Positions 1-64,000 of a stretch of 64,000 bases of DNA are shown here, piece by piece. Both the position numbers and the translations under genes were made by a program. Origin of the DNA: a virus; IMG/VR virus record IMGVR_UViG_3300042863_002274; one strand, written 5' to 3'. How positions within the stretch are numbered: position 1 is the first letter of the stretch; every line of letters begins with the position of its first letter. The notes below the pieces were generated by a model. That model had not been told where the DNA came from and did not search any database. It worked only from the letters and a program-made list of their open reading frames with translations.

Positions 1-1
1 A

Positions 2-175
2 AGAAAACTGTTGGAATTGATGGCAATTTCTGGAGTGTTGCCAGAGGAGACTGTTTATGCAATTCTTAGAAAAAACCAAGAAGATGAAGGTTTAATTATC
101 GACGCTGAAGTAGTATCTGACTCAACGGATGAGCCAAACTACAGGGACCCAAGCGATGATGATATCGAACAATGA
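2..175 (+). CDS. 3' end of an upstream gene (partial), acidic C-terminus ...IIDAEVVSDSTDEPNYRDPSDDDIEQ*
   Basis: Open frame from the window start to TGA at 173-175, overlapping the next ORF; translated by hand. Confidence 0.6.
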   Translation, partial: RKLLELMAISGVLPEETVYAILRKNQEDEGLIIDAEVVSDSTDEPNYRDPSDDDIEQ

Positions 176-482
176 AAATGAAGAACTTGACAATATTCGC
201 GTAGCTATGGACAAGGTTGCAGAAACCTTGACACCCACCATCTCGCCTTTAATTGACGCTTCAGACGGTCCAGCAGACAAACAGGTCCTTATTCGTACCA
301 ACGACTACGAAAGAGGCAGATGGAAAGAAGCTGCCAATATAGAGCAGGTAACCCTTTCTGCGTGGATTAGAAACATTCTTAATTCCGAAGCCAAGAGACT
401 GCTTGAATGCGACCACCCAATGGAAATGATGCGTTTCTATCCTTGGGCCAAGATATGCACCAAATGCGGCAACCGCCTTTAG
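129..482 (+). CDS. Ribbon-helix-helix-like DNA-binding protein with C-terminal Cys/His (CxH...CxxC) motif
   Basis: QVLIRTNDYERGRWKEAANIEQVTLSAWIRNIL fits an RHH strand-helix-helix pattern; true start may be ATG at about 156-159. Confidence 0.55.
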   Translation: MSQTTGTQAMMISNNENEELDNIRVAMDKVAETLTPTISPLIDASDGPADKQVLIRTNDYERGRWKEAANIEQVTLSAWIRNILNSEAKRLLECDHPMEMMRFYPWAKICTKCGNRL

Positions 483-517
483 TTTACGCATATCTTCTAA
501 TGGTATTATTTAACTAA

Positions 518-3500
518 ATGTCTTCCGATAATGAATTCCCCATCCCTTTCGAGGAGTCCAGACGCGGTCTGGCGGCTAACCAAGAGGAAAAAGCGGCCGT
601 AGGGCGACTTGGTCAGTATTTAGCTTCTCGCGGAGTTAATAGACCGACAATCGGCGAAGGGCGCAAAAAAAGAAGAAGCGGCAATATCGAGCTTCCCACT
701 GGCGGCAAGCCAGGCCAAAGAAACCCTACCGGTTCGAGAAGAGACGTTGACGGCGATGGCTGGGCAGACGAGGGAACCACCAAGCCAGTATGGGTCGGCA
801 CCGAGAGTCAAGCAGGTAAGCCAAATACTGTTGCTCGTCTTTCTAGTGGCATGGTGCAACTTTCACCAACAGAGCGGCACGACTATGGCGCTCTTGTGGC
901 GTCAAAAAAAGTTCAAGCGAAAGACGTCAAAGGCAAAGGCGGAGAATACAGAATAGTCATAACGACATCGGGAACCGTAGCCGCATTTCTTGATTCAGAC
1001 ATTGAGAAAGAAAGAAACAACCTTCTCGACAGATTTAACGAGCTAGGCAAAAATCCTTTTACAAACAAAGAAGCCCCCCTTGCATTGAAGGACATTGATG
1101 ACCGGGATGTACTAAGAGGACTGCTCGATGACCAGCGAAAAATTAAACCATCAGCAGGAATGCAGGTCTACCTATCCGGCAAAGGCATTGAAGTTTTCGG
1201 AATAGAAACAAGAGAAAAACACCGCCGTCGTGGATTAGCAACAGAGATGTTTAACTTTCATCGTGAAGTATTTCCCGACCAAGACCTCCAACATAGCGAC
1301 GCGTTGACTGATGACGGTAGGGCTTTTGCCGACGCGACTCCCACTGTCTCCGTATCGGCAAAACTTTCCTCTGGCAAAGGACGTAATACAAAGCTAAACG
1401 TTACGCGCTATGGAAAAGACGACGAATACGCGCAGGTATCGTCTTTTGAAATTGACGGCAAAGTGTTTGAGATTTCTCGTGGTGGAGACTCTCCCGGCAG
1501 AGACATGTACAACGGTTACATCTCTGCGTTCGACGAGGATAAAAACGTTGCATACATCGACTACAATATGGATACAGAAAACAAGAAAGCCGTTGTGGCA
1601 ATGGTTTTCACCGATGAAGAATATCGTCGTCAAGGAATAGCCGAAGCCCTTCTTGATTCTTTTGTGACAGAAAATCCCGACTACGAGATAAGCCCTGGTG
1701 GCACCACCGACGAAGGTGGAGACTGGTGGCGTTCGGTTACTGGTGGGGATGGACCAATAAAAGCAGAAAAAGCTACACAAACGCAAGAAGGTCTCTTTTC
1801 ACCACGCAAAGGAGAGCAGGGAGACTCCGGCTCAAGGCTTTCTTCTGGAAAAAAATATCAGGAGATAGTTGATTCCCAGCCATCGTTAAGCGAAGATAAA
1901 AAACAATCGATAGCTAATTTTCTTGATGATATTGTGTCAGAAGAATTTCAAAAAGAAGATATTTATGTGCTTGATACCGGTCCGACGCCACCAAGGCCTC
2001 CCGGAATGCCAGAACCAAAGCCGAGACAAATACTTAAAGACGATGAAAAAAGAACTCTAGAAAAAGAACGAGTTCGCAACTTGTTAGCCGAAGTATTTAA
2101 AGGCGAGATGACCCTAGACAAAGACGTCATCATCACCGCTGACGACGGGACACAATTAAACATAGGAAAAAAAGTCCTAGTAGAAATAATGCCGCAATCT
2201 TCCTATGCGCCAGCGATAAAGGTAAAAAAGGCTTCTGAAAAAGACCTTGCGGAACAGGATGAATTAGGACTGTATGAAGAAAATATAAAAGAGGGTGACT
2301 TAGTAACAGAACTGCAACTTGAATTCAGGATTAAGCCACTTCCTGAGTACAGCGACGCACTCTTGGCTATATTTAATGATGAAGATGGAAAAAGATACAT
2401 TTCCAGAGAAGACGGTACACCGGCTCTTGCGACGGGATACAGAACATTCATTCAGGTGTCTGGAGATGACAAAGACGTTCGAATTGTCTCTCACGATTCT
2501 TTTTACATCAACAATCGTGCCCAAGGTCAAGGAATTGGGTCTGTTTTTAATGCTAGAAATGAAAAATTATACAACGAACTTGATGTTCGTTCCATAATTA
2601 CTTGGGGTAATTCCGGCAGTGGTTCAACCGGTGCTGTTCATTGGCCAAAAAATGGTTTCTCTTGGGCAGGAGAGAAAGATAAGCAGGATTTTATAAAATT
2701 AATTGATGAGGCAATCGTCAATACTCCAGAAATGTTTTCTGAAGAAGATAGAAAAAAGATATCTTCCCTGTACAGAAAAAATAACGATACTGGATTGTTT
2801 GAGACGGAAGCCACGGCAGAAGAGTTTGTAGATTTTCCTAAAGCAGACGAAGTTTTTTCTAATGCAAATGCTCAATTCTTCTACTCAAGACCACTAAGAG
2901 AGCTGGCTGGGGCTTCTTCTGGAAGTAGCGGTTCAGCAAGGCTTTCCAGTGGTAGAGCTCCTCGATACCCGCGCGAACCAACGCTGGGTGCTTTCCTTGA
3001 AGGAGCGCAAGAAAGATTTGAAGGCGTTGATTCCTGGGAGGAGTTCAAGGAGCGCTATGCCGAAACCGAAATGGTATTTCTTGACTACGAAACAACCGGA
3101 TTAGATTTCGACGAATTCGGTAAAGCAACCACAAACGGTAACCCAACGCAAATTGGTCTTGTAAGAATGAAGAACGGCAAAGAAATAGGCCGTTTAAATC
3201 TTTTCATGAACCCCGAACAGCCTCTTGGTGAATGGTCTTTAGCAAACCTTAAAGATGCAGATGGTAATCCAATAACCAACGAATGGCTTGCTACGCAAAT
3301 GCCAATGGCGGAAGCCCATAGACAAGTTGCTGAGTTTATTGGACCAGACGCAATCATTGGTGTACAGAATGCAACGTTTGATAAGAGAGTGCTTGAAGAT
3401 GCGTTAGAAAGAGACGGCATAGATTGGCGTCCTTCTGGCTATCTTGACACAAGAGACATAAGTGCAATGACCTTGCCTGTATGGAGCGAAGAGAGCCCAG

Positions 3501-6500
3501 AAGGTCCCTATATAACCGATAGAGACGGAAATAAAAAACCATCCAGCAGTCTTGCTGCAATAACCGAATATTTGGATGTTGAATTAGGTGAGGGTCACCA
3601 CAACGCCGATGCCGACGCTTTCGCAACCAGTCAGGTTATGCAGAAGATAATCGATAGAGCCATTGAGAACGGATGGTCCACTGACGTCTTGGATAAAGAA
3701 AAAAGAGACGCAAAACTAAAAGCAGACAACGATAAATTTAACGCAGATATTGAAAAGTTTGAATCAGACAAAGAGTCTTTTGTTTCAGCCCAGAAAGAAG
3801 AGGAAAGCACAAGGCTTTCTTCTGGAGCTAGAGCCAAAAGAAGCATTCCGCCGATATCTGAAATTAGGAAAGAAGTAGGGAGATTCTATAGAGAATCAGA
3901 AATGTCAGATGCAGATGTTGTTCGTACGTATCTTCAAATTAGAAACCGTGATGCAGAGGAATTATACGAATCAAGACATACTAGCGGCAGGGAAATATCC
4001 GACGAAATAGGTGAGCATTTCTCAAGGTTTCGAGACTTCATAGATAATGAGAGAATCTCAATAGACGGAATGAGCGATAGTGAAATTCTAGAAATCTTAA
4101 AAAAAGGAAAATATCGTTCAACAATAGATTCGTACGACAACGCAATAGACAATATTGGACCTGTTCCCTCAAAGAATTCAAATCGTCTTTCTTCCGGCAG
4201 ACAGCGCGAATTAATACCAATGAATGCTCCGTCAAAGGAGCGAAAAGGAACTGGTGCTACTGGCTACAGAACTCAAGACTCTTCAGGAAATTTGATTAGT
4301 AGGTATTCCTCAACGTGGCTTTCCGGTTTGAGTTCTGATGAAATTTCTAAGGTTGTTGTTCCTGTCAATGCTGATGAGCATTTCGAGATGTGGGCTGACG
4401 ATATTGCTGGACCAAACTGGCGAGCCAGTAAAAAACAGCAAAAATTCATCAAGAACTACTATGAGGAGCTACAAAAAGACTCAACTAATATTCCTGTTGA
4501 TTATTCTCCAGAATCAATAGCTGCTACCCAGAAATTAGTAAAAGACCTGCTGGATTCTTCCCCTTCTGTTATGTGGGTAATGCAAAACTTCGGAGCACCA
4601 TTGATTGTTCCGTTCACTCGCGAAGGAATGGACGCTTACGAAAACAGTCCAGACATGAAAGAACGACTAGAGCTTCTTGCCAAGCAACGCGGAACAGAAA
4701 AAATCCCATTTGTTAGCGGACTTGCAAATCGTTCCTTGGGGTCTATAGGTATTTCTCCACGAGCCCTGATAGATAGAGAATCGTTACTTAATGACGACAA
4801 GGGTGTTTACCCAATAAGTTTAGACCCAGACCGGGTTCCGGCACCACGAGATGCTCACATAGATAGGTCCCTAGAAGGAACACTCGTTCACGAGTTTGGA
4901 CACTGGATACATCACAGAGCGCTTTGGGATACGGAAACAAACGGCGCTTCAGGAAAAATGCGCTCATATTATGGAACTGGAAAGCTTTCTGACCCAAGAT
5001 ACGTAGCTTCGCTTGATGTTGCAGAAGAATACGGTGACTACGAAACTGACGACAAGAGAATAGAAATCTATTCGCAGTTCATCGACCTGACTGGAAGAAG
5101 CCCTGAAGAAATGTTCAGAGCCCACCCCGATGAGCCTCTCCTATCCACCTCTTACGGAAACATAAACAAAAGAGAGGCCATGGCAGAAGCCTTTGTTGCA
5201 ATAATGCATCCAAACAAGGAAATGCCAGAAAAGACCCTGAGCAAGAAACTCAGAAAAGACATTTATACGCTAATTGGCGTTGACGAAAAAAACCTTCCAT
5301 GGAGCGATTCTAAAGCTGGCTCGGAAAATCGCCTTTCATCGGGTGCCAAAAAAGACAAACGCAAAACAATTTTCTCAAGATTCAGAAAAGAAGAAACTGA
5401 AGAAGCAACCGTTGAGGAAAAAAGGAAACCTCCAGTAGTGGAGAGACCTGAAGGCCTGGTTTCGTTCGCTACCGAACCGTCAGAAGAATTGCTTAAAGCC
5501 TTACCAATACCTGATGAAGACACCTTAAAGAACGAGTTACTAAAAGACGTACAGTCTATAGCGTTGGAATTCGACAAAGGAGCCTATGGAAGTATTGACT
5601 CGATAGGGATGGGTTCAAGAGCTTCTATTATTGCCAAGAAAGCAATTACCGCAAACCTGTCTCGCTCGGTAGATTTTGATGTTGAAGATTTTATTAAAGT
5701 TTTTTCTGCAGGCAACGACCGTTTCGGTTTTCACAGTACGGAAACTTTTAAAGCAGTACAAAAAATGTACGAAACTGTAAAAAACCTACCAGCAGATGCT
5801 GCGAGCACGGAAAGAAGAACGGCTGCTAGGGGTGCTTTTGATACAAAAAGCGGACGTATTATTTCGGCAAAAATACATGACGACATTCTTGGTAGAGCAC
5901 GATATTACGACGAAATATTAGACAGGCTAGAAAAAGAAAACTTTGACGAACTTTTTGGCTCCTCTTTTGATGAATTAATGGCTACAGACGGTAGCGAAAA
6001 ATCACTTTTTACCCCTTATTTAATGACGAAACTTGGAACTGACGATATTAGAAGAGAGTTTCTAGAAGAGATAGAGCCACGGCGTGGACTTTTAAACCGC
6101 CTTATCGAAGCAGTTGAACTACAAGAAAGTAAAGCTTTCGGGCTTGCCAGAATAGGGGAAATAAATCCCAACACGGGAGAACGCGATTATGAAGTAATTT
6201 CATTACTGGGTCGTGGAGTAAACATGGGCGTCATGGATGCAATGTCGTCTCTTGATATTAGTGATGAAGATTATGGTCAAAAATTTGCAGATATTATGTC
6301 TGAGTTTAAAGGTTGGCTAACGGCAGAAAAACTCATGAAAATACGCGACTCGGGTTTGCTTAAAATAGATAGTTCAAACATTGATTCGCCAGAAATTAAA
6401 AAAGCACTAAAAGAGCATCTAGTAGCAAACGTACGTTCTAGAGCTGGAAATTTTGAATCAAAGCGGGAAAGCTACACAAACAAAACGGGAGTTGTGTTCT

Positions 6501-9500
6501 TTGATTTAGAGACAACCGAAGGAAAACGACTTGTTCGAGAATCTCTGATTTCCGACCTTATTCATACTTGGGCAATCTCGGCCAACAACGCAAACCCGGT
6601 TGCTCTTGCAGTTCAGCATGAAATAAGAAAGATGTTTGGATTGACCGAAGCCGTGGGTTGGTCAACTTGGCCGCTTAAAGCTCTTCTCCCGGAAGAAAGG
6701 GAGGAAATGTCGGCTCACGAATTTGACGGAGCTCCCGAATTGACGGATGCTCAATCAGCAATGATTAGACCGATTCTCCAAAATATATATGATGCTACTC
6801 AGCTTTATTACAAAACAAAAGGGGTTACACACGTACCCATATACAGAGGATTTTCTCAGAATAATATAGATTTAACCCCGGGAGTTATTTCACCGATAGA
6901 AACAACAATGCGGCCACTATCTTCATGGAGCACGAGCTCGGGAGTCGCTTTGGGTTTTAGTAATTCTGGAGGAGAAGTAGGTGGACCTTTGGAGCCTACA
7001 CTGCTTAAAGCTTTTGTTCCCGTTGAAGATATATTTTCACACCCATTGAGCGGGTTTGGGTGTCTTTCTGAAGATGAAGTAGTTGTTATTGGCAAGCCGG
7101 TCAAGGCTTTTGCGATTCTCGCGTACGACAGTGAGGAAGCAACACGTGCTAGAAACAGATTAAAAAACGCATCGATGTCAGCTATTGCCGGAGAAGGGAG
7201 AGCGTCTAAATTAACTACTTCAAATATTGAAGAGCTTATAAAGCCTGGTTCAGATTTGTCATTCATAGACGGAAGCGACCTAGACATAGAAGACGCAGAC
7301 CTACGCAGTGCAGACCTCACTGAAGCAAACTTATCCGGCGCAAGCCTGGTTGGTTCCAACCTGTCTGGCGCAAACTTAACAAACGCAAAGCTGAATAACG
7401 CAAACCTGTCTGACTCAAATCTGATTGGCGCAGACTTGTCTCGTGCAGACTTGCGTGGTGCAAACCTGGGTGGCGCAGACCTGTCCGGTGCAGACCTGAC
7501 GGGTGCAAACCTAATAGATGCTGACCTCTCAAATGCAAACCTGGAAGGCGCAAGACTTGAAAACGTAAGACTGGGTAGCGTAGACCTGTCTGGTACAAAC
7601 TTGACTGACGCAGACCTCACTGGTGCAAACGGCCACAATATAAACCTGAGTGGTGCTGACCTGACCAATGCAAACTTTACTGCTGGATTCCTTATGAATG
7701 CAAACTTGACTGATACAAACCTGAGCGGTACAGAATTGAGTTCTGCAAACCTAATGGGTGCGAAGCTGAATAAAGCAAACCTGACTGGCGCAAATCTGTC
7801 TTCTGCAGACATGGCTGATACAGACCTGACTCGTGCAAACCTAAGTGGTGCAAACCTAAGTGGTGCAGACCTAAGAATAGCAAACCTCACTGAGGTGGAC
7901 TTAACGGGCGCAGACTTGACTGGCGCAGACCTAACCCAAGCAAACCTCACTGGCGCAAACCTTGAAGCGGCAAACCTGACTGGTGCAAACCTCACTGATG
8001 CAATAATGCCCGAGGGATACGTCACGGCCGATAACCAGTCCTCTGAATCGGTCCAAAAACTTTCTTCAGGCAAGAAATCACACACTCCAGAATGGAAAAC
8101 AGTTGAAGAGATTGTTGATTTTGAAGTTCTTGGAGCATCTCCTGATGATAGCGAAGAAGACAGAGACGATATAGTCAAAGAGTCTGTTGGTGGAGACTGG
8201 ATGCAATGGGACCCATGTCGCGAAATAAGAACAGCCGCATACGAACTTGCTGGAATAGACGAGTACTCAGAACGAGACCCAAATATCACTCAAAGTGGTG
8301 GGTTCTTTGGAAACTCAAGATTTGACACAGCTATTTCTCCCGAAAAGAGAACCGAACAAGCCCGCTATCTTATGGCAAGCATTGTCGATTCTTTAACGAA
8401 CAAAGCAAGATACGAAAAACAGCCTTATCTATATAGAGCAATGGCGTTTTCGTCTCCAGAAGAAGGAAAACAGTTCTTCGACACAATGAAGGTCGGTAAT
8501 CAGGTAGATATACCGTTACTTGCTTTTGTTGAAATAGGTCCATCTCCTAGTGGGGACCATTTCTTGACAAGATTCGGCAACGACGCTCTCTTGGTGCTAG
8601 AAGACTTCCCTGGGTCATATCAAACGGGCGGAACATTTGAGCCAGTCTTCTCTAGCAGGTATGAAAGCGACACTCTTTACAACGTCAATGAATTTGCAGA
8701 AGCAATATTGGCTGATATAGAAAACGGAGTCTCTGACGAAGAGAATATTGAGAACGATACCGAGTTTGCTAACAGGCTTATAAAACTTGTTGATGATTAT
8801 CAAAAGTCCAGAGACCCGGCAGAGAGACGACAACTAAAAACAGACATAAAAGACACGCTGGATGAAGTGGGGAATGAAACCATAAAGCTTGAATGGGAAG
8901 GTGAGTCACTGCCTGAAGACCACGAAGATTATTACCTCGCTATGGAAGACGAGGAAACAGGAATGACTCCACGTGAATACGTTTCTGGAGGAAGACTTGA
9001 AGTTGTTAGCGTAAATCCAGACCCAACAAAGACTTACAAAGAAATAATCACGCTTCGCCAAGTTGGTGCTTTTGACCCACAAGAAAAGGGTGCTCTAGTT
9101 CTCAAAACCGACGGAGAAAACAGCACGAGATTATCCTCTGGCAAAAATCCTTCAAAGAAAGCAAAGCCAAAGAGCGTTCAGCTTCACGATGACGAATTTG
9201 AGAAAAAGTTTAATCAAAAAGTCCCCGATGGAGAGGGTGACTGCTTTAGTGAAGCAATACAGCAGGCTAGAAAACTGGCCGATGCCTACGAAAATGTAAA
9301 AATAGTACATGGCTATCCTCTTGGTACCGGAGGAGAAGCAGAAGGGCTCAGATTCCCACATGCATGGACAGAGTTCGAGAGAGACGGTCTGGTGTGGGTA
9401 CGGGATTACTCAAACGGCAACAGAGTAGAGTTTCCACAGATTCTCTACTATGGCATTGGAAATATTGAAGAAGCAGACGTAAGTAGATACGACATTAAGG

Positions 9501-9547
9501 AAGCAGAAGCAAACATGATAGAAAACGAACACTATGGCCCTTGGTAA
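518..9547 (+). CDS. 3009-aa polyvalent protein/polyprotein: 3 GNAT-like domains, DEDDh exonuclease, HExxH metallopeptidase, ADP-ribosyltransferase plus pentapeptide repeats, second ART-like domain, C-terminal transglutaminase/papain-like domain
   Basis: GNAT motif A: HRRRGLA, YRRQGIA, AQGQGIG. DEDDh: FLDYETTG/QNATFD/HNADADA. Peptidase: HEFGH...EAMAE. ART: IYRG...PLSSWST...EDE. A(D/N)LxG pentapeptides. ART-like: LYRAM...REYVSGG. Cys domain: GDCF...HAWTE...VRD. Nine [RK]LSSG linkers. Confidence 0.9.
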   Translation: MSSDNEFPIPFEESRRGLAANQEEKAAVGRLGQYLASRGVNRPTIGEGRKKRRSGNIELPTGGKPGQRNPTGSRRDVDGDGWADEGTTKPVWVGTESQAGKPNTVARLSSGMVQLSPTERHDYGALVASKKVQAKDVKGKGGEYRIVITTSGTVAAFLDSDIEKERNNLLDRFNELGKNPFTNKEAPLALKDIDDRDVLRGLLDDQRKIKPSAGMQVYLSGKGIEVFGIETREKHRRRGLATEMFNFHREVFPDQDLQHSDALTDDGRAFADATPTVSVSAKLSSGKGRNTKLNVTRYGKDDEYAQVSSFEIDGKVFEISRGGDSPGRDMYNGYISAFDEDKNVAYIDYNMDTENKKAVVAMVFTDEEYRRQGIAEALLDSFVTENPDYEISPGGTTDEGGDWWRSVTGGDGPIKAEKATQTQEGLFSPRKGEQGDSGSRLSSGKKYQEIVDSQPSLSEDKKQSIANFLDDIVSEEFQKEDIYVLDTGPTPPRPPGMPEPKPRQILKDDEKRTLEKERVRNLLAEVFKGEMTLDKDVIITADDGTQLNIGKKVLVEIMPQSSYAPAIKVKKASEKDLAEQDELGLYEENIKEGDLVTELQLEFRIKPLPEYSDALLAIFNDEDGKRYISREDGTPALATGYRTFIQVSGDDKDVRIVSHDSFYINNRAQGQGIGSVFNARNEKLYNELDVRSIITWGNSGSGSTGAVHWPKNGFSWAGEKDKQDFIKLIDEAIVNTPEMFSEEDRKKISSLYRKNNDTGLFETEATAEEFVDFPKADEVFSNANAQFFYSRPLRELAGASSGSSGSARLSSGRAPRYPREPTLGAFLEGAQERFEGVDSWEEFKERYAETEMVFLDYETTGLDFDEFGKATTNGNPTQIGLVRMKNGKEIGRLNLFMNPEQPLGEWSLANLKDADGNPITNEWLATQMPMAEAHRQVAEFIGPDAIIGVQNATFDKRVLEDALERDGIDWRPSGYLDTRDISAMTLPVWSEESPEGPYITDRDGNKKPSSSLAAITEYLDVELGEGHHNADADAFATSQVMQKIIDRAIENGWSTDVLDKEKRDAKLKADNDKFNADIEKFESDKESFVSAQKEEESTRLSSGARAKRSIPPISEIRKEVGRFYRESEMSDADVVRTYLQIRNRDAEELYESRHTSGREISDEIGEHFSRFRDFIDNERISIDGMSDSEILEILKKGKYRSTIDSYDNAIDNIGPVPSKNSNRLSSGRQRELIPMNAPSKERKGTGATGYRTQDSSGNLISRYSSTWLSGLSSDEISKVVVPVNADEHFEMWADDIAGPNWRASKKQQKFIKNYYEELQKDSTNIPVDYSPESIAATQKLVKDLLDSSPSVMWVMQNFGAPLIVPFTREGMDAYENSPDMKERLELLAKQRGTEKIPFVSGLANRSLGSIGISPRALIDRESLLNDDKGVYPISLDPDRVPAPRDAHIDRSLEGTLVHEFGHWIHHRALWDTETNGASGKMRSYYGTGKLSDPRYVASLDVAEEYGDYETDDKRIEIYSQFIDLTGRSPEEMFRAHPDEPLLSTSYGNINKREAMAEAFVAIMHPNKEMPEKTLSKKLRKDIYTLIGVDEKNLPWSDSKAGSENRLSSGAKKDKRKTIFSRFRKEETEEATVEEKRKPPVVERPEGLVSFATEPSEELLKALPIPDEDTLKNELLKDVQSIALEFDKGAYGSIDSIGMGSRASIIAKKAITANLSRSVDFDVEDFIKVFSAGNDRFGFHSTETFKAVQKMYETVKNLPADAASTERRTAARGAFDTKSGRIISAKIHDDILGRARYYDEILDRLEKENFDELFGSSFDELMATDGSEKSLFTPYLMTKLGTDDIRREFLEEIEPRRGLLNRLIEAVELQESKAFGLARIGEINPNTGERDYEVISLLGRGVNMGVMDAMSSLDISDEDYGQKFADIMSEFKGWLTAEKLMKIRDSGLLKIDSSNIDSPEIKKALKEHLVANVRSRAGNFESKRESYTNKTGVVFFDLETTEGKRLVRESLISDLIHTWAISANNANPVALAVQHEIRKMFGLTEAVGWSTWPLKALLPEEREEMSAHEFDGAPELTDAQSAMIRPILQNIYDATQLYYKTKGVTHVPIYRGFSQNNIDLTPGVISPIETTMRPLSSWSTSSGVALGFSNSGGEVGGPLEPTLLKAFVPVEDIFSHPLSGFGCLSEDEVVVIGKPVKAFAILAYDSEEATRARNRLKNASMSAIAGEGRASKLTTSNIEELIKPGSDLSFIDGSDLDIEDADLRSADLTEANLSGASLVGSNLSGANLTNAKLNNANLSDSNLIGADLSRADLRGANLGGADLSGADLTGANLIDADLSNANLEGARLENVRLGSVDLSGTNLTDADLTGANGHNINLSGADLTNANFTAGFLMNANLTDTNLSGTELSSANLMGAKLNKANLTGANLSSADMADTDLTRANLSGANLSGADLRIANLTEVDLTGADLTGADLTQANLTGANLEAANLTGANLTDAIMPEGYVTADNQSSESVQKLSSGKKSHTPEWKTVEEIVDFEVLGASPDDSEEDRDDIVKESVGGDWMQWDPCREIRTAAYELAGIDEYSERDPNITQSGGFFGNSRFDTAISPEKRTEQARYLMASIVDSLTNKARYEKQPYLYRAMAFSSPEEGKQFFDTMKVGNQVDIPLLAFVEIGPSPSGDHFLTRFGNDALLVLEDFPGSYQTGGTFEPVFSSRYESDTLYNVNEFAEAILADIENGVSDEENIENDTEFANRLIKLVDDYQKSRDPAERRQLKTDIKDTLDEVGNETIKLEWEGESLPEDHEDYYLAMEDEETGMTPREYVSGGRLEVVSVNPDPTKTYKEIITLRQVGAFDPQEKGALVLKTDGENSTRLSSGKNPSKKAKPKSVQLHDDEFEKKFNQKVPDGEGDCFSEAIQQARKLADAYENVKIVHGYPLGTGGEAEGLRFPHAWTEFERDGLVWVRDYSNGNRVEFPQILYYGIGNIEEADVSRYDIKEAEANMIENEHYGPW
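7270..8005 (+). repeat. Coding pentapeptide repeat tract (A[D/N]L[S/T]G-type, 15-nt periodicity) inside the giant ORF
   Basis: Roughly 48 degenerate gcaaacctgactggc/gcagacctg units. Confidence 0.95.
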
Positions 9548-9767
9548 AAAAGAAGACCAGAAAAAAGTTTTTAGCTTAGAACTGAACCAAATAGGGGCCA
9601 GAGGGCTGCCTACTGTAAAAAGACGCACAACTGGGAAAAATAAATCAAAGCCCGAACCAGAAGAGAGCAAACCCTCTTTCCTGGACATACCGTCTTTAAA
9701 TACCCCGATGCCATCCAGATACGTCAAGCCACTCAAGACTCGAAAGAAAAAAGATGGCGACGAATAG
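9534..9767 (+). CDS. Hypothetical basic protein
   Basis: ORF overlapping both neighbours in operon-like packing. Confidence 0.55.
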   Translation: MALGKKEDQKKVFSLELNQIGARGLPTVKRRTTGKNKSKPEPEESKPSFLDIPSLNTPMPSRYVKPLKTRKKKDGDE

Positions 9768-10008
9768 AGTAAACATTGACGATTCCCAAGAGAACGCAGA
9801 CTGGGCCAAGTATCGACAGATAGACATCCCTGGTGTTGAAAGCATCTATGACGTGCTTAGATTCGTAGGGATTGACTTCAGCGGGGAAGACGGCTCACAG
9901 GTAATCGTTGACTTCGCAAAATCCCATCCATGGCTTTACACGTTAAACGCCGAAACTGCATGGATAATAGGTGAAGCGGAAAAAGCGATTAAAGAAAATG
10001 AAAAATGA
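9754..10008 (+). CDS. Hypothetical protein
   Basis: ORF with ATGA overlap to the next gene. Confidence 0.65.
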   Translation: MATNRVNIDDSQENADWAKYRQIDIPGVESIYDVLRFVGIDFSGEDGSQVIVDFAKSHPWLYTLNAETAWIIGEAEKAIKENEK

Positions 10009-10490
10009 GAGACCATAAAAATTCCCCAGATTCACCAGCATGGGTCGAAGAGGCCGCATCTGTTTTTACAGACGGAGCGCCAGATGTTCTTGAAAAAACA
10101 GCAAAGATGTCCTACACGAAACCAGACGTGCGTGAACGGATAAAAAATAGAATAATGGCTGGCTCCAAAGGTGGCAAACCTGGACAGTGGAGCGCCCGCA
10201 AGGCTCAGTTACTGGCTATGGAGTACAGGAAGGCCGGTGGAGGCTACAGAGGGGCTCCACGTAAGGCGCAGCGCTCATTAAAGACGTGGACTCGTGAGAA
10301 ATGGAGCACGTCAGATGGCAAGCCAGCGATACGTAAGGGCGGAACCCGTAGGTATCTTCCAGCAAAGGCGTGGGCAAAACTGACGCCAGCACAAAGAGCT
10401 GCGACAAACAGGAAAAAAATACTTGGCAGCCGAAAAGGTAGCCAGTTCGTTTCAAACACTGAAGCTGCTAAAAAAGCAAGAAAAAGATAA
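10005..10490 (+). CDS. Basic conserved protein, DUF5872-like
   Basis: GGKPGQWSARKAQLLAMEYRKAGGGY...SLKTWTREKW...RYLPAKAW signature, recalled from a viral/bacterial DUF family. Confidence 0.7.
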   Translation: MRDHKNSPDSPAWVEEAASVFTDGAPDVLEKTAKMSYTKPDVRERIKNRIMAGSKGGKPGQWSARKAQLLAMEYRKAGGGYRGAPRKAQRSLKTWTREKWSTSDGKPAIRKGGTRRYLPAKAWAKLTPAQRAATNRKKILGSRKGSQFVSNTEAAKKARKR

Positions 10491-10502
10491 TAAGGTATTC
10501 CT

Positions 10503-10688
10503 ATGCCATCACGTTTTGATGAAAACAATGAAGAGTACTTAAGCCTCTTGTTTCAATACGAAAGATACGTACAGCACAGTGTTGGAACTTACGAGGACTT
10601 TGACGACTGGCTAGAAATAAGCTATGGTTCCTCAAAGAAAAAAGTACTCAAAAGAAATACTAAAAATCACAAAGACAAGGACTCCTGA
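10503..10688 (+). CDS. Hypothetical protein
   Basis: ORF with aaggt RBS-like site. Confidence 0.55.
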   Translation: MPSRFDENNEEYLSLLFQYERYVQHSVGTYEDFDDWLEISYGSSKKKVLKRNTKNHKDKDS

Positions 10689-10689
10689 T

Positions 10690-10851
10690 ATGACTTTCCC
10701 CGGAATCGACGCAGACATAAAACTCCTTGCTGACTTAAACGCCATTGACTCAAAAAGAAATCATGACGGAGAAGAAAGAGGACTCGATTTGATAGCCGTC
10801 CTAGAACACTCCTACAGGAATGCCAAAAAAGAAGCCGAAACAGAAGACTAG
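10690..10851 (+). CDS. Hypothetical protein
   Basis: ATG 1 nt after the previous stop. Confidence 0.5.
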   Translation: MTFPGIDADIKLLADLNAIDSKRNHDGEERGLDLIAVLEHSYRNAKKEAETED

Positions 10852-11096
10852 TTTTTTGCGGACTTCTTCGGTGCGTTTTTTTGAGCTGTCGAAAGCTCTT
10901 TAACGAGGTCTTTCATCTCTGCCTCATAAATTGCATTGAATTCTTCGGCATGACGTGCCTTGAGAACCATATGAGCCCTCCGACGTGCTTCCTGTCGGAC
11001 CGAGTTGCGCATTTGTGATTCAGCCTTTTGTTCCGGACTGTGCTTAGGCCGACCTCGGTTGATTCCCTTTTCGCGAAGCTTGCTATATTCTGACAT
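10848..11096 (-). CDS. Small basic protein with AT-hook-like RGRPK
   Basis: ORF preceded by GGGAG RBS. Confidence 0.65.
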   Translation of the reverse strand: MSEYSKLREKGINRGRPKHSPEQKAESQMRNSVRQEARRRAHMVLKARHAEEFNAIYEAEMKDLVKELSTAQKNAPKKSAKN

Positions 11097-11307
11097 TATT
11101 GACTCCCAGTTTTATGTAGGTGGATGGGTAAGGAAATCATAAACAAGGTTTTGGTTTTTTGCAACATATTTCAAACATTTTTTAAAAATATATATCTATG
11201 TAAGCTTGGACAAAACAAAACACCCAGCCTTTGAGAAAATCTCGCCAGCTGGGTGTTCTGTTGGTTCTGTAAACCGTTCTCAGACGCTCAGTGCGCCCGT
11301 GAGCGGA

Positions 11308-11784
11308 CTAAAACGGGTCTGAGTCAATTTCCTCAAGAAGGCCGCCAGCAGGTACCTTTGCGGTATTTGGGCGGGTTCTGCGCTGTTGGTCTGATTGTCC
11401 ACGAGGGGCTGCTGACTGGGCATTCTCGCTTCGCTGACGACGCTCAATGGTCTCAAGTGACTTTGTTGAAATAGCAACTTCTTCTGCTACGAGTTCAACT
11501 GCTGAACGCTTGATGCCTTCTTTGTCTTCGTATGAACGCTGCTCTAGGCGGCCATACACGATGACGCCAATTCCCTTTTCGAGAGTGCGAGCTGAGTTCT
11601 CAGCCAAGTAACGCCAAGCGGCGATGTTGAAGTAGCTTGTCTTCTCTTGCTTCTCTCCAGCTTGGTCATACCAAACATGTGTAGATGCTACGGAAAAGCT
11701 CAGTTTTGCTTGTCCTGATGTTGTGTAGGTGAGTTCGGGGTCTGCTGTCAGGTTCCCGACCACTGTAATTGGGGCCAAATTCAT
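11308..11784 (-). CDS. ssb: Single-stranded DNA-binding protein
   Basis: ITVVGNLTADPEL...VIVYGRLEQRSYE OB fold; acidic DSDPF tail. Confidence 0.95.
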   Translation of the reverse strand: MNLAPITVVGNLTADPELTYTTSGQAKLSFSVASTHVWYDQAGEKQEKTSYFNIAAWRYLAENSARTLEKGIGVIVYGRLEQRSYEDKEGIKRSAVELVAEEVAISTKSLETIERRQRSENAQSAAPRGQSDQQRRTRPNTAKVPAGGLLEEIDSDPF

Positions 11785-11871
11785 GGGTTATCTCTTTTCT
11801 ATATGGTTGCCCTCGGAATGGGTCATTCCTGGACAAGCACACGATACACGTCCTGCGCTAGTATGTCAACC

Positions 11872-12126
11872 ATGAATTCAAAAAACGGAACAGAACTTAG
11901 ACTCTCCCTCATAGACCTATTTGCCGAAACAATATCTAACTTTATGGGGCTAGAATCAGCTAGTCCGGAAGAGGCTCGTGAAACACAAATGGCTGCTGAA
12001 GACATCTCTGAACTAATAGCAGGAATGCTTGGATTGACTGTTGATGATGGCCTCAATGAAAAGGGTGAAATGAGCGTAACGATGAGCCGTGAAACACCAG
12101 AAGAATATCAATTAGTAGCAGGATAA
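11872..12126 (+). CDS. Hypothetical acidic protein
   Basis: ORF with TAATG coupling to the next gene; start uncertain. Confidence 0.6.
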   Translation: MNSKNGTELRLSLIDLFAETISNFMGLESASPEEARETQMAAEDISELIAGMLGLTVDDGLNEKGEMSVTMSRETPEEYQLVAG

Positions 12127-12575
12127 TGAAGGAATCATTCGATATCCCAGCCCGGTCTTTTGACTTCAAAAAAGACTTAGAGTTTGGGCTACAAAGCGAA
12201 AAAGAGATAGAGGGGTTTCTTGATGATTTGTCTAACGGTTCCTTTGAGGTAAAAACAGACCGCTACCGAAATGGGAGAATGGTCATAGAAACCGACCAGA
12301 ACCCTAGAGCCATAACAGACGCAGACGGAAACAGAATCTGGCACAAAAGTGGAATAAATGTAACCACGGCCAAATGGTGGGTCTATGTATTTTCTCCGTC
12401 TCAGGGCTTTGTTGTTGTGGATGTTGCTCGCGTGAAAAGATACCTGCGGGCAAACCATGAAACATTCAACGAGTCAACCAAGATAAATCTTGGCGGAAAC
12501 GACAATCCTGCTCGTGGTTTTCTTCTAATGAAAGAACACGTTCAGGATTTGCTAATCAATCAAATCTACGACTAG
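12126..12575 (+). CDS. PD-(D/E)xK nuclease-like protein
   Basis: FDFKKDLEFG...E...FEVKTD...GRMVIE...SGINVTTAKWW. Confidence 0.6.
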   Translation: MKESFDIPARSFDFKKDLEFGLQSEKEIEGFLDDLSNGSFEVKTDRYRNGRMVIETDQNPRAITDADGNRIWHKSGINVTTAKWWVYVFSPSQGFVVVDVARVKRYLRANHETFNESTKINLGGNDNPARGFLLMKEHVQDLLINQIYD

Positions 12576-12613
12576 ATTAAAAGACATCAAGACACGAAAG
12601 CAGTATTAAAAAA

Positions 12614-12943
12614 ATGACAAAAGAACTAAACGCAAACACTTTTGATGAATTTATCCAAAGCGCAGATAAACCAGTCATTGTTGACTTTTGGGCACCCTGG
12701 TGTGGGCCTTGCAGAATAATTGCACCACTCATCGATGAACTGTCAACAGAAATGGCCGAAGAAGTAATATTTGCAAAAATGGACATAGAAGAGTTTCCAG
12801 AATTTGGCAAGCGTTACTCCGTAATGTCAATTCCTGCTTTTGCAATGTTTAAAGACGGCGCATTCGGCGGACTAGTGCCTTCGAGGGGCGGTTACAGCAA
12901 AAGCCGCTTAACAGAAAACATTCGAATAGCCATCGCTCTTTAG
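12614..12943 (+). CDS. trxA: Thioredoxin
   Basis: [11 protein letters not shown] active site. Confidence 0.95.
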
Positions 12944-12958
12944 CCACAAAAAGCGATG

Positions 12959-13035
12959 GCTGGAGTATCCCCTCACTCTTATAAAGTGTAGAAAGGGTAG
13001 ATGGTGACACGCGAGTTCAAGTCTCGCCTCCAGCA
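12959..13035 (+). ncRNA. Non-canonical tRNA-like RNA (UAU loop; no D arm in the normal position)
   Basis: Acceptor stem GCTGGAG/CTCCAGC; T arm GCGAG-TTCAAGT-CTCGC; stem CACT/AGTG closing the 7-nt loop CT-TAT-AA. Confidence 0.7.
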
Positions 13036-13048
13036 CAAAGAAGGAATT

Positions 13049-13207
13049 ATGAAAAAATTAACAGATTACGAAAAACTAGTACTACACATATCGCGAGAGC
13101 TTCACGACCGTCTAGTACTGGTGTCGGAAAAAGAAAAACTATCAGTAGGCTCGCTTCTCAGAAAAGCAATACACGAGTACTTAGATAAAAACAGCAATCA
13201 AAAATAA
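13049..13207 (+). CDS. CopG/RHH-like DNA-binding protein
   Basis: KLVLHISRELHDRL...SVGSLLRKAIHEYL; aagga RBS before ATG 13049. Confidence 0.7.
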   Translation: MKKLTDYEKLVLHISRELHDRLVLVSEKEKLSVGSLLRKAIHEYLDKNSNQK

Positions 13208-13220
13208 AAGGGAATAAAAA

Positions 13221-13577
13221 ATGGAAATGCCTGACCTACCTCCAGAGCAAAAACGCGAAGAAGAGCGCAGAGCTCTCAGATTCTGGATTGAGCATTGTCA
13301 CGCTCTTGAAGAAAAGCTCTCGCAAACAAGAGAAGAAGCAGAACAATTAAAAAGTCTTCTCAAAATCTGGATGCCTGAAGTGATGAGTGCACGCTCGCAA
13401 GACTATTGGGCCGCTGGATGGCTTGACACTCTCGATACAGAACTCCCCAAGATGGATTCAGACATACACGACGCAGCAACAATTCTCGGAGAAATCCCTA
13501 CCTACTGGGACGGAAATAGTGACCCTGAGATACATGCGACTTGGCGAACATACTCACCCCCATCGAAAGCACTATGA
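13221..13577 (+). CDS. Hypothetical protein
   Basis: ORF with RBS, co-oriented cluster. Confidence 0.65.
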   Translation: MEMPDLPPEQKREEERRALRFWIEHCHALEEKLSQTREEAEQLKSLLKIWMPEVMSARSQDYWAAGWLDTLDTELPKMDSDIHDAATILGEIPTYWDGNSDPEIHATWRTYSPPSKAL

Positions 13578-13586
13578 AAGGTAAAA

Positions 13587-13889
13587 ATGCCAAACAATAA
13601 AGGAACCATAGGAAAATTTACACAAGCAGGAATTGAGAACGATGTCGTTTACGTCATATGGCATACGTCAGACCCAGCAGAAAGATGGTTTGTGACAATC
13701 GAAGAAACCAAAGAGCGAGCAATTCTAAAGTCACTAATCGACAGACGACCACACCCTGCAAATCATGGCTATACCCAGGATGCATGGGCCTACGAAATAG
13801 TCAACGAAAAAACATGGCTACGAATGAACGCTGGGGGATTACCAATCCCGCCTAAATCTGTGATGCCGAATTCAAGCACACATAAATAA
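13587..13889 (+). CDS. Hypothetical protein
   Basis: ORF with gaaaggt RBS. Confidence 0.65.
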   Translation: MPNNKGTIGKFTQAGIENDVVYVIWHTSDPAERWFVTIEETKERAILKSLIDRRPHPANHGYTQDAWAYEIVNEKTWLRMNAGGLPIPPKSVMPNSSTHK

Positions 13890-13905
13890 AAAGAAAGAAA
13901 GAACA

Positions 13906-14154
13906 ATGAGTAACACAAAATTCACCAACACCACTTATCGCGAATGGGAAACTGGCAAATACAAACTAGGCCCCATCCCAGAGTCGTCAGAAAAACAAAT
14001 TGAATTACTGGAGCATGCCATTTATGAAATGTTTGAATGGCTCATGGAGGAACTCGACTACGACAATCCAGGCAGTGTTTCCGACCGCCTATCTGACCAA
14101 GTGAACAAGATTGCCCATAGGGCATACGAAAGAGGATGCGAGCTTAAAGGGTAA
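13906..14154 (+). CDS. Hypothetical protein
   Basis: ORF in co-oriented cluster. Confidence 0.6.
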   Translation: MSNTKFTNTTYREWETGKYKLGPIPESSEKQIELLEHAIYEMFEWLMEELDYDNPGSVSDRLSDQVNKIAHRAYERGCELKG

Positions 14155-14160
14155 TAAATC

Positions 14161-14237
14161 GGGCCCTTAGCTCAGTTGGTTAGAGCGCCGGACTCATAAT
14201 CCGTCAGTCCTGGGTTCAAGTCCCAGAGGGCCCACCA
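14161..14237 (+). tRNA. tRNA with CAT anticodon, most likely tRNA-Ile2 (lysidine, reads AUA)
   Basis: Full cloverleaf: GGGCCCT/AGGGCCC, TAGCTCAGTTGGTTAGAGC, loop CTCATAA, GGTTCAAGTCC, encoded CCA; acceptor and D arm resemble Ile2 rather than initiator Met. Confidence 0.93.
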
Positions 14238-14443
14238 AACAGAAAGTAAAAACATGAAATCCGAAAAACCGATTAACGTCACCATAGCTAACGTCGTGTC
14301 TTGGTATGAAGAATCTGAATCCTGCATACTTCATAATCATGCTCAGCGAATTCCAGTCACCAGGATTGAAGACAAAGATATTGTTCAATCCATAATTGAC
14401 AGTGTTTATTCTTAAAAATTATTAATAGGAGAAAAGTGAAGAC

Positions 14444-14638
14444 ATGGACGAACAGTACACAAAAGAAGACTTATTTGACGATATGGAACATCTTCGAAAA
14501 GCAAACTTGATTGAAATAAAAGGCATGAACGAAGACGGAGAATGGCTGTGGGGACCAACTGCCGAAAGTCTAAATATGTCAGAAGAACATATAATGAAAA
14601 TAATCGATGGTTGGATTGAAGAAGAAGATGACAAATAG
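14444..14638 (+). CDS. Small acidic protein, paralog of 55477-55719
   Basis: EDLFDDMEHLRKANLIEIKGMNEDGEWLW versus EDLYRDMEGLRKAGIIEVTGIAEDGQWLY. Confidence 0.75.
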   Translation: MDEQYTKEDLFDDMEHLRKANLIEIKGMNEDGEWLWGPTAESLNMSEEHIMKIIDGWIEEEDDK

Positions 14639-14830
14639 TCCAGTTTACGCATACTCCTTTCCTCCAGATAATCCGTCTTTCTGCTATCTACTGTGCTCAA
14701 CTGCAGAGGTGGACGCATGGGAGGTTGTTGGCACACTTGACCGACAAATAGCACAACTTGTTGTTACCTCACTAAATCATGCGACCAACGAGCGAACAAG
14801 AAATACCAATCAGACACAGGAACTGAGCTA

Positions 14831-15889
14831 ATGAAGGGTTTAATTTTATCTGGCGGCTCTGGAACGAGACTTAGGCCAATAACACACACGAGCGCAAAAC
14901 AGTTAGTCCCCATTGCCAATAAGCCGATACTTTTTTACGGCATAGAAGACATGGTTAATGCTGGAATAACCGACATTGCAATCATTGTTGGCTCTACGGC
15001 GAACGAAGTAATTGAGGCCGTTGGGGACGGTTCGGCTTTTGGTGCAAAAATAACTTACATAACTCAGGGCGCTCCGCTTGGCTTGGCTCATTGCGTATAC
15101 ATCGCTTCAGATTTTCTAGGTGAAGATAATTTCGTCATGTATCTAGGAGATAACATGATTGAGTCCAGTCTTACCTCTTTTGTACTTGACGGTATGGCCG
15201 GTTTCGACGCAAAACTTCTTCTGAAAGAAGTCGAAGACGCTAGCCAGTTCGGAGTTGCTGAAATAGGTGATGACGGCCGAATAAAAACATTGGTAGAAAA
15301 ACCAGCCAACCCAAAATCCAATTTGGCGCTAGTTGGTGTTTACATGTTTTCAAAAGAAATACATCAAAGCATCAAAAGAATAAAAGCTTCACCGCGAGGC
15401 GAACTTGAAATAACGGACGCGATACAAAACTTAATAGATTCTGGCAGCAGAGTGGCTTACGAGATACTCGATGGCTGGTGGATTGATACTGGCAAAAAAG
15501 ACCCTCTTCTTGAGTGCAATAGGCTCGTTCTTGACGCTATCGAACGAGACATATACGACAACCCTCTTAACTCTTTTACGGCAGACGGAAAAGTAAAAAT
15601 AGGAAAGTCTCAGATATACAATTCCAGAATTATTGGGCCGGTATCTATAGCGGATAATGTAATAATTTCCGATTCGTATATCGGACCATACACATCCATA
15701 GGCCCTGACTGCGTTGTGAGAAATTCAGAAATTCAAAACTCCGTTCTTCTTAAAGGAAGCACAGTCACAGATATTGCAAGAATGAGCGACTCTCTAGTAG
15801 GACGTTCGGCTATTGTAAAACAATCAGAACAAAAACCGTCAGCACTGAAACTGATGATAAGTGACTACAGCGTAGTAGAGGTAGAGTAA
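14831..15889 (+). CDS. rmlA: Glucose-1-phosphate thymidylyltransferase (long form)
   Basis: GLILSGGSGTRLRPIT...KQLVPIANKP, EKP, RGELEITD; C-terminal LbH. Confidence 0.95.
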   Translation: MKGLILSGGSGTRLRPITHTSAKQLVPIANKPILFYGIEDMVNAGITDIAIIVGSTANEVIEAVGDGSAFGAKITYITQGAPLGLAHCVYIASDFLGEDNFVMYLGDNMIESSLTSFVLDGMAGFDAKLLLKEVEDASQFGVAEIGDDGRIKTLVEKPANPKSNLALVGVYMFSKEIHQSIKRIKASPRGELEITDAIQNLIDSGSRVAYEILDGWWIDTGKKDPLLECNRLVLDAIERDIYDNPLNSFTADGKVKIGKSQIYNSRIIGPVSIADNVIISDSYIGPYTSIGPDCVVRNSEIQNSVLLKGSTVTDIARMSDSLVGRSAIVKQSEQKPSALKLMISDYSVVEVE

Positions 15890-16455
15890 TGCCAAAATTT
15901 GAAGAGTGTACGGAAATAAAAGACGTATTAATAGTTCATCCCGACAAGCACGGAGACGAGCGTGGGTACTTCGTAGAGACATACAGGAGAAACTGGTTCC
16001 CTCTGGGTCGAGAAATGGTTCAAGGCAACAGGGGAGACAGAAAAGCTGGCTGCCTAGTAGGTCTTCATTATCATTTACATCAAGCAGATTATTGGTACGT
16101 ACCCTTTGGTGCGTGTTTGGTTATTCTTCACGACATTAGAGAAGGTTCCCCCACTTACGGCAATACCTACACGACACGGCTTGGAATGGTGGACGAGAAC
16201 ACCCACGACCACCGCGGCCTATTCATTCCGCCCGGCGTGGCACATGGGTTTTACTCAGTAACAGACATGACTATCACCTATATGGTTGATAACTACTACA
16301 ACAAAAACGACGAGTTGGGAATACTCTGGAACGACCCAGGCATACATATCGCCGATGCTATTGAAAATCCCACCGTTTCCGATAGGGATAAAAACAATCC
16401 GCTGATATTAGACATCCCGGCCGGGCTAAAACCAATTTACGACTCAAGGACATAA
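15889..16455 (+). CDS. rmlC: dTDP-4-dehydrorhamnose 3,5-epimerase
   Basis: DERGYFVE, GLHY, DIREGSPTYG, IPPGVAHGF. Confidence 0.95.
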   Translation: MPKFEECTEIKDVLIVHPDKHGDERGYFVETYRRNWFPLGREMVQGNRGDRKAGCLVGLHYHLHQADYWYVPFGACLVILHDIREGSPTYGNTYTTRLGMVDENTHDHRGLFIPPGVAHGFYSVTDMTITYMVDNYYNKNDELGILWNDPGIHIADAIENPTVSDRDKNNPLILDIPAGLKPIYDSRT

Positions 16456-16456
16456 C

Positions 16457-17416
16457 GTGAAGCACTTTGTAACCGGTGGAGCTGGGTTTATAGGCTCCAA
16501 CTATGTTCGCTACGTACTAAACAATACAGACGACGAAGTAACAGTTTACGACATGCTGACTTACGCAGGATTATTGACGACGATGAGCGACTTCATAGAT
16601 TCTCCACGTGTCCACTTTGCGTACGGAGACGTTTGCGACAAAGAATCTCTCCTTGCAGCCATGAAGGGGGCTGACTACGTAGTCCATTTTGCTGCAGAGA
16701 CCCATGTTGATAGGTCAATACTTCTTTCCGATGATTTCGTACGTACCAACTGCACTGGAACCGATTCCGTAATGAACATAGCGCAACATATAGGCGTAAA
16801 AAAGGTTGTACACATCGGAACTGACGAGGTTTACGGCTCCGTTGAGACTGGTTCGTCTTTAGAGACCGACCCACTAGAACCACGTTCCCCTTACTCGGCA
16901 TCCAAGGCGGGCTCAGACCTAATAGCGCTGTCTCACTTCCACACACACGGCCTACCGGTCTCGGTTACTAGGTGTACGAACAATTTCGGGCCATATCAGT
17001 TTCCAGAAAAAGCAATACCGCTATTTGTCACAAACATATTTCAAAACAAAAAAATACCTCTATATGGAGACGGTCTCAACGAAAGAGACTGGATTGACGT
17101 TCTTGACCACTGCGCTGCTGTACACAAAGTTCTTACACATGGTGAAAGTGGACAAATTTATAACATAGGCGCTGGCAACGGTACGTCAAATATAGACCTC
17201 GTAGGAATGATTCTTCGATACTTTGAGCAAGACCCCGCCGAGTGGATTGAGCGCGTTCAGGACAGAAAAGGACACGACAGACGTTATTCAGTAGACGTAA
17301 GTAAAATTACAAATCTTGGCTGGAAGCCTCTCCACAATATCGAAGACTCTCTTAGCTACACGATTGACTGGTATCGGTCTAATCGTTGGTGGTGGGAACC
17401 CCTCAAGGATGCATAA
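16457..17416 (+). CDS. rmlB: dTDP-glucose 4,6-dehydratase
   Basis: VTGGAGFIGS, HFAAETHVDRS, TDEVYG, YSASK, HDRRY. Confidence 0.95.
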   Translation: MKHFVTGGAGFIGSNYVRYVLNNTDDEVTVYDMLTYAGLLTTMSDFIDSPRVHFAYGDVCDKESLLAAMKGADYVVHFAAETHVDRSILLSDDFVRTNCTGTDSVMNIAQHIGVKKVVHIGTDEVYGSVETGSSLETDPLEPRSPYSASKAGSDLIALSHFHTHGLPVSVTRCTNNFGPYQFPEKAIPLFVTNIFQNKKIPLYGDGLNERDWIDVLDHCAAVHKVLTHGESGQIYNIGAGNGTSNIDLVGMILRYFEQDPAEWIERVQDRKGHDRRYSVDVSKITNLGWKPLHNIEDSLSYTIDWYRSNRWWWEPLKDA

Positions 17417-18254
17417 GGTTCTCGTAACTGGAGCTGGCGGACAGCTTGGCTTAGAAATAGTAGAACGCAGCATTGAGCACGGATACGAAACTGTCGCGCT
17501 TGACAAACGAGGACTCAACGTCAGCAATCAACAAGACGTAATTGATTCGATAAGAAAACACCAGCCAACACACATCATTCACTGTGCAGCATGGACAGCC
17601 GTGGATGAGTGCGAGAAGCATCAAGTCAAGGCGGAGTCAATAAACGCTGACGGCACTAGGTTCATAGTGCAAGCTGCTGCACAAGTAGGCGCACACGTAA
17701 CGTATATCTCAACGGACTATGTTTTTGACGGAAATAAAAAATCGCCTTACGAAGAAAACGATTCGCCTTCCCCTATCTCCACATACGGCTTAACAAAGCT
17801 TCAAGGAGAAACATGCATGAGGCCTACAGACTCGGTCATACGTGTGTCTTGGGTAAACGGCAAGAACGGTTCAAACATGGTCAAGACCATTCTTCGAATA
17901 GCGGAAGGCTCTTCGGAATTATCTTTTGTCGACGACCAGATTGGTCACCCTACATTTGCAGACGATGCTTCATTACGCATACTTGAAATGTCGATTTCTA
18001 ATTCTCCCGGTATTTGGCACGTGACGAATCAAGGACAAACGTCTTGGTGCGATTTCGCAAAGAATGTACTAGATTTCGCCGGCATCAGCACCCCCGTGAA
18101 ACCCGTAAAAACTGAAGACATCCGCAGCCAAAGGCCAGCTCATCGACCACTCAACTCTGTTCTAAGAAATAAAAGAATGGAAGATGAAAAAATAACATTG
18201 CTCGACCATCATCTTGTTCCGATGGAGCGACTTGTTAGGAAACTTTTGTCTTAA
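17409..18254 (+). CDS. rmlD: dTDP-4-dehydrorhamnose reductase
   Basis: VTGAGGQLG, AAWTAVD, STDYVFDG, YGLTK, DDQIGHPT; ATG at 17409. Confidence 0.95.
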   Translation: MHKVLVTGAGGQLGLEIVERSIEHGYETVALDKRGLNVSNQQDVIDSIRKHQPTHIIHCAAWTAVDECEKHQVKAESINADGTRFIVQAAAQVGAHVTYISTDYVFDGNKKSPYEENDSPSPISTYGLTKLQGETCMRPTDSVIRVSWVNGKNGSNMVKTILRIAEGSSELSFVDDQIGHPTFADDASLRILEMSISNSPGIWHVTNQGQTSWCDFAKNVLDFAGISTPVKPVKTEDIRSQRPAHRPLNSVLRNKRMEDEKITLLDHHLVPMERLVRKLLS

Positions 18255-19366
18255 CTACCGGAAGTTGCTTTCCAGTGACCTATCCCGCCGTTATCAAACA
18301 GATAACGAGCAACTTTTAGATTGCACTTAGAGTCAAGCAGTGCATCAATGTTTTTGACACCACATACGTTCTTTGTAACTGTCCGCCATGAAGAGTTGAT
18401 TTGTAATAAACCGTAATCTCGCGTGCCATTTGAGTTCTTCTTCGAAATTACTTTTTCTTGGCAGCGGCTTTCACGCCACATTATTTGCGAGAACTTCTTT
18501 ACCGGAACAAGCCCTTGCGCTTTCAGTTTACTTTCCCACTGAGGGCAACTTTTGACTACCGATACACCCACAGAAGATTTACTAACTCCAGCAGTAGTTA
18601 CCTGCTTGGGAGATTTCTTTACCTTGGGAACACCCGAAGTTGAAAGTTTCTTTTTCTTTAAGTAATGAACGTGAGCTTGTCTGGTCTTTGGACCATACAC
18701 ACTGTCGACCTTGAGATTAAGAAACATCTGCAAGTCATGAACGGCTTTACTACTTTCGTTAAATTTAAAAGAGAACAAAAGAACATCTTTAAAATTCTCG
18801 TAGTAGAAGAACTTTGGCTTACTCATCCTGTACTTACCCGTGGATTGAGATTTGTAACAACCCCATCCTCCGAGACCTACTGGCTTTTGGTCCCATAAAT
18901 ACACGGCAGGAATTCCCTGACGACGAGCCCAATCTGGGTCACGATGAACGACCTGCTTATAACCTTCGACAGAAATGCGGTTAGCCACGATTATCTGCTC
19001 TTCGCGAGTCGCCTTGTCTGGAGAAGAAGCGAACTGTTCGCCACCGTAACGCTCCCAAGTGCCCATCGACCCCTTCGGGAAACGACTGCTGGTCATTATT
19101 CCTAAGCCGCCAGCCCAACGGCCACCATTGGACCAATCGTTCGCAGTTTCACACTGCGCCAACTTTATCCAAAAAGAATCTGGGGCAAAAGCGTGCTCTC
19201 TCGCTACAGCAGAAGCTCTAATAGATTCTGGTGTAGCTACCGACTGAATCGTCACATGTTGTTCTACCGGTACCTCCTCTTCTGGAGAGGAGGAGGCGCG
19301 AGCTTCAAAAGCTGGCCCCAAAAGTAAAGCAGACAATGCAAAAATAATCAGTCGGTGTGGTTTCAC
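18251..19366 (-). CDS. Secreted muralytic enzyme: signal peptide, Rpf-like transglycosylase, PG-binding domain, SLT lytic transglycosylase
   Basis: WIKLAQCETANDW...GGL...TWERYGG...ATREEQI (Rpf); LQMFLNLKVDSVYGPKT (PG binding); RESRC...DYGLLQIN (SLT). Confidence 0.85.
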   Translation of the reverse strand: MKPHRLIIFALSALLLGPAFEARASSSPEEEVPVEQHVTIQSVATPESIRASAVAREHAFAPDSFWIKLAQCETANDWSNGGRWAGGLGIMTSSRFPKGSMGTWERYGGEQFASSPDKATREEQIIVANRISVEGYKQVVHRDPDWARRQGIPAVYLWDQKPVGLGGWGCYKSQSTGKYRMSKPKFFYYENFKDVLLFSFKFNESSKAVHDLQMFLNLKVDSVYGPKTRQAHVHYLKKKKLSTSGVPKVKKSPKQVTTAGVSKSSVGVSVVKSCPQWESKLKAQGLVPVKKFSQIMWRESRCQEKVISKKNSNGTRDYGLLQINSSWRTVTKNVCGVKNIDALLDSKCNLKVARYLFDNGGIGHWKATSGS

Positions 19367-19783
19367 GATTTGTGCTCCTGTGTTAGGTGGATACAGCAGG
19401 CCCTGTTAGTAGTGGGCTCATTATCGGTAGTAGTTAATTCTACCATCTACACACCCTACCCCCGGAACGCCCCCGACGCAAGCCACCCCGCGGGTAACTC
19501 CATTGAATAGAAAAGTAAGGAACCAACGCGATTTTTTTTCTGAGACCCTCTTTTTGGATAAATTTATCCTAATGCGGTCCAGGACCTCAAAATTTGTGGG
19601 GGTGCCCTATATTTGGGCTGGGGGAAAATCCGTGCGCCCCTTTTCTAGCATCACGGCCTTCCACGTACTAGACGCGGCTTCAGGGGCTCAGGATTGCTTA
19701 CAGGAGGCTTTCAGAGGCCCTGAGCGTTACCTGTAAGGGCAAAGACAAGCAAAAGCACCACAATGCAAAGAACAACAAAGTAG

Positions 19784-19984
19784 TCACTCAAAAAAATAAC
19801 CATCCTTGTAACAAGAATAGTGCCAGTGACGGCCTCTTGTGTCTTTGGACATATGCCTAGAGGGGCCAAAACGACCACAGCCTGTGCACTTTTCCTCGGA
19901 GAAAAACTGCCCCAAAAAGACCGAAAATGCACCCAACCCCAACAAAAAAATAAAAAAAGCAAGAAACAAATCAGATAATTCCAT
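19784..19984 (-). CDS. Small membrane protein with CxxC
   Basis: Hydrophobic N-terminus, CTGC. Confidence 0.5.
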   Translation of the reverse strand: MELSDLFLAFFIFLLGLGAFSVFLGQFFSEEKCTGCGRFGPSRHMSKDTRGRHWHYSCYKDGYFFE

Positions 19985-19989
19985 AATAT

Positions 19990-20256
19990 CTAGCTTTCCT
20001 CAATGCTTTTCAGCACCCGAGCATTCATCTCTTCCCATAAACCCTGGACATGCACATGGGTCAGAGGGGAGACTTCGCTCTTGTGGAAAGGGTCCATTTC
20101 CGTGGCACGAATCTCAGAGGCAATACTTGGCCGGAATTCCCACAAACAGTTAAAATACGTCTGCCCATAACGAATCGTCGAATCCTCCGCAGAAAGCTGC
20201 TTGTGCTCTCGTGCGACAAAAAGAAGGAACTCGTCATAGTTGTAGATGGTGCTCAT
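19990..20256 (-). CDS. Hypothetical phage protein
   Basis: RYGQTYFNCL...DPFH pattern; ORF. Confidence 0.65.
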   Translation of the reverse strand: MSTIYNYDEFLLFVAREHKQLSAEDSTIRYGQTYFNCLWEFRPSIASEIRATEMDPFHKSEVSPLTHVHVQGLWEEMNARVLKSIEES

Positions 20257-20441
20257 GGGACAAGGCTACACAGACAGGCTGCCACACGCAAGCAGATTGG
20301 ATAAATTTAAGTAAAAAAAGATGAAGCATAAATTTTGATTTATAGCTGGCCCCCGGTATTCGGGCCTCGGTCGAAAGCTCGCGGGGCTATACCCCCACCC
20401 CCCCCTTTACTATGTACCACCCCTCGTGTACTGTCCTTCAC

Positions 20442-20675
20442 ATGAACACCATCACCCCATCACTAATAGACCATCTACTCACCTCACACATCACTGACCT
20501 AGCATCAGAGGGGACAGTCACCTACATCAATGCCATAGGTAACATCGTGGAGGTGTGGATGTCAGTAACTACATCAGGTGAGACGCATCGCATCATTAGG
20601 CGTATCCCCTGTACATCACCTCAACAGGCATCTAGTATCGCACGCCTATCTAAGGCTGTATGGTACAAGGCATGA
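20442..20675 (+). CDS. Hypothetical protein (probably leaderless)
   Basis: ATG 7 nt after TACTGT; ATGA overlap with the next ORF. Confidence 0.55.
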   Translation: MNTITPSLIDHLLTSHITDLASEGTVTYINAIGNIVEVWMSVTTSGETHRIIRRIPCTSPQQASSIARLSKAVWYKA

Positions 20676-20845
20676 ACACATACCGAATCACCGTCACAGT
20701 AGGTCAGCGCAGTGACCTTGACATACCATCATCAGTAGATGAGGCACTATCTCTAGTGCGTAACCTTCTCAGTCAAGGAGACATGCTCGAAGTGTTATCA
20801 GTAGAGCCCCAAGACAAACAGACCAAAGAAATCAAGTGGGGATAG
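20672..20845 (+). CDS. Hypothetical protein
   Basis: Translationally coupled ORF. Confidence 0.5.
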   Translation: MNTYRITVTVGQRSDLDIPSSVDEALSLVRNLLSQGDMLEVLSVEPQDKQTKEIKWG

Positions 20846-20881
20846 CTACCCCTCTCGTTAGTGGAGTGATACTCTGCGCAG

Positions 20882-21247
20882 ATGCCCGGCATCTACATAC
20901 CGTCACATAGTGTCCATCAGGCTATTCGTGTGTCACGCATCGTCGATGACTACCTAACAGACGATGAGAACCTCGAACAGATGCTCGTTGCCTCTTTGTT
21001 CATGTCAAAAGTATTTCAGGCATTGCGTGAAGCGAAGGTGAACACGCAGAGTGCCACGGGTAGTGAGGCAAACCTCTACTCCCTCATGGTAGAGGCAGAG
21101 ACAGAGGCAGGTTGCTATCACTCACCTGCCAGTATGGACATGCTCAACAGGTGGCATAGGTACAAGGTCGAGAGAGAACAGACACGACGCAGACGATACT
21201 GCTATGCCATCTTCTACCGAATGACATCAGGCAACATTATTTCTTGA
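20882..21247 (+). CDS. Hypothetical protein
   Basis: ORF, 121 aa. Confidence 0.6.
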   Translation: MPGIYIPSHSVHQAIRVSRIVDDYLTDDENLEQMLVASLFMSKVFQALREAKVNTQSATGSEANLYSLMVEAETEAGCYHSPASMDMLNRWHRYKVEREQTRRRRYCYAIFYRMTSGNIIS

Positions 21248-21320
21248 CCTTCTTGATGATTGCCTAAGAGGCCACGGGTACCCTACGGGAGTCTGTACTC
21301 ATGGTGGTACCATGCTCTAC

Positions 21321-21773
21321 ATGAACCAACCCAACACACCTACCCGATACGCAACCTGCTCAGCATGTGCTCAACAGGTCATCTGTACTCAACAAGACAG
21401 TTATCCCGATGATGGTTGGGTCTTACCCTTCGACACCTTTGGTTACTATGGTGGCTTTTGTGACAACCTCGATGTGCTCTCAGGCAGAGTTCGTTCTCGT
21501 GAATGGATTATGTGTCATGACTGCGTTGCCAAGTTTCTCACCACGTTCCCTTTGCTCGCTCAGACAGTTGGTCAGAACTGTCATCCGAACAGTGACGTCA
21601 TCCCTTGCTGTACGCACGCTTGGCAGAGCACTGAACTCTTTGGACAGAACGTTCATGGCGTTCACTCTCGTACAGCATGGCCTGATGGAGCGTGGCACGA
21701 TGACCCTCCACACAACCCCTATGATAGGGCTTCGATAATCATCGAAGAACCAAAGGAAGAAGAACAGTCATGA
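21321..21773 (+). CDS. Cys-rich hypothetical protein, leaderless behind an AGTCTGTAC...TGGTACCAT promoter
   Basis: CSAC, CHDC; promoter at 21290-21313. Confidence 0.7.
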   Translation: MNQPNTPTRYATCSACAQQVICTQQDSYPDDGWVLPFDTFGYYGGFCDNLDVLSGRVRSREWIMCHDCVAKFLTTFPLLAQTVGQNCHPNSDVIPCCTHAWQSTELFGQNVHGVHSRTAWPDGAWHDDPPHNPYDRASIIIEEPKEEEQS

Positions 21774-22030
21774 CACTCAATCTCGATAGAACAGTAGCCG
21801 ACTGGCTTGTATGTGGATGCGGTAACGAACCGGACATTGATGGTTTCTACGCATGTCTGCCATCAGGAGAGATGGTAGAACCCGTTGCTAACGGTTCTTG
21901 GGATGGTCATTCATACCTCTGCTATCGCTGTGGTTGCATCTACGACATCGCGACACTTGACCAAACCGGAGAAGCCACTACCGAAGTAATGCGTGCCAAC
22001 TACTTACGTGGCGATACTGACACAGAGTAG
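21770..22030 (+). CDS. Zn-finger-like hypothetical protein
   Basis: CGCG...CYRCG; the stop TAG is part of an AGAGTAGATAA motif. Confidence 0.7.
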   Translation: MTLNLDRTVADWLVCGCGNEPDIDGFYACLPSGEMVEPVANGSWDGHSYLCYRCGCIYDIATLDQTGEATTEVMRANYLRGDTDTE

Positions 22031-22161
22031 ATAACCGTCACAAACCCGGGGCTCTCACCACCATCACTGCTCTCAATGTGGGGGAGTAAGAGATAATCCT
22101 TGATAGTTTGTCCTGTGAGTGGTACAGTTCGTAAGTCACCACCAACCGAAAGGGAATCACC

Positions 22162-22485
22162 ATGACAAGCATCATCAACCACCTAGACCGAGTAGAAGCA
22201 CAGGCAACCAACTGGCTTACAGAAAATTATCCGACACTGATTTACAAACTTCTTGCAGGAACGCCATGGGTGTTCACCGCGCTTGGTCTGTATCTCGCAT
22301 CGCTCTCACATCGGAGCCATACCGCCTACGACCTTTTCGCTGGTTTGTTCTTGACCGTCACGGGTACTGTGACGGGAACATTGCTTAGTGTTTGGGCATA
22401 CGGAGAAATCAAAGGCATGCGCCACAATGCACGACGGACGCACCCTTCGTATCCATACAGTGCGCGTAACTCACAGAGCAAGTAA
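22162..22485 (+). CDS. Two-TM membrane protein
   Basis: gaaaggga RBS; hydrophobic segments. Confidence 0.7.
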   Translation: MTSIINHLDRVEAQATNWLTENYPTLIYKLLAGTPWVFTALGLYLASLSHRSHTAYDLFAGLFLTVTGTVTGTLLSVWAYGEIKGMRHNARRTHPSYPYSARNSQSK

Positions 22486-22505
22486 ACAAATTCGGTACAC
22501 GACGT

Positions 22506-22561
22506 AAGCGTCGTGTCGGCACTTACCTATGAGAGTAGATAAGTATCGGCACGGCGCTTTT
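22506..22561. terminator. Long imperfect hairpin between convergent genes, containing a GAGAGTAGATAA copy
   Basis: aagcgtcgtgtcggcacttaccta / tagataagtatcggcacggcgctt, then T-tract. Confidence 0.65.
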
Positions 22562-22567
22562 GCGTTC

Positions 22568-23770
22568 CTATCGGTCTACCTTGATAATGCGTGGGCGCTC
22601 TGTTACTTCGTCTGTGATGTTTCCACCGCGACGATGAGCCTGTATCCATTTTGCACGATGGGTCTTGCGTGATGGGTACCACTGATTACGCCAGTGACCA
22701 CGGACTAAATGAGCAAGCGTTATCTTTGCTCCCGTTCCATCTGTCTCGTCATACAGAGCGCGACGCAATGAAAGTGTGGTGACACTTTTTGCATCACCCT
22801 TACGACCACCACGCGTAGCGCGTCTCCCGAAAGCACGGGGTAGCGCGGTTGTTTCCACATCAACATATTCATCCATCAAGCGAAACAGAGCAACAAGAAA
22901 ACGACGCACCTCTCTGCTTCGTTCCCATGACGATTCGTTCAATTCGTTCTCTGAAAAGTTATCTACTCCACTTGCTTTGCGTTCTATTTCCATTCCATCT
23001 TCACCATAGAAAAACGCGTACATGTCCATTAGTCGTAACGGAGCAATGTGTAGTTGTGGAACTTCTACCGTTAGTCCATTGACAGTAGTTGATACGAGAG
23101 TTCCAAAAACACGAACCTGAATAGCGTTGTCTTTTTCTGAGTTCTTAGAAACATTTTTAGCGAAATCATATTCATTACTGTCCTTGCCGAACCGTCTCTC
23201 TATTTCTAAAAGTGCTTCGGGTGTTACGGCGTCCACGTCAGCCCACGCAAACGCTTGCACTTCCCAATTCTCTGTGCCTAAATAATTGCCGTCTTCATTG
23301 GGTTCATTATCGTTGCGTGTTCCGCTTATTATTGCGCCGTACTTTTTCGCAAGCGCAAATACTTCATCAAAATCTTCAACTTTTATGAGTGACTGTACGG
23401 TTTTGTGCAGTGGGGTTTCCATCACAATAAATCCACACGGGGTAAAAATGTCGGTCTCAAATAAAACTTCATCAGGCATTGTTGCTTCTGCTGTCTTGAC
23501 CAACTCACGCAGGTCATCAGTAAGAAACACGGTGTCACCGAGCGCGATGATTGTGTCGTCTAGTGCGCGATGTACCTCATGATGGACTGCGCCTCTTTCT
23601 GCTTCCCTCTTCAATGTTTCACGGGTCACAATAGATGTATCGCTATCTGCCCACATGGCGCGAAAGTATCCGAGGTGCAAGAGCCTGTCCATCGTTGGGT
23701 GGCTCTCTCGGTATTGCAGATAATCGGTATGCAGGCTATGGGCTAGTGATGCTGTAGGTACTTGTCTCAT
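22568..23770 (-). CDS. Conserved phage hypothetical protein
   Basis: C-terminal HLVRGHWRNQWYPS...WIQAHRRG motif; leaderless start after TTGCAA-17-TACATT. Confidence 0.8.
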   Translation of the reverse strand: MRQVPTASLAHSLHTDYLQYRESHPTMDRLLHLGYFRAMWADSDTSIVTRETLKREAERGAVHHEVHRALDDTIIALGDTVFLTDDLRELVKTAEATMPDEVLFETDIFTPCGFIVMETPLHKTVQSLIKVEDFDEVFALAKKYGAIISGTRNDNEPNEDGNYLGTENWEVQAFAWADVDAVTPEALLEIERRFGKDSNEYDFAKNVSKNSEKDNAIQVRVFGTLVSTTVNGLTVEVPQLHIAPLRLMDMYAFFYGEDGMEIERKASGVDNFSENELNESSWERSREVRRFLVALFRLMDEYVDVETTALPRAFGRRATRGGRKGDAKSVTTLSLRRALYDETDGTGAKITLAHLVRGHWRNQWYPSRKTHRAKWIQAHRRGGNITDEVTERPRIIKVDR

Positions 23771-23776
23771 GCACAC

Positions 23777-23947
23777 AATGTACCATCGCTGGTTCAGACT
23801 TGCAAAAGTTATCTACTCTGTGTACGCGCGTCAAATAATTCCGATTTATCTCTCATCATCCCCATCATGTTCCTGACGTCAGCAGGTTTGAGTGATAGCC
23901 CCGGCTTTTGTCGACTAACGCCCTTGCTTCGCTGCGGTTGTTCTCGC
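23777..23947 (-). promoter_or_regulatory. Regulatory module: type-B box, CGGGGCT, GAGAGATAA, AGTAGATAA, promoter
   Basis: On the - strand TTGCAA(23805-23800)-17 bp-TACATT(23782-23777). Confidence 0.75.
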
Positions 23948-23954
23948 CCTGACG

Positions 23955-24000
23955 GACGGCACTCGGGGTCGGGGGGTGGACTCCGAGTGCCGTCTTTTTT
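23955..24000. terminator. Intrinsic terminator hairpin
   Basis: gacggcactcggggtc...gactccgagtgccgtc followed by TTTTTT. Confidence 0.7.
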
Positions 24001-24009
24001 GGGGTGGGG

Positions 24010-24408
24010 TCAGTAGGTGAACTCCCCGTCCCATCCATGCATGAACTGCGCCACGGCGTCTGAGTCAAGCGTGCAGTCTTGGTCTAGGAACGCTACCCAG
24101 TCCTCACGGGTTGCTTCCGTCCATTCCTCAGGGACGAGAGCCATGACCATGTTCACTGCGATGTGCATCAGGGCGAAGGTCGTCTCTCGTGAGATGACGC
24201 TCGTCCATTCGTTCTCCTCGTCGGATTCCCATGGGAAGCCACAGCCACCCTCGGTTGCGTCCTTGTAGTCCTGTGCGTCCCATGTGTCACGGGCTTGGTC
24301 TTGCATCGCCTGACGGCTTGCGCTTACATCGGACGCCATCAGGCGCTCCATGTGTAGGTGTGCGTTGATGCTCTCGGAAACTAGCAGAAGTGCTTGCTCT
24401 AGGTTCAT
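24010..24408 (-). CDS. Hypothetical acidic protein
   Basis: GAAAGGGG RBS and module promoter at 24438-24480. Confidence 0.75.
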   Translation of the reverse strand: MNLEQALLLVSESINAHLHMERLMASDVSASRQAMQDQARDTWDAQDYKDATEGGCGFPWESDEENEWTSVISRETTFALMHIAVNMVMALVPEEWTEATREDWVAFLDQDCTLDSDAVAQFMHGWDGEFTY

Positions 24409-24639
24409 TGGGTTCCCCTTTCAGTTGGAATACCCAAATCGTACCAGCAGGGGTACAGACTTGCGAAAAGTTATCTACTCTGTTAGTGCGCCACTTCGCT
24501 CAAACCAGCGAGTTATCTCTCACACCCCCGTGTGTGCGTGCGCTCCCCAAAAGGGGAGAGCCCCGATAATAACTGTTGCACTAGAAGTGGGCATCTTTCA
24601 GATAGATTTATCTATAAGAAAACAGAGACGGAGACGGCT

Positions 24640-25668
24640 ATGGCTCATCAGATAGAAATCAACAAAGACGGTACAGCACGCATGGCGTATGCGGACCGAC
24701 AGATTCCATGGCACAAGCTTGGGCAGCCCATGAGAGGGCTACAAACGGCAGAAGCAATGCTTGCTGCAGCACAGGCAGATTTCGACGTAGTAACCACACG
24801 GGTAGCCGTATGTGACGACGACGGGGAGCCAATTCGTCAACCGGACGGAACCACAATTCTTGTACCAGACAGCAGAGCAACAGTACGGGTGAACACAGAC
24901 GGGTCGTTTAACGGCCTAGCAACAGTGGGTACTCGCTATGTGGTGCAGCAGAATCGGGAATGTCTCAATTACGCCCTCGACATAGTTGGTGCTTCGGATG
25001 GGGATGCAGTTGTTGATACATGCGGAGTCCTGAGAGACGGATGTGAATTCTTTGCATCTATTGACATGGGTGCGCTAATAATCGACCCAGCAGGAATCAA
25101 TGACTCGATTGAACGTTATCTACTCGTACACAACGGGCATGACGGCAAAACAGCGATTACCTTTGCGAACACGAGTATTCGTGCCGTATGTAAAAACACA
25201 GTGATTGCCGGTGTTTCGTCAGCGAAGCGAGTCTTTACTGCGCGTCACACACGCAATGCAGATAGAGCAATGGAGCAAGCGAACGAAGTTCTCAATATCT
25301 CAACCGAATGGGCTCGCGAGTTCACGCTTACAGCAGAAAAGTTGCTGTCAATAAATGTTCCTGCTTCTTCTCAAATACTTGACAAGACACTGAACCAAGT
25401 ATTCCCGATAAGCAAAGACGCAACAGCACGTCAAGAAACAAACCACAAAGAAGTAACATCATTGGTACGCGCAATTTACGCAAACGACAACAACGCAAAG
25501 AACTACGGGTACAACGGCTGGTCTCTCGTCAACGCAATCGGTGAGTATCTCGACCACTATCGCGAAGCAACACCTACCGAGCGAGCACTCGCTTCTATGA
25601 GTAACAACTCGTGGGTGACACGAGCAAAAGTAAAGGCTCAGGATTATCTATTGTCAGGGGTATCCTAA
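24640..25668 (+). CDS. DUF932 (TIGR03299-like) phage/plasmid protein
   Basis: MAH...PWHKLG...VGTRYVVQQNRE...YLLVHNGHDG...IRAVCKNT...RHT. Confidence 0.85.
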   Translation: MAHQIEINKDGTARMAYADRQIPWHKLGQPMRGLQTAEAMLAAAQADFDVVTTRVAVCDDDGEPIRQPDGTTILVPDSRATVRVNTDGSFNGLATVGTRYVVQQNRECLNYALDIVGASDGDAVVDTCGVLRDGCEFFASIDMGALIIDPAGINDSIERYLLVHNGHDGKTAITFANTSIRAVCKNTVIAGVSSAKRVFTARHTRNADRAMEQANEVLNISTEWAREFTLTAEKLLSINVPASSQILDKTLNQVFPISKDATARQETNHKEVTSLVRAIYANDNNAKNYGYNGWSLVNAIGEYLDHYREATPTERALASMSNNSWVTRAKVKAQDYLLSGVS

Positions 25669-25712
25669 TCTCGGCTGTATCATTTAGATAGAGAAAGCCG
25701 AAGGGAACAATC

Positions 25713-26159
25713 GTGAATGAAAATGACGATAACGATGAAGTCTTTGACTTTGATGACGAAGAAGGCCCATCGAGTGCAGAACTTGCCGTATGGCTCTCTG
25801 AGTTCATGTCTCAATCACAGAAAGCTCAGCGCTTGTACCGTAGCCATTACTGCAACATTGTTGTAAACCGCCTCTGGGAAGAGTTTGGTGCAGAAGGAAT
25901 GTGCGAACTCATGATGTCGATAGATAAAAAAGCCGGATGGATTTCTGACATTTTAATCGAGGACACAGAGCTTCATGATGCGTTGTTCAATGCATACGGA
26001 GTGTTCGATGACGATGCAATCATCAAGGCGCGCATGAGTAGCGGGCTTACTGAGATGAATAGAAAGATTTGGCGCTTACGCCGCAAGTACGCAAAGCTTA
26101 TTGCGCAAGAAATCATTGCCGGTGTCGATTCTTCCGAATCCCGAACAGCAGAAGATTAA
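25713..26159 (+). CDS. Hypothetical protein
   Basis: ORF with aaggga RBS, GTG start. Confidence 0.7.
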   Translation: MNENDDNDEVFDFDDEEGPSSAELAVWLSEFMSQSQKAQRLYRSHYCNIVVNRLWEEFGAEGMCELMMSIDKKAGWISDILIEDTELHDALFNAYGVFDDDAIIKARMSSGLTEMNRKIWRLRRKYAKLIAQEIIAGVDSSESRTAED

Positions 26160-28072
26160 GAAAGCTTATCTAGCAAGCTAAGAATCATCTGAGTAGAAAA
26201 ATCAGAGTTATCTACTTCCCCACCGTCAACGGCAGCATTGACCACTGAACGTTTCTTTTGGATAATCTCGTAAATGTCTTCGTCTATGGTTCCAGCAGCG
26301 AGCATGTATGTTGCCGTTACGCTGCCTTTCTGTCCAATTCTGTGCAATCTACTGTAAGTCTGGTCCACGTCAGCGGGTGTCCACGGGAGTTCCACGAATA
26401 AACACTCCTCTGCTGCTGTGAGTGTGTGTCCCGTCTTTGCGGCCTGAATTGATAAAACGATTACGGGTGCGCTTTCGACATCTTCTGTCTGAAATCTGCG
26501 CTTACTCTCTTCGACTTCCTCAACAGACATTCCGCCTTGTATGCGAAGGTTGCCATACTTGCGAGCAAGCTCATCGACAATATCTCGATGGTGAGCAGCA
26601 ACAACAACCTTCTTGCCGTTATCTATGCGGGCGTTTATCCACTCTTCTACGACTTCCATTTTTGCTTTAGCAGCGAGCTTGCGGAGTACAGACAGTCGAA
26701 CCAGGTGTTCGTTCGCCTCTGCTTTAATCATTGCGTGTATGGCAGCGCCGTACGATGGCTTTCCTTGTTCGAGAGCGAGTTGACGTGCTCGTTCTGCGAT
26801 GTACAACAAGATGTCTGTTTCGGCTTTTTTGTATTCTTTCATTGCAGCAGAGCTTCCCTCTACCAGCAGTTTGCTGTGCATTACGGGAGGGAGCTCTGAC
26901 AGCACCTGGTCTTTCGTCCTTCTTATGTAGCACGTTCCTCGGAGGCGTTCGTTCAGTTCGTCGAGATGCGAGTGACCGGTGATGTTCCATTGCCCGAAGT
27001 TGTCCTGATAGGCAGCACAGTAGCGGCGATAAAAACCCCATAGGCCGCCAAAGTCTTTAAGTCTTCCCAGTATTTCCAATTGAGAAGCGTATTCGTTTGG
27101 ACGATTGGTTACCGGCGTGCCAGTGAGACACAATACGAGACCCTCTTTGTGAGCAGACTTGGCCATCTTTACTGCTGCCTTCGTTCTCTGTGCTGTTGGC
27201 GTCTTTGCGTAGTGACTTTCGTCGAAGATGTAAGAACGATGCCCAGTTAGGCGCTTTTCCCAGTGAGCAATATTGCTGTAACCAACAACAACTACGTCAT
27301 ACGAGCCGCGTTCGGGGAAGTCCTTGCGATTAGTTACTGGCACAACCTTTCGATTAGGCAGCCACCGGTTCCATTCTGTTACCCAGTTGAGGACCAAGCT
27401 TGGTGGACAAACAACTACGGCCGGATACGAGTCCGTAACATATTCGAGGGTCGCTATCGACTGGAGAGTCTTACCCAACCCCATGTCGTCTGCGATAAAC
27501 GTACGTCGAGCGCGTGCTGCATACACAACTCCGGCACGCTGATAGGGAAGAAGCTCTCCCTGTAGGCCTACGATGTCAACTTCTGCTTCGGTTGCCCGTG
27601 AGGCCTCAACGAACTCGTTCATTCGCGCCGTTACCTGGTCTGACAGTGCTGCCACAGCAGGGTCTACTACTACATCAAACTTTTCTGCCCACTCAATCGT
27701 GTTAAGAACGGATGATACGGGTGCCTGCCAACAATGTTTATCTGCATTCCACGAAACTGCGGGTATCTGCTTTACAGCTTTGACAACAACGCGCTCATAC
27801 GGAACACGGATAGAAATCATTTCGTCTTCGAGCGAGACTTTTGCTGCTCCTGTTTTGATTTTAGGGGCGTTAAACGTGAGGACGTCGATAGTTACATTGA
27901 AGTCATGCTTTATGGCGAAATCTCGAGCCGCCTCCAGGGACGTAACAGGAACCTTCCAGAGCTTTGTCTGTTTATCCCAACGCGAGCCTTTTATTAGCTT
28001 TAATTCCGACACCTGTTGTGCGTCATATGGAAAATCCAGCACAATCTCGCTTTTATCTAAGTACAACCTCAT
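26156..28072 (-). CDS. SNF2-family (SMARCAL1/HARP-like) helicase
   Basis: LPYQ, ADDMGLGKT, DESH, LTGTPVTNRP, RRTK, ELPWTP...Q...RLHRIGQ; two HARP-like N-terminal repeats. Confidence 0.92.
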   Translation of the reverse strand: MRLYLDKSEIVLDFPYDAQQVSELKLIKGSRWDKQTKLWKVPVTSLEAARDFAIKHDFNVTIDVLTFNAPKIKTGAAKVSLEDEMISIRVPYERVVVKAVKQIPAVSWNADKHCWQAPVSSVLNTIEWAEKFDVVVDPAVAALSDQVTARMNEFVEASRATEAEVDIVGLQGELLPYQRAGVVYAARARRTFIADDMGLGKTLQSIATLEYVTDSYPAVVVCPPSLVLNWVTEWNRWLPNRKVVPVTNRKDFPERGSYDVVVVGYSNIAHWEKRLTGHRSYIFDESHYAKTPTAQRTKAAVKMAKSAHKEGLVLCLTGTPVTNRPNEYASQLEILGRLKDFGGLWGFYRRYCAAYQDNFGQWNITGHSHLDELNERLRGTCYIRRTKDQVLSELPPVMHSKLLVEGSSAAMKEYKKAETDILLYIAERARQLALEQGKPSYGAAIHAMIKAEANEHLVRLSVLRKLAAKAKMEVVEEWINARIDNGKKVVVAAHHRDIVDELARKYGNLRIQGGMSVEEVEESKRRFQTEDVESAPVIVLSIQAAKTGHTLTAAEECLFVELPWTPADVDQTYSRLHRIGQKGSVTATYMLAAGTIDEDIYEIIQKKRSVVNAAVDGGEVDNSDFSTQMILSLLDKLS

Positions 28073-28260
28073 GGGTTCATCATAGTAGAAACCAACAGGG
28101 CTCACGCTGGGGATGTACCGAAAGGAGAGAGGTTGCGAGAGCCCTGTTAATTCCTATGCCGACATCTTAGTCAGCTTTCTACGTGAATGGCAAAACTATT
28201 GAGATTTTAGTTAGGCCTCGCGCTAGGATGCCTTATCTACTCTACGAAAGGTCCATCAAC

Positions 28261-28461
28261 ATGACCGGCTTACCTCCTCTTTTTGTCTGCTACGTCTGCG
28301 GCCTATCGCTGCGTCCTGGGGACAACACCGTCGAGCGCAAGGCTATTGTTTGGCTCAAATCGGGCGGCAAGGCCATCAATCGGGTAGTCGAAGAGCTCCA
28401 CGAGTACAAACACATACATTGCAACGACCGGCCGCACGCCCTGGATGTTCCTCTTTTTTAA
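28261..28461 (+). CDS. Small Zn-binding hypothetical protein
   Basis: CYVC...HIHC; gaaagg RBS. Confidence 0.55.
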   Translation: MTGLPPLFVCYVCGLSLRPGDNTVERKAIVWLKSGGKAINRVVEELHEYKHIHCNDRPHALDVPLF

Positions 28462-28774
28462 AACTCTGACTTATCTCTCGCTACCCCATCTAATTTAGAA
28501 ATTGTGAGAAAATAGAGCATGACAGAAAACAACGAAGAACCAGAAGCTCAACTTCCAGCAGAAGCTCAAAAACCAGAACCTCAAGCTATTCCAATCGCTG
28601 ACGTTCCAAAATTCAGCCGCTTGCATCGCAAACCACCAAGAGCATGCTGCCCCTAAGCGGGGCTTTCCCCTTCGGGGAAAGTTGAGGCTGGGGGAGTGAG
28701 AGATAACTCGGATTGCAGCGCTTTTGCAATGTTGGTGGCCAAACTATTGAGAGTAGATAACTCATTAATCAAAA

Positions 28775-28821
28775 AGAACGCCCCACAAGAGAGTAGATAA
28801 CTCTTGTGGGGCGTTTCTCTT
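28775..28821. terminator. Bidirectional terminator hairpin with GAGAGTAGATAAC spanning its loop
   Basis: aacgccccacaagag...ctcttgtggggcgtt. Confidence 0.75.
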
Positions 28822-28863
28822 GGGGGGTTCTCTCGGCAGGAAGGAAACCGAGAGAATCAGGAT

Positions 28864-29091
28864 TTACAGTAACTCAAACTGTGAAATGTCGCGTACTTCG
28901 TAAGTACCCTCATCAAGTTGCTGGCCGTTACGACGGAAGAAGAATACTCCGCGGACCGCATCGTACCCAGTGCACTCTCCGTCACAGTACCCCTGTGTCC
29001 AGCGTATTGAGTACAAACGTACCTTCTTGCCGATAATGTTTTTGGCCGTGATTTTGACCTTCATCGATATCCCCTTTCCTTGAGATGTCAA
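28864..29091 (-). CDS. Hypothetical protein
   Basis: Module promoter at 29093-29135; start may be the internal ATG after GAAAGGGG. Confidence 0.6.
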   Translation of the reverse strand: MTSQGKGISMKVKITAKNIIGKKVRLYSIRWTQGYCDGECTGYDAVRGVFFFRRNGQQLDEGTYEVRDISQFELL

Positions 29092-29253
29092 TAATGTACC
29101 ACGCGAAGTACAGACTTACCAAACTTATCTACTCTTCCCACCACCCCCATCTTCTGTGCGAGAACAACCGATGCGGAGCGAGGGCGTTAGTCGGCGTAGC
29201 CGGGGCTCTTTGTGGAGTTATCTACTCTCTCTAATAAAAGATTTATGAGCGTC

Positions 29254-29472
29254 TTACTCCTGTGGCTTGCGCCAGTCAGTGAGTTCGCCTTGGAAGTCAA
29301 GAATCGCTTCCATCGTTCCGCACTCTGAACAGATTTCGGTCTTGTTGTCAAGACGCGAGATAGCACCTGGGTATGCGCCTGGTGTGTCGTTGTTGGGAAT
29401 GAATCCTTCACAGCGCGGGCACAGTACGAACTTGCTGTGCGTCTGTGTGTATGTGTTGTTCTGTATGTTCAT
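29254..29472 (-). CDS. Zn-ribbon hypothetical protein
   Basis: CPRC...ISRLDNKTEICSECG. Confidence 0.7.
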   Translation of the reverse strand: MNIQNNTYTQTHSKFVLCPRCEGFIPNNDTPGAYPGAISRLDNKTEICSECGTMEAILDFQGELTDWRKPQE

Positions 29473-29487
29473 GGGTTATCTACTCTC

Positions 29488-29814
29488 TTAGTCCCAGGAG
29501 ATGAAAGCGTTGCTGTCAGGGTGTGTGTAAAAATGTTCGCGGCTTTCTGTTTCCAGTTTCGCTAGCGCAATGTCGTGTGGAGCAGAACGGAACGCCCAGT
29601 AGCAAGCGTTCGCTTTCATCGCGATGTCCTGGCACTTGTTGGAAATGTCGCGAACTGCGTTCTCGAAGTCGAGATAATTGTCAGCGTTTTCCTCAAGAGT
29701 GAAGCAGCAATCGCATGGCGTTGGCGTACTGAGAGCCGCTGCCATTTTCTTCACCTGGTCTGTCATTGCTTCTAGTTGCTCTTTGAGCATCTCTAGTTTG
29801 TCGGTCGTTTCCAT
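29488..29814 (-). CDS. Hypothetical protein
   Basis: GAAAGGGG RBS, module promoter at 29844-29872. Confidence 0.75.
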   Translation of the reverse strand: METTDKLEMLKEQLEAMTDQVKKMAAALSTPTPCDCCFTLEENADNYLDFENAVRDISNKCQDIAMKANACYWAFRSAPHDIALAKLETESREHFYTHPDSNAFISWD

Positions 29815-29997
29815 TACGAACCCCTTTCAGTTGGTCTGCCTTCATCGTACCATCCAGGGGACAGACTTTCCAACTTATCTCTCATCATCCCCGCGCGTAG
29901 TTGCTGGTTTAAGTGATAGCCCCGGCTTCGCTGACTAACGCCCTCACTGCGTGAGGTTGTTCACGCAATGAGGGTGAGAGTCGGGGGTGAAAGTTAT

Positions 29998-30150
29998 CTA
30001 CTCTGAAACAGTTTCACAATCATGGCCATAAAACCATTCGTTCGCTTCGTCCTCGTTCAGTAGGTCAAATAATCGCAAACATTCTAGGCAAATAACATTC
30101 TCGTGACTTGTCAGCATTTCTTTGATAAGACTCGTAGTTGTTTCTTTCAC
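29998..30150 (-). CDS. Small Cys-containing hypothetical protein
   Basis: GTGA overlap; stop TAG lies within the motif. Confidence 0.6.
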   Translation of the reverse strand: MKETTTSLIKEMLTSHENVICLECLRLFDLLNEDEANEWFYGHDCETVSE

Positions 30151-30386
30151 TTGATGCCCGCCAATTTCTTGAGTTCTTTCTTTATGTCTCGTGCTACTGG
30201 GCCACGCCATGTCGTAGCGTTGCTCAAAAAATACACCACGATATATTTCGCATTGTCCATGCCGTAAGTATCGTCAATACTTCCTAACGTGCTCATGGCG
30301 TCTAGGTACGGAACGGCCCCAAAATACGGATTAGTCCAATCGGCCCGAATATCCTTTGCAATGTCTGATAGTAATCTAGTTTCCAT
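30147..30386 (-). CDS. Conserved phage hypothetical protein
   Basis: IRADW.NPYFGAVPYLDAM...YFLSNATTWRG...IKKELK. Confidence 0.75.
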   Translation of the reverse strand: METRLLSDIAKDIRADWTNPYFGAVPYLDAMSTLGSIDDTYGMDNAKYIVVYFLSNATTWRGPVARDIKKELKKLAGIK

Positions 30387-30624
30387 TGCAAACCCATTCT
30401 TCCGCGAGCAAAGTCTCCATGTCGTCCATAATCGCTCCCCATACTTCGGGCATCGTGTAGTCCTCACCATCAGTATCACCACCTTTACCAGTGTTGCCAC
30501 TCTCGGTGATTAGACCCTCTGGTAAATCCACTGAATACCAAACGCCATTAAATCTACGAACCGTTATGGTTAGCCTATTGGCCCTAGCAAAAGCTTCACA
30601 CTTTGCCTTGGTTGATGTCCTCAT
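30376..30624 (-). CDS. Hypothetical protein
   Basis: GAAAGGGG RBS; module promoter at 30653-30696. Confidence 0.7.
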   Translation of the reverse strand: MRTSTKAKCEAFARANRLTITVRRFNGVWYSVDLPEGLITESGNTGKGGDTDGEDYTMPEVWGAIMDDMETLLAEEWVCNGN

Positions 30625-30959
30625 TATGTCCCCTTTCACTGGTACGACACAAATGTACCACGCACAGTACAGACTTTCCAAAAGTTATCTACTCTCAAGT
30701 TATCTCTCACTCCCCCGTGCAATGTCCGCTACTTGGCCTGGAAGTGTTGGGAGCCCCGATAAAAAGGCGAATTTACTTATCTACTCTATTAATCCTTGTA
30801 GGCGCGCGAGATGTAGCGCGTTGAGGGAACAGAACGCACCGGTAGCAATAACAATTGTTGCCAGGAAATCTGAATTAGTAATCAACCCCATGTATCCGGC
30901 AAACAAGCTCATCAATAAATGAAACATTGCGCTCTGTCTAAGTAGCGCTGCGAGAGTAT

Positions 30960-31253
30960 CTAATCCTTCGAGTAATGATTGCGCCATTGGCTCGGCGAGT
31001 GCGCGTCCTCTACCAATTGCCTGTGCTCTTCGCTCTCGTACATGCGAATTACGTGTATGCATGGGTCTCCCTCTTCGAATTCTTCTTCTTCTTCTTCGGA
31101 CATTGGTAACCCATCATGGGTGTAACAAACCGGTGGGCCGCACCATCCGGAATCCAGGCCAATTTTCATCCATTCATCAAAAGTCATTTTTTCTCCTTCT
31201 CTTAACCTGGCCATCATAGCGGCAGGGTCGAATCCCCACGCATCTTTCCCCAC
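30960..31253 (-). CDS. Conserved phage hypothetical protein
   Basis: W..IG...GWCGPPVCYTHDGLP...GDPCIHVIR. Confidence 0.7.
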   Translation of the reverse strand: MGKDAWGFDPAAMMARLREGEKMTFDEWMKIGLDSGWCGPPVCYTHDGLPMSEEEEEEFEEGDPCIHVIRMYESEEHRQLVEDAHSPSQWRNHYSKD

Positions 31254-31255
31254 GT

Positions 31256-31537
31256 CTACTTCTTTTCAGACTTGTAGGAGATTTTGGTGCCTGGGTTAAT
31301 AGACGTGCTGCTCACTTTTGTAACAGGAGTAACTCTCACTGTTGTAATAGACGCCGTACTAGACGTACTTGTAGACGCAATCTTTACTGGCTTTACTGTC
31401 TTACGTGGAAGAGCAATTCTCTTCTTGACTGCGGCCTTTATCTTGGCCGGTTTCTTTTCGACTGACTTCTTCTTCGGTGTTCCCACAGTTTTCTCCTTGA
31501 CGTTACGCGACAGCTTCGCGCTGGCTGTGAGAATCAT
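31256..31537 (-). CDS. Lys/Thr/Ser-rich basic (histone-like) protein
   Basis: Composition; aagggt RBS. Confidence 0.5.
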   Translation of the reverse strand: MILTASAKLSRNVKEKTVGTPKKKSVEKKPAKIKAAVKKRIALPRKTVKPVKIASTSTSSTASITTVRVTPVTKVSSTSINPGTKISYKSEKK

Positions 31538-31565
31538 ACCCTTTTTTTCGCATCGCGCGCACCAG

Positions 31566-31702
31566 CGGGGCTTTCGACCGAAGGGAGAAAGTCACGGAGG
31601 GGGAGACGAGAGATATGTCCGATTGAAATTATTCACAGGCAACGTTGAGCGCAAGCAACAGAGTAGATAACTTTTGGAAGTCTGTACCTCGTGTGGTATG
31701 TT
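31566..31702 (+). promoter_or_regulatory. Regulatory module with SigA-type promoter
   Basis: CGGGGCT, GAGAGATA, AGAGTAGATAACT, TTGGAA(31674)-17-TATGTT(31697). Confidence 0.8.
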
Positions 31703-31730
31703 TATGGCAGCCAAGTGAAAGGGGCAGCCA

Positions 31731-32075
31731 ATGAAAAATAAAAGTTACACAAGTTTTGATGAGTGGTATGAAGCGTTAGATTGGGCGAATAAAGGCAATC
31801 GTGAATTGAGTTTTATCGGAACGTCGCTGGGCACCGATGTGGTGGACACATGGGAAAACGAAAAATCTCGTTTAGAAATCCACGCAGATTATTGCGAGTA
31901 CATGGCCTATGGCATTGGGACGGATACACACTGTGTCATTAAGTGCTACAAGATTGTTATCTGGAAAGACAAATCCATTATTCATGACCCCGTACTTGAC
32001 GATGCTGACAGTCATAACGATGCTCTTAAAATGTTTACGGACTACAAAAAAATGATTTTGGACGGAAGGTACTGA
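31731..32075 (+). CDS. Hypothetical protein
   Basis: GAAAGGGG RBS; TGA overlaps the motif. Confidence 0.75.
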   Translation: MKNKSYTSFDEWYEALDWANKGNRELSFIGTSLGTDVVDTWENEKSRLEIHADYCEYMAYGIGTDTHCVIKCYKIVIWKDKSIIHDPVLDDADSHNDALKMFTDYKKMILDGRY

Positions 32076-32413
32076 GAGTAGATAACTCCCCGGCATCGTC
32101 TCCCGTCCATGCGAGAAAAGTCTCGTATGGATAGGGAATCCGATAGCCCCGCAACAGTCGGGGCGGAGCGGGGCTCCGTTTTCTGCGCTGGACTTGCCGC
32201 GGACGGGGGTTTGAGAGATAACCAGGGAGCTGGGCGCGGAGCTGGCAAAAAGCCAGGCAACAAGAGTAGATAACGCGTGTTTGTGTTTGTAACGAAACTG
32301 ACGGGTTGCTAAACGCCACTCGTTACAGGCAAAGGGTTTTAGAAGGAAATAAGAAAGTCTGTACCACGCTTTGTACAATTAAAATTAAAAAGCCAAAACA
32401 ACAAGGAGCACAC

Positions 32414-33007
32414 ATGAACACCCACCCAAATCACACAGCAGTCGTAGAGGCCATCAAGGCGCTACCTGCTTACACAGACCCACAGACATTCTTTGAGTCC
32501 GAGCTGGCCGAGTGCTTCTCAGACGAGGAGCTCGTAGCAGCTTTCGGTTGGGACGGAGAGAAGGCGCTCACACCAAAGCAAGCGGTCAAGGCAGTCAAAG
32601 CGCGTAACGAGGTTCGTAACGATGTCTACGGCTGGATAATTGAGGAAGGTGACCGCGAGCGCAATGCAGCCCTGGAAGCGAACGCCCGTGACCGCGAAGA
32701 AGCGAATCGCTGTGGTTGGCTCGTGGAAAAGAATTGGGAAGCAGCATTCCCGTTCACTCCGATTCCCGAGCTCTCGGATGAAGAGAACGCCCAATACGAG
32801 TTCGACTACTGGGAAGGCCTTGGCGAACGAGCTGCAGAGTCAGGCAACCGCTACGCAATCGTTGATTGCGGTGCGAAGGTCTCAGACGTCATCCGCAACG
32901 GCGTACGGGTTGGTTGGCAGTGCGAAGGTGGCCACCGCTCCATCAGCCTGGAGCACATGACGCAAGAAGAACAGGACGAGCAGTACCGCCTGGATTACGC
33001 CGAGTAG
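32414..33007 (+). CDS. Hypothetical acidic protein
   Basis: aaggag RBS before ATG 32414; stop lies in the motif. Confidence 0.75.
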   Translation: MNTHPNHTAVVEAIKALPAYTDPQTFFESELAECFSDEELVAAFGWDGEKALTPKQAVKAVKARNEVRNDVYGWIIEEGDRERNAALEANARDREEANRCGWLVEKNWEAAFPFTPIPELSDEENAQYEFDYWEGLGERAAESGNRYAIVDCGAKVSDVIRNGVRVGWQCEGGHRSISLEHMTQEEQDEQYRLDYAE

Positions 33008-33306
33008 ATAATCCACGACCCGCTCCCGTTCATGCGAGAACAACCTCGCGAAGCGGGGGCGTTAGTCGGTGACAGCCGGGGCTTTCACCCCAAAGGGGTG
33101 GCAAGCAGGAGGCAGAGCCCCGTTGGGAATGGGAGTGCTGGCGAAATGGGGGAGAGGAGAGATAAGTGTGATTGCGAGGGGGTTCAGACGGGGGCAATGG
33201 GGCTGACTTTGAGAGTAGATAACTCGCAAGCAAACAGAGTAGATAACTATGGGAAGCCTGTTCCAGCGGTGGTACAGTTAGGGCGTTCCAACTGAAAGGG
33301 GAAATC

Positions 33307-33786
33307 ATGACCACACAAGCCGACTTTGACAAGGCGTATGACTACTTGCGAGATAACCATACTCGCAATGACTTTTACAAAAGCCTGTTCATGCAATTTG
33401 AGAGCAAGGGCGTTCTGTCCGAGAAGCAAATACTCGCTGTTCTGCGAGGTATTGAGCGTGACCGCAATAGCGCAAAAGCGAGCCTTGACCCTGTTACCGA
33501 AATCGGTATGTACCGTGACGGCGAAACCGTTTACCGTGTCAAGCACAATAAGCAAAAAACAGCAATGTACGCAATGCGTTTCGTTCCCGAGGGTGCAACG
33601 AAATCAGACCGTTTCGTATTTGAGGGCGGTGCGTTCTATCGCCTTACTGCGAGTATGCGTATGACCGTTCCCGAGTGCGCTGAACTTGGGCAACATTTCT
33701 CAATGTGCGTTATCTGTGGGGCAGACCTGACTGACCCTAAGAGCGTTGCTAGAGGCATGGGTAGCACCTGTGCAGGAAAGGTGTGA
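33307..33786 (+). CDS. DUF6011-like Zn-finger protein
   Basis: CVICGADLTDPKSVARGMGSTCA; LSEKQ motif. Confidence 0.75.
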   Translation: MTTQADFDKAYDYLRDNHTRNDFYKSLFMQFESKGVLSEKQILAVLRGIERDRNSAKASLDPVTEIGMYRDGETVYRVKHNKQKTAMYAMRFVPEGATKSDRFVFEGGAFYRLTASMRMTVPECAELGQHFSMCVICGADLTDPKSVARGMGSTCAGKV

Positions 33787-33965
33787 GCGTCATGAATGAT
33801 GTATGTGCAAAGTGTGAGTGCGAACTCGCCTACTACGAGGCAAATGTAAGTTCACGCCTTGACGGTGCGTACTGCGCCGAGTGTTACGACCTAGCCATTG
33901 AGGGCTTGTGTGAGAGCGAGGAGAGCGTTCGCTACGAGCGTTCTGCCTACGGATACGGAGATTAA
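33783..33965 (+). CDS. Small Zn-binding protein
   Basis: CAKC...CAEC. Confidence 0.6.
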   Translation: MSVMNDVCAKCECELAYYEANVSSRLDGAYCAECYDLAIEGLCESEESVRYERSAYGYGD

Positions 33966-33968
33966 GCC

Positions 33969-34277
33969 ATGAATGAATTAGACGACACAGATACGCCCGT
34001 GCTGACGCATGAGGACTGCCTTGATTACGACAATCCTGACTCGCCTTGTGACGGTTCTGTGAACTACGAAATCACTATTCCTGTGCGCTACTACCGTTCG
34101 GGTGCGTTCGTTACCTTCCCACGCTGTGAGAAGCATTATGAGGCGTACTACGAGGCGTGTGAAGCCCGTGAGAACCGTGAGCGTGAATATCAAGCCAGCC
34201 TGTATTGCAAGCACGGCACCTATGTGGGTGACGCTTGGGGTGCTGACTACCTGTGTGGCAGGTGCGAAAGCGAATAG
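33969..34277 (+). CDS. Cys-rich hypothetical protein
   Basis: CLD...CDG...PRCEKH...CKHG...CGRCE. Confidence 0.7.
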   Translation: MNELDDTDTPVLTHEDCLDYDNPDSPCDGSVNYEITIPVRYYRSGAFVTFPRCEKHYEAYYEACEARENREREYQASLYCKHGTYVGDAWGADYLCGRCESE

Positions 34278-34325
34278 CCCGAAGTTATCTACTCTCATTA
34301 GCGTGATGGGAGTAGATAACGCTGT

Positions 34326-34628
34326 CTAGTGTCCTCTACGGAAGTGCCAGCCCTCGGGGTATTCCTCGGGGGTGTACTCGCCCTCGGGGAGAATGAGGTA
34401 GAGCGTGAACTCGTGCCACGCTTCCTCTGCGACCCAGCAACCGTTCCAGTCCTCGCAATACGGCAGGAAGCGTTCTGTGAACTCGTGCCACTCACGAGAG
34501 CGATAGCGAACACGGGTAGCGCAACGGCAATACGAGTCCACCTCGTAATCAAAGAAGTCACGCCTGTTCCATTCGTGGCGTGGTTTGAGCGTGTACGGGA
34601 GTGGGGTTCGTGAATAGTAAGTAGTCAT
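34326..34628 (-). CDS. Hypothetical protein
   Basis: TTGACA...TAAT-type promoter just upstream; probably leaderless. Confidence 0.6.
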   Translation of the reverse strand: MTTYYSRTPLPYTLKPRHEWNRRDFFDYEVDSYCRCATRVRYRSREWHEFTERFLPYCEDWNGCWVAEEAWHEFTLYLILPEGEYTPEEYPEGWHFRRGH

Positions 34629-34675
34629 ACTTATTACAAGGGGCGTTGCGTGTCGGAATGTCAAACGCCCAGCAA

Positions 34676-34866
34676 AGTTATCTACTCTCATTGACCCAGC
34701 AAGGAGATGGAGTTATCTCTCATCACCCCCATGCGCCTTCGGCTCGCCTTTTGGGGAACAGCCCCGCCATTGTCGGCGAACAGCCGGGGCTATCTCCATA
34801 AACTAAAAAGAATAAACGGGGGGGTGAGGGATAAGTTTGGGAAGTTTGTACCTACGCTGGTACAGT
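34676..34866. promoter_or_regulatory. Divergent, symmetric regulatory module
   Basis: TTATCTACTCTC and TTATCTCTC left of AGCCCCG-N18-CGGGGCT; GAGGGATAA and promoter to the right. Confidence 0.75.
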
Positions 34867-34908
34867 TCACAGGTCAGCAACTACCAACCCTGCTGGCAGG
34901 AGAGAAAA

Positions 34909-35355
34909 ATGTCCACAAAAAATATCAGCGTGAAGGTGAAAGTAAGTGTTCTTATTGACGCCTTACAAAAAGCGTTAGCAGAGCGTGAAGTACGCTTCTC
35001 AAAAAACGAAAAAACAGAAGCCGATTACAAAAAGGCGCAAGAAAAATGGGAAGCCGATTTTGTGAAAGCAGTTGTAGCACTCGTAAAGAACGGCAAAGCG
35101 AAAGCCAAAAAAGCAAGCGAGACACACTTCTACCGTCACGGTTCTGACGCGAGTACCACTACAACATCAGTAGAACTCGTACTAGAAGTCCCTAATTCTG
35201 TTATCTCCGCGAAGCCTGAAAGCCCTGATACCTACCGCGAGTGGGAATACCGCGCAGACAAAGACGCCTTGGAAAGTGCCATTCGCGTATTACAAATGTG
35301 TGACAACGAAGTAGTGTCCACAAGTACCTACCACAGCGTGGTGAAGTACCTCTAA
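34909..35355 (+). CDS. Hypothetical coiled-coil protein
   Basis: aggag RBS. Confidence 0.75.
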   Translation: MSTKNISVKVKVSVLIDALQKALAEREVRFSKNEKTEADYKKAQEKWEADFVKAVVALVKNGKAKAKKASETHFYRHGSDASTTTTSVELVLEVPNSVISAKPESPDTYREWEYRADKDALESAIRVLQMCDNEVVSTSTYHSVVKYL

Positions 35356-35388
35356 CCCCCTTTCACTCCATAAGAGTGCTTCACCCCT

Positions 35389-35431
35389 AAAAACGGGCTG
35401 GCTTGCCAAATGGTGAGTTAGCCCGTTTTTT
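35389..35431. terminator. Bidirectional terminator
   Basis: aaaaacgggctggctt...gagttagcccgttttt. Confidence 0.7.
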
Positions 35432-35435
35432 GTAT

Positions 35436-35609
35436 CTACTCTGTAATGGGAGTAGATAAGTCCGAAACGAGCCCGAACTTAGACCTAGCAAGAATGGCTC
35501 GCGTTTCGTCATTGGCTTCACGCACAAGAGTAGTGAGCCTGTTCGCCTCGCGAGTGAGTTGCTCTATTCGAGCCAATCGCTTCTCGTAATCCCATAAATA
35601 AATTGTCAT
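35436..35609 (-). CDS. 57-aa hypothetical protein not in the ORF track (MTIYLWDYEKRLARIEQ...PITE*)
   Basis: Manual translation; ends with GAG TAG inside a motif copy. Confidence 0.5.
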   Translation of the reverse strand: MTIYLWDYEKRLARIEQLTREANRLTTLVREANDETRAILARSKFGLVSDLSTPITE

Positions 35610-35802
35610 TATTCACCACTTATTTTTGTCCCTGATAGCGGGGCTTTTCCCCGAATGGGGCGAAAGTCGTACACGGGGGGTTTGAGAGATAACCGTACTC
35701 CTGTGGGGTTTGTCGGGTGGGAACTATTGAGAGTAGATAACTTTGGCAAGTCTGTCCTAGTGGTGGTACGATACGGGTGTTCACAAATGAAAGGGGACAC
35801 AA

Positions 35803-36267
35803 ATGGCAACACGAGCAATCGTGGCACACTCAACATCAGAGAGTGCTGGCACATGGCAAGGCAGGTATTCACATTGGGACAATTACCCAGAGCGAATGAC
35901 TTATGTATTAGGCGAATTAGTAGCAAGAGATGGAGTAGATAAGGTCATCAAGACACTTATCACCGATACGGCTTCATGGTCACAAGTAGAACCAATGGCA
36001 AAAAGTGGCGAGCCTAATCTCTATGAGGACAAAGCACTAATAGAGGGCTACGGATACGCACACACAGACATAGAACTAGACGACCCTTACGCATTGTTCA
36101 CGGATACAGATACAGATTTTGCGTGGTGTGATTATGTGTACATTATTCATCACGACTATTTGGAAGTTCGCACAATCGTCAGAGATGAAACGACACACCT
36201 ACTCACGACTGAACCTCTAAGCCGTCACGCTTGGGACACAATCGCAATCAAAGAGGTAACAGCATGA
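35803..36267 (+). CDS. Conserved phage hypothetical protein
   Basis: MATRA...YSHWDNYP...DYVYI pattern; GAAAGGGG RBS. Confidence 0.75.
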   Translation: MATRAIVAHSTSESAGTWQGRYSHWDNYPERMTYVLGELVARDGVDKVIKTLITDTASWSQVEPMAKSGEPNLYEDKALIEGYGYAHTDIELDDPYALFTDTDTDFAWCDYVYIIHHDYLEVRTIVRDETTHLLTTEPLSRHAWDTIAIKEVTA

Positions 36268-36551
36268 GAGTAGATAAGTACGCTCTACGCCGTTTCATAA
36301 TCTCTATCCCGTTAGTCATCACCTTGCTAGGTGCTTGCTGGTGGGGACTGAATGAAGTAATACAACAGCCTTCATTCTCTTGTGACACGCACATCGTGGA
36401 TATCAAAAGTGGGGACACTCTGTACAACATTGCTCACCGTCATTGTTCAGGTGACATTCAGGAAGTCATCAGCAGGCTCGTGTCAATCTACGGCACACAA
36501 CTAGACACATGGCAGACCGTTCACCTGCCCATCACCTCGCCTCGCCCCTAG
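36264..36551 (+). CDS. Membrane-anchored LysM-domain protein
   Basis: TM segment then VDIKSGDTLYNIA; starts MRVDK (encoded by the motif). Confidence 0.75.
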   Translation: MRVDKYALRRFIISIPLVITLLGACWWGLNEVIQQPSFSCDTHIVDIKSGDTLYNIAHRHCSGDIQEVISRLVSIYGTQLDTWQTVHLPITSPRP

Positions 36552-36578
36552 CACCACCACGCAGGGCGAGCCTGTTCG

Positions 36579-36874
36579 GAGTTATCTACTTTCATACCCC
36601 TTTCTATTAGAGAGTAGATAACTCCCCCCTCTCTTTTTTTGTTCGTTCGGGGGAATAGCCCCGCTGCGCTCGGTTGTCCCCGGGGCTTTTCCCAAAAAGG
36701 GAAAAGCGGAGACGACGGGGGTGGTGAGAGATAAGTCCTGCTCGTGAGGGCGAACGGAAAGACAATCCCTGACATCACCACAACCAATTCACGGTGGTGG
36801 AAGAAGCCTCGGAATGAGAGTAGATAACTTTCTGTCAAGCAATGTTGGAAAGTCTGTGGCAAGGGGTGTATGCT
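36579..36874 (+). promoter_or_regulatory. Complete regulatory module
   Basis: Inverted motif pair; AGCCCCG(36657)-N17-CGGGGCT; hairpin; GAGAGATAA; ACGGTGGTGGAAG; GAGAGTAGATAACT; promoter. Confidence 0.85.
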
Positions 36875-36933
36875 TGTGGCAAGCCACAAGCAACACGGCG
36901 TGTGGCGTTCATCTACCAGTGAAAGGGTATCCA

Positions 36934-37329
36934 ATGAACAAGGAAATAGACAAAGCAACCGAGGCGTTTCTAAACGCTCTCACAGCCAAAGAACAAGCCG
37001 AGCAGGCTCACGAGGAAGCACGAGAACTACTGGTTGCCGTGTACGCAAAGCATGGTGTTGAGACACTTGACTACGCTGAAATCAACATCAAACTCAGCCC
37101 GTCTGACCGTCGTTCATTTGACATTGAGAAGTTGCGTGACCTAATCAGCGCACCATTGTTCCGTACCATCACAAAGCCAAGCGTGGACACGCCAGCATGG
37201 GACAGAGCAGTTCGTGAAGGCAAAGTACCTACCAAGGTCATCAAAGCCGTTGTATCAGTCACATCATCTGTACGAGTGCTTGTACGACCAGCGAAGGGTG
37301 CAGTCAAGCCGACTGCCAAGACTGCCTAA
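36934..37329 (+). CDS. Hypothetical phage protein
   Basis: gaaagggt RBS. Confidence 0.75.
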   Translation: MNKEIDKATEAFLNALTAKEQAEQAHEEARELLVAVYAKHGVETLDYAEINIKLSPSDRRSFDIEKLRDLISAPLFRTITKPSVDTPAWDRAVREGKVPTKVIKAVVSVTSSVRVLVRPAKGAVKPTAKTA

Positions 37330-37462
37330 TCAAGCCGAGTAATTAGTGGGGGCGCAAGCCCCCATTGGTTCGGCAGGTTCAGAGTAGATAAGTCCAAGTT
37401 GTGAAAGTCTGTACTACGAGTGGTACGCTTCACATGTCATCCGCAAACGAAAGAGGTACGCA

Positions 37463-37909
37463 ATGGCAACAGCAGTAGTAATTAGGTCTAGTGGTGAGGT
37501 ATTCACACAAGACATTCCAACCGAGGACGGTCACACACTCATTCACGAAATCGTGGGTGGTTGGTTTGACTGTGTAAGAGGCGAGGAAATCGTTGGCTAT
37601 GTCCACGATGAAGGTTTGCTTATCGGTCTCCCCCTGAACGCTGTGGCGTCCATGTTGTTTCAGCGTCCACTTGTGGGTGACTGTGTTGTTATCGGCTCTC
37701 TCAATGAGCAAGGCGAGTATGACGGAGAGAACCACGATGTGCCCGTTGCGTTCACATCAGGACGCTTCTTTGACTTTGCAAAAGAAATTGCGGAAAGCGA
37801 AGTAATCCAAGCAATGCTTGCGAAGGCAATTTCCGAAATGGACTTTGCACCTACCATCGTGCCAATGGACGATGAGCAAATCAACGCATGGCTCAACGGG
37901 GAAGGGTAA
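37463..37909 (+). CDS. DUF3846-like protein
   Basis: IVGGWFDCV...YVHDEGLLIGLPLN...LVGDCVVIG. Confidence 0.75.
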   Translation: MATAVVIRSSGEVFTQDIPTEDGHTLIHEIVGGWFDCVRGEEIVGYVHDEGLLIGLPLNAVASMLFQRPLVGDCVVIGSLNEQGEYDGENHDVPVAFTSGRFFDFAKEIAESEVIQAMLAKAISEMDFAPTIVPMDDEQINAWLNGEG

Positions 37910-37913
37910 GAAC

Positions 37914-38231
37914 ATGGGAGTAGATAAGTCACCTACCGAGACATACCCCATGCGCATACTGAAAGTGGGTGACTCGTTCACCCCTAGCAGTGGCAGTAAC
38001 CCTGTCACCATTCTCGCATGCTGGCTATCTCGCCCGTCTGATATTGACGCCTACGCCGTGTGGGTGGTTCTCTGTCTGTTGCCACACAACACGCTCCACC
38101 CGTTCGCAGTGTGGAACGCCGTTGACCGTCCAGAGGGCTGGCACATGGAGAACGGCGATTACCGTGAGACCATCACCGAGGCTACGGCTCAATACGAACG
38201 GCGTGGTGGGCAGTACCACCTATCTGATTAA
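37914..38231 (+). CDS. Hypothetical protein
   Basis: Starts MGVDK (encoded by the motif). Confidence 0.65.
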   Translation: MGVDKSPTETYPMRILKVGDSFTPSSGSNPVTILACWLSRPSDIDAYAVWVVLCLLPHNTLHPFAVWNAVDRPEGWHMENGDYRETITEATAQYERRGGQYHLSD

Positions 38232-38241
38232 TTCACCCGAG

Positions 38242-38506
38242 ACTTATCTACTCTGCTTGCTCTCTCGGGGGTGAGTAGAGTAGATAACTTTTTTCTTGCC
38301 TTGCTTTGGGGGAACAGCCCCGCTGCGCTTGGGTTCGCCCGGGGCTATTGCCCGAAAGGGCAAAGCAGGCGCACACGGGGGAGACGAGAGATAAGTACGG
38401 CGAGGCGCAAGTGAACGGGAAGTGTGTCACCACGCCACAACACAATGACGGTGGTGGAAGAACAGAGTAGATAACTCGGGGAAGTCTGTCCCGTGTGTGG
38501 TACGCT
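38242..38506 (+). promoter_or_regulatory. Complete regulatory module
   Basis: Same element order as 36579-36874; inverted repeat at 38316-38346. Confidence 0.85.
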
Positions 38507-38542
38507 GACGGTGTTCCACTAACACCAATGAAAGGGTACCCA

Positions 38543-39013
38543 ATGGACACAGTAGCAATAGCAGTAGAGATAGAGAGTCAAATACACTCCCTACTCTCAA
38601 AGGGAGACGAGCCAACTCCGTTCGTCATGGAAGGCGCACACCTTTACGGTGTGGATTACACAGCCGAAGGCACGCCGAAACTCATGTTCATTGAGTCTCA
38701 CGCTGATGTGTATGACCTGCTTGACAATGACTACAACGCCTTGGTAGCAAGCGCATACGCTTGGACACTTATCGTCACGACAGGTTGGGCTGCACCACTC
38801 AATCCTGACGGCAACATTGACAAAGCACCTTCACAACACGCAGAGCGTCGTCGTGTTCGTCTGTCTTGTATCGCTAACCGTCAGAGCGTTGCCAGCGTGT
38901 TGCGGTTCGCTGATGAGCCTGATGATGTAATCACAGACGAAGGTAGCGCAAGCGGTTCACTCGCTAACGCAATCCAGCAGTTCGTACAGTCAGGCGCAAC
39001 CAAGAGCAACTAG
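38543..39013 (+). CDS. Conserved hypothetical protein
   Basis: TTGWAAPL...PSQHAERRRVRL; RBS. Confidence 0.75.
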   Translation: MDTVAIAVEIESQIHSLLSKGDEPTPFVMEGAHLYGVDYTAEGTPKLMFIESHADVYDLLDNDYNALVASAYAWTLIVTTGWAAPLNPDGNIDKAPSQHAERRRVRLSCIANRQSVASVLRFADEPDDVITDEGSASGSLANAIQQFVQSGATKSN

Positions 39014-39039
39014 CGCACAGTCCTAAGTTCCCCTAATCG

Positions 39040-39075
39040 GAAGTCCCCGTCAGTCCCCCCCTGACGGGGACTTTC
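39040..39075 (+). terminator. Intrinsic terminator hairpin
   Basis: aagtccccgtcag...ctgacggggacttt. Confidence 0.7.
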
Positions 39076-39360
39076 ACTTATCTACTCTCTTACCAACACG
39101 GCCAGCCTTTCGTCAGAGTAGATAACTTTTCAGCTCGCCGTGTTTCCAACCAATCTGTCGGTTATCTCTCACTCCCCCACAGGCGCACTCTTGGCAGATA
39201 GCCCCGGCAGGAACCTAGCGAAGCGGGGCTTTTCACTCAAAGGGGGAGAAAGCGAACAACGGGGGGATGAGAGATAAGTCGGGGGCAGAACGGTCTCTCT
39301 GTGTTGCGAAAGAATGAGAGTAGATAACTATTTGGAAGTCTGTACTCATCGTGGTACATT
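39076..39360 (+). promoter_or_regulatory. Complete regulatory module
   Basis: Inverted repeat 39200-39230 flanked by inverted GAGAGATAA boxes; TTGGAA(39332)-17-TACATT(39355). Confidence 0.85.
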
Positions 39361-39399
39361 GTGTTTGGCAACAACTGCCATACCTGAAAGGGGTATCTC

Positions 39400-39990
39400 A
39401 TGAAAGTAATAGAAGTAAGCGCTCGCAAGGGCGGAGTAGGCACAAGTACCGTAGCCTGCTCAATCGCATTGGCATTGGGCAAGACCAATCCTGAACGAGT
39501 GTTGCTCATTGACACATCAGCGAACAACGATGACACGCTCATTCTTGGACTGGCTCCGTCATCAGGCGAACAGACATACAAGGACATCACCATCGTGAAT
39601 GCGCCATTTTCCGAGGTGAGCAATCTGCGTGGAGTTCATTACGATTTCGTAGTTATTGACACCGGTCTACTTGGTGGCAAGAAGAACACCTACTTTGACT
39701 ATGTGCCATTCCGTGTAGCAGTGGTTCGCAACTCATACCTGTCATTGCGAGCAGAGGCACTCGAAACCACTCACACTGCTGACGCAGTAGTAGCAATCGT
39801 AGACGCACAGGACGCTCTAACAGCGAAAGATGTGGGTCAGGTTCTCAGACAGAAGGACACCACCATCGTAGAGTTTGACAATCGCACATCTCGTGCCATT
39901 GACGCAGGTCTCTACGGACATCGTGAATCACAATGGGAGTGGGCAGAGTTGTTCAATCAGAGATTCATTCCGTCCTATGAGTTGCCGTAG
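39400..39990 (+). CDS. ParA/MinD-like P-loop protein (short, deviant)
   Basis: KGGVGTST, VLLID, YDFVVIDT. Confidence 0.8.
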   Translation: MKVIEVSARKGGVGTSTVACSIALALGKTNPERVLLIDTSANNDDTLILGLAPSSGEQTYKDITIVNAPFSEVSNLRGVHYDFVVIDTGLLGGKKNTYFDYVPFRVAVVRNSYLSLRAEALETTHTADAVVAIVDAQDALTAKDVGQVLRQKDTTIVEFDNRTSRAIDAGLYGHRESQWEWAELFNQRFIPSYELP

Positions 39991-40127
39991 AAAGAGAGTA
40001 GATAAGTGGTAACAGAAACAGAACCCGATGAATGTCTCTACTGTGGTAGGGACGACCCTGAATCCAACTACACTTGGCATGAATACAATCGTGCCTGGAT
40101 TTGTGAGGACTGTATGGAGGAGCGACC

Positions 40128-40388
40128 ATGGAAGTAATTTTTAAGGATGAATTGGCAGAGTTGATTTGGGAGAATTATTACACTCTCGCTACTACTGCAA
40201 TAGAGGCGCTGCAAATTATTTGGAGCGAGTACGAAAGTATTGCTAATTGGGTCGCTTTAGAACACGATGTGTCCGAGCGCAAATTGCTAGAAACTCTTTC
40301 GCTTCTCGTGGTGAAGGTTGCGTCAATGTCCGTAGCAGACAGACAGACACCCGCCATGGATTATCTCCCCACAAGTAAGAGTAGATAA
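40128..40388 (+). CDS. Hypothetical protein
   Basis: ggagg RBS; stop TAA lies in the motif. Confidence 0.65.
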   Translation: MEVIFKDELAELIWENYYTLATTAIEALQIIWSEYESIANWVALEHDVSERKLLETLSLLVVKVASMSVADRQTPAMDYLPTSKSR

Positions 40389-40391
40389 CTC

Positions 40392-40709
40392 ATGTGGACG
40401 ACTATCGGTATCTATTTCTCTGTCTTGATGTCCTACATTCGTCACGCACTGTTTCATAGAGACCTGATACTGGTCGGGTCTGAATGTCGTGTTCGCTGGT
40501 CGTGGGAGCGCACACCGTCAGTGAGGGTTATCTCATTCGCCCCTGAACCAATGGAGCCATGTGACTTTGACATGTATGGGTGGTCTCTTGATTCAGTGTT
40601 CATGCATGTACCGAGCATGTGGCAGATGCTCTCGTTCGTGAGACGTAGGAGCAACGAGGGACACTCGTTCGTCAGCGTCTCACTTATCTACGCCTCTCTA
40701 TCAGAGTAG
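40392..40709 (+). CDS. Hypothetical protein
   Basis: Bracketed by two motif copies. Confidence 0.6.
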   Translation: MWTTIGIYFSVLMSYIRHALFHRDLILVGSECRVRWSWERTPSVRVISFAPEPMEPCDFDMYGWSLDSVFMHVPSMWQMLSFVRRRSNEGHSFVSVSLIYASLSE

Positions 40710-40925
40710 ATAACTTTCTTTCTTTTTGAGAACAGCCCCGCCATGCTTGGTCCGTCCCGGGGCTCTTGCTGAAACAGCAGAGCAGGATGAACGGGGGGGA
40801 TGAGAGATAAATCCGAAGAACGAAACGAAACCGAGCCGAGACGGAAAGAGAGTAGATAACTCTGTCCAACCCATTCACGGTGGTGGAAGAGGGCTAGGGG
40901 AAGTCTGTGCCACGGGTGGTACGCT
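40703..40925 (+). promoter_or_regulatory. Complete regulatory module
   Basis: Inverted repeat 40734-40764; GAGAGATAA; AGTAGATAA; ACGGTGGTGGAAG; promoter. Confidence 0.85.
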
Positions 40926-40955
40926 GTGTGAAGAAACCTACTGAAAGAGGAAGAG

Positions 40956-41702
40956 ATGCCTAACTGGTGTTACAACTACATGACCATCAAAGGAACAAAA
41001 AGAGAACTCGCCAAGTTCGTCAACGACATCACAGTTGCCGATGTCAAGGTTGAGGGAGACAAATCACGAGTTGTCGTTGAGTACGACCTGAACCAACTCG
41101 TACCACTTGACCCTCGGGCGTCAAAGGAAGTCAAAACCACCACCCCTGACGGAGTAGAAAAAGTATTTACTGCGTTCAGTACCGAAAGTGACGGATTTGA
41201 TGGATACTTAGACGCTGTTGCAACATGGGGTAGTAAATGGGGCGCATGCAATGTAGAGATAGACGACCCAACCTCTAAGGAGAAAAACCTTTCCATGCGT
41301 TACGAATCTGCGTGGAGTCCATGTGATGGTCTAATTTGCAAGATTTCTGCCATGTACCCACAACTAATGTTCGGAGTTGTTTCCACAGAGGAATCCAGCG
41401 CCTTTGTTGCGTGGTCTTTCTTTCATAATGGAGAGGTCATTGAGGAAGGTGGGCGTGACCCCCAGATGCTCACGCCTGAACTTGACGAAAAATGCAAAAA
41501 AGCAAACGACCCTGAAAATCCCAACTTGTCCGAGGACGAGGAAGATTGGTACGAATCGTTTAGTGAATGGGAACATCACTTAGTGGAACTCTGTGATGAC
41601 GAACTTGTAACTGTCATGACCGAATACCCAAAACATCTCGCATACATCAAACGGTGCGAAAAGAAAGGAAAAATGCCACAGCCGTTTATTTCATCAGTCT
41701 AA
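40956..41702 (+). CDS. DUF1281/Api92-like ferredoxin-fold protein
   Basis: MPNWCYN...WGSKW...YESAWSP. Confidence 0.75.
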   Translation: MPNWCYNYMTIKGTKRELAKFVNDITVADVKVEGDKSRVVVEYDLNQLVPLDPRASKEVKTTTPDGVEKVFTAFSTESDGFDGYLDAVATWGSKWGACNVEIDDPTSKEKNLSMRYESAWSPCDGLICKISAMYPQLMFGVVSTEESSAFVAWSFFHNGEVIEEGGRDPQMLTPELDEKCKKANDPENPNLSEDEEDWYESFSEWEHHLVELCDDELVTVMTEYPKHLAYIKRCEKKGKMPQPFISSV

Positions 41703-41741
41703 ATAAGAGTAGATAACTACACAAAAGAAAAGAGAACCCAA

Positions 41742-41969
41742 ATGGGAACTACAAAAAACACACAATCCATGGAAAACATTTCAGAATCAGTACGAACATA
41801 CAGAACCAAGATGGGCTGGTCACAATTAGAACTTGCTAATCGTGCAGGCTTGGACAGAAAAACTGTAAATCGTGTTGAGAACGGACGCTATGCACCAAGC
41901 GTTGAGACCCTACTTCTTGTAGGGGACGCACTTGGAGTGTCCATGAACAGTCTCCTAGGAAACAAATAG
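41742..41969 (+). CDS. XRE-family HTH regulator
   Basis: GWSQLELANRAGLDRKTVNRVENGRYAPS. Confidence 0.9.
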   Translation: MGTTKNTQSMENISESVRTYRTKMGWSQLELANRAGLDRKTVNRVENGRYAPSVETLLLVGDALGVSMNSLLGNK

Positions 41970-42089
41970 TAATGCTGGCATGTAAGGGCTTGTACCGACC
42001 CTTGCCTGTCAGAGTAGATAACAATTTGGAAGTCTGTACCGAGCATGGTATGGTTTCCAGTAACACCACGAGCCTGAAAGGGGCATACA

Positions 42090-42791
42090 GTGAAATCACA
42101 AAAAATAAACAAAGACCTTGATGATGACATCACCAAGATTCTGAAAGACCTTCTTTACAGAAGCGTCTACGCAAAGACAGAAGTTTGCAAGGACGAACCA
42201 ATGTCAGATAATCCACCATTATTCTTGGTTGCTTTTGAGAGTATTGAGGAAAATAACGAGGAACACGAAGCCTGCCTCATCAACCAGCAAGAACTCTCCC
42301 TGTCTAAGCCTTATCAGGTGGCAATGGTTCCGTTGATTCACAAAGAGGACATGTATGACGCTTACGATGATGTTGTTCGCTCACTACCTGTTCGCAAGTT
42401 TGAGTTCATTGCAGTAGTTGTTGAGGGCTACGGCAAAGACCTGTCACAAGAGACAGACCAGTCAGAAGTCAAGAAAATGAACAAAGGTGACTTGGAGAAG
42501 GAATACAAAGAAAACCCATTCACCGATGTTCGTGAAGGACTAATGATGAGTGCCGTTGATTGGAACATGACTGGCGTATGGGGCGTTGCCAACATGTACC
42601 GCTATGACGACACGGGTGTACCGACATTTGATGAGCCGTTCTTTACTTCCTACCCGTATGACGACAATGACGAGTACGGACGCTTGGTTGATGTAATGAT
42701 TGCTACTGCTCAATACATGAACATCGCTACACAGACTCTCAAATACACAGACATACTCAAAAAAGCACCCAAGAGAAATAAAGGAGAGTAG
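42090..42791 (+). CDS. Hypothetical acidic protein
   Basis: Promoter TTGGAA(42026)-17-TATGGT; GAAAGGGG RBS; stop lies in the motif. Confidence 0.75.
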   Translation: MKSQKINKDLDDDITKILKDLLYRSVYAKTEVCKDEPMSDNPPLFLVAFESIEENNEEHEACLINQQELSLSKPYQVAMVPLIHKEDMYDAYDDVVRSLPVRKFEFIAVVVEGYGKDLSQETDQSEVKKMNKGDLEKEYKENPFTDVREGLMMSAVDWNMTGVWGVANMYRYDDTGVPTFDEPFFTSYPYDDNDEYGRLVDVMIATAQYMNIATQTLKYTDILKKAPKRNKGE

Positions 42792-42935
42792 ATAACTCAT
42801 GAATCAAGAAGTAATCGCCCTAGTGGACAAGGCAATAGCCAACTGTTCAGGAAGAGACAATGTGTCATCACATGAAATGATGGACATGCTCTTAGACATT
42901 CGCCAACTACTAAACAAAGAAACGGAAGTACCGGC

Positions 42936-43130
42936 ATGAGAACAAAAACAGACCTAATCGGTAAGCGAGTCAGGCTTGATGCATGCACCGACCCTTACAC
43001 GAAACTACAACACGGAGACGAAGGTGTTGTAATGGACATAGATGACATTGGAACAGTCCATGTACTGTGGGACAACGGCAGCATTCTTGGCTTGATAGAA
43101 GAAGAGGGTGACGCTTTCTCTCTTTTGTAA
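42936..43130 (+). CDS. DUF4314-like protein
   Basis: GKRVRL...DPY...GDEGVV..IDDIGTVHVLWDNGS.LGL. Confidence 0.8.
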   Translation: MRTKTDLIGKRVRLDACTDPYTKLQHGDEGVVMDIDDIGTVHVLWDNGSILGLIEEEGDAFSLL

Positions 43131-43249
43131 GGGTGAGCGTTTCTGATACTCTCTAATAAAATAAAAAATCACCCACTAAGTTTGGAGTAGATAAGTTTCC
43201 CCCTTTCAGGCTTGTCTACTCCATTAGGGTCAAATAAAAAGGAATAAAA

Positions 43250-43738
43250 ATGAACTTCACGATTGAGTTTGTAAATGAAGAGAACAAGCGTATGCATGAT
43301 TCGTTCTACAAGAAATACAAAACAGACAAAGCACGAATGAAGCAGAGTGCAGAGCAATACCAAATGAGTGAGACTGTTCGTGGTCTTTACATCATGGAGA
43401 AGTGGCACAGAGAAGGACGCAACGGAAGTCCAGTAGCAATGCTGAAACATTATTCGCTAGGTACAGATGTGATGTCATCGTTCATAAAAAAGTATTTATC
43501 TACTGTTGTTAGTGACGAGCAAGCCGAGGACAGTAAGCCCGAAAAGCGCAAAGATAAATGGGGAGCATTTGACAAGTGGACTACCGAACACACTGGCGAA
43601 CAATTCTCCACAGACCAACTTGTTGAGATTGCTGGATTCTCATATCAGACGACACTGAAATATGTCAGCGAATCTCCACTGTTCATAAAAATCAAAAAAG
43701 GTTTGTGGCAAGTGGCTGATGTTCAGAGGAAGAAATAA
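43250..43738 (+). CDS. Hypothetical protein, possible C-terminal wHTH
   Basis: aagga RBS; C-terminal FIKIKKGLW. Confidence 0.7.
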   Translation: MNFTIEFVNEENKRMHDSFYKKYKTDKARMKQSAEQYQMSETVRGLYIMEKWHREGRNGSPVAMLKHYSLGTDVMSSFIKKYLSTVVSDEQAEDSKPEKRKDKWGAFDKWTTEHTGEQFSTDQLVEIAGFSYQTTLKYVSESPLFIKIKKGLWQVADVQRKK

Positions 43739-44019
43739 GAGAGTAGATAACTTTCTATTTTTTAGACAATAGCCCCGCTTCGCTTGGTTCCCCCCGGGGC
43801 TGTTGCCCACAGGGGGCGCAGGCACAAGGCGCAGAGAACGGGGGGGTGAGAGATAAATCGGCGCAACGCAAGCGCACCGAGCCGAGCAAGAGGGAAGCGG
43901 AACTGTCCAACACATTGACGGTGGTGGAAGGGGCGCAAACAGAGTAGATAACTCCTCGCCAAACAGAGTAGATAAGTCTGTCAATAGATTAGGGAAGTCT
44001 GTACCGAAGGTGGTATGGT
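43739..44019 (+). promoter_or_regulatory. Complete regulatory module with a tandem motif pair
   Basis: Inverted repeat 43771-43801; caaacagagtagataa twice at 24-bp spacing; promoter. Confidence 0.85.
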
Positions 44020-44059
44020 GAGTTTGTCCAACCAACAACGCTTACAAAGGAGCAATACA

Positions 44060-44791
44060 ATGGATACAGTAACAACCACCCAAGAGGCACTACCGCAGTG
44101 CTGGAAAGATGTCAAGGACGCACTTGACTCAGGAATTGACAGAATTATTCTGTTCGGACCTGCTGGAACAGGCAAGACCTATGCTGGTCTGTCATTCGGA
44201 GACATTGAGGCTGGCGCACACCGCCTAGTCTGCACCGAGGACATGACAAACATGGACGTAACTGGTGGCTTCATGCCATCATCATCAGGTGGCTTCCAAT
44301 GGCTTGACGGCTCTGCTCTCAAAGCATGGAAAGGCAACGGAACCAAAGGTGGTCGTCTCATCGTGGACGAAGTAGATAAGGCTGGTGGCGATGTTTTCGC
44401 AACACTGCTCGCCATGTTGGATTCACCTGAATCCGCAACATTCCAACACCCTGAAAGTGGTGAACTGGTGCGCCCATTGGAAGGCTTCTCTGCTGTGATG
44501 ACCACGAACATTGAGAACATGAGCGAACTGCCAACAGCACTCGCTGACCGTTTCCCAATCCGTGTTCGTATCAACGAGCCACACCCGAACGCACTTCTCC
44601 GCTTGTCTCCTGACTTGCGTGGATACGCAGTCCGTATGGCTGACGGTGGTGAGGCTCGTATCTCATTGCGAGCATTCATGGCTCTTGACAAACTGCGTAA
44701 GGCAGTCGGTATGGAACGAGCATGCCAACTCACATTCGGTAATCGTGCCAAGCAGATTCTTGACGCTCTTGCAGTGGACGGAGTGAAATAG
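44060..44791 (+). CDS. MoxR/CbbQ-NirQ-like AAA+ ATPase
   Basis: GPAGTGKT, LIVDEVD, MTTN, ALADRF. Confidence 0.88.
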   Translation: MDTVTTTQEALPQCWKDVKDALDSGIDRIILFGPAGTGKTYAGLSFGDIEAGAHRLVCTEDMTNMDVTGGFMPSSSGGFQWLDGSALKAWKGNGTKGGRLIVDEVDKAGGDVFATLLAMLDSPESATFQHPESGELVRPLEGFSAVMTTNIENMSELPTALADRFPIRVRINEPHPNALLRLSPDLRGYAVRMADGGEARISLRAFMALDKLRKAVGMERACQLTFGNRAKQILDALAVDGVK

Positions 44792-44793
44792 CA

Positions 44794-46341
44794 ATGGCTT
44801 ACTCACCTGCTATCAACACAGGTACGGGCAAGGCGTTCCCCAGTAGAGTAGATAACTCTGAAAGGGGGGCGCACCGCCCTGAACCTAACATGCTCGGACG
44901 CAAGGACATGGAACACGAACGCTGGACAGTTAGAGATTGTCTGCCCGTTCGTGGCGAGCCTTGCACCGACTTGACCAACCGTGTCATGTTCGCACCATCA
45001 ACCGATGGTGAAATGGAGCGTGTAGTGCGTGGACATGAAATGATGCATGCGAAAATATCTCCGACACCTGAACAGATGACTCAATGGGTAGGACGCAGTA
45101 TTGCTTCCGAGACAGCGATGATTGTTGTAGAGGAATTGCGAGTGAACTACTTGTGTCAAACTGCTGGATTTGATGTCAAGAAGTTTCTGTCTGACGGAAG
45201 TGAATTGGCAACTGGCGAACACCTTGCGAAGTCAAACGATTGGGCAGGCGCAGTTGCTATGTGTATCGCTACTGCGAACACCGCTGGTCACAAGACATTC
45301 CTGAACGGAATCCGCAGGCACAATCGTGAGTGGGGTGAAGCATTGGTGACTATCGGCAAACGAGCAGTGAAAGAAATGCGTAAATCTCACAGTGGACGCA
45401 CACTCGCAAGTACCGACACTTACGAAGGTATCGCTCCATACGGATTCACTCACACCGAGCGTCTTGCAGAATGGGTGGACAGGCTTGCCACATTCCCACC
45501 ACCACCAAAGAACCCAAACCCAAAGGGCAAGGCAGGCGAGGCAAAGGGAGTAGATAAGTCCGAAGGCGAAAGCAAAGAGGAACATCACGCCGAGTACGAG
45601 GAATCCAAAGAGGGTGACAAAGATGGAAACCCACACGGCAAAATCTCTCCTGCACCTGCTGGTGGCGCACACGGTTGGGCTGAACTTATTATCAGTCGTG
45701 AACCAATGCCACGCCACCACTACGGCTCAATGGGCAAGAAGCGCATTGCTACGAACATGGGGCGCAGACCACGCCGACTACACCGTTACATGACTGACCC
45801 TGCGAAGCGTGTCTTTGACAAGACGATTCGTGGCAGTGGTGGAATGGTAATCATTGACGCAAGTGGTTCTATGTCATTCACTACTGAACAGATTGCAGAA
45901 ATCATTGAGAACGCACAAGGCGCAACAGTGGCTATCTATTCTGACCGAGGCAGGAAAGACATGCCGAACATGTGGGTAGTTGCTGACAAAGGCAAGATGG
46001 TTGAGAATGTGGAATACATTGACTACGGACACGGTAACGGCGTGGACTTTCCTGCGATTGAGTGGGGCGTAAAGAATCGCCAGTACAAGAACACACCTCT
46101 TGTATGGGTGACAGATGGTGGAGTCTGTGGAGCGCATGACGGGTTCTCTGAACTGTTGTCAATGCAATGCATTACTTACGCTCGCCAGCACAACTTCATT
46201 GTTGTTCCCCACATTGAGGGAGCGATAGAGCAGTTACGCAATCTGAAAGTGCATGGCAAGGCTCACAGCGTGTATCCTTACATGTTCCACCGCACCTACC
46301 AAAATTACATGGGCGTACCTCTCCCCGAAAAAGAAGAGTAG
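44794..46341 (+). CDS. HExxH metallopeptidase-like plus vWA (MIDAS) protein, CobT-like partner of the AAA ATPase
   Basis: HEMMH...EE; charged linker; IIDASGSM...VTDG. Confidence 0.85.
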   Translation: MAYSPAINTGTGKAFPSRVDNSERGAHRPEPNMLGRKDMEHERWTVRDCLPVRGEPCTDLTNRVMFAPSTDGEMERVVRGHEMMHAKISPTPEQMTQWVGRSIASETAMIVVEELRVNYLCQTAGFDVKKFLSDGSELATGEHLAKSNDWAGAVAMCIATANTAGHKTFLNGIRRHNREWGEALVTIGKRAVKEMRKSHSGRTLASTDTYEGIAPYGFTHTERLAEWVDRLATFPPPPKNPNPKGKAGEAKGVDKSEGESKEEHHAEYEESKEGDKDGNPHGKISPAPAGGAHGWAELIISREPMPRHHYGSMGKKRIATNMGRRPRRLHRYMTDPAKRVFDKTIRGSGGMVIIDASGSMSFTTEQIAEIIENAQGATVAIYSDRGRKDMPNMWVVADKGKMVENVEYIDYGHGNGVDFPAIEWGVKNRQYKNTPLVWVTDGGVCGAHDGFSELLSMQCITYARQHNFIVVPHIEGAIEQLRNLKVHGKAHSVYPYMFHRTYQNYMGVPLPEKEE

Positions 46342-46532
46342 ATAAGTTTTCCCGACAGGGGTGGTGGCTCCGACAGGACACCATCACCCCTGAACGGAGA
46401 CGGTGCATGGAGTTATCTACTCTATGTACCACCACTACCCCAAGCGTAGAAGTTTCATACTCCTTTGATTCTGCGTGAGGGGTGGTGGCAGGGGGATAAA
46501 CAAAATTGACTACTACGAAAAAATGGATTTTT

Positions 46533-46736
46533 ATGACAGAGCCAACTGAATCACAATTACTAGATGACTTGTTCGCAAGTATCACAACCGCAATGCGCTA
46601 CTACTCTGCGATACGAGACGAGATAATCACAGACACATACACGCCACAGAAGGCGTACGAGGACTACGAGAACCTGACATGCAATGAAGGCAACAACATT
46701 GTGTCCGTTCTTGCTGAACTCGCTGATAGGAAGTAG
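46533..46736 (+). CDS. Hypothetical protein
   Basis: ORF. Confidence 0.55.
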   Translation: MTEPTESQLLDDLFASITTAMRYYSAIRDEIITDTYTPQKAYEDYENLTCNEGNNIVSVLAELADRK

Positions 46737-46845
46737 TCATGGAAATACTGCTACTCGTTCTTGCGTTGCTCACAGAGCCTTACACGCTCGTCTCGTTCGC
46801 TATCTGCATGGCAACACTAAGAGTAGATAACTCTTTCTACGCCAG

Positions 46846-47169
46846 TTACTTCTTGCGATTGGCTCCGAAGATATTTGAGTCAAACGAACGCCACACCACA
46901 TACAGTACTGCCAAGCCAAAGGAATCCCACACGCCCACGCTCACGCTCACGAGTCCAGCCGAGTGTGCGATAGCGAGAGCAAGGAACAGCAAGGCAGCAT
47001 GTGTGACAACAAGCAGAATGAATCCAGCAAACACATTTCCTTCTTTTTTGGCATGAGCCCCGCCAGCGGCGGCAACCCTCGGGGCTGTTGGCGTATCTCT
47101 CATAACTCTCGGAAAACTGTTCTTGGCTTTAAAAGAATATTTTCCGTCTTTATCAAATCTGTCATTCAT
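46846..47169 (-). CDS. Two-TM membrane protein
   Basis: Hydrophobic helices; contains an AGCCCCG-N17-CGGGGCT copy. Confidence 0.6.
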   Translation of the reverse strand: MNDRFDKDGKYSFKAKNSFPRVMRDTPTAPRVAAAGGAHAKKEGNVFAGFILLVVTHAALLFLALAIAHSAGLVSVSVGVWDSFGLAVLYVVWRSFDSNIFGANRKK

Positions 47170-47214
47170 TTTTCTGTGCCTAAATCCTATTCACGGTGGT
47201 GGAAGAGCCTGCTG

Positions 47215-47592
47215 CTAGTTAGGCAGTTTCATTTTTTTAACTATTTGATGAACCCTCTGGCGGCTCAAATCAAATTCATCGGCAATCTGCCTAAGGGATA
47301 ATCCCTGAATTCTCATTTGACGAATTGATTCGTTTCTTTCAGTATCGGTTGGAGGACCCGGTTGAAAAGGACCCCACGACCAGCCTGGAATTTGCTCCAG
47401 AACGGAGATACGTGCTGCAGAAAGTTGATTTTTACGATATCTCTGCCGGATGTAACCAACCCAAGCTCCAAGTGAGATTTCTTTTTCTTGATTTTTATCA
47501 ACATAACTTGATGAAATTTTAGAATCTCCGTTTTCGGAAATGTACAGCTCGAGAGCTGCCTTATAAATACTGAATTTTGTACCGTTGTCCAT
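47215..47592 (-). CDS. Helicase-associated (HA)-like domain fused to a sigma70-region-4-like HTH
   Basis: LGAWVGYIRQRYRKNQLSAARISVLEQIPGWSW; GLSLRQIADEFDLSRQRVHQI. Confidence 0.8.
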   Translation of the reverse strand: MDNGTKFSIYKAALELYISENGDSKISSSYVDKNQEKEISLGAWVGYIRQRYRKNQLSAARISVLEQIPGWSWGPFQPGPPTDTERNESIRQMRIQGLSLRQIADEFDLSRQRVHQIVKKMKLPN

Positions 47593-47880
47593 AGATGACA
47601 CACTAGTACGAACGTATGTTCGCATGCAGGAAGAATTACATTTTTTATTTACGGGAATGATTAATATATAGGTTGACAAAAGCAACGGTGGCGGATAAGG
47701 TTACCCTCATGGGATTAGTCACTAACTTAGTTGCTTACAAGCTAGGTAAGTCTCGTGGAAAACGTAAGGAGCGCAGCAGTCAATCAGAAACTGTGGACTC
47801 ACGTGACCCAGACTGCATTAATTATTCAATGTTTTGTCGACAATTCGGCAGCTGTGATGGACAGAAATGCGAGTATTAAT

Positions 47881-48099
47881 ATGAATAACTATCGTGTCCA
47901 AGTAATGGTCGGGGTGGATGTACATGCGTCTACGCCTGAGGAGGCAGGCGGTCTCGCAATTGCTGCAGTAAGAACAGTTATTGAGGAAGACCCTCTCGAG
48001 CCTCATCCAAAACCTTTTTGGGTTTCTGGAATTGTCAGAACTGACGGAGAATCGGCGCTGCCTGGTTACATGGTTTTTAAAGGAATTCTCATCGAGTAG
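47881..48099 (+). CDS. Hypothetical protein
   Basis: ATG 1 nt after the upstream stop. Confidence 0.5.
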   Translation: MNNYRVQVMVGVDVHASTPEEAGGLAIAAVRTVIEEDPLEPHPKPFWVSGIVRTDGESALPGYMVFKGILIE

Positions 48100-48213
48100 A
48101 CGCCTGGTTGTATTTAGATAAATTTATACACGACGGCCACTGGATATCTGTCGAAAAAACGAAAAAATCACGCACGCGGCCCTCGATACGTCGCTTAACG
48201 GAAAAGAGAAAAA

Positions 48214-48672
48214 ATGGAACAATACTGGGAGCCCGCGGCAGGCAAAAACAAAAAGCCAAAAAAGGACGACCTGGTCCAGATGCTGATGAAATCAGACATC
48301 TCGCAGGAAATAGCAGAAGAAGTAGCCACTCAGGTGGGCAGCGGCGATGAGGACAATAACGTTGTTTTTATCTTTACCGACAATAACGAGTACGTAGTAA
48401 CAGGAATTCACGTCCCAGCCGAAGCCTTGGATGGAAACCGCGGTCCAGTACTTATGCGCGGCTCCAATGAAAAGTCGATAACCGCAGCTTTCTCGCGTGA
48501 TTACATCGCCGAGTGTCTTGCCCGGGTCGAATCTGAAGAGGAAAAGCCGGGGCTCAGCGGAGTTTCCGATGCCAGGTGGATTGAGGAATTGGAGAATCTG
48601 GCTGAACTGGTTAGACTGGAAATCCAAACGAACCCGCCCGAGAGCTGGGACGAATTGCTAGCGGGGGAATGA
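48214..48672 (+). CDS. Hypothetical acidic protein
   Basis: ORF with ATGA overlap. Confidence 0.65.
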   Translation: MEQYWEPAAGKNKKPKKDDLVQMLMKSDISQEIAEEVATQVGSGDEDNNVVFIFTDNNEYVVTGIHVPAEALDGNRGPVLMRGSNEKSITAAFSRDYIAECLARVESEEEKPGLSGVSDARWIEELENLAELVRLEIQTNPPESWDELLAGE

Positions 48673-49367
48673 GAGATAAAAAGATGTTGACGGTGGTGGA
48701 AGAGATGGAACCAGGCGAGCCAAGGTCGTGGCAAGAAGCTGCGCAGATTGTGGTTTGTGAGATTTTTGACAGAGTAGATAACGTTGAGAAACATTTTAAA
48801 GAACTTCAAGAATCAGGGATGCTCAGCCAGGCAAGCTCCGCTGCGGGTGTCGAAAAAGACGATTTTTTGAACATTATCCTCGAGGGCCTTAATATTCTGG
48901 ACCTTCAGTTCGAGGGAATGCTGAATAATTCGAAATGGTTCGATTCGGACCCCATGTACTGGGTCGAAGAATGGAAAATTCTTGGCACGTTGGCCGCTGC
49001 GTGCGGTATAAAAAGTGAAAATTTGAATCATTTATCGCCGGCCGCCAATCATCCGGAAATTGAGAATTTTAACTCGTCTTCCGCGGGCTTCTTTGGAAGC
49101 TGGATGCTGCGCGAAGATATCACTGAAACCCTTATCCGTAAGCAAAGGGACTACGGTCACCATAATATTGCTCGGTTTGGACGCCAAGGGATATTGGTTA
49201 GATGTCATGACAAGATGGCAAGACTCAAGAATCTTCAATTATCTAGAGGAGGCGCTGCGCAAAACGAATCAGTCGCCGACACGTACCTAGATATTATAGG
49301 ATATTCAGCAATTGGCATGATGTGGGAGCGCGGCTGGTTTCTGTTAGATTTAACTGAAACAAACTAG
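48669..49367 (+). CDS. Nucleotide-modification-associated (DUF1599/Nmad1-like, MazG-like helical) protein
   Basis: RKQRDYG..NI...DKMARL...ESVADTYLDIIGYS. Confidence 0.75.
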   Translation: MRDKKMLTVVEEMEPGEPRSWQEAAQIVVCEIFDRVDNVEKHFKELQESGMLSQASSAAGVEKDDFLNIILEGLNILDLQFEGMLNNSKWFDSDPMYWVEEWKILGTLAAACGIKSENLNHLSPAANHPEIENFNSSSAGFFGSWMLREDITETLIRKQRDYGHHNIARFGRQGILVRCHDKMARLKNLQLSRGGAAQNESVADTYLDIIGYSAIGMMWERGWFLLDLTETN

Positions 49368-49580
49368 AAAGTATTGACGGTGGTGTATGAACCAGGACAT
49401 TAATCAACTGGGACCCAAGCGCGCAGCTATTGCACGTGCACTAGTGCACAGGGGAATCACTATATGGGAAGGTATCCCGCAGCACATAATCGAAGAGCTC
49501 GAGCGTGCTGGTTATAAAATCAAAAAAAACAAGAAGCTCCGCCGGTCGGAGTAGATAACTTTCCAGAGAGGTACTAAACA

Positions 49581-49844
49581 ATGGAAGACCAAACACAAGA
49601 AGAAATTATGAAGCAGATACGAATTACTGCTTTTTTTGAAGATTCAGGAGAAACAAGACCTCCTGAGGATAGAGCTGATGCTCTGGACACTATTAGATTA
49701 AGAATTCTACATTTAAGCGAAGTTATGGAAGGACTGGACGATATCCAGGCGCGCGCAGCTTTAATGATGGCGCTGCTGTCGTCTTCCCGGATGTATGAAA
49801 GTTTAAATAACGAGCACGAAGAGCTGCTGGAAGTTGGGAAGTAA
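49581..49844 (+). CDS. Hypothetical protein
   Basis: gagagg RBS after a motif copy. Confidence 0.6.
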   Translation: MEDQTQEEIMKQIRITAFFEDSGETRPPEDRADALDTIRLRILHLSEVMEGLDDIQARAALMMALLSSSRMYESLNNEHEELLEVGK

Positions 49845-50195
49845 TGACGGGTCGCGAAGAAGCCGCTGCCGAGTATCACGCTTTTCTCGAAAATCAGCGC
49901 GATAGCCATCTGCTCGACGCGGCGGAAATAAATTCCCTTTATCAGGAACATATGGACGGCGCGCGCGATACGTATCTCGACGAGCTCGAGGTGAACGAAT
50001 GAATTTCTTCTTTTTTCTATATCTATCCCTGGTCCTCTGGTTCTTTATCTGGGTTAGACCACGTGTCAACGACGGAACAATTGCAATTATTTATGATAAT
50101 TTGCGCGGCTTAGTTGTCGAAAGAGTTTCGTTATGGCGTACGGGGTACAACTTCCGGAAATGGCAAATCAAAAAATACACAAAAAGGCTACCTAA

Positions 50196-50567
50196 ATGAA
50201 AACAGCAATTTCCACAATCATCTCCATAACGTTCGTCGCGACAATCCTAGTGACCATGTTTTCCCTGGTTAACCACGGCAGCCTCTGGTTTAAACGTCGT
50301 AAATACAACAAGTTCGTTAATCCAAAAAATACAGAAAAGATGCTGCAGGAAGAGCTAGCTTCAGAATTTCAGAAATACATTAATACTAAGCAGCAGAAAA
50401 GCCGACGCGAACATCCTACGAATTATCACAGGAATAGTCTCAACAACGAGACCAGGGACATTATCTCGAGATTGTCGAACAACGACAACAAGCCAACCGC
50501 CAACCGAAACGAGTTCGGCAAGTTCATCGCGACAGAGTATCGCAACCAGCAACAGCCGGGTGAATAA
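50196..50567 (+). CDS. Membrane-anchored hypothetical protein
   Basis: N-terminal TM helix. Confidence 0.6.
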   Translation: MKTAISTIISITFVATILVTMFSLVNHGSLWFKRRKYNKFVNPKNTEKMLQEELASEFQKYINTKQQKSRREHPTNYHRNSLNNETRDIISRLSNNDNKPTANRNEFGKFIATEYRNQQQPGE

Positions 50568-51111
50568 AGCGAAAGTGCCCCCGGGGAGCTATCGAAGGTC
50601 ACCTACCAACCCATTAATAGTCTCAACCCGGAGGCTGCTTCTTTCGGGGTGAAAGGGGAAACCCGTCGGAAGCCCCGTAACTTTATCACAAATCTTTTTT
50701 GTGATTCAGCTCCTCGTTATTTTTTTCGTGAAAATGTTTTTTGGTTTTCGAAGAAGAAAATCCCTGGTTGAGGTTGACGGTGGTGGAAGAGCCTGGTAGC
50801 TTTACCGTTCTGGAACTCAATAGAGTGAAAGTATGAATTCATAGATTGCCGGCCAGCAATCAACTACTTGATTTTTTCATGTACCACCTGAGGGGGTGGT
50901 ATTTGGTGTGCGCGCGGCAAGAACTTTATCTAAAGGTTCCCCCCACACCCCCCTCCAAAGTGACACTACGGGTAACATCGCAATAGATACCATCCACGAA
51001 ACTGCCGAAAGCTTCAACTCACTACAAGCTAAGAATACGGTTTAAGGTAAATACTGTTCATTTTCATAAATGCATTTGACGGTGGCGGAAGAGAGCGAGT
51101 AGATTGTGAAT

Positions 51112-51489
51112 ATGAGTACTGACAAAAAGGGTAGAGGGCCTAGCGCCCACAACCAAACGAAAATCCAGCTGGGTAAAAAGGTAAACATGAACCTGGTGGT
51201 AGAAGTGTTTGAGTACTGGAAAACAAAGACCGCCCGTAACCGCGCCACACTCGATATTAAACGCGAGCGGGATATACGTTGGGCCATCGCTGTATATAGC
51301 GTCCAGACCTGCAAGGAAGCCATTGATGGGTGTTTGCTCTCAGACTTCCATATGGGCAAGAATAAAGAAAAGACCGTCTACAACGACGTTGCCATTATCT
51401 TTAGAGACGCTGCTCATGTAGAGAAGTTCCTAGACCTGTATGACGGAACGAACTCAAAGTCAGCTAAATCTAAGTGGGCAGAGGAATGA
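51112..51489 (+). CDS. Phage replication-organiser-like C-terminal domain protein
   Basis: VFEYWK...CKEAIDGC..SDFHMGKN...YND...IFRD...VEKF. Confidence 0.6.
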   Translation: MSTDKKGRGPSAHNQTKIQLGKKVNMNLVVEVFEYWKTKTARNRATLDIKRERDIRWAIAVYSVQTCKEAIDGCLLSDFHMGKNKEKTVYNDVAIIFRDAAHVEKFLDLYDGTNSKSAKSKWAEE

Positions 51490-51980
51490 CCAAAGAAGAA
51501 CTTGTCGAATTGGTAGACCAGGTGTACGCCACCTATAGAGCCGAGCTACCTAACAAGGAGGGAGACTTAACAACCACCCTCAATGCTTGGTATGAGCTAC
51601 TGCACGACTTAGAACTGCAAGACGCCAAGAGGGCGTTTCGCAAGATGGCGGTAACCAGAGAGTTCATGCCGCGCCCAGGCGAAATAAGAAAGGTCACAAT
51701 AGATACCACAACTAAAGTGCCCCCTTTTGATGACCCTATTATTGCTTGGGGTAAATGGATTACCCTATCCCAGGAGGTTAATTCCGGTATGCCTCCATCG
51801 ATAGAGGTGTCAGCTGCTCTCGCCGGCACCATCAAGGCAATGGGCCAGTCTGCATATAACCTTCACACCAACTCTGACCGTGCGGTTTTCTCTCAGGCGT
51901 ACGAGAAGGTGGTGGCCGAGTTAGAACAAGACAAGTACGCCGTTCCAGACCCGCCTCCAAAAAAGATTACCCAACAATAG
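51486..51980 (+). CDS. Helicase loader/inhibitor (G39P-like) protein
   Basis: AWYELLHDL...A...FMPRPGEIR...AWG; coupled to the previous gene. Confidence 0.6.
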   Translation: MTKEELVELVDQVYATYRAELPNKEGDLTTTLNAWYELLHDLELQDAKRAFRKMAVTREFMPRPGEIRKVTIDTTTKVPPFDDPIIAWGKWITLSQEVNSGMPPSIEVSAALAGTIKAMGQSAYNLHTNSDRAVFSQAYEKVVAELEQDKYAVPDPPPKKITQQ

Positions 51981-52152
51981 TGACCCAAAAAAAAGAACCT
52001 AAATGAATCTGTTTAATATAATTGCCTTTTTAATATCCACAACTTTAATATACAAACTTGCGTACTCCCCTTTTAGTTTTGTATTCCGTGCGGTAGTAAT
52101 AATTTTCATCGTACTTACAATGAGGACTTTCGTATTGCAGTAAATTCGCTGT

Positions 52153-52323
52153 ATGAAGCGAAACCCTGGCCGCCCTGTATCCGAGCCAACCAAACCTGTA
52201 GTAACCCTCACACTGCGCGTCAATAAAGAGTTCAAACAAAAACTAATTTTCCAATCCCAGGCAGTAGACCTGACCCTCACCGACTACATCAAAGCTCTGG
52301 TGGAGCGCGATAGCGCAGTCTGA
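52153..52323 (+). CDS. 56-aa RHH-like protein not in the ORF track
   Basis: MKRNPGRP...VTLTLRVNKEFKQKL...LTLTDYIKALVERD. Confidence 0.65.
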   Translation: MKRNPGRPVSEPTKPVVTLTLRVNKEFKQKLIFQSQAVDLTLTDYIKALVERDSAV

Positions 52324-52324
52324 A

Positions 52325-52669
52325 GTGGGCCGCAAAGCAGAGAAGACCCGCTTTGTAGATAAGTACGTCATTCTGAACGTACGAATGAAGGGCAAACAAA
52401 AAAACGAGATAATTGACTATGCCCGCAAGAAGGGACTATCGGTCAATGACGTTGTGCTGTATGCCGTATGGGATTTCATTCGTACAGAAAAAGGAATTCC
52501 CAGCGCCGGCTCCGCACAGTTCTCCATCCCGACAATAGAGGAAACAATAGTCTCTTACATCCGGGGCGAACATATGTTCGAACCCTGTGGCAAAAAGCAG
52601 TGCGATAAAAAAATTACCCAATTAAATAACATGTCTTTTTGTGAGACCTGTAATATTCGCATCCAGTAA
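52325..52669 (+). CDS. RHH-like DNA-binding protein with C-terminal Cys4
   Basis: ILNVRM...YARKKGLSVNDVV; CGKKQC...CETC. Confidence 0.7.
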   Translation: MGRKAEKTRFVDKYVILNVRMKGKQKNEIIDYARKKGLSVNDVVLYAVWDFIRTEKGIPSAGSAQFSIPTIEETIVSYIRGEHMFEPCGKKQCDKKITQLNNMSFCETCNIRIQ

Positions 52670-52843
52670 AACCGAAAGTAGTTGTGCTCGCAACTATTGA
52701 CAATTAGCAATTAGTAATTACAAAATTTTCTAAAAAATGAAAAAACCGGGCGCGGCTAAACATTTTGACCTTTTTTGCTGCTTTATGAAGTCCACCAGAG
52801 TATCCAGGCAAATACAACTCCCAGTATTATGAAAGTCGCTATT

Positions 52844-53194
52844 TCAGTTTCCCCACATTTGTGCGAGCGTTGGTCGAACGGCTTTTATCTTTCGTCTTCT
52901 TTGCTCTGCGGCTAGCTGTCTGCTAGTTAGTCCTGCCCATACCCCATGCATATCTGCCGCCGGGAACTCCAGTGCATACTCAAGACACTCATTTTTTACC
53001 GGACACGTTTTGCATATGGCTCTTGCTTGTGCGATATATGTAATGTCCTTATGTTGTTTGGGGAACATGAGTTCTGTTTTTCCTTTGCAACTAGCAAGGC
53101 TAAACCAATCTTTACGAGGTATAGCAAGTCCCAATGTAGGTTCTGTATTTTTATTGGGTAATTTTTGTTGGGGTTGTTCTTCAGAACTTGACAC
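52844..53194 (-). CDS. whiB: WhiB-family Fe-S transcription factor
   Basis: W...ASC...ICKTCPVKNECLEYAL...HGVWAGLT. Confidence 0.93.
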   Translation of the reverse strand: MSSSEEQPQQKLPNKNTEPTLGLAIPRKDWFSLASCKGKTELMFPKQHKDITYIAQARAICKTCPVKNECLEYALEFPAADMHGVWAGLTSRQLAAEQRRRKIKAVRPTLAQMWGN

Positions 53195-53986
53195 TAGTGC
53201 TCCTATGGAAATGTTGCTTTATTTCGCTTCTTTATATATTCTGCCTCATATATGTATAGGCGTGCCTGTCTAGTATTTTGTGTTTTTTGTAGGTGTGTAT
53301 TCCCGGGCAAAGCTGACCCACTAAACAAAGCATCCAGAAAGGCGGTTACTTACTCTTTCCTCTGTCTCTCTAGTTACTCTCCTATTAGGTGTAGTAGGTA
53401 TATGAGGTATATGCGGAATTTGGGAACGTGGAAGGAATTCTGCGACGTTTAGTTTTGTCTGTATATTCAGCATCGCAAAGCTAGTTGTGCAATACTTACC
53501 TTATGCCTCTTATTTATGGACACCAGCACGAATCACCACTCAATGCCTCTAGCGGTATAGACCAATACACGAAGTGGTTTGAGCTAATGAATATGGATTT
53601 TGAGTTGCTTCATATCGGTCAGAGCTGGATATGCAATGCCTGGGCGCGGGAGAAGAACTCCGTATTGGTCTCTGGTTCAGGAACGAAGAAAACAATCTCC
53701 GAGGCTCTGCATACTTGCTACTCAGACATACGGTCTATAGCCAATAAGAACTCTCAGAGCAGATAAATTTATCTAAATAAAATCTTTGATACAGAAGAGA
53801 TTATTGTTTCTTGTAGAAACGATTGTTTTTGTCATGAACGAGGGTTGCGTATCCGGCTTGAAGGTATTTTCCCCAGTTGTCGTTCATGTACTTGAACCAG
53901 TCAACCCTGTCTTGTTCAGACATGTCTTTCCAGACAGTGAAGTTCTTGCCTAGTTCGGGTTCACTACCGATGGCCATTCAGTCTCC

Positions 53987-54610
53987 TTACGAGAATATGG
54001 TTGGGATGGTCGCGAGAACAGCAACACCGAATAGCCATATGATTACTGAAAAAGTTGATAGATAGGCAACAAGGTTTTTCATCTTCATGACGGTTGTGAT
54101 ACCTAGAAGAAACAAGGAAACAGCGAATAGTCCTGTGAGCATCTGAAGTTGGTTACTGTGCCTTCCTTCGGTTCCAGACAAATCTGTCCAATACTGACTG
54201 CCGTTAAACTGCTCGGTGTAAGGGTTGTATAGTGCATCCATATAAGGCTTACAGTTTGGTAGCTGTTCTTTTGGGTTCTCAATAAAGCAAGGCATCGCAA
54301 ACTCATACAACTCGGCAGAGCCATTGAATGTCTTTATATCCTCATAGATATCATCGGTACTAACACCATCTACAAGTACACGGACTTGCTTGTCTTTCCA
54401 TACAGAAAGGTCGTCTCGGTACTTAACCTCTGAAGTAACCCACATTCTGTCTGCTTCAGACAAACTCAACTGATAACTAGAGTTAGCGTCCGAAGACCTA
54501 CCCCCATGAAGAGAAGATTGAATTGCTGTCCAAGCGGTAGTGGTGGAAACCAAACCGAGCATTACGACGATAAACAGGTCGCCCGAGAATTTTTGAATTA
54601 TTTTGTTCAT
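53987..54610 (-). CDS. Membrane protein (3 TM)
   Basis: Hydrophobic N- and C-terminal helices. Confidence 0.7.
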   Translation of the reverse strand: MNKIIQKFSGDLFIVVMLGLVSTTTAWTAIQSSLHGGRSSDANSSYQLSLSEADRMWVTSEVKYRDDLSVWKDKQVRVLVDGVSTDDIYEDIKTFNGSAELYEFAMPCFIENPKEQLPNCKPYMDALYNPYTEQFNGSQYWTDLSGTEGRHSNQLQMLTGLFAVSLFLLGITTVMKMKNLVAYLSTFSVIIWLFGVAVLATIPTIFS

Positions 54611-54843
54611 TTGTTGCTTTCTTTTTTCCACTTGAGCATGTTGCGCCAATGAACCCATTGCCACAGTGCCCACATGGCGATAAAGCCAGGCTTGTTAAAT
54701 ATGATTGCGTAAAGAAACCAAGGGAATGAGTGGAGGGCAACAATCATGTGCCCATGCCATTTCTTGTTCCCTACTGTATAGCTTCCATATACTCCGACTA
54801 GTTCCATCAGGAACAGGAGCCAAGTCCATGTAGTTTCGCTCAT
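54607..54843 (-). CDS. Small Trp-rich membrane protein (PnuC-like half)
   Basis: Three hydrophobic segments. Confidence 0.6.
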   Translation of the reverse strand: MSETTWTWLLFLMELVGVYGSYTVGNKKWHGHMIVALHSFPWFLYAIIFNKPGFIAMWALWQWVHWRNMLKWKKESNK

Positions 54844-55472
54844 TTTGAGGCCGGCGATTTAGGTTCCGTTGTTTGTACGTATGTATGAAACGGTGAACCG
54901 GTATGGGGGTCTAGTTTTGCCGATATTCCCAAAGCCTTTAGGCATACGCTTTTGGCTTGTGTGGAGGATAGTTTCTTTCCGCCAGCTAGAGCGCTTATCG
55001 CTCCAAGGGCATATTCTGAACCACTGCCTACTGCATAGTGCCCTGTTGAGTCATTGAGCCAGGAATAGTCGCTGTCGATTACGTAGATAGTTGCATTGAC
55101 TACTAGCAGGAGAGTTGAACCCTGCTCAGCTATGTGTTCCTTGTTCTCTTTGTTCTCTGGTGGAGAATAGCCATGAAGGTCAAAGCAGGCTCTCATTGCT
55201 GGTATAAATTTAACTGTAATGAACTGGTCGAGCTTCTTGCCTTTTGTACCTACTGGTACTGGAGGAGGAGCAAACGCGTGAGTTAAGAGATTAATTGCTC
55301 TTAGGTCTCCGGCTGTACCGATTAAGTATTTGCCGTTTGTTGCTATCTTTGAAGTCCCTGAACCCAGGCTAGTCATGTGATAAGCCGGGCCGTCATCGGA
55401 AAACGAGGTAATACGTGTATCTGCCGCGATAACAGCAAATCCTTCGCCTTGTATTCCTACTACAGTTGTCAT
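54840..55472 (-). CDS. Proteasome-beta/HslV-like Ntn-hydrolase protease
   Basis: M-TT start, AADTR, SK, GTAGD, AVGSGS. Confidence 0.85.
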   Translation of the reverse strand: MTTVVGIQGEGFAVIAADTRITSFSDDGPAYHMTSLGSGTSKIATNGKYLIGTAGDLRAINLLTHAFAPPPVPVGTKGKKLDQFITVKFIPAMRACFDLHGYSPPENKENKEHIAEQGSTLLLVVNATIYVIDSDYSWLNDSTGHYAVGSGSEYALGAISALAGGKKLSSTQAKSVCLKALGISAKLDPHTGSPFHTYVQTTEPKSPASK

Positions 55473-55476
55473 TTTC

Positions 55477-55719
55477 TTAGTCGTTCTCTTCGTCTTCTAT
55501 TTCGGCGATTCTTTCAAAGATTCTCAAGAGAGCCTCAAGGTCGCCCTTTTTCATCTCTTCGTACAGGCCTTTGCCTTCTTCGGTCATGCTATACAACCAC
55601 TGTCCGTCTTCGGCGATACCCGTGACTTCAATGATTCCCGCTTTACGCAGGCCTTCCATATCCCTGTATAGGTCTTCTGGAGTGTATGTTTCGTATTCGC
55701 CTGAATATTCGTTGCTCAT
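55477..55719 (-). CDS. Small acidic protein, paralog of 14444-14638
   Basis: Alignment visible by eye. Confidence 0.75.
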   Translation of the reverse strand: MSNEYSGEYETYTPEDLYRDMEGLRKAGIIEVTGIAEDGQWLYSMTEEGKGLYEEMKKGDLEALLRIFERIAEIEDEEND

Positions 55720-56918
55720 TCTGCGACGTACTCTTTGCCTCTAAAGATGCCTCGACCGTTGTAAATCCACATTGGCTCGTAGTTGAACCATTCGTTACCC
55801 TGACCATAAGGCTGATAGGTAACGATTCCTAATCCTTGTTGCCAGTTCTCGGCTCCTTGGAGTAGTGGTCTACCGAATTCATCCATTCCAGATTTCGTGG
55901 AAGGAACAGCGCCATCTACCCTGCAAAGACAACCAGGGCTGGCTGCCATGATGGTGCGTGGTCCTTGGTCTGTGCGATAAGTACGATAAGCGAGCTCGTT
56001 TCTGTGGATGTGTCCGTATATCACTGAAATTCGTTCGTTGTCCAGATACTTCTTGGTGGTTGAGTTGTTTGAAACAACCTTGTCACCGTGAACAATCATG
56101 AGGTTCGAGTTGATGTAGTGAGCTGATTCTGGGTATCCCGGAAGGTAGTCGACACCAAATTCGTCCATTCTGCACAAAAACGGAACAGACAGGACAGGCC
56201 AACCCTCACGGAGTTCGTCATTTGCTCGACCTCTGGTTATGCCGAAAGACGCTTCTGCGTTGGTTTGTATATACCGAGCCATGCGGGCTTCATGGTTTCC
56301 CGCAATCCATGTGATTTTTGCTCGTGGTGCAGCCGCACGTATTTGAGCACAAAGCATTGTTGCCCTGTCTATGGATGCCTGAACCATCTGCTTAAAGGGT
56401 GCAGCTGTGAGATATTTACCAAATTCGGCAAAATCCAGGTTGTCTCCAACCATTATGACCTGGTCTGGGTTCATCTCTTCAATGACTCCCAAGGCAACAG
56501 CTATTGCTGCTTCGTCATGTATCGGCTCCAGCTCAACAGAATCAAGGGATTTGCGATAGAAACCTATTTGTATATCAGGTACGATAACTGCCACTTCCCA
56601 CTGTTTTGGTGGGTTGGATTTTGTCCTTGGCTTTTGTAGTTGTATTTTTGGCCCTTGTTCCATAAGGGGCCACTGCGGTCCGGAGTCCCAGCTAGGACTA
56701 AATTGAATCGCCTGGAGGTCATGGACGATTGCTTCGCCTGTATCTGGGTTTTTTGTGACCGACTGATACAGGGAGACCTTTTGAATAGACCCAACCTCGC
56801 TAGGGTCAATACCTTTTCTTTCAAGCATCGCAGCAATGTCATTTAGGGTCTTTTTACTGTTTTGCTCTTTGGCAAGACCTTTGAGGTTTGATTTTAGATT
56901 TTCTTTATCGACAGCCAT
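55716..56918 (-). CDS. Calcineurin-like metallophosphoesterase
   Basis: PDIQ, GDNLD, GNHE, HG, GHIH. Confidence 0.85.
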   Translation of the reverse strand: MAVDKENLKSNLKGLAKEQNSKKTLNDIAAMLERKGIDPSEVGSIQKVSLYQSVTKNPDTGEAIVHDLQAIQFSPSWDSGPQWPLMEQGPKIQLQKPRTKSNPPKQWEVAVIVPDIQIGFYRKSLDSVELEPIHDEAAIAVALGVIEEMNPDQVIMVGDNLDFAEFGKYLTAAPFKQMVQASIDRATMLCAQIRAAAPRAKITWIAGNHEARMARYIQTNAEASFGITRGRANDELREGWPVLSVPFLCRMDEFGVDYLPGYPESAHYINSNLMIVHGDKVVSNNSTTKKYLDNERISVIYGHIHRNELAYRTYRTDQGPRTIMAASPGCLCRVDGAVPSTKSGMDEFGRPLLQGAENWQQGLGIVTYQPYGQGNEWFNYEPMWIYNGRGIFRGKEYVAE

Positions 56919-57202
56919 TATTTTTTCTTTTCTTTTTTGTCAACTGAATTTAAACAACAAGCGTTGCTTCCAGAACCCTTAAAGCACTGGGTTCTCTTTT
57001 CCCCCAAATATTCCCTACTCAGGTAGATTCCCTCTTCTTTTAATGCTCGTACCAAACCCATCGTGGAAGCGTTGCTGCTTAAGGCTTCTGTCAATACTTC
57101 GGAAGTTTCTTTATCTAAAGAATTAATAATCATTCCGAGCTTGCAGTCCCTTCCTGTACCAGTGGGGCTTTTCATTAATTTTTGGAGGCTATCACTGAGC
57201 AT
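56918..57202 (-). CDS. Hypothetical protein
   Basis: TAATG coupling to the phosphoesterase gene. Confidence 0.65.
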   Translation of the reverse strand: MLSDSLQKLMKSPTGTGRDCKLGMIINSLDKETSEVLTEALSSNASTMGLVRALKEEGIYLSREYLGEKRTQCFKGSGSNACCLNSVDKKEKKK

Positions 57203-57321
57203 GGTTTCCCTTTATCTGCTATTGTCACTGTCGTGGTCATTTTTTTAAGTAGTGTTCTCAATTGCGGTCACACCGTTATCGCACACACTACACCATCAGA
57301 CTACGCAGGTACAGGTATCTC

Positions 57322-57759
57322 ATGAGGTCTCAGAAAATCAATGAAATAAAAAAGGCGCTTGAAGACGCGCTGTCCAAAGGGGAAGAAAGCGACGTTGCTA
57401 TTGAAAAAGTGATGCAAGCTCTTGACACCAAGAAAATACTCCGCTACCACCAGGAACACGAGGTAAGTCTCTTATCTACTTCGGGAAGAGTATTGATTTC
57501 AATCATGCAAGACCAAGAGATGACAATAAGAGCTATTTCGGTTTATCTTGATTTAAGTGAAACCATGATTGACAAAACTCTTAAAAGCCTTATAAATGCA
57601 GGACTAATTACAAAGACAAAAGTCAATCGACAAAATGTCTATCGTTGTAATAAAAAATTAATAACAAATCAGCCTGATATACGTAACTTATTGTCTGCTA
57701 TCACAGAAATAAACAAAGACAGTACGCGTCCTGAAGTTGCAGAAGAAGAAGTTTTCTAA
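57322..57759 (+). CDS. MarR/winged-HTH protein
   Basis: MTIRAISVYLDLSETMIDKTLKSLINAGLITKTK. Confidence 0.75.
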   Translation: MRSQKINEIKKALEDALSKGEESDVAIEKVMQALDTKKILRYHQEHEVSLLSTSGRVLISIMQDQEMTIRAISVYLDLSETMIDKTLKSLINAGLITKTKVNRQNVYRCNKKLITNQPDIRNLLSAITEINKDSTRPEVAEEEVF

Positions 57760-57774
57760 TACGATACTCATGTA

Positions 57775-58299
57775 ATGAGTCATGAAAAAGTTCTACTTAG
57801 TTATTCATCGAGACAATACAAAGCACTCTCGTATGCCAAGATGAAAGGGTTTGAAGGCTTCACGTCTCGCTCTTTGGCAAACTGTCTGGCAGGTCTTTTT
57901 AGACCTAAAGAAAAACATGTAGAACTTTCTGGGCGGACCATCACCGAGCTTCAGGTTAAAAAGTTAATCCAGCGAATCGGTTCGTTAAAAGATGAAAATT
58001 TTAAGACAATCGGGCTGTACCGGATTACCCCAGATGGCACGAGAGCCATGGTGGAGGCTGTCTCTGAGCACAGAATCAAGATGAGGCAAGATATAGGCGC
58101 GAAATTTACAATACTCGCTCAGGAGCAGCTTTCTGCTTCGTCCAATTTGGGTCTCCCAATGGACGACAAGGTTCTTGATGCTGAAGAGAAGGTGTTGGAT
58201 GAAATGTATTCAAGGCTTATTGAAAGAAACAGAATCAAAAATGTTGCATCAACAAAAAGAAAAAAGATTAAACCTAACCCAGTTCTTCCATTGAATTAG
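57775..58299 (+). CDS. Hypothetical protein, possible wHTH
   Basis: KKLIQRI...YRITPDG. Confidence 0.6.
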   Translation: MSHEKVLLSYSSRQYKALSYAKMKGFEGFTSRSLANCLAGLFRPKEKHVELSGRTITELQVKKLIQRIGSLKDENFKTIGLYRITPDGTRAMVEAVSEHRIKMRQDIGAKFTILAQEQLSASSNLGLPMDDKVLDAEEKVLDEMYSRLIERNRIKNVASTKRKKIKPNPVLPLN

Positions 58300-58618
58300 A
58301 AATCATCCACGCGCTAAAGATGTCGTCACTCAGCGGCATGAACCAAACTTGACATGAGTCAAAGTTGTTGATGTCTCCCACTATGGTCCACGAGATGTCA
58401 AGGAACTCTACGGGTGGACATATCCCCCCATTGCACTCCATGCCAAAGCGATTAATAAACCAAGTCACTACACAGTCACCAGCCATGTTTTTACATGGTG
58501 AACTGTCTTCGTGGGGGCAAAGCGTGGATAGAACTTCTAATTCCGCTTTATTGATTCTGAGTTCAATCTTGTGGCCGTCATTGTGCCAGACCTGCTGAAG
58601 CTCTTCATGTCTACTCAT
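58274..58618 (-). CDS. Hypothetical protein
   Basis: ORF. Confidence 0.65.
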   Translation of the reverse strand: MSRHEELQQVWHNDGHKIELRINKAELEVLSTLCPHEDSSPCKNMAGDCVVTWFINRFGMECNGGICPPVEFLDISWTIVGDINNFDSCQVWFMPLSDDIFSAWMISNSMEELG

Positions 58619-58701
58619 GGTAAGTCAATTCGGATAAATTTGAAAAAATAGCCGCATCCCTTTACAGTCGGCAAGGCCTAAACCCAATTTACCATTCTTC
58701 C

Positions 58702-59031
58702 TTACACTGAGGCAGAAGTATCTTTGATAGCCGTTCTTTTCTTAATAACGTTCTGCTCATGGTTGTCAATCTCTTCTTCGGTGACAGCCGAGCCTTTTTT
58801 GTCGAAACGAGAAAAGACAGCGTTTATCTCTTTTGTTGTCAGTTTGCCATCATCGAGGAAAGCTCTCGATAGCCCCTCTACGACTGTAGCCACTCCGGCT
58901 ATGCCTGCCATAAAAATTGACTTCCACACGGGGACTCCAGCGATTGTTCCCGCTCCAATAACCCCAAGACCAGATGCAGCAAAGGTAGCAAAAATGCGCA
59001 TTATGATATTTAGAAATAATTCTTTTTTCAT
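58702..59031 (-). CDS. Two-TM holin-like membrane protein
   Basis: Two TMs and a charged tail; lies near the putative endolysin. Confidence 0.55.
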   Translation of the reverse strand: MKKELFLNIIMRIFATFAASGLGVIGAGTIAGVPVWKSIFMAGIAGVATVVEGLSRAFLDDGKLTTKEINAVFSRFDKKGSAVTEEEIDNHEQNVIKKRTAIKDTSASV

Positions 59032-59082
59032 TTTCTCTCCATTTAGAGCCAATCCCCTGGCCCATGTTTTTAGATATTGCTT

Positions 59083-59292
59083 TTATGACGAAAAAGCACA
59101 TCCTTTTGAACAATAATTTTTTTCGTTTTTTATGCGAATCATTCCTCTAGTTGTTGACTTGCCGCATTTGGCACAAATAGAAGAAGAACCTTTAGAACCA
59201 AGAAACAGAACTTGAGTGCCGTATATGGCTGGGTCCTGAACTATTTGCTTGATTTGTCCTGCTACTGGTTTGGCGGGTTTTTTGGGAGCCAT
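59083..59292 (-). CDS. Small Zn-finger protein
   Basis: CAKC...CSKGC. Confidence 0.6.
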   Translation of the reverse strand: MAPKKPAKPVAGQIKQIVQDPAIYGTQVLFLGSKGSSSICAKCGKSTTRGMIRIKNEKNYCSKGCAFSS

Positions 59293-59410
59293 TATATTTC
59301 ACTATCTCTATTGCTGATTTTTACAGCCTCAATCCACACGACAGCGAGCAAAGAAGCCAAAGCCACCGCGCCAACAATCAGTAGTCCGGCAAAAAAAGAA
59401 ACAGTACGCA

Positions 59411-59638
59411 TTACACGTTCCCTTTTACATGGTCACGAATATGTTGGTCAAGCTTTACTTCGTTACGAACAACGGTCTCTTCAACACGGTCGATTGACCT
59501 TCCAAGACTTTTGCCAATAATGTCAAGCTTTTCTGAAACAACTCCATGGTCAGATTTGTTTTCGCGTCGTCCTTTTTCAACAAGGGCAACTAGTACGGCA
59601 CCGACTACCGTGATGAGAGCAACTGTGATTGCTTCCAT
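59411..59638 (-). CDS. Single-TM coiled-coil (holin-associated type) protein
   Basis: N-terminal TM; ends KLDQHIRDH. Confidence 0.65.
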   Translation of the reverse strand: MEAITVALITVVGAVLVALVEKGRRENKSDHGVVSEKLDIIGKSLGRSIDRVEETVVRNEVKLDQHIRDHVKGNV

Positions 59639-59644
59639 TCTGAA

Positions 59645-60175
59645 TCATGCACCAGGCTTTGGAAGGGCACGCCATGCTGCTTCAAACTTTGCTGCGTCTT
59701 TTGCCATTTCTGGTGAAAGTTCTAAATGCAACCAAAAACCGCCGAATGAACCAGCATTGTCAGATTCACTAAAAATCTTTACCCCAGCCTCGTTTTCGCC
59801 GCGGGAGCACCTGAAGCCTCTTCCATAGCCCTTGTCTTTGTCCTTTGGGGTTGCGTCAAATGCGTAGTCGTGAATTTCTTCAATGCCGAGTTCCTTGGTG
59901 TACTTAATAAACCAGTTCCACATTTCAACGCCAACCTTGCGGTCTTTGTAACCAACGTCACATGCGGCTCCAGTTGCGTGAACGCTCAGGAACTTCTCCA
60001 TGCCTGGGTCGCCAATCTTCTTACCCTCTGTCTTGGAATTTCTCATCAATCTTGGAGAATAAATTCCCATATTGGAAGTTTTCCACCTAGCCGCACAAAG
60101 CGCAACGAGTTTTTCCGTGCCAGGTTGTGCGCCTTTTCCGTCAAAACTTGGATAATAGGAATATTTTCTTGGCAT
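59645..60175 (-). CDS. Peptidase M15-like putative endolysin
   Basis: R...SVHATGAACD...WLHLE zinc-ligand pattern. Confidence 0.65.
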   Translation of the reverse strand: MPRKYSYYPSFDGKGAQPGTEKLVALCAARWKTSNMGIYSPRLMRNSKTEGKKIGDPGMEKFLSVHATGAACDVGYKDRKVGVEMWNWFIKYTKELGIEEIHDYAFDATPKDKDKGYGRGFRCSRGENEAGVKIFSESDNAGSFGGFWLHLELSPEMAKDAAKFEAAWRALPKPGA

Positions 60176-60287
60176 AAAAGTCTCCGTGCATGTGGTTGTG
60201 CGACCGTTTTGTATCATAAAAACGCTCCCACATTGTACCTCATTAAAACGCACCCCTAAATAAAGGGCTACAAATAGAAGTAACTAT

Positions 60288-61787
60288 TTATTTTTTTGAT
60301 TCCTTACGCCTTATATATATAAGTGTAAGTATTCCAAAAAGTATTGACGACAAACCTAGTAGAAGACTCTTGGTAAATGCTCCACCTGTTTTAGGCAAAT
60401 CATGACTATGTGTTCCGTGGTCGTGAACTGTAGTTGTCGTAACTTCAGCGACTACAGGAACTGTTGTTTCTATAATCGAAGTAGTTGGGGCTATGGCTTC
60501 AGCAACAGTAGTACTAGGTACAACTTTTATTGTAGTGCTTGGAGCAATGGCAACCGTAGTACTTGGAGCAACGCTAGTTGTAGTACTTGGAGCAGCAGTA
60601 CTAGTTGTGGTACTTGGAGCAGCAGTACTAGTTGTGGTACTGGTAGTACTAGTAGTACTGGTAGTAGGAGCAGCTGTTGTTGTGGTTGGAGGATTCCAAG
60701 AAACTGTTGCTGAAACCGTCTTGGCTACACCGTTGACCGTAGCCGTAGCCGTGTAGACGGCAGTTCCGGTTGAGTTTGTTCTTACCGTTAATGTCGCTAC
60801 GCCACTTGCGTTAGTGGTGGCAGTTAGTGTTTGCCCTGCATCTGGGCCACTGCTGACAGTAACCGTAACCGTGACTCCAGACTGAGGGACTCCAGCAAGT
60901 GTCTGTGCAGTAGCGGTAATAGTTAGGTCTTCTCCAGCATTTGGAGTAGTTGGACTAATAGCAAGAGTGAAAGAACTAGGAAGCGATACAGACCCACCAC
61001 CAATAGACACTGCTTTTCTGGTACTTGAAGCAGTTGGGTATGGGTAATCAACAAGAGTCTTTAGTGTCCCTACGTTTCCAGTGAAGTATCCATGCCAACA
61101 GGCCGCAACTATTGAGTTGCTTAATGCAAAGTCCGCAATGCCATCGGCCGTTGCGTCTGGTCCACCGTTACAACCACCGTTGTTGTAGGTGGCGCTTGGG
61201 AGCAGTGCGCTAAGCCAACCATATGAACCCATGTTTGCAAACAAACCACCACCAGAGTTAACGAAGTCGGCAATTTTTTCAGCGTTTGTTGTGAATGTTG
61301 CTTCAATTACTGAAGAGCGAGACCAGTTGTCTGGAATCCAGATTAATGCTGGCTGTGCGGAAGTGATTGTTGAAGCAAAAAATGTTTCTATTTGAGTATT
61401 TGTTGTATAGAAATCAACACCAGGTGCTGTTGTGAACTCTGATACGTATTGGGTAATTTTGGTTGCCCACGATGAACCGCATGAGTTATTTGTTCCGTTT
61501 GAACCAAGGATTGCAATGCGGCCGTTGTTTGGGTTAGTTGCACCATCGTGAACTTTCTTTAGTACACGAGCAATATATAAGCCGGTATTTTCTCCGCCAG
61601 AGTGGCAAACGGGGTCCATACCATCAAGAACGATTGGTCCGCCGCCAGTTGTTGCACGAGCTGCGCTTCCTGAAATCAAAACCCCACTGTCGGAAGAATA
61701 ATTAATAGGTAACGCGCTTACGCCAACAGCAATTAAGAAAAATGCTACTCCTTGGGTAAGTTTTTTTATAAACTTATCTGTAATCAT
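60288..61787 (-). CDS. Secreted surface protein with Ig-like domain, Thr-rich stalk and LPKTG sortase signal
   Basis: Signal peptide; VTVTV...TTNASGVATLT; APSTT repeats; LPKTG then TM then RRKESKK. Confidence 0.85.
   Translation of the reverse strand: MITDKFIKKLTQGVAFFLIAVGVSALPINYSSDSGVLISGSAARATTGGGPIVLDGMDPVCHSGGENTGLYIARVLKKVHDGATNPNNGRIAILGSNGTNNSCGSSWATKITQYVSEFTTAPGVDFYTTNTQIETFFASTITSAQPALIWIPDNWSRSSVIEATFTTNAEKIADFVNSGGGLFANMGSYGWLSALLPSATYNNGGCNGGPDATADGIADFALSNSIVAACWHGYFTGNVGTLKTLVDYPYPTASSTRKAVSIGGGSVSLPSSFTLAISPTTPNAGEDLTITATAQTLAGVPQSGVTVTVTVSSGPDAGQTLTATTNASGVATLTVRTNSTGTAVYTATATVNGVAKTVSATVSWNPPTTTTAAPTTSTTSTTSTTTSTAAPSTTTSTAAPSTTTSVAPSTTVAIAPSTTIKVVPSTTVAEAIAPTTSIIETTVPVVAEVTTTTVHDHGTHSHDLPKTGGAFTKSLLLGLSSILFGILTLIYIRRKESKK
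60520..60690 (-). repeat. Coding tandem repeats (APSTTT.., about 24-27 nt)
   Basis: Repeated gtacttggagcagcagtactagttg. Confidence 0.8.
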
Positions 61788-61960
61788 TAATCTTCCTTTT
61801 TAAATACAATTCCAAGCAAGTGAACAGTTAAGGCAATGCCCGAAATCCATGCACCCATTGTTCTTGTATCTCCGGAAAGGGTTATCAAAACCGTTACCGC
61901 ACCTGCGAGCGTCCATGCAAGTGAATGGAACTCTTTTGCTATTTTTTTTAAAGCTTTCAC
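61787..61960 (-). CDS. 57-aa two-TM protein not in the ORF track
   Basis: GTG start overlapping the upstream stop; MKALKKIAKEFHSLAWTLAG...; TAATG coupling downstream. Confidence 0.6.
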   Translation of the reverse strand: MKALKKIAKEFHSLAWTLAGAVTVLITLSGDTRTMGAWISGIALTVHLLGIVFKKED

Positions 61961-63999
61961 TTTATTCTCCTCCTATTAGAAGTTTTTTTATTTTCAGATG
62001 GTCCACCGCCGCCTTCGCCGCCGCCTCCACCACTACCGCTTGGACCGCTTGGTGCAGACGGTGCAGATGGAGCCCCACCTGCCATGGTCATACCCATTGC
62101 AGCAGTCGCTGCTGCTACAACCACTCTTCGTGTTCCAACGTCAACAGCAGAACCAAGTGGCACATACGTGTCAATAGCGCCATCGAATACGTTAATTTCC
62201 GATTCCATTGATTCTCTGACTTCGGTTGGTGCGTCCTGAACAGCCTCAACTAAGGCCGCAGCCTCTTCTGGTGTTACGTTTGAGATATCCACAGCATCAA
62301 AGATTTCTGCTGCCTGTTCGCCGTCGATACTCTCCAAGACTTTTGCGCTTGTCGCAAGTTCTGTAGCTTGGTCTTCTGTAACGCCGCCTTCAATAACCGA
62401 GTCAACTGCGGCAGCTACTTGTTCTTCTGTAACTGCGTCTGATTCCAGAACACCAACAAGTTCTTCAAACTGTTCGTCAGAAAGTGGTTCATCTAAAACG
62501 GCATCAATAATGGCATCGAATTTCTCATCAGAAATCGGTTCGTCAAAAACTGCCTCAAGAGCATCGCCAAACTGTTCGGTTGACAAAGGCCCATCAAACA
62601 CTGCTTGCACTGCAGTGTCAAACTGTTCGTCGCTTAATGCAGAAGTATCTGTAAAGACAGCATCAACTGCAGCAGAAAAGTTTTCGTCAGACATGGGTCC
62701 GTCAAACACTGAATCAATAACTGTAGAAAACTGCGTGTCTGTTAGTTCTTGGTCAAGAAGTGAATTAACTACAGCAGTGAGTTCTTCTGGGGTTCCGGCA
62801 TCTGCAACCAAATCGTCAACTGCATTTGCAAGTCCTGTATCAGACATAGGGCCGTCAAAAATGTCTGCAACTGCAGCGTCGGCTGCTTCTTGGGTGTCTT
62901 CCGGAACTACTATCGGCGGCTCGTCCGTTTGTGTTGTTGTCTCTTGTTCTGGGGCATATTGTGGTACCGAGGTGGCGGGTCCATCACCTTCGGTGTTACC
63001 TTCGCTCGTGGGTGTCTCAACTGGGGGTACCTCCACTGGTGTATCAAATATTGTTTCAATTACGGTTGTAGTAGTTGGCGAAATTGTTGTAACTGTTGTT
63101 TCTATTTCTGGCGTTGAAACTGGAGTTGGGTCTAGTTCTGGCGTTGAAACTGGAGTTGGGTCTAACTCGGGAATTGAGACAGTGGTGTTATCTGTTGGAA
63201 GTGTTTCAATGGGAGGAGGGACAATATCTGGTTCGGTAGTTGTTGTATCATTAATAGGTGAAACTATTGTTGTGCTTGTGGTCGTTGTGGGCACTATTGA
63301 TGTACTGGTTGTACTAGTGCTGCTGGTGGTCGTAGTGGTAGGTGGAACTGGTTCAAGAACAATTGCATCCGCGCTGGTGCTTGGGCCGTACATGCAGGAA
63401 CCAGTACCAACACCCACACATGGACCATTCATTGCGTAAACCTTGAAGCGGACAGGGCCATACCCAGTAGTAACTGAAGCACTTCCGTTAAACATGGAAT
63501 CACTAAGTAAATAAGAGGTATTTACGGCAGCTGTCCAAACACCCCACCCGCCACGCTCTACGCCATCGTCGTAGTCCACAAAATTGACCGAGTATCCATA
63601 TATTTCTGTGTTGCTTGCTTCTGGTGCATCCCAGTTGAGAGTTACGCTTCCGTCATTGTTTGCCGTCGCAGTTAAGTTGCTTACCGCGTTGAAGTAGCTG
63701 ACAGAAAGACTTTCCCATGACTGCCCATTAGTGGAGGTCATTACTCTGTTTCCTGTGCCAGAGTTTGCTACAGCAACGTATTTTCCCGCCCCATAAGCAA
63801 CACCTTGCCATGAGTTGTTTGGTACGCCAGAACCAAGCGTCCAGTTTGCACCATCGGTTGAATAAGCAGAGCGAGAATTTACTCCACCTTCTGCTACGGC
63901 AATAAACTTGTTTCCACCATATGTTATGTATTTCCACTGGTTGGCTGGAGCACTTGCGGTGTTGGTCCAGTTAACTCCGTTAGTAGAGTAAGCACCATA
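61957..63999 (-). CDS. Large surface-type protein (5'-partial): beta-propeller S-x-[DN]G-x-x-W repeats, FN3-like domain, Thr/Pro stalk, acidic helical repeats
   Basis: Frame stays open to the window edge (YSTNGVNW, YSTDGANW, TSTNGQSW); LNWDAP; DEQF...FDGP repeats. Confidence 0.85.
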   Translation of the reverse strand, partial: YGAYSTNGVNWTNTASAPANQWKYITYGGNKFIAVAEGGVNSRSAYSTDGANWTLGSGVPNNSWQGVAYGAGKYVAVANSGTGNRVMTSTNGQSWESLSVSYFNAVSNLTATANNDGSVTLNWDAPEASNTEIYGYSVNFVDYDDGVERGGWGVWTAAVNTSYLLSDSMFNGSASVTTGYGPVRFKVYAMNGPCVGVGTGSCMYGPSTSADAIVLEPVPPTTTTTSSTSTTSTSIVPTTTTSTTIVSPINDTTTTEPDIVPPPIETLPTDNTTVSIPELDPTPVSTPELDPTPVSTPEIETTVTTISPTTTTVIETIFDTPVEVPPVETPTSEGNTEGDGPATSVPQYAPEQETTTQTDEPPIVVPEDTQEAADAAVADIFDGPMSDTGLANAVDDLVADAGTPEELTAVVNSLLDQELTDTQFSTVIDSVFDGPMSDENFSAAVDAVFTDTSALSDEQFDTAVQAVFDGPLSTEQFGDALEAVFDEPISDEKFDAIIDAVLDEPLSDEQFEELVGVLESDAVTEEQVAAAVDSVIEGGVTEDQATELATSAKVLESIDGEQAAEIFDAVDISNVTPEEAAALVEAVQDAPTEVRESMESEINVFDGAIDTYVPLGSAVDVGTRRVVVAAATAAMGMTMAGGAPSAPSAPSGPSGSGGGGGEGGGGPSENKKTSNRRRIK
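63106..63164 (-). repeat. Near-perfect 30-bp coding tandem duplication (DPTPVSTPE[L/I])
   Basis: ttctggcgttgaaactggagttgggtcta twice. Confidence 0.9.
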
Positions 64000-64000
64000 T

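Follow-up and report, generated by a model that had tools for sequence, protein, structure and literature searches.

The internal proteins and Alt of bacteriophage T4 are processed by gp21, and Alt is an injected ADP-ribosyltransferase. In the polyproteins of RNA viruses, and where the protease motifs of adenoviruses and coronaviruses occur, one chain carries a short recurring border site that is recognized by a virus-encoded protease. Among phages, zincins have been proposed to process polyvalent proteins, and P1 DdrB has been cited as a processed example (Iyer et al. 2017, PMC5512222). Yet the N4 virion RNA polymerase, ArdC and TraC1 bear zincins and travel uncut (PMC5512222). The 2017 proposal named neither the cleavage site nor the enzyme.

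The window, a 64,000-nt stretch of viral DNA (IMG/VR record IMGVR_UViG_3300042863_002274), contains a polyprotein gene of 3009 aa that is punctuated by nine copies of [RK]LSSG (Table 1). From sequence comparisons, the gene product is probably a polyvalent protein carried in the virions of a large freshwater actinobacterial myophage, and LSSG probably a phage-wide processing signal. All nine copies lie where the preliminary description placed them, and K or R usually follows, as it had stated (six of nine copies). No variant with one mismatch occurs elsewhere in the protein. Composition alone would give 0.016 copies of [RK]LSSG (Poisson P ~2e-22 for the nine seen) and 0.135 of LSSG (Poisson P ~4e-14). 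A public contig, which may be from the source sample, covers the whole gene with 0 differences. The -10-like element upstream is retained in the related genomes G001, G003, G004 and G007 and almost so in G006; given its distance of 8 nt from the ATG and the absence of a Shine-Dalgarno sequence before it, the transcript is probably leaderless, with a presumed promoter function for the element. Within the leader, K25 is invariant in 12 leaders, and the EEK/A site (the slash marks the predicted cut) is of the same type as EIK/S of the major capsid protein.

Table 1. Features of the polyprotein gene and of one further protease gene, in window coordinates.
Feature	Position (nt)	Strand	Remarks
Extended -10-like element TGGTATTAT	501..509	+	8 nt upstream of ATG
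Polyvalent polyprotein gene, 3009 aa	518..9547	+	intact ORF without internal stop
Leader, aa 1-106	518..835	+	sole part fixed across all homologs
EEK/A, predicted HK97-type (S78) prohead protease site	584..595	+	putative cleavage
DxDGDG...EGT tag	743..778	+	common to leader and prohead-protease-fused polyproteins
Motif 1 RLSSG	836..850	+	aa 107
Module 1, probable GNAT	851..1360	+	weak: Pfam E 0.1; conserved RRRGxA
Motif 2 KLSSG	1361..1375	+	aa 282
Module 2, GNAT acetyltransferase	1376..1834	+	PF00583, E 6.8e-7 when searched alone
Motif 3 RLSSG	1835..1849	+	aa 440
Module 3, probable GNAT	1850..2938	+	top PDB matches GNATs, E 0.07-0.8; QGxG motif
Motif 4 RLSSG	2939..2953	+	aa 808
Module 4, DEDDh 3'-5' exonuclease	2954..3811	+	PF00929, E 6.4e-10
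Motif 5 RLSSG	3812..3826	+	aa 1099
Module 5, no assigned family	3827..4183	+	single homolog, at another position in G001
Motif 6 RLSSG	4184..4198	+	aa 1223
Module 6, gluzincin-type metallopeptidase signature	4199..5329	+	HExxH...E
Motif 7 RLSSG	5330..5344	+	aa 1605
Module 7	5345..8056	+	helical region, R-S-E class ADP-ribosyltransferase core, then pentapeptide repeats
Pentapeptide repeats of module 7	about 7268-8002	+	above Pfam cut-off
Motif 8 KLSSG	8057..8071	+	aa 2514; coil, pLDDT about 25, low-confidence model
Module 8, ART-like	8072..9127	+	Atlas ADPrib_exo_Tox/Mod clusters 0.88-0.90; lead only
Motif 9 RLSSG	9128..9142	+	aa 2871; coil, pLDDT about 20-26, low-confidence model
Module 9, papain/transglutaminase-like domain	9143..9544	+	Cys2909-His2948-Asp2963; weak papain-like fold matches
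HslV/proteasome-beta-like Thr protease gene	54840..55472	-	rival candidate tag reader

The enzyme labels first given to the segments differ in how well they stand. Those of the second GNAT, the DEDDh exonuclease and the pentapeptide repeats are above Pfam cut-offs; those of the first and third GNATs, the HExxH peptidase, the two ARTs and the Cys-His-Asp domain draw on conserved catalytic motifs with weak profile or fold matches. In module 6, H1458, E1459, H1462 and E1553 are invariant across 6 homologs, and the match to PF18818 (E 0.018) is under the cut-off. R2110, LSSWS and E2185-x-E2187 of module 7 are conserved across 10 homologs. Module 7, at 905 aa, has more than one domain with no tag between them, as do several segments in relatives. 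No stand-alone homolog of module 5 was found within the length range searched. The motifs had been said to lie between domains and never inside one; motifs 8 and 9, those covered by a low-confidence structure model (mean pLDDT 45), are in coil. With either of two models as query, Foldseek found nothing at E<=0.001, and helical bundles occupied the result list of a VIA search with the model of modules 8-9. The host-takeover roles proposed for the modules are suggested by family membership only.

The relatives of this virus are freshwater actinobacterial myophages of 140-160 kb, and homologs of the polyprotein sit in complete IMG/VR genomes alongside terminase, portal, capsid and sheath. Matches in GTDB were phage contigs inside MAGs of mixed taxa and indicated no host. 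Head and tail genes were taken from relatives, the closest being G015 (82-96% DNA identity in shared blocks). The expectation that homologs would share the leader and reshuffle the cargo was borne out: module order and content vary among 17 distinct homologs, and their alignments begin at the first residues past the tag. Thirty-seven of 49 homology breakpoints fall no more than 15 aa from a motif, compared to 9.3% expected (motif masked), an enrichment given without a P value because breakpoints are shared among relatives. In public contigs compared with the window, no joint fell at a motif, and joints in the pentapeptide region were repeat artefacts. The basic residue that had been included in the motif did not hold up as part of its core: of the 101 distinct sites in relatives, just 71 have R or K before L, which makes LSSG the core and R/K optional.

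The tag extends beyond the polyprotein. In the complete genomes G001 and G003, all 41 copies of LSSG (22 and 19, respectively) are in four proteins longer than 1500 aa, compared to none in the other 95 and 99 proteins (194 in total). The four carriers are the 3009-aa-type polyprotein, a polyprotein fused to the prohead protease (PF04586), a third head polyprotein and the presumed tape measure, whose identity is based on gene order and length (HMM and BLAST searches gave no match). The protease-fused polyproteins adjoin portal and terminase, and share with the polyprotein leaders both the DxDGDG...EGT tag and an upstream xxK/[AGS] site, which in them precedes the tag by 27-56 aa. The polyprotein gene itself lies some 10 kb away from the head operon and follows genes for ribonucleotide reductase and primase-helicase. 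Among lineages the tag drifts through LSSG, FSSG, GFASR, GLASS and LGSR, and the tape measure carries its lineage's own version at about aa 35-55 and 575-670. In 12 genomes, the tags of the presumed tape measure are those of the same genome's polyprotein (0 of 20,000 permutations, with kinship ignored); for five of the 12 this match was foretold and then borne out. Read from these sequences, the tag is a genome-wide code common to two head polyproteins and the presumed tape measure. Its presence in the family's other giant particle proteins makes it probable that the tag signals cutting, by which the enzymes would be released.

Two observations frame the processing that we propose: in the homologs, enzyme modules behind a fixed leader are swapped as whole units at the tag, and the same tag marks the junctions of two head polyproteins and recurs in the presumed tape measure. 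The leader would recruit the polyprotein to the prohead, where the S78 protease would clip the first 25 residues at EEK/A and expose the DxDGDG tag, a candidate packaging or ejection tag. A second enzyme would then cleave at the LSSG tags, on either side of L or after G. A tape measure has to be intact while it sets tail length and is afterwards inside the tube lumen; therefore, the cut would most likely occur during entry into the host or later. This would release the acetyltransferases, exonuclease, metallopeptidase, ADP-ribosyltransferases and Cys-triad enzyme as separate early effectors. The weakest step is the assignment of the reader, possibly an HExxH zincin at a fixed position in the third head polyprotein. 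We put forward only tentatively the full two-step scheme, in which the head protease unmasks the leader and a co-ejected phage zinc protease, acting after injection, recognizes a code of four to five residues, specific to the lineage, in every ejected protein, whether head cargo or tape measure, turning ~10,000 virion protein residues into dozens of separate, exchangeable effectors.

If the tags are cut, the zincin of the third head polyprotein is the foremost candidate reader, although we would stop short of calling it probable. Its HExxH does not vary among 19 sequences with identities as low as 16% and is also present in 5 of 5 further genomes; the fold matches are weak and include several zincins (Z 3.7-4.7), but also YbeY, a nuclease. 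A host protease would be a distinctly less likely reader. Slightly lower again, and level with each other, are the S78 protease and module-6-type zincins, which are in most stand-alone polyproteins, often with additional HExxH copies, with none detected in G010 (91% complete). A full PF18818 match (E 1.8e-39) is present in the sister polyprotein. MPTase-PolyVal was rejected as an obligatory reader, as it is absent from the full-length tagged protease polyproteins L152, L153, L155, L158 and L172 and from G010 and G013. The HslV-like protease is the least likely of the five. Its gene is universal (7 of 7 genomes), and the protein of G006, which is of the LSSG type, is 52% identical to that of G001, compared to 49-60% in genomes with other tags; such divergence, independent of tag type, argues weakly against it.

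Among readings other than cleavage by a dedicated enzyme, the strongest, though unlikely, is that the tag is a short binding motif that docks the chain to a prohead scaffold, to an ejection chaperone, or to a translocon or unfoldase of the host by which long chains are threaded module by module. All four carriers are long and would move through the portal or the tail, uncut travel is known for polyvalent proteins (PMC5512222), and tags are in places just 7-30 aa apart. However, a binding motif does not account well for tags placed strictly at the borders between modules that are exchanged whole, for the 133-aa stand-alone homolog of module 9, or for a leader that already bears a separate, universal candidate tag. 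It is less likely still that the HK97-type prohead protease cuts the tags within the prohead, in the way that T4 gp21 or SPN3US gp245 process numerous head proteins. This protease is fused to one tagged polyprotein and is universal in the virus family, head proteases with multiple substrates are known (PMC10052503), and a basic residue precedes L at the 71 sites noted above. In contrast, capsid, scaffold and leaders have a distinct ExK/[AS] site, and the protease domain remains 79-98% identical while the tag changes to GFASR, GLASS and LGSR without a basic residue. Moreover, heads and tails are assembled separately, and this protease would therefore not be expected to encounter the tape measure.

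We disfavour as improbable the possibility that the motif is a relic of DNA-level shuffling, through microhomology or a recombination site, with no peptide function. Breakpoints coincide with the motif, CTTTC is in eight of the nine window copies, and TCT is about twice background (0.45 and 0.41 vs 0.24). Synonymous codons do vary as first described, yet Leu is CTT in eight of the nine window copies. Relatives use every one of the 6 Leu, 6 Ser and 4 Gly codons across 105 sites, encode serine by both TCN and AGY, and have 79 distinct 12-mers there with no longer DNA consensus. The tag is conserved at the peptide level. It is also retained, with unrelated flanks, at two fixed sites of the unshuffled tape measure. 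Covalent modification of virion proteins at the tag, by Ser phosphorylation or glycosylation, is very improbable: Ser is invariably the third residue and a complete dTDP-rhamnose pathway is present at 14831-18254, but the surface proteins (capsid, sheath and fibres) lack the tag, and placement only at junctions would be unexplained. Least probable of all is cleavage after G by the C-terminal Cys-His-Asp module, like LxGG-specific papain-like proteases, because this module, despite an intact triad and weak papain-like fold matches, is in just three polyproteins, has no match in 5 complete tag-using genomes, which rejects it as an obligatory reader, and would face a variable fourth tag residue (G, R, S, T).

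The preferred reading, cleavage at the tag, now comes with a precisely defined candidate site, naturally occurring variants of it and a few candidate proteases, and can therefore be tested with peptides and recombinant domains although the phage is uncultured. A new sequence-specific protease that comes in lineage variants could emerge from it, as could a leader with which to load proteins into capsids. If true, it would bring the polyprotein logic of RNA viruses to a widespread family of freshwater actinophages and explain how these acquire injected effectors and trade one for another. The literature searched for the motif gave only papers on other subjects, and a search covering few subscription journals found no motif-punctuated phage polyprotein or protease-cut tape measure.

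The closest likeness is to polyvalent proteins (PMC5512222; Iyer et al. 2022, PMC9503650), with GNAT, ART, nuclease and zincin in one chain, a sister polyprotein that has ArdC-N, MPTase-PolyVal and a helicase, predicted virion delivery and proposed zincin processing. As in that class, the 3009-aa protein has between 2 and 15 unrelated conflict domains (Iyer et al. 2017), its origin is a phage, and its orthologs are architectural mosaics; as in processed polyproteins, a peptide motif recurs at domain borders. Unlike here, a term search of PMC5512222 finds no junction motif, the assemblin-like protease described there is C-terminal rather than N-terminal, and no code shared with a tape measure is described. 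Effectors are also fused to MuF and other head proteins, including a capsid-processing serine peptidase (PMC9503650), whereas the cargo here is a long punctuated array and no MuF domain was detected in Pfam or PHROGs with the whole polyprotein or the leader as query. The ejection proteins of SPN3US and phiKZ, with gp245 and gp175 (PMC10052503), similarly have a leader at the N terminus that the head protease is predicted to remove, and are ejected into the host. In contrast, the protease of these phages and of T4 trims propeptides at (hydrophobic/small)-x-E, and here a second motif parts nine folded modules and is also in a tail protein; a T4-type capsid-targeted internal protein was rejected, as the protease is PF04586 (S78), the capsid PF05065 and the predicted sites follow Lys. 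Set beside RNA virus polyproteins, from which it differs in being from a bacterial dsDNA virus, with freely shuffled cargo, predicted cleavage and no homology, this locus is alike by analogy only, in that a short site recurs at the domain borders of one chain.

The polyprotein contains nine [RK]LSSG motifs, each where the preliminary description had placed it, compared with 0.016 expected from composition, and a scan of the protein found no near variants elsewhere in its 3009 aa. The whole gene is spanned with 0 differences by a public contig, possibly from the source sample, and is present in 24 metagenome runs from lake or freshwater. As had been proposed, the peptide rather than the DNA is conserved: over 105 sites in 15 genes every Leu, Ser and Gly codon is used and 79 different 12-mers occur, with TCT enriched about twofold and the remaining codons matching background. 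The LSSG part of the motif stands but the basic residue does not, as R/K precedes it in only 71 of 101 distinct contexts; we therefore take LSSG as the core of the tag.

The polyprotein is modular, and the tags lie at its junctions. Homologs with the same leader and shuffled cargo exist, as anticipated: cut at the tag, they yield units that recur in other arrangements, copy numbers and combinations, with alignments opening on the residues directly behind the tag. When the motif itself is masked, a window motif lies no more than 15 aa from 16 of the 21 points where alignments start and from 21 of the 28 where they end (9.3% of positions expected), counts drawn from relatives that are not independent. 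Motifs 8 and 9 are unstructured coil in the sole, poor model that covers tags. The domain labels first given to the segments held unevenly: scores above Pfam cut-offs were obtained for module 2 (GNAT), module 4 (DEDDh) and the pentapeptide repeats, weak matches make a GNAT identity probable for modules 1 and 3, only Atlas features liken module 8 to an ART, and module 5 drew no domain label. A gluzincin signature is invariant in module 6, and module 7 retains the ADP-ribosyltransferase R, S and ExE elements in ten homologs. Module 9, for which a stand-alone homolog of 133 aa exists, has a Cys-His-Asp triad and weak fold matches, mostly to papain-like proteases and deamidases. Pentapeptide repeats are joined to the ART module in some homologs only, and are cargo in other polyproteins too, for example the protease polyprotein of locus L146.

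Features of the window and of relatives' loci
Feature	Location	Strand	Remarks
Polyprotein gene	window 518-9547	+	3009 aa
Antisense frame	window 6856-8289	-	477 aa, across pentapeptide region; probably shadow of repeat codons
Atypical tRNA-like element	window 12959-13035	+	Rfam tRNA 33.2 bits (cut-off 29); missed by ARAGORN
tRNA-Met	window 14161-14237		sole tRNA found by ARAGORN
rmlA, rmlC, rmlB, rmlD	window 14831-18254	+	complete dTDP-L-rhamnose pathway
Rpf-like transglycosylase + SLT domain	window 18251-19366	-	single protein
HslV/proteasome-beta-like Thr protease	window 54840-55472	-	starts MTT
Head-operon protein	L043:5834-7861	-	676 aa; no Pfam or PHROG match
Third head polyprotein	L043:9003-16175	-	no Pfam or PHROG match
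Presumed tape measure	L045:10802-15604	+	C-terminal SxHxxGxAxD...H, as in LAS/M15-type cell-wall peptidases
Pentapeptide cargo	L113:9150-11900

A leader search of IMG/VR gave 33 loci. Complete relatives are phages of 140-159 kb with terminase, portal, PF04586 prohead protease, PF05065 capsid and tail sheath, and carry two or three whiB genes in 5 of 5 cases, a marker for actinobacterial hosts (PMC6802176). Together with the Rpf-like transglycosylase of the window and the similarity of the protease to those of Gordonia phages, the closest cultured ones (~43% identity), these genes mark the host as an actinobacterium, at that rank only.

The tag is confined to four giant proteins. In two complete relatives (G001 and G003), proteins of more than 1500 aa hold 22 and 19 LSSG copies, and the remaining proteins hold none (0 of 95 and 0 of 99). 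The carriers are the window homolog, a prohead-protease-led polyprotein, a third polyprotein whose gene lies between those for scaffold and capsid, and a protein of 1600 aa whose gene follows the positions of sheath, tube and chaperone. The last is presumed from gene order and length to be the tape measure; no sequence match supporting this identity was found. All three polyproteins are present in the closest relative of the window. The tag drifts, but its versions agree within a lineage: LSSG, FSSG, GFASR, GFSSS, GLASS and LGSR occur over 80 protease loci, and five further tape measures, chosen to test the prediction that they would follow suit, all had the local version. Among the tape measures of 12 genomes, all 12 carry a mid-protein tag and 11 an N-terminal one, where ~0.15 and ~0.05 per genome would be expected. 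Own-genome matching exceeds all 20,000 permutations, with a contribution from common descent. In L045 the mid-protein tag would part the peptidase pattern from the N-terminal hydrophobic part. Two marine MAG contigs (L214, L215) have related head modules, a protease without fused long cargo, and giant DxDGDG-tagged proteins with no clear LSSG-type array.

HK97-family proteases cleave after Lys. The EEK|A of the leader has an invariant Lys, and EIK|S closes the HK97-like delta domain of the capsid protein. In protease-fused polyproteins an xxK|[AGS] site precedes, by 27-56 aa, the DxDGDG tag that they share with the window leader. The protease domain stays 79-98% identical between lineages whose junction tags differ. 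We read these observations as two signals: head maturation would use one site, and a different reader would use the other code. The two L043 proteins share an N-terminal CP.G....G/N.FTD motif, which may be a further type of packaging tag.

Three candidate readers are universal: the S78 protease, the HslV-like protease and the HExxH domain of the third head polyprotein. The HExxH domain, head-operon encoded, lies at a fixed position, is invariant in 19 sequences, is present in 5/5 further genomes and has a weak fold likeness to zincins (Z 3.7-4.7). Its divergence tracks the tag, from 74-78% and 43% in LSSG genomes through 39% with FSSG to at most 29% elsewhere, a pattern that descent alone could produce. 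A host protease may also read the tag. The HslV-like gene occurs in 7/7 near-complete relatives, often adjoining a whiB gene, and its divergence is out of step with the tag. Module-6-type zincins are widespread and cargo-like in behaviour, and none was found in relative G010. Rejected as obligatory readers were module 9, missing from five complete tagged genomes, and MPTase-PolyVal, a zincin domain that two near-complete genomes and several tagged, full-length protease polyproteins lack.

We consider it likely that some protease cleaves the tags. Our best explanation as a whole, which we hold to be rather probable, is that the polyprotein would be packaged as virion cargo via its leader, trimmed there at K25, and cut at the tags by a second enzyme on or after ejection. 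This timing is suggested because a mid-protein cut before assembly would destroy the ruler, and afterwards the site would be hidden in the tube. By analogy with T4 Alt, the module targets are most likely host macromolecules; freshwater-phage ADP-ribosyltransferases have been proposed to act against grazers (PMC6802176). The tag system is directly testable.

Within our incomplete literature coverage, we found no paper describing a junction code common to head cargo and tape measure. In joining unrelated domains in one chain, in being phage-encoded and in the mosaic architecture of its homologs, the window polyprotein agrees with the polyvalent proteins, for which processing by zincins has been proposed, with P1 DdrB cited as processed and N4 vRNAP, ArdC and TraC1 as unprocessed (PMC5512222).

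What the first reader, a model, noticed from the sequence alone, without database searches (positions are those of the whole stretch)
22024..49560. About 60 copies of asymmetric GAGTAGATAA marking a 27-kb domain: stoperator-like system
Seen: about 60 copies here, none noticed in 1-22 kb and only one or two weak ones after 50 kb. Orientation mostly follows local transcription (mostly - in 22.9-30.8 kb, mostly + in 31.6-49.6 kb). Copies sit directly upstream of promoters, at gene junctions and in-frame within genes (RVDN/GVDK/EVDK, including the AAA Walker B DEVDK). Known: mycobacteriophage L5 stoperators are asymmetric, transcription-oriented sites at gene junctions. Inference: one phage protein coats or silences this whole region, or marks it for injection, protection or segregation. 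The sequence is unlike the L5 consensus.
Basis: partly seen in the sequence, partly recalled or inferred. Interest (0 to 1): 0.88.

Follow-up and report, generated by a model that had tools for sequence, protein, structure and literature searches.

The report
Private DnaA-box-like operator array in phage
A lake phage marks its whole early-gene block with about 80 copies of one oriented DNA word; relatives use at least ten other spellings of it, even at the cost of changing their proteins, and more distant relatives have true binding sites of the host replication protein DnaA in the same positions, which suggests a host-read signal taken over by a phage protein that is still unidentified.

Summary
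Confirmed: 56 exact GAGTAGATAA in 22,025-49,558, none elsewhere (chance 0.1), plus 17 GAGAGATAA variants. The word is one slot of a repeated early-promoter cassette in a ~160-kb myophage, probably of Ilumatobacteraceae. It ends 6-8 nt before most promoter cores and follows transcription (47/53).
New from relatives: one phage clade carries it in at least 11 dialects, each confined to the same 16-31-kb early block. Orthologous in-frame copies switch dialect and change the amino acid (GVDK to GVGK), so selection acts on the DNA. Outside the clade, canonical DnaA boxes (two mismatches away; the kind found at host-family dnaA loci) occupy the same cassette slots; the clade has lost DnaA's 11-13-nt spacing.
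Best reading: an operator/stoperator-like array read by a phage protein and derived from DnaA boxes. It is not a Cluster A stoperator member (no integrase; no repressor homologue seen). Repression versus activation is untested. The scan noted similar oriented words in other phages, but no look-alike of this stretch.

The parts
22025..49558 (.). Box domain: early, hyperplastic small-gene block holding all 56 exact boxes and 17 GAGAGATAA variants
   Evidence: same block in complete relatives, 90% of their words within 16-31 kb
31661..31698 (+). Typical promoter-proximal box: box, 7 nt, then promoter core AAGTCTGT-n-TGGTA (weak -35 overlapping its start, extended -10)
   Evidence: 16 cores in the window; 11 of 15 scored have a box or variant ending 6-8 nt upstream. 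Promoter activity is inferred, not shown
38244..38543 (+). Full cassette: back-to-back box pair, dyad GCCCCG-N17-CGGGGC, variant box, ACGGTGGTGGA, box, promoter core, RBS, start of gene 38543
   Evidence: the orthologous cassette in L293 carries canonical DnaA boxes
36582..36830 (+). Second full cassette: box pair, dyad 36658-36686, variant box 36726, GGTGG element 36791, box 36818
43741..44015 (+). Cassette of the AAA/VWA operon with tandem boxes 43942 and 43966; most clade members checked have 1-4 boxes of their own dialect here
35933..35942 (+). In-frame box (GVDK); GVGK in G005, GVDK in G001
45548..45557 (+). In-frame box in the VWA gene (GVDK); GVGK in G005, SLDK nearby in G006
44846..44855 (+). 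In-frame box in the VWA gene (RVDN); QVDK in G001, GLDK in G006
22959..22968 (-). In-frame box (GVDN); GVGN in G005
26208..26217 (-). One-mismatch in-frame box near the end of the SNF2 helicase gene (EVDN); SVGN in G005
25116..25125 (-). Antisense box inside DUF932, made by synonymous codons; kept in G001
32146..47085 (.). Eight copies of the fixed-spacer dyad GCCCCG-N17/18-CGGGGC plus four variants; shared with relatives; the spacer does not pair consistently
36791..51089 (+). Nine copies of ACGGTGGNGGA, all on one strand; same word in all 11 genomes checked, inside and outside the clade
57775..58299 (+). Fast-evolving MarR-like winged-helix gene; weak binder candidate (present outside the clade too; window and G001 share the word but not the helix)
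20882..21247 (+). Clade-restricted 121-aa helical protein at the left edge of the domain; no informative fold match; weak candidate
14831..15889 (+). RmlA-like gene whose best genome matches are Acidimicrobiia/Ilumatobacteraceae: basis of the host inference

Best explanation
The word is the binding site of one sequence-specific, phage-encoded DNA-binding protein that controls the early-gene block as a unit. It binds directly upstream of the -35 region of most early promoters (operator position) and at gene ends and inside genes in the direction of transcription (stoperator or road-block position). Most likely it shuts the early block down, later in infection or against a co-infecting relative. 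The sites most likely descend from host DnaA boxes that the wider phage family keeps in the same cassette slots; one clade replaced the host reader by its own, after which site and reader drifted into clade-private dialects. Shown: enrichment, confinement, geometry, dialects, DNA-level selection, slot equivalence.
For: 56 exact copies against 0.1 expected, none outside the block. Fixed position 6-8 nt before the promoter core in 11/15 window promoters and 36/97 over eight genomes. At least 11 dialects sharing the 3' core G(A/G)TA(A/G), forming one clade (support 0.995). Orthologous in-frame sites switch with dialect and change residues. V-D/G-K/N tripeptides use the box codons in 26/31 cases inside the block and 0/24 outside (p 8e-11). 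Box positions differ at 3.9% between the window and G002, against 11.1% in coding and 13.6% in intergenic DNA. The word is at background in 151 host-family genomes, and paired variants are not enriched in 401 class genomes. Canonical DnaA boxes: 33, 35 and 31 copies in the early block of G007, G008 and G174, and in the same cassette slots in L283, L290, L293 and L306, which were fetched by protein and not by pattern. Lineage-specific stoperator consensus with cognate repressors is the known precedent (PMC6550527).
Against: No binder was identified: no DnaA domain IV in the phages, no HTH or RHH that co-varies with dialect, no DNA-binding candidate in a branch-specific residue scan. No integrase or resolvase in five complete relatives, so the immunity pressure that drives stoperator divergence is not shown. 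The position just upstream of a weak -35 also fits an activator. Descent from DnaA boxes rests on position and a two-base resemblance; the intergenic DNA is too diverged to align, several intervening lineages have neither kind of box, and G008's nearer relatives lack boxes in the stretches held.
Confidence: 0.5

Rival explanations
1. The same phage-encoded binder is an activator (class II position, abutting -35) that makes weak-consensus early promoters fire; the extra sites raise its local concentration or keep the block free of host silencing proteins.
For: The extended box abuts the -35 hexamer; the -35 elements are poor; 2-4 tandem boxes precede the AAA promoter in most dialects. DnaA-stimulated transcription in phage lambda is cited in PMC3985674.
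Against: Does not explain oriented sites at gene ends and inside genes, nor back-to-back pairs between units. Cores at 21289 and 40901 have no adjacent box. Sister lineages use related cores without such boxes.
Confidence: 0.2
2. Host DnaA still reads the words as low-affinity boxes; the array titrates DnaA (datA-like), couples early transcription to host state, or serves as an origin.
For: Two mismatches to TTATCCACA with the same flanks; canonical boxes and an oriC-like array in relatives; DnaA-ATP can bind two-misfit boxes (PMC5835720).
Against: Each genome holds one exact non-canonical word and almost no canonical boxes near cassettes. Host domain IV is nearly invariant and host boxes are canonical at 34 dnaA loci. 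DnaA-type spacing is lost: tandem 11-13 nt in 22/35 canonical pairs against 1/55 in the clade. The conserved C of the consensus is changed.
Confidence: 0.1
3. The word is a handle for DNA transport or protection (first-injected segment, partitioning, or a packaged protein that coats the block) and has no direct role in transcription.
For: Sharp confinement to one 16-31-kb block in every genome; in-frame sites tolerated; DnaA boxes mark the T5 injection-stop region (10.1101/866236); giant module polyproteins could carry a reader.
Against: Fixed phasing to promoter cores and orientation that flips with transcription. Genome ends are unknown. No reader module was found in the polyproteins.
Confidence: 0.1
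4. The word is a passive part of a mobile promoter cassette (PeSL-like), homogenised by recombination, with no reader.
For: The cassette is reiterated. 13 of 34 alignment breakpoints between the window and G002 lie within 25 nt of a box, against 13.6% expected (p 3e-4, not corrected for the intergenic bias).
Against: Isolated in-frame copies share no flanks, arise by substitution and change amino acids with dialect; codon test. Gene conversion cannot plausibly homogenise lone 10-mers. Shuffling at cassettes is probably a real side effect.
Confidence: 0.07

Closest known systems
Operators/stoperators of Cluster A mycobacteriophages (L5 gp71, Bxb1, TipsytheTRex; PMC9283540, PMC6550527)
   Same: Asymmetric 10-14-bp sites, many copies, oriented with transcription, both at promoters and at gene junctions, distinct consensus per lineage, actinobacterial host.
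   Different: 50-110 sites confined to one early block instead of 20-30 genome-wide; frequent in-frame copies and inverted pairs; most promoters carry one; 150-170-kb myophages with no integrase found; no repressor homologue seen; sequence resembles the DnaA box.
DnaA boxes (TTWTNCACA; oriC, datA, dnaA promoter; PMC5835720)
   Same: Two mismatches, same flanking bases; relatives hold exact boxes in the same slots with 11-13-nt spacing, as at host-family dnaA loci.
   Different: The conserved C and final A are changed, dialects differ by lineage, spacing is lost, and no domain IV reader is encoded.
DnaA boxes of the phage T5 injection-stop signal (10.1101/866236)
   Same: DnaA-type boxes in a phage early region.
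   Different: T5 has 8 canonical boxes in one non-coding patch, and their role is a hypothesis. Here dozens of variant boxes spread over about 27 kb of genes.
PeSL cassettes of T4-type phages (PMC2839356)
   Same: Reiterated early-promoter cassettes in a hyperplastic region, with indels bounded by cassettes.
   Different: PeSLs are consensus sigma70 promoters plus a stem-loop, with no oriented word selected inside genes.
DNA uptake sequence dialects of Neisseriaceae (PMC3630211)
   Same: Short asymmetric word with a conserved core and lineage dialects, each uniform within a genome.
   Different: DUS are genome-wide, bacterial and read during transformation. An analogy of evolutionary pattern only.

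Membership tests
Cluster A operator/stoperator system | Many asymmetric ~13-bp sites | tested here: met
   56 exact copies, extended consensus of 13 nt
Cluster A operator/stoperator system | Orientation follows transcription | tested here: met
   47/53; transcription units inferred from ORFs
Cluster A operator/stoperator system | Lineage-specific consensus | tested here: met
   At least 11 dialects
Cluster A operator/stoperator system | Sites spread over the whole genome, mostly not promoter-associated | tested here: not met
   96 of 98 sites in one 40-kb block of complete G001; most promoter cores carry a box
Cluster A operator/stoperator system | gp71-type two-domain repressor | tested here: inconclusive
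   No match for the window candidates in PDB, Pfam or PHROG; not every protein of the genome was tested
Cluster A operator/stoperator system | Temperate life cycle (integrase or parABS) | tested here: inconclusive
   No tyrosine or serine recombinase in five complete relatives; a ParA/MinD-like gene at 39400 leaves a plasmid-like state open
Cluster A operator/stoperator system | Repressor-dependent, polar block of elongation | not testable with these tools
   Needs reporter or in vitro transcription
DnaA box | Match to TTWTNCACA | tested here: not met
   Two mismatches; 0 canonical boxes in the window. Met in relatives G007, G008 and G174
DnaA box | 11-13-nt tandem or back-to-back spacing | tested here: not met
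   1/55 tandem pairs in the clade against 22/35 in canonical relatives
DnaA box | Same word at the host origin | tested here: not met
   34 host-family dnaA loci carry canonical boxes or none, never the variant; the true host species is not known
DnaA box | Bound by DnaA domain IV | not testable with these tools
   No phage domain IV found; host binding needs EMSA
PeSL cassette | Reiterated early promoter cassette in a hyperplastic region, at indel boundaries | tested here: met
PeSL cassette | Consensus sigma70 promoter plus stable stem-loop terminator | tested here: inconclusive
   -35 is weak; the dyad folds only modestly (z -3.0 to +0.8) and has a fixed 17-nt spacer more like a protein site

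The most novel reading that the evidence does not exclude
A family of freshwater actinobacterial myophages wires its early promoters to the host initiator DnaA, and one clade has privatised the DnaA box: a phage protein of unrecognised type reads mutated boxes, coats a 25-30-kb block, and has diversified into at least 11 orthogonal dialects without any integrase-based lysogeny. This would be a natural series of orthogonal DNA-address systems derived from a host replication signal.
Probability: 0.35. Interest if true: 0.82.

Novelty: new variant of a known kind. Interest (0 to 1): 0.66.

Why it matters
If right, stoperator-like domain control exists outside temperate Cluster A mycobacteriophages, and it can evolve from a host signal (the DnaA box). 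The complete genomes give a ready test set: host DnaA should bind G007, G008 and G174 promoters but not the clade's, and one phage protein per dialect should. The concerted respelling of 50-100 sites, including amino-acid-changing ones, between phages that are 85-90% identical in core proteins is a clear case of site and reader co-evolving.

Tried and rejected
Host variant-DnaA idea: rejected for the genomes sampled. Phage DnaA domain IV: none by Pfam in seven records nor by a host-built profile against 22,299 ORFs. HTH/RHH candidates do not co-vary with dialect. The branch-specific substitution scan G001 versus G005/G010 gave no DNA-binding candidate. Folding 20882 gave a helical bundle with best Z 5.5, uninformative; 57775 is MarR-like. 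Polyprotein modules shared by the clade are an exonuclease, a zincin-like domain and unknowns, with no reader evident. Hairpin reading of the box (4-5-bp stem): not required, since G at +10 breaks it in 16/56 copies. The enriched word in G009/G013 is start-associated on the other strand, and that of G012 is collagen codons; both were excluded. The words of L275, L276, L294, L299, L300, L306, L311 and L315 are promoter -35/spacer elements, not this box. Rfam: only a tRNA. No RNA holder listed, which says nothing about expression. Laid contigs gave flat depth and short-sided joints, not used as evidence of ends or circles. Three literature searches found no description of this motif or phage group. 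The back-to-back spacing statistic (16/22) is biased, because some canonical loci were found by that pattern; the 12-nt tandem period is visible in G007, which was found by protein. No whole genome was held for the window; G001 served as proxy. The tree is FastTree on 8 concatenated genes, rooted arbitrarily on G009.
Full report
Observation. The word GAGTAGATAA occurs 56 times, all between 22,025 and 49,558, against a shuffle mean of 0.10. Only three one-mismatch copies lie outside. The consensus extends to (A)GAGTAGATAA(C/G)T, and a one-base-shorter form adds 17 copies in the same block. The window is part of a large phage: the VWA protein is encoded, identical, on a 160-kb contig, and complete relatives of 150-170 kb carry head, tail and baseplate genes. 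RmlA matches and WhiB genes point to Acidimicrobiia, probably Ilumatobacteraceae; this host is inferred.

Anatomy. The block is a run of small early-type genes separated by a reiterated cassette. In full form it reads: back-to-back box pair, fixed-spacer dyad GCCCCG-N17-CGGGGC, G-rich run with the variant box, ACGGTGGTGGA, box, promoter core AAGTCTGT-n-TGGTA, RBS, start codon. The box ends 6-8 nt before the core in 11 of 15 window promoters and in 36 of 97 over eight genomes, so the extended site abuts a weak -35. Other copies overlap stop or start codons or lie in frame. Orientation follows the hand-drawn transcription units in 47 of 53 cases.

Dialects. Relatives found through DUF932 and the AAA protein carry other spellings in the same block: GGTGTAGGTAAG (G005, G010), GGTAGATAAG (G170), AATAGATAAG (G169), AATAGATAAC (G171), ACTAGATAAG (G006) and more, at least 11 in all. 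In each long genome 90% of the copies fall in 16-31 kb; complete G001 has 96 of 98 in one block. The dialect-bearing phages form one clade (support 0.995). The promoter core, the dyad and the GGTGG element are shared more widely, so only this slot is respelled within the clade.

Selection is on the DNA. At orthologous in-frame positions the word changes with the lineage and changes the residue: GVDK becomes GVGK and VDN becomes VGN in G005; RVDN becomes GLDK in G006. These are substitutions, not insertions. V-D/G-K/N tripeptides use the box codons in 26 of 31 cases inside the block and 0 of 24 outside. Box bases differ at 3.9% between the window and G002, against 11-14% elsewhere in the block. 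A passive repeat cannot explain this, although indels do cluster at cassettes, as for PeSLs (PMC2839356).

Link to DnaA boxes. The reverse complement is two bases from TTATCCACA. Outside the clade, G007, G008 and G174 hold 33, 35 and 31 canonical boxes in the same early block; in G007 and G008 they sit about 8 nt before their own promoter core, and G174 has an origin-like array. Sister lineages fetched by protein alone (L283, L290, L293, L306) have canonical back-to-back pairs in the same cassette slots, in L293 ahead of the orthologue of gene 38543. Host-family dnaA loci use canonical boxes and a nearly invariant domain IV; the window's word is at background in 151 family genomes. Canonical boxes in the relatives are spaced 11-13 nt in 22 of 35 tandem pairs, clade boxes in 1 of 55. 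I infer that the relatives use host DnaA, and that the clade's reader is a different, larger-footprint protein that is phage-encoded because its specificity tracks phage lineage. Descent from DnaA boxes is likely but not shown: the flanks cannot be aligned and the boxes are patchy on the tree.

Not found. There is no DnaA domain IV. A fast-evolving MarR-like gene (57775) and a clade-restricted helical protein (20882) remain weak candidates. The gene may lie outside the window.

Mechanism. A site that abuts -35 at most promoters and recurs, oriented, at gene ends and inside genes is the layout of an operator/stoperator array (PMC9283540, PMC6550527), and lineage-specific consensus is typical of such systems. 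I give repression of the early block by a phage protein 0.5, activation 0.2, host DnaA 0.1, transport or protection 0.1, passive cassette 0.07. It works like a stoperator system but is not filed as a member: it is confined to one block, mostly promoter-linked, shows no gp71-type repressor among the proteins tested, and five complete relatives lack an integrase.

Verdict. A real, strongly selected, apparently undescribed variant of a known kind (oriented operator array). Its most interesting features are the dialect series and the probable origin from host DnaA boxes. Binder and function are untested. Interest 0.66.

Noticed in passing
L516:15350-15980 (G174, 115.35-115.98 kb): OriC-like array of about 16 canonical DnaA boxes at 11-12-nt spacing inside the early block of a distant family member; similar clusters in G007 near 12 kb and in L467, L409 and L469. 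Suggests host-DnaA-dependent origins or titration sites in these phages.
   Followed up: partly
window:36791-51089: ACGGTGGNGGA occurs 9 times on one strand, and 7-11 times with near-strict polarity in all 11 genomes checked; often preceded by TTG to give a -35-like hexamer. Likely the site of a conserved regulator such as HA-HTH 47215; it also resembles GNTGGTGG Chi (from memory).
   Followed up: partly
window:32146-47085: Dyad GCCCCG-N17-CGGGGC with fixed spacer, 8 copies; spacer length varies by lineage (16-19). More like a dimer-binding site than a hairpin.
   Followed up: partly
L275, L276, L294, L299, L300, L306, L311, L315, upstream of the AAA gene: In non-clade relatives the -35/spacer part of the early promoter is itself lineage-specific, a second dialect system.
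   Followed up: no
window:518-9547: 3009-aa polyprotein cut by nine [RK]LSSG motifs into modules (GNAT, exonuclease, zincin-like, pentapeptide repeats); relatives have two or three such giants with shuffled modules, one fused to a prohead protease, ArdC and a helicase.
   Followed up: partly
window:51106-51980: Short replication-initiator-like protein (C-terminal part only) next to a helicase-loader-like gene; no origin-binding domain evident, which would fit reliance on DnaA or on the box reader.
   Followed up: partly
window:14831-18254: Four-gene dTDP-rhamnose (rml-like) cluster of host type in the phage.
   Followed up: no
L015:8300-9800 (G002, about 42-44 kb); G014 near 24 kb; G007 near 12 kb: Low-complexity tracts of 3-4-nt repeats at the edge of the box domain in some relatives, where the window has only a GC-rich dyad at about 20,330-20,410; a possible genome end or origin.
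   Followed up: no
window:44060-46341: MoxR-type AAA plus VWA-like pair conserved across the family inside the early block, under the promoter with most boxes.
   Followed up: no
window:48669-49367: DUF1599 nucleotide-modification-associated gene at the right edge of the domain; relatives also encode PAPS-reductase-like and ParB-like proteins (recognised by eye), hinting at DNA modification.
   Followed up: no
window:14161-14237: Single tRNA-Met(CAT).
   Followed up: no

Follow-up and report, generated by a model that had tools for sequence, protein, structure and literature searches.

The p4 protein of phage phi29 represses early promoters and also activates a late one. Its site has the form 5'-AACTTTTT-15 bp-AAAATGTT-3' (PMC1904284, partial text), and long-spaced inverted half-sites occupied by two protomers have a precedent in it. 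In the T4-type phages RB49 and phi1, each PeSL cassette combines a host-type promoter with a G/C-tract stem-loop, and close relatives differ through gain and loss of cassettes; the authors suggest that the GGGG...CCCC motif may be read by a DNA-binding protein (PMC2839356, partial text). The 17-bp palindrome TGTTCGG-NNN-CCGAACA of Cluster O mycobacteriophages exceeds 30 copies per genome, and many of the copies are intergenic (PMC4351075, as far as the available part of that text goes).

The window considered here, that is, the whole analysed stretch of 64 kb, belongs to a large uncultured lake phage of actinobacteria that encodes WhiB. The early gene block of this phage contains long intergenic modules that are repeated, and inverted pairs of the words AGCCCCG and CGGGGCT sit in them. 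We consider it somewhat probable that CGGGGCT is a double-stranded-DNA recognition word for one conserved sequence-specific regulatory phage protein acting on early transcription.

The repeat in the window

The pattern AGCCCCG-N{10,30}-CGGGGCT has eight matches in the window, compared to 0.01 expected, and none of 100 shuffles reached this number. The search recovered all the pairs reported in the first-pass annotation, seven with 17-bp spacers and one with an 18-bp spacer at 34760. Widening the spacer to 0–80 bp yielded no further length in the window beyond 17 and 18. The pairs, with no strand assigned, are:

32145–32175, inverted pair AGCCCCG-N17-CGGGGCT
34760–34791, inverted pair, spacer 18
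36657–36687, inverted pair, spacer 17
38316–38346, inverted pair, spacer 17, just after a terminator-like site at 38244–38287
39200–39230, inverted pair, spacer 17
40734–40764, inverted pair, spacer 17
43771–43801, inverted pair, spacer 17
47056–47086, inverted pair, spacer 17, 129 nt past the stop codon of the candidate regulator gene

The heptamer itself (CGGGGCT/AGCCCCG, both strands) occurs 30 times in the window, against 4.35 expected and at most 13 in the shuffles, and all its copies are confined to positions 20382–50677. Sixteen copies form the eight pairs and 14 are lone. The six lone half-sites named earlier are all among the latter, and eight more are added here, at 20382, 23897, 29201, 29918, 33077, 33116, 48548 and 50671.

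Shuffling the spacers while keeping the arms showed no folding advantage of the eight actual sites (z from +0.2 to +1.5), in agreement with the claim that the spacers are not self-complementary. They had also been described as variable in sequence. This holds for their drift between relatives, but within the window the spacers are not free, as five of eight share a common element: CYNYGCTYGGTYNCCCC is common to the spacers of 36657, 38316, 40734 and 43771, and is present on the other strand in 39200. The consensus common to the four spacers indicates that the modules are of common descent.

The pair at 47056, previously placed inside a coding sequence, does lie within the mechanically called reading frames 46846–47169 (minus strand) and 46963–47301 (plus strand), but these may or may not be coding. 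The product of the former is hydrophobic, its start could fall after the repeat, and it has a protein match solely in a 93%-identical relative.

Elements adjoining the repeat

The pairs are placed between gene ends and the next promoters, in the company of several recurrent elements:

36726–36734, plus strand, A motif: a G run, 2–3 nt, then GAGAGATAA; 38 nt past the right arm
22025–49558 (span), no strand assigned, B motif GAGTAGATAA(C/G), 56 exact copies
36685–36707, plus strand, hairpin 2, opening with the GCT of the right arm
38344–38366, 39228–39253 and 40762–40783, other copies of hairpin 2
39332–39360, plus strand, host-type module promoter: TTGGAA, 17 nt ending in TGG, then TACATT
35743–35772 (plus strand), 30652–30681, 29844–29873 and 29093–29122 (minus strand), further host-type promoters

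Exact copies of the A motif number 17, spread from 23846 to 48679; the ones at 32213, 36726, 38386, 39269, 40802 and 43848 are paired with repeats. In 15 of the 17 cases CGGGGCT, paired or lone alike, is situated 29–46 nt upstream (mode 37–38); one of the remaining copies has only an AGCCCCG-oriented word in this range, and the other has none. The distance shifts by half turns, which would be odd for a rigid protein–protein contact. Outward-facing A motifs flank both sides of the pairs 34760 (34713–34721, minus strand; 34826–34834, plus strand) and 39200 (39162–39170, minus strand; 39269–39277, plus strand). Lone heptamers accompanied by the A motif or a similar word are:

22047–22053, plus strand, CGGGGCT; A-like AAGAGATAA at 22088, 34 nt further
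23897–23903, minus strand, CGGGGCT, 42 nt ahead of the A motif 23846–23854
24559–24565, minus strand, CGGGGCT, 37 nt ahead of the A motif 24513–24521; hairpin 2 at 24540–24561
28658–28664, plus strand, CGGGGCT, 33 nt ahead of the A motif 28698–28706; hairpin 2 at 28662–28682
29918–29924, minus strand, CGGGGCT, 34 nt ahead of the A motif 29875–29883, which directly abuts the promoter 29844–29873
30752–30758, minus strand, CGGGGCT, 43 nt ahead of the A motif 30700–30708
31566–31572, plus strand, CGGGGCT; A-like GAGAGATAT at 31608, 35 nt further
35639–35645, plus strand, CGGGGCT, 38 nt ahead of the A motif 35684–35692; hairpin 2 at 35643–35667

The B motif is asymmetric, oriented with the genes, and often positioned on stop codons or just ahead of the −35 box. 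Both A and B motifs differ between lineages, whereas the heptamer is invariant in every lineage. The stem of hairpin 2 changes from copy to copy in a covarying manner, unlike the adjoining arms.

In the window phage a host-type promoter and the G/C-tract pair share intergenic regions at distances of 45–190 bp; in a 90-kb relative the same two elements are 3–43 bp apart. The relative also has a canonical terminator (stem and T run) directly ahead of a pair, and boxes of the CGAAC-N4-GTTCG kind beside the pairs. We take LexA boxes in Gram-positive bacteria to be of this form. Where genes run co-directionally, the right arm is always part of a hairpin or has one ahead of it, formed either with the left arm or separately with the loop AACAACC.

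Gain or loss of cassettes between close relatives is seen in the modules. The locus L147 of a close relative contains a pair, hairpin 2 and the A motif, while the equivalent position in the window, 37382, has only the B motif and a promoter. Compared to a 170-kb relative, the gene order is mostly kept, with three shared orthologs found at other places.

Terminator scan

An intrinsic terminator consists of a G+C-rich stem followed by a T/U run, with a loop of about 3–8 nt. A consensus terminator scan flagged none of the eight arm-to-arm hairpins and found no passing T run after any of them; after the right arms come TTTT, ATTG, CTTG, GTTG and similar words. The sole match inside a pair was a shorter inner stem at 32159–32178, and the best terminator-like site of the scan (38244–38287, just upstream of the pair 38316) is an inverted pair of B motifs with a T run. 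An intrinsic terminator was thus rejected as a candidate, given a loop of 17–18 nt rather than 3–8, a stem that is invariant and not covarying, and the T run absent from the scan. The first-pass annotation had likewise argued against a plain terminator, and the unflagged arm hairpins, the unpaired 17-nt loop and the invariant arms bear this out. At the gathering score of Rfam 15, no RNA family was found at the repeat, the sole match in the window being a tRNA at 14161–14234.

Conservation of arms and spacers

We surveyed 80 related phage loci together with the window, counting unique pairs. Perfect pairs number 151, against 13 with one mismatch, which in six of the 13 affects only the outermost base; double changes preserving the pairing are absent among these 164 unique pairs. 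In seven pairs orthologous to those of an 80–92% identical relative, 0 of 98 arm bases and 17 of 120 spacer bases differ, as counted by eye and with the eighth pair, 32145, excluded due to its unrelated spacer in the relative. The arms are identical even in lineages with unrelated spacers and flanks.

The spacer length is 15–19 bp in 132 of 167 unique pairs (mode 17), 24–27 bp in 26, and longer in nine; moreover, several lineages have 10–18 heptamers and zero pairs. A broad distribution of spacers had been named in advance as evidence against a site of fixed geometry. It is absent in the window, but at the family level the two spacer classes, the longer spacers and the pairless lineages go half of the way towards it. 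The modes of 17 and about 25 bp differ by 8 bp, which is not a helical turn, so that a single rigid dimer cannot account for the two. What is conserved is the seven-base word (core CGGGGC) rather than a rigid 31-bp site. Of the dimeric 31-bp protein site proposed at first, what survives is a word read by its sequence, likely by a protein, and what has to be given up is the fixed geometry.

Some lineages depart from the simple pair. In L264 the heptamer forms part of a loop closed by covarying stems, in L241 and L230 it pairs with GCCCC located 2–4 nt downstream, and one variant with a 29-bp spacer lengthens the stem (z −3.1). The L264 stems, together with the hairpins at the right arm in co-directional arrays, mean that folded RNA or single-stranded DNA may still play a part.

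Avoidance elsewhere and promoter phasing

Outside the early block, the core hexamer (GCCCCG and CGGGGC) was seen three times in three genomes against 24.1 expected under an order-3 Markov model, whereas its one-base variants were near expectation in the same genomes. Within genes, sense CGGGGC was observed twice (11.0 expected) and sense GCCCCG not at all (8.6 expected). Avoidance in both orientations relative to genes points to reading at the DNA level.

In two lineages of relatives the heptamer is positioned at 10-bp steps from early promoters. The distances to the −35 box in one lineage are 3, 10, 12–14 (10 cases), 23–25 (4), 33–34 (2), 43 (2) and 67, and in another, 17–19 (5) and 28–29 (4), although this ladder is drawn from paralogous modules, that is, from events that are not independent. 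No such phasing with the host-type promoters holds in the window phage or its near kin, where these promoters and the heptamer are 45–190 bp apart.

Candidate regulator

Circumstantial evidence makes the following gene the best candidate for encoding the reader of the word:

47215–47592, minus strand, candidate binder gene; its 125-aa product combines an HA domain with a sigma-70 region-4-like helix-turn-helix at the C-terminus
47609–47622, CGAAC-N4-GTTCG box just upstream of this gene

The protein with the HA domain and helix-turn-helix is present in 79 of 80 loci. Its overall identity falls to 40%, but most of the predicted recognition helix is invariant, and 13 of 25 invariant alignment columns belong to the helix-turn-helix (L100, I103–D105, L109–R113, H115–I117). 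In the lineage L243 the heptamer is situated within the 17-bp spacer of the promoter of the candidate gene itself. Sequence and fold searches with this protein yielded only a generic likeness to helix-turn-helix proteins.

Proposed function and alternatives

The invariant arms, drifting spacers, lone words, purging and phasing together argue for a DNA word read by a protein and not for a simple terminator. Protein binding, the identity of the binder and the direction of its effect we infer from these patterns. The word would mark boundaries of small transcription units in the early gene block. About half of the copies are paired head to head at 17 bp, and such a 31-bp site might accept two protomers or a dimer, for which p4 of phi29 on its 8+15+8 bp site would serve as a model of occupancy. 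The word seems to work unpaired as well, since 14 of 30 heptamers are lone, the A motif is accompanied by paired or lone words, and pairless lineages exist. In the reading to which we commit, the bound protein would hold down or shut off the adjoining early promoters and block read-through between units; our second choice is that it would activate these promoters.

A bolder version, which we regard as doubtful but worth stating, is that the heptamer is an address word, with one protein reading about 30 copies and switching the 30-kb early block as a unit. The candidate would again be the HA and helix-turn-helix protein, whose own gene has a CGAAC-N4-GTTCG box in the clade of the window phage. 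At paired words with the 17-bp spacing, complexes that bend the DNA would clamp or release the host RNA polymerase at nearby promoters, and exclusion of the word from both strands of the other approximately 140 kb would ensure that the switch affects nothing else.

Turning from this version back to a protein-read word in general, its main competitor is a folded hairpin, in RNA or single-stranded DNA, serving as an attenuator, terminator or 3'-end stabiliser between early units, maybe with an RNA-binding protein. The location of the pairs between gene ends and the following promoters suits it, as do the stable 7-bp G+C stem (−11 to −17 kcal/mol in the window), the replacement of a missing left arm by another hairpin upstream of the right arm, and the foldings in L264, L241, L230 and the N29 variant; moreover, PeSL G/C-tract stem-loops halted transcription in a reporter (PMC2839356, partial text). 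We nevertheless find it rather unlikely. Not a single compensatory arm change is seen in the 164 unique pairs, although the neighbouring hairpin 2 covaries, and the 17-nt loop is unstructured while being constrained in length. No T run passing the scan follows the arm-to-arm hairpins, true terminators adjoin the pair in the 90-kb relative, and Rfam has no match at the repeat. Outside the early block even single hexamers, which are unable to fold, are purged whichever way they are oriented. Such two-strand purging would also be expected of a cut or crossover site, and thus of some other DNA transaction: site-specific recombination shuffling the cassettes, an enzyme that nicks or cuts at the word, or a mark of the early block as the first to enter the cell. 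The block of pair, hairpin 2 and A motif at L147, absent at 37382, and the three displaced orthologs of the 170-kb relative agree with this possibility, which we consider improbable. Among the scanned window proteins (51, 50 and 16) no recombinase, integrase or nuclease family was seen, and we know of no recombinase core site that fits a 17-bp spacer, so the recombination site suggested in the first-pass annotation is not retained. Further, a 30-kb region with approximately 30 active crossover sites would be highly unstable, whereas the gene order is mostly kept, and the promoter phasing and constant company of the A motif point to transcription.

The reader of the word could also come from the actinobacterial host, the phage borrowing for its early genes a host regulator or a component of the host transcription machinery. 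These genes are needed before phage proteins exist, the boxes beside the pairs of the 90-kb relative are of the CGAAC-N4-GTTCG kind, and an invariant heptamer next to varying phage-specific A and B motifs suggests a reader that does not evolve with the phage. The invariance, however, is explained equally well by a helix-turn-helix protein that the phages universally keep and whose recognition helix is for the most part invariant. At least one pair with a 15–19-bp spacer is present in 135 of 401 Actinomycetota genomes, with a maximum of eight (only pairs were counted, and the sample may lack the true host), and these low counts show no regulon-like excess; many of the listed pairs are in fact hairpins with the interior paired throughout. 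We thus hold a host reader to be as improbable as a DNA transaction. Finally, the common descent of modules seen in the four similar window spacers would allow the repeat to have no function of its own and to be carried along by multiple copying of the whole intergenic module. But the arms are identical amid unrelated spacers and flanks, the difference between 0 of 98 arm bases and 17 of 120 spacer bases goes the same way, and copying cannot explain the purge elsewhere; arm conservation and purge bring this explanation close to refuted, and we give it hardly any credence.

Comparison with known systems

The repeat resembles an intrinsic terminator in being a G+C-rich inverted repeat after gene ends. 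The likeness to PeSL cassettes is in the repeated intergenic units among small early genes without an assigned function (PMC2839356, partial text). As described in the available part of the same paper, the PeSL stems are variable, lie in or beside the promoter and act as terminators, whereas our repeat has invariant arms, which also occur singly, and a 17-nt loop, and its pairs are 45–190 bp from the host-type promoter.

With the stoperators of Cluster A phages our repeat shares the general scheme of one phage protein and dozens of short sites over an actinobacteriophage gene block (PMC9283540, PMC6550527, partial texts). It is the B motif, with 56 copies turned with transcription and located on stop codons, that closely matches the description of stoperators (PMC4351075, partial text). 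The stoperators are asymmetric and oriented with transcription, while the heptamer is used either way round and frequently in inverted pairs; it also keeps its sequence across lineages, whereas stoperator-like motifs (the B motif in this phage) vary with the lineage. The Cluster O palindrome is similar in having invariant 7-bp inverted arms in an actinobacteriophage, but its spacer is 3 bp rather than 15–19 or 24–27 bp, and its sites are found genome-wide, a third of them in genes, while the word considered here is restricted to the early block and purged elsewhere (PMC4351075, partial text).

No homolog of p4 (PF05464) was found in three relatives, one of them rated as 100% complete. The sites of p4 differ from the repeat in having A-tract and not G+C-rich arms (AGCCCCG, CGGGGCT), and in numbering four, compared to about 30 words per genome with single arms common and two spacer modes. 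The fixed spacer of p4 corresponds here to 17 bp in seven and 18 bp in one of the eight window pairs, and to 15–19 and 24–27 bp family-wide. On the other hand, both systems have short inverted arms set far apart with the same total of 31 bp (8+15+8 for p4, 7+17+7 here), and in both the sites are situated upstream of phage promoters, the relation to the face of the helix being seen here in the relatives.

Pairs and lone copies of the heptamer in the window

The pattern AGCCCCG-N{10,30}-CGGGGCT has eight matches in the window against 0.01 expected, and hence the inverted pairs of the heptamer CGGGGCT (AGCCCCG on the other strand) described in the first-pass annotation are real. The spacer is 17 bp in seven of the eight pairs and 18 bp in one, as described there, and no other spacer length occurs in the window when lengths of 0-80 bp are searched. 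The spacers are indeed not self-complementary: none of the eight sites folds better than versions in which the arms, that is, the two heptamers, are kept and the spacer is shuffled (z from +0.2 to +1.5). The description of the spacers as constant in length and variable in sequence holds for the length, but not for free sequence, as four or five of them have a common consensus. The pair at 47056, assigned to a CDS in the first-pass annotation, lies in DNA that is only possibly coding.

The heptamer itself is present in 30 copies on both strands, against 4.35 expected, all of them within 20382-50677. Sixteen copies are in pairs and 14 are lone; the lone half-sites named earlier are the same intergenic modules without the left arm. 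Rfam yields no family match in the region, and GenBank no near-identical phage record for window positions 30000-48000.

Intergenic modules of the early block

The early block of the window (~22-50 kb) contains numerous small genes. The intergenic regions between them are 250-400 bp long and are made of repeated parts. In the gene direction, the module consists of:

22025-49558: B motif, GAGTAGATAA(C/G), asymmetric, 56 exact copies (for example, at 32076, 36612, 40704 and 43741)
after the B motif: AGCCCCG-N17-CGGGGCT pair
beginning with GCT of the right arm: hairpin 2
then: A motif, a G run followed by GAGAGATAA, 17 exact copies
after the A motif: second B motif
then: host-type promoter with TTGGAA, a stretch of 17-18 nt that ends in TGG, and TACATT or TACGAT
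then: ribosome-binding site and start codon

The B motif follows the orientation of the genes; in many cases it lies on the stop codon (TAG or TAA inside the motif) or 1-4 nt before the -35 element. In places two inverted B motifs have a T run after them, and 38244-38287 ranks first among the terminator-like sites scanned. The stem of hairpin 2 varies between copies and is significant in 20 of the 45 unique modules of three genomes. CGGGGCT is situated 29-46 nt upstream of 15 of the 17 exact A motifs, most commonly at 37-38 nt; one of the remaining two has only the AGCCCCG-oriented word in this range, and the other has none. The pairs at 39200 and 34760 have an outward-facing A motif on each side.

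The A motif was considered as a host-type -10 element, and this was rejected for the window phage, since the sixth position is not T in any of the 17 copies; its equivalent in lineage L203 reads TGnGATAAT. A T7-type RNA polymerase (PF00940) was considered as its reader and was not found in three relatives, a weak result, as the control genomes gave no match.

Early promoters of the window and of a 170-kb and a 90-kb related phage have a conserved TCTGT(A/C)C immediately downstream of the -35 element (for example, 39332-39360); this word may be a further contact point. One more motif upstream of promoters, T(G/C)ACGGTGG(T/C)GGAAG, is seen across lineages:

36793-36808: copy in the window, approximate
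38444-38459: copy in the window, approximate
40877-40892: copy in the window, approximate
43921-43936: copy in the window, approximate
47190 region: copy in the window
L264, L261, L265, L246 and the 90-kb contig: copies in relatives

Three promoters of the 90-kb relative have their nearest upstream heptamer 116-128 bp away, and this motif stands in front of each of them. Finally, in a close relative (locus L147) the pair, hairpin 2 and the A motif stand as one complete block between two B motifs, where the window at 37382 has only one B motif plus a promoter. The block was apparently gained or lost via recombination between B repeats.

The phage and its family

The window encodes WhiB (55.5 bits), which serves as a marker for phages of actinobacteria according to PMC10914622. 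The DNA runs containing the stretch are labelled as lake water. The genes of the window include tRNA, SSB, SNF2 helicase, DUF932, DUF3846 and replication-initiator-like genes, and also:

518-9547, +: protein of 3009 aa that carries GNAT acetyltransferase and RNase T-like exonuclease domains and a long stretch of pentapeptide repeats

The 170-kb phage encodes a 2583-aa relative of this protein. The closest "cellular" matches of WhiB (loci L266-L269, 58-76% identity) are on short contigs from bins labelled Pseudomonadota, Gammaproteobacteria, Thiobacillus and Verrucomicrobiales; probably, these contigs are phage DNA misbinned into unrelated phyla.

The sequences of relatives for the family comparison were taken from IMG/VR, which contains contigs syntenic with the window at 80-92% identity, plus the complete 170-kb and the 90-kb relatives, whose common proteins with the window are about 40-75% identical. 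With the AAA ATPase of 44015-44791 as query, a family set of 80 loci was obtained, every one of which contains the heptamer. Among 167 unique pairs, a count inflated by related contigs, the spacers are 15 (2 pairs), 16 (33), 17 (51), 18 (39) and 19 bp (7), or 24 (7), 25 (16), 26 (2) and 27 bp (1), and in nine cases exceed 27 bp. Lineages L230, L241, L246, L256 and L264 have 10-18 heptamers and zero pairs; in the pairless lineages a short complement directly follows the word, or the word is in the loop of covarying stems. The heptamer is constant across lineages, whereas the A and B motifs are lineage-specific, the B versions being AGGTGTAGGTAAGTC, AGGTAGATAAGTC, AATAGATAAGTC, ACTAGATAAGT, AAAGGATAATGTAA, CTAATAGATAACT and TTTGAGATAGGTTGCA. 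B-like motifs in the related phages amount to 30-48 copies per 20 kb.

Thus the fixed geometry of 31 bp suggested by the first-pass annotation is not the conserved unit, given the family spacers of 15-19 and 24-27 bp or longer and the existence of pairless lineages. The functional unit moves from the 31-bp palindrome to the half-site. A spacer fixed within a single genome can mislead, and it was the family comparison that corrected the unit.

Evidence for a proposed protein reader of double-stranded DNA

Perfect unique pairs number 151, against 13 with one mismatch, which in six of the 13 is at the outermost base only; no compensatory double arm change was found among these 151 and 13 pairs. 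Between the window and its near relative (80-92% identity), arm bases differ at 0 of 98 positions and spacer bases at 17 of 120, as counted by eye in seven pairs, the pair at 32145 being left out for its unrelated spacer in the near relative. In these comparisons it is the arm sequence that is conserved, and not the pairing. A single arm suffices, as seen from the lone copies, from their spacing to the A motifs and from the pairless lineages.

Outside the early block, the core hexamer (CGGGGC or GCCCCG) is almost absent: 0+1 copies against 12.1 expected in the 170-kb relative, 0+1 against 4.3 in the window and 1+0 against 7.7 in the 90-kb relative, summing to 3 against 24.1 (order-3 expectation). 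Its one-base variants are near expectation. Within genes, both orientations are avoided, with 2 sense CGGGGC against 11.0 expected and 0 sense GCCCCG against 8.6. Avoidance on both strands argues against an RNA signal, for which avoidance on one strand is expected. Moreover, the purge of lone hexamers makes a signal requiring a hairpin unlikely, since for such a signal single hexamers should do no harm. The repeat also lacks the features that define an intrinsic terminator, and so the earlier claim that it is not a simple RNA terminator stands.

Steps of one helical turn are a sign of a protein having to face RNA polymerase. The distances between the heptamer and the promoter were collected with lineage-specific promoter words, as generic regexes across lineages were too sparse (12 and 39 rows) and noisy. 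On the coding strand of the 90-kb relative, a terminator (stem and T run) is followed by the pair, sometimes a CGAAC-N4-GTTCG box, and the promoter. The nearest heptamer is there at 3, 10, 12-14 (10 cases), 23-25 (4), 33-34 (2), 43 (2) and 67 bp from the -35 element. The second lineage has 17-19 (5) and 28-29 (4) bp; the third, less clean, has 23, 26, 32-34 (5), 40 and 45 bp. The Rayleigh test at 10.5 bp gives p about 3e-7, dominated by the modal class, and the modules are paralogous, so that the cases are not independent.

The candidate reader

Of the window proteins at 33-55 kb that have a DNA-binding domain, a single one gives hits in almost every locus (79 of 80):

47215-47592, -: candidate protein, HA domain (40.0 bits) and sigma-70 region-4-like helix-turn-helix (26.6 bits, cut-off 24.1), true start at the methionine of MDN...
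L100, I103-D105, L109-R113, H115-I117: invariant helix-turn-helix columns

In 28 aligned homologues with identity down to 40%, 13 of the 25 invariant columns fall in the helix-turn-helix. The structure is predicted as two domains and a linker (mean pLDDT 83.9). Sequence comparison with solved structures yields only generic helix-turn-helix likeness, the best whole-sequence match (E 4e-5) being a designed repeat protein, and the fold search with the protein gave no match at E <= 0.001.

In lineage L243 the heptamer occupies the 17-bp spacer of the candidate gene's own promoter, and a heptamer or pair is situated at most 260 nt past the stop of this gene in 17 of 32 lineages, the window pair at 47056 among them. 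In 13 of the 32 lineages the gene start is preceded, at 27-30 nt, by a CGAAC-N4-GTTCG box, which has the form of the LexA boxes of Gram-positive bacteria; this suggests control by the host SOS repressor. The boxes are:

47609-47622, 52568-52579 and 53063-53074: boxes in the window
90-kb relative: boxes beside several pairs

That the candidate protein reads the heptamer is a lead and not a proof.

Proposed mechanism and alternatives

The repeat is real, the word is functional, and the site is a phage operator-like one. A sequence-specific protein would bind every heptamer, the paired form holding two protomers, and when bound would control adjacent early promoters and insulate transcription units. 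Overall, we consider a DNA site somewhat better than an even bet. Within it, repression, shut-off or roadblock is a tentative assignment and activation a doubtful one; the former is favoured because the purge of the word from late regions suggests that the bound protein harms transcription passing through.

Several observations do not fit smoothly. Host-type promoters in the window phage show no phasing with the pair, from which they are 45-190 bp away, and the A motif is found at distances that differ by half turns. The two family spacer modes are 8 bp apart. In co-directional arrays without the left arm, another hairpin (loop AACAACC, then GGGCGTTAGTC) takes its place. GCT of the right arm is common to hairpin 2. 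Given these observations, a folded nucleic acid may play a role beside the protein site; that the pair acts purely as a hairpin we regard as improbable. Alternatively, the reader of the DNA site could be a host protein; however, among 401 Actinomycetota genomes scanned none has more than 8 pairs, and many of the pairs listed there are ordinary hairpins with interior pairing throughout.

Significance and comparison with known systems

To our knowledge, large phages of freshwater actinobacteria are almost solely metagenomic, nothing is known of their gene timing, and their hosts are abundant and mostly uncultured. The seven-base word is a concrete handle here, being invariant across a family of 145-170 kb phages, confined to the early block, purged elsewhere, and accompanied by one universally kept helix-turn-helix protein as its candidate reader. 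If the link to the candidate is true, this would be a simple example of one protein controlling a region of a phage genome, and the word would be a useful marker by which to locate promoters and early regions in related phages from metagenomes.

The nearest known architecture to the pair is the phi29 p4 site, 8+15+8 bp with two protomers (PMC1904284). The present site differs from it in arms, protein and copy number, and no homologue of the phi29 p4 family (PF05464) was found in three relatives. Unusual traits of the present site are the invariance across the family, the confinement to one region with the strand-symmetric purge elsewhere, and a pairing that is not obligatory, with a spacer of about 17 or about 25 bp. 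The window B motif resembles the stoperators of Cluster A mycobacteriophages. The logic of one protein and many sites is reminiscent of the stoperators of actinobacteriophages and of their Cluster O palindrome (PMC4351075), and PeSLs are like the cassette-type intergenic modules seen here (PMC2839356).
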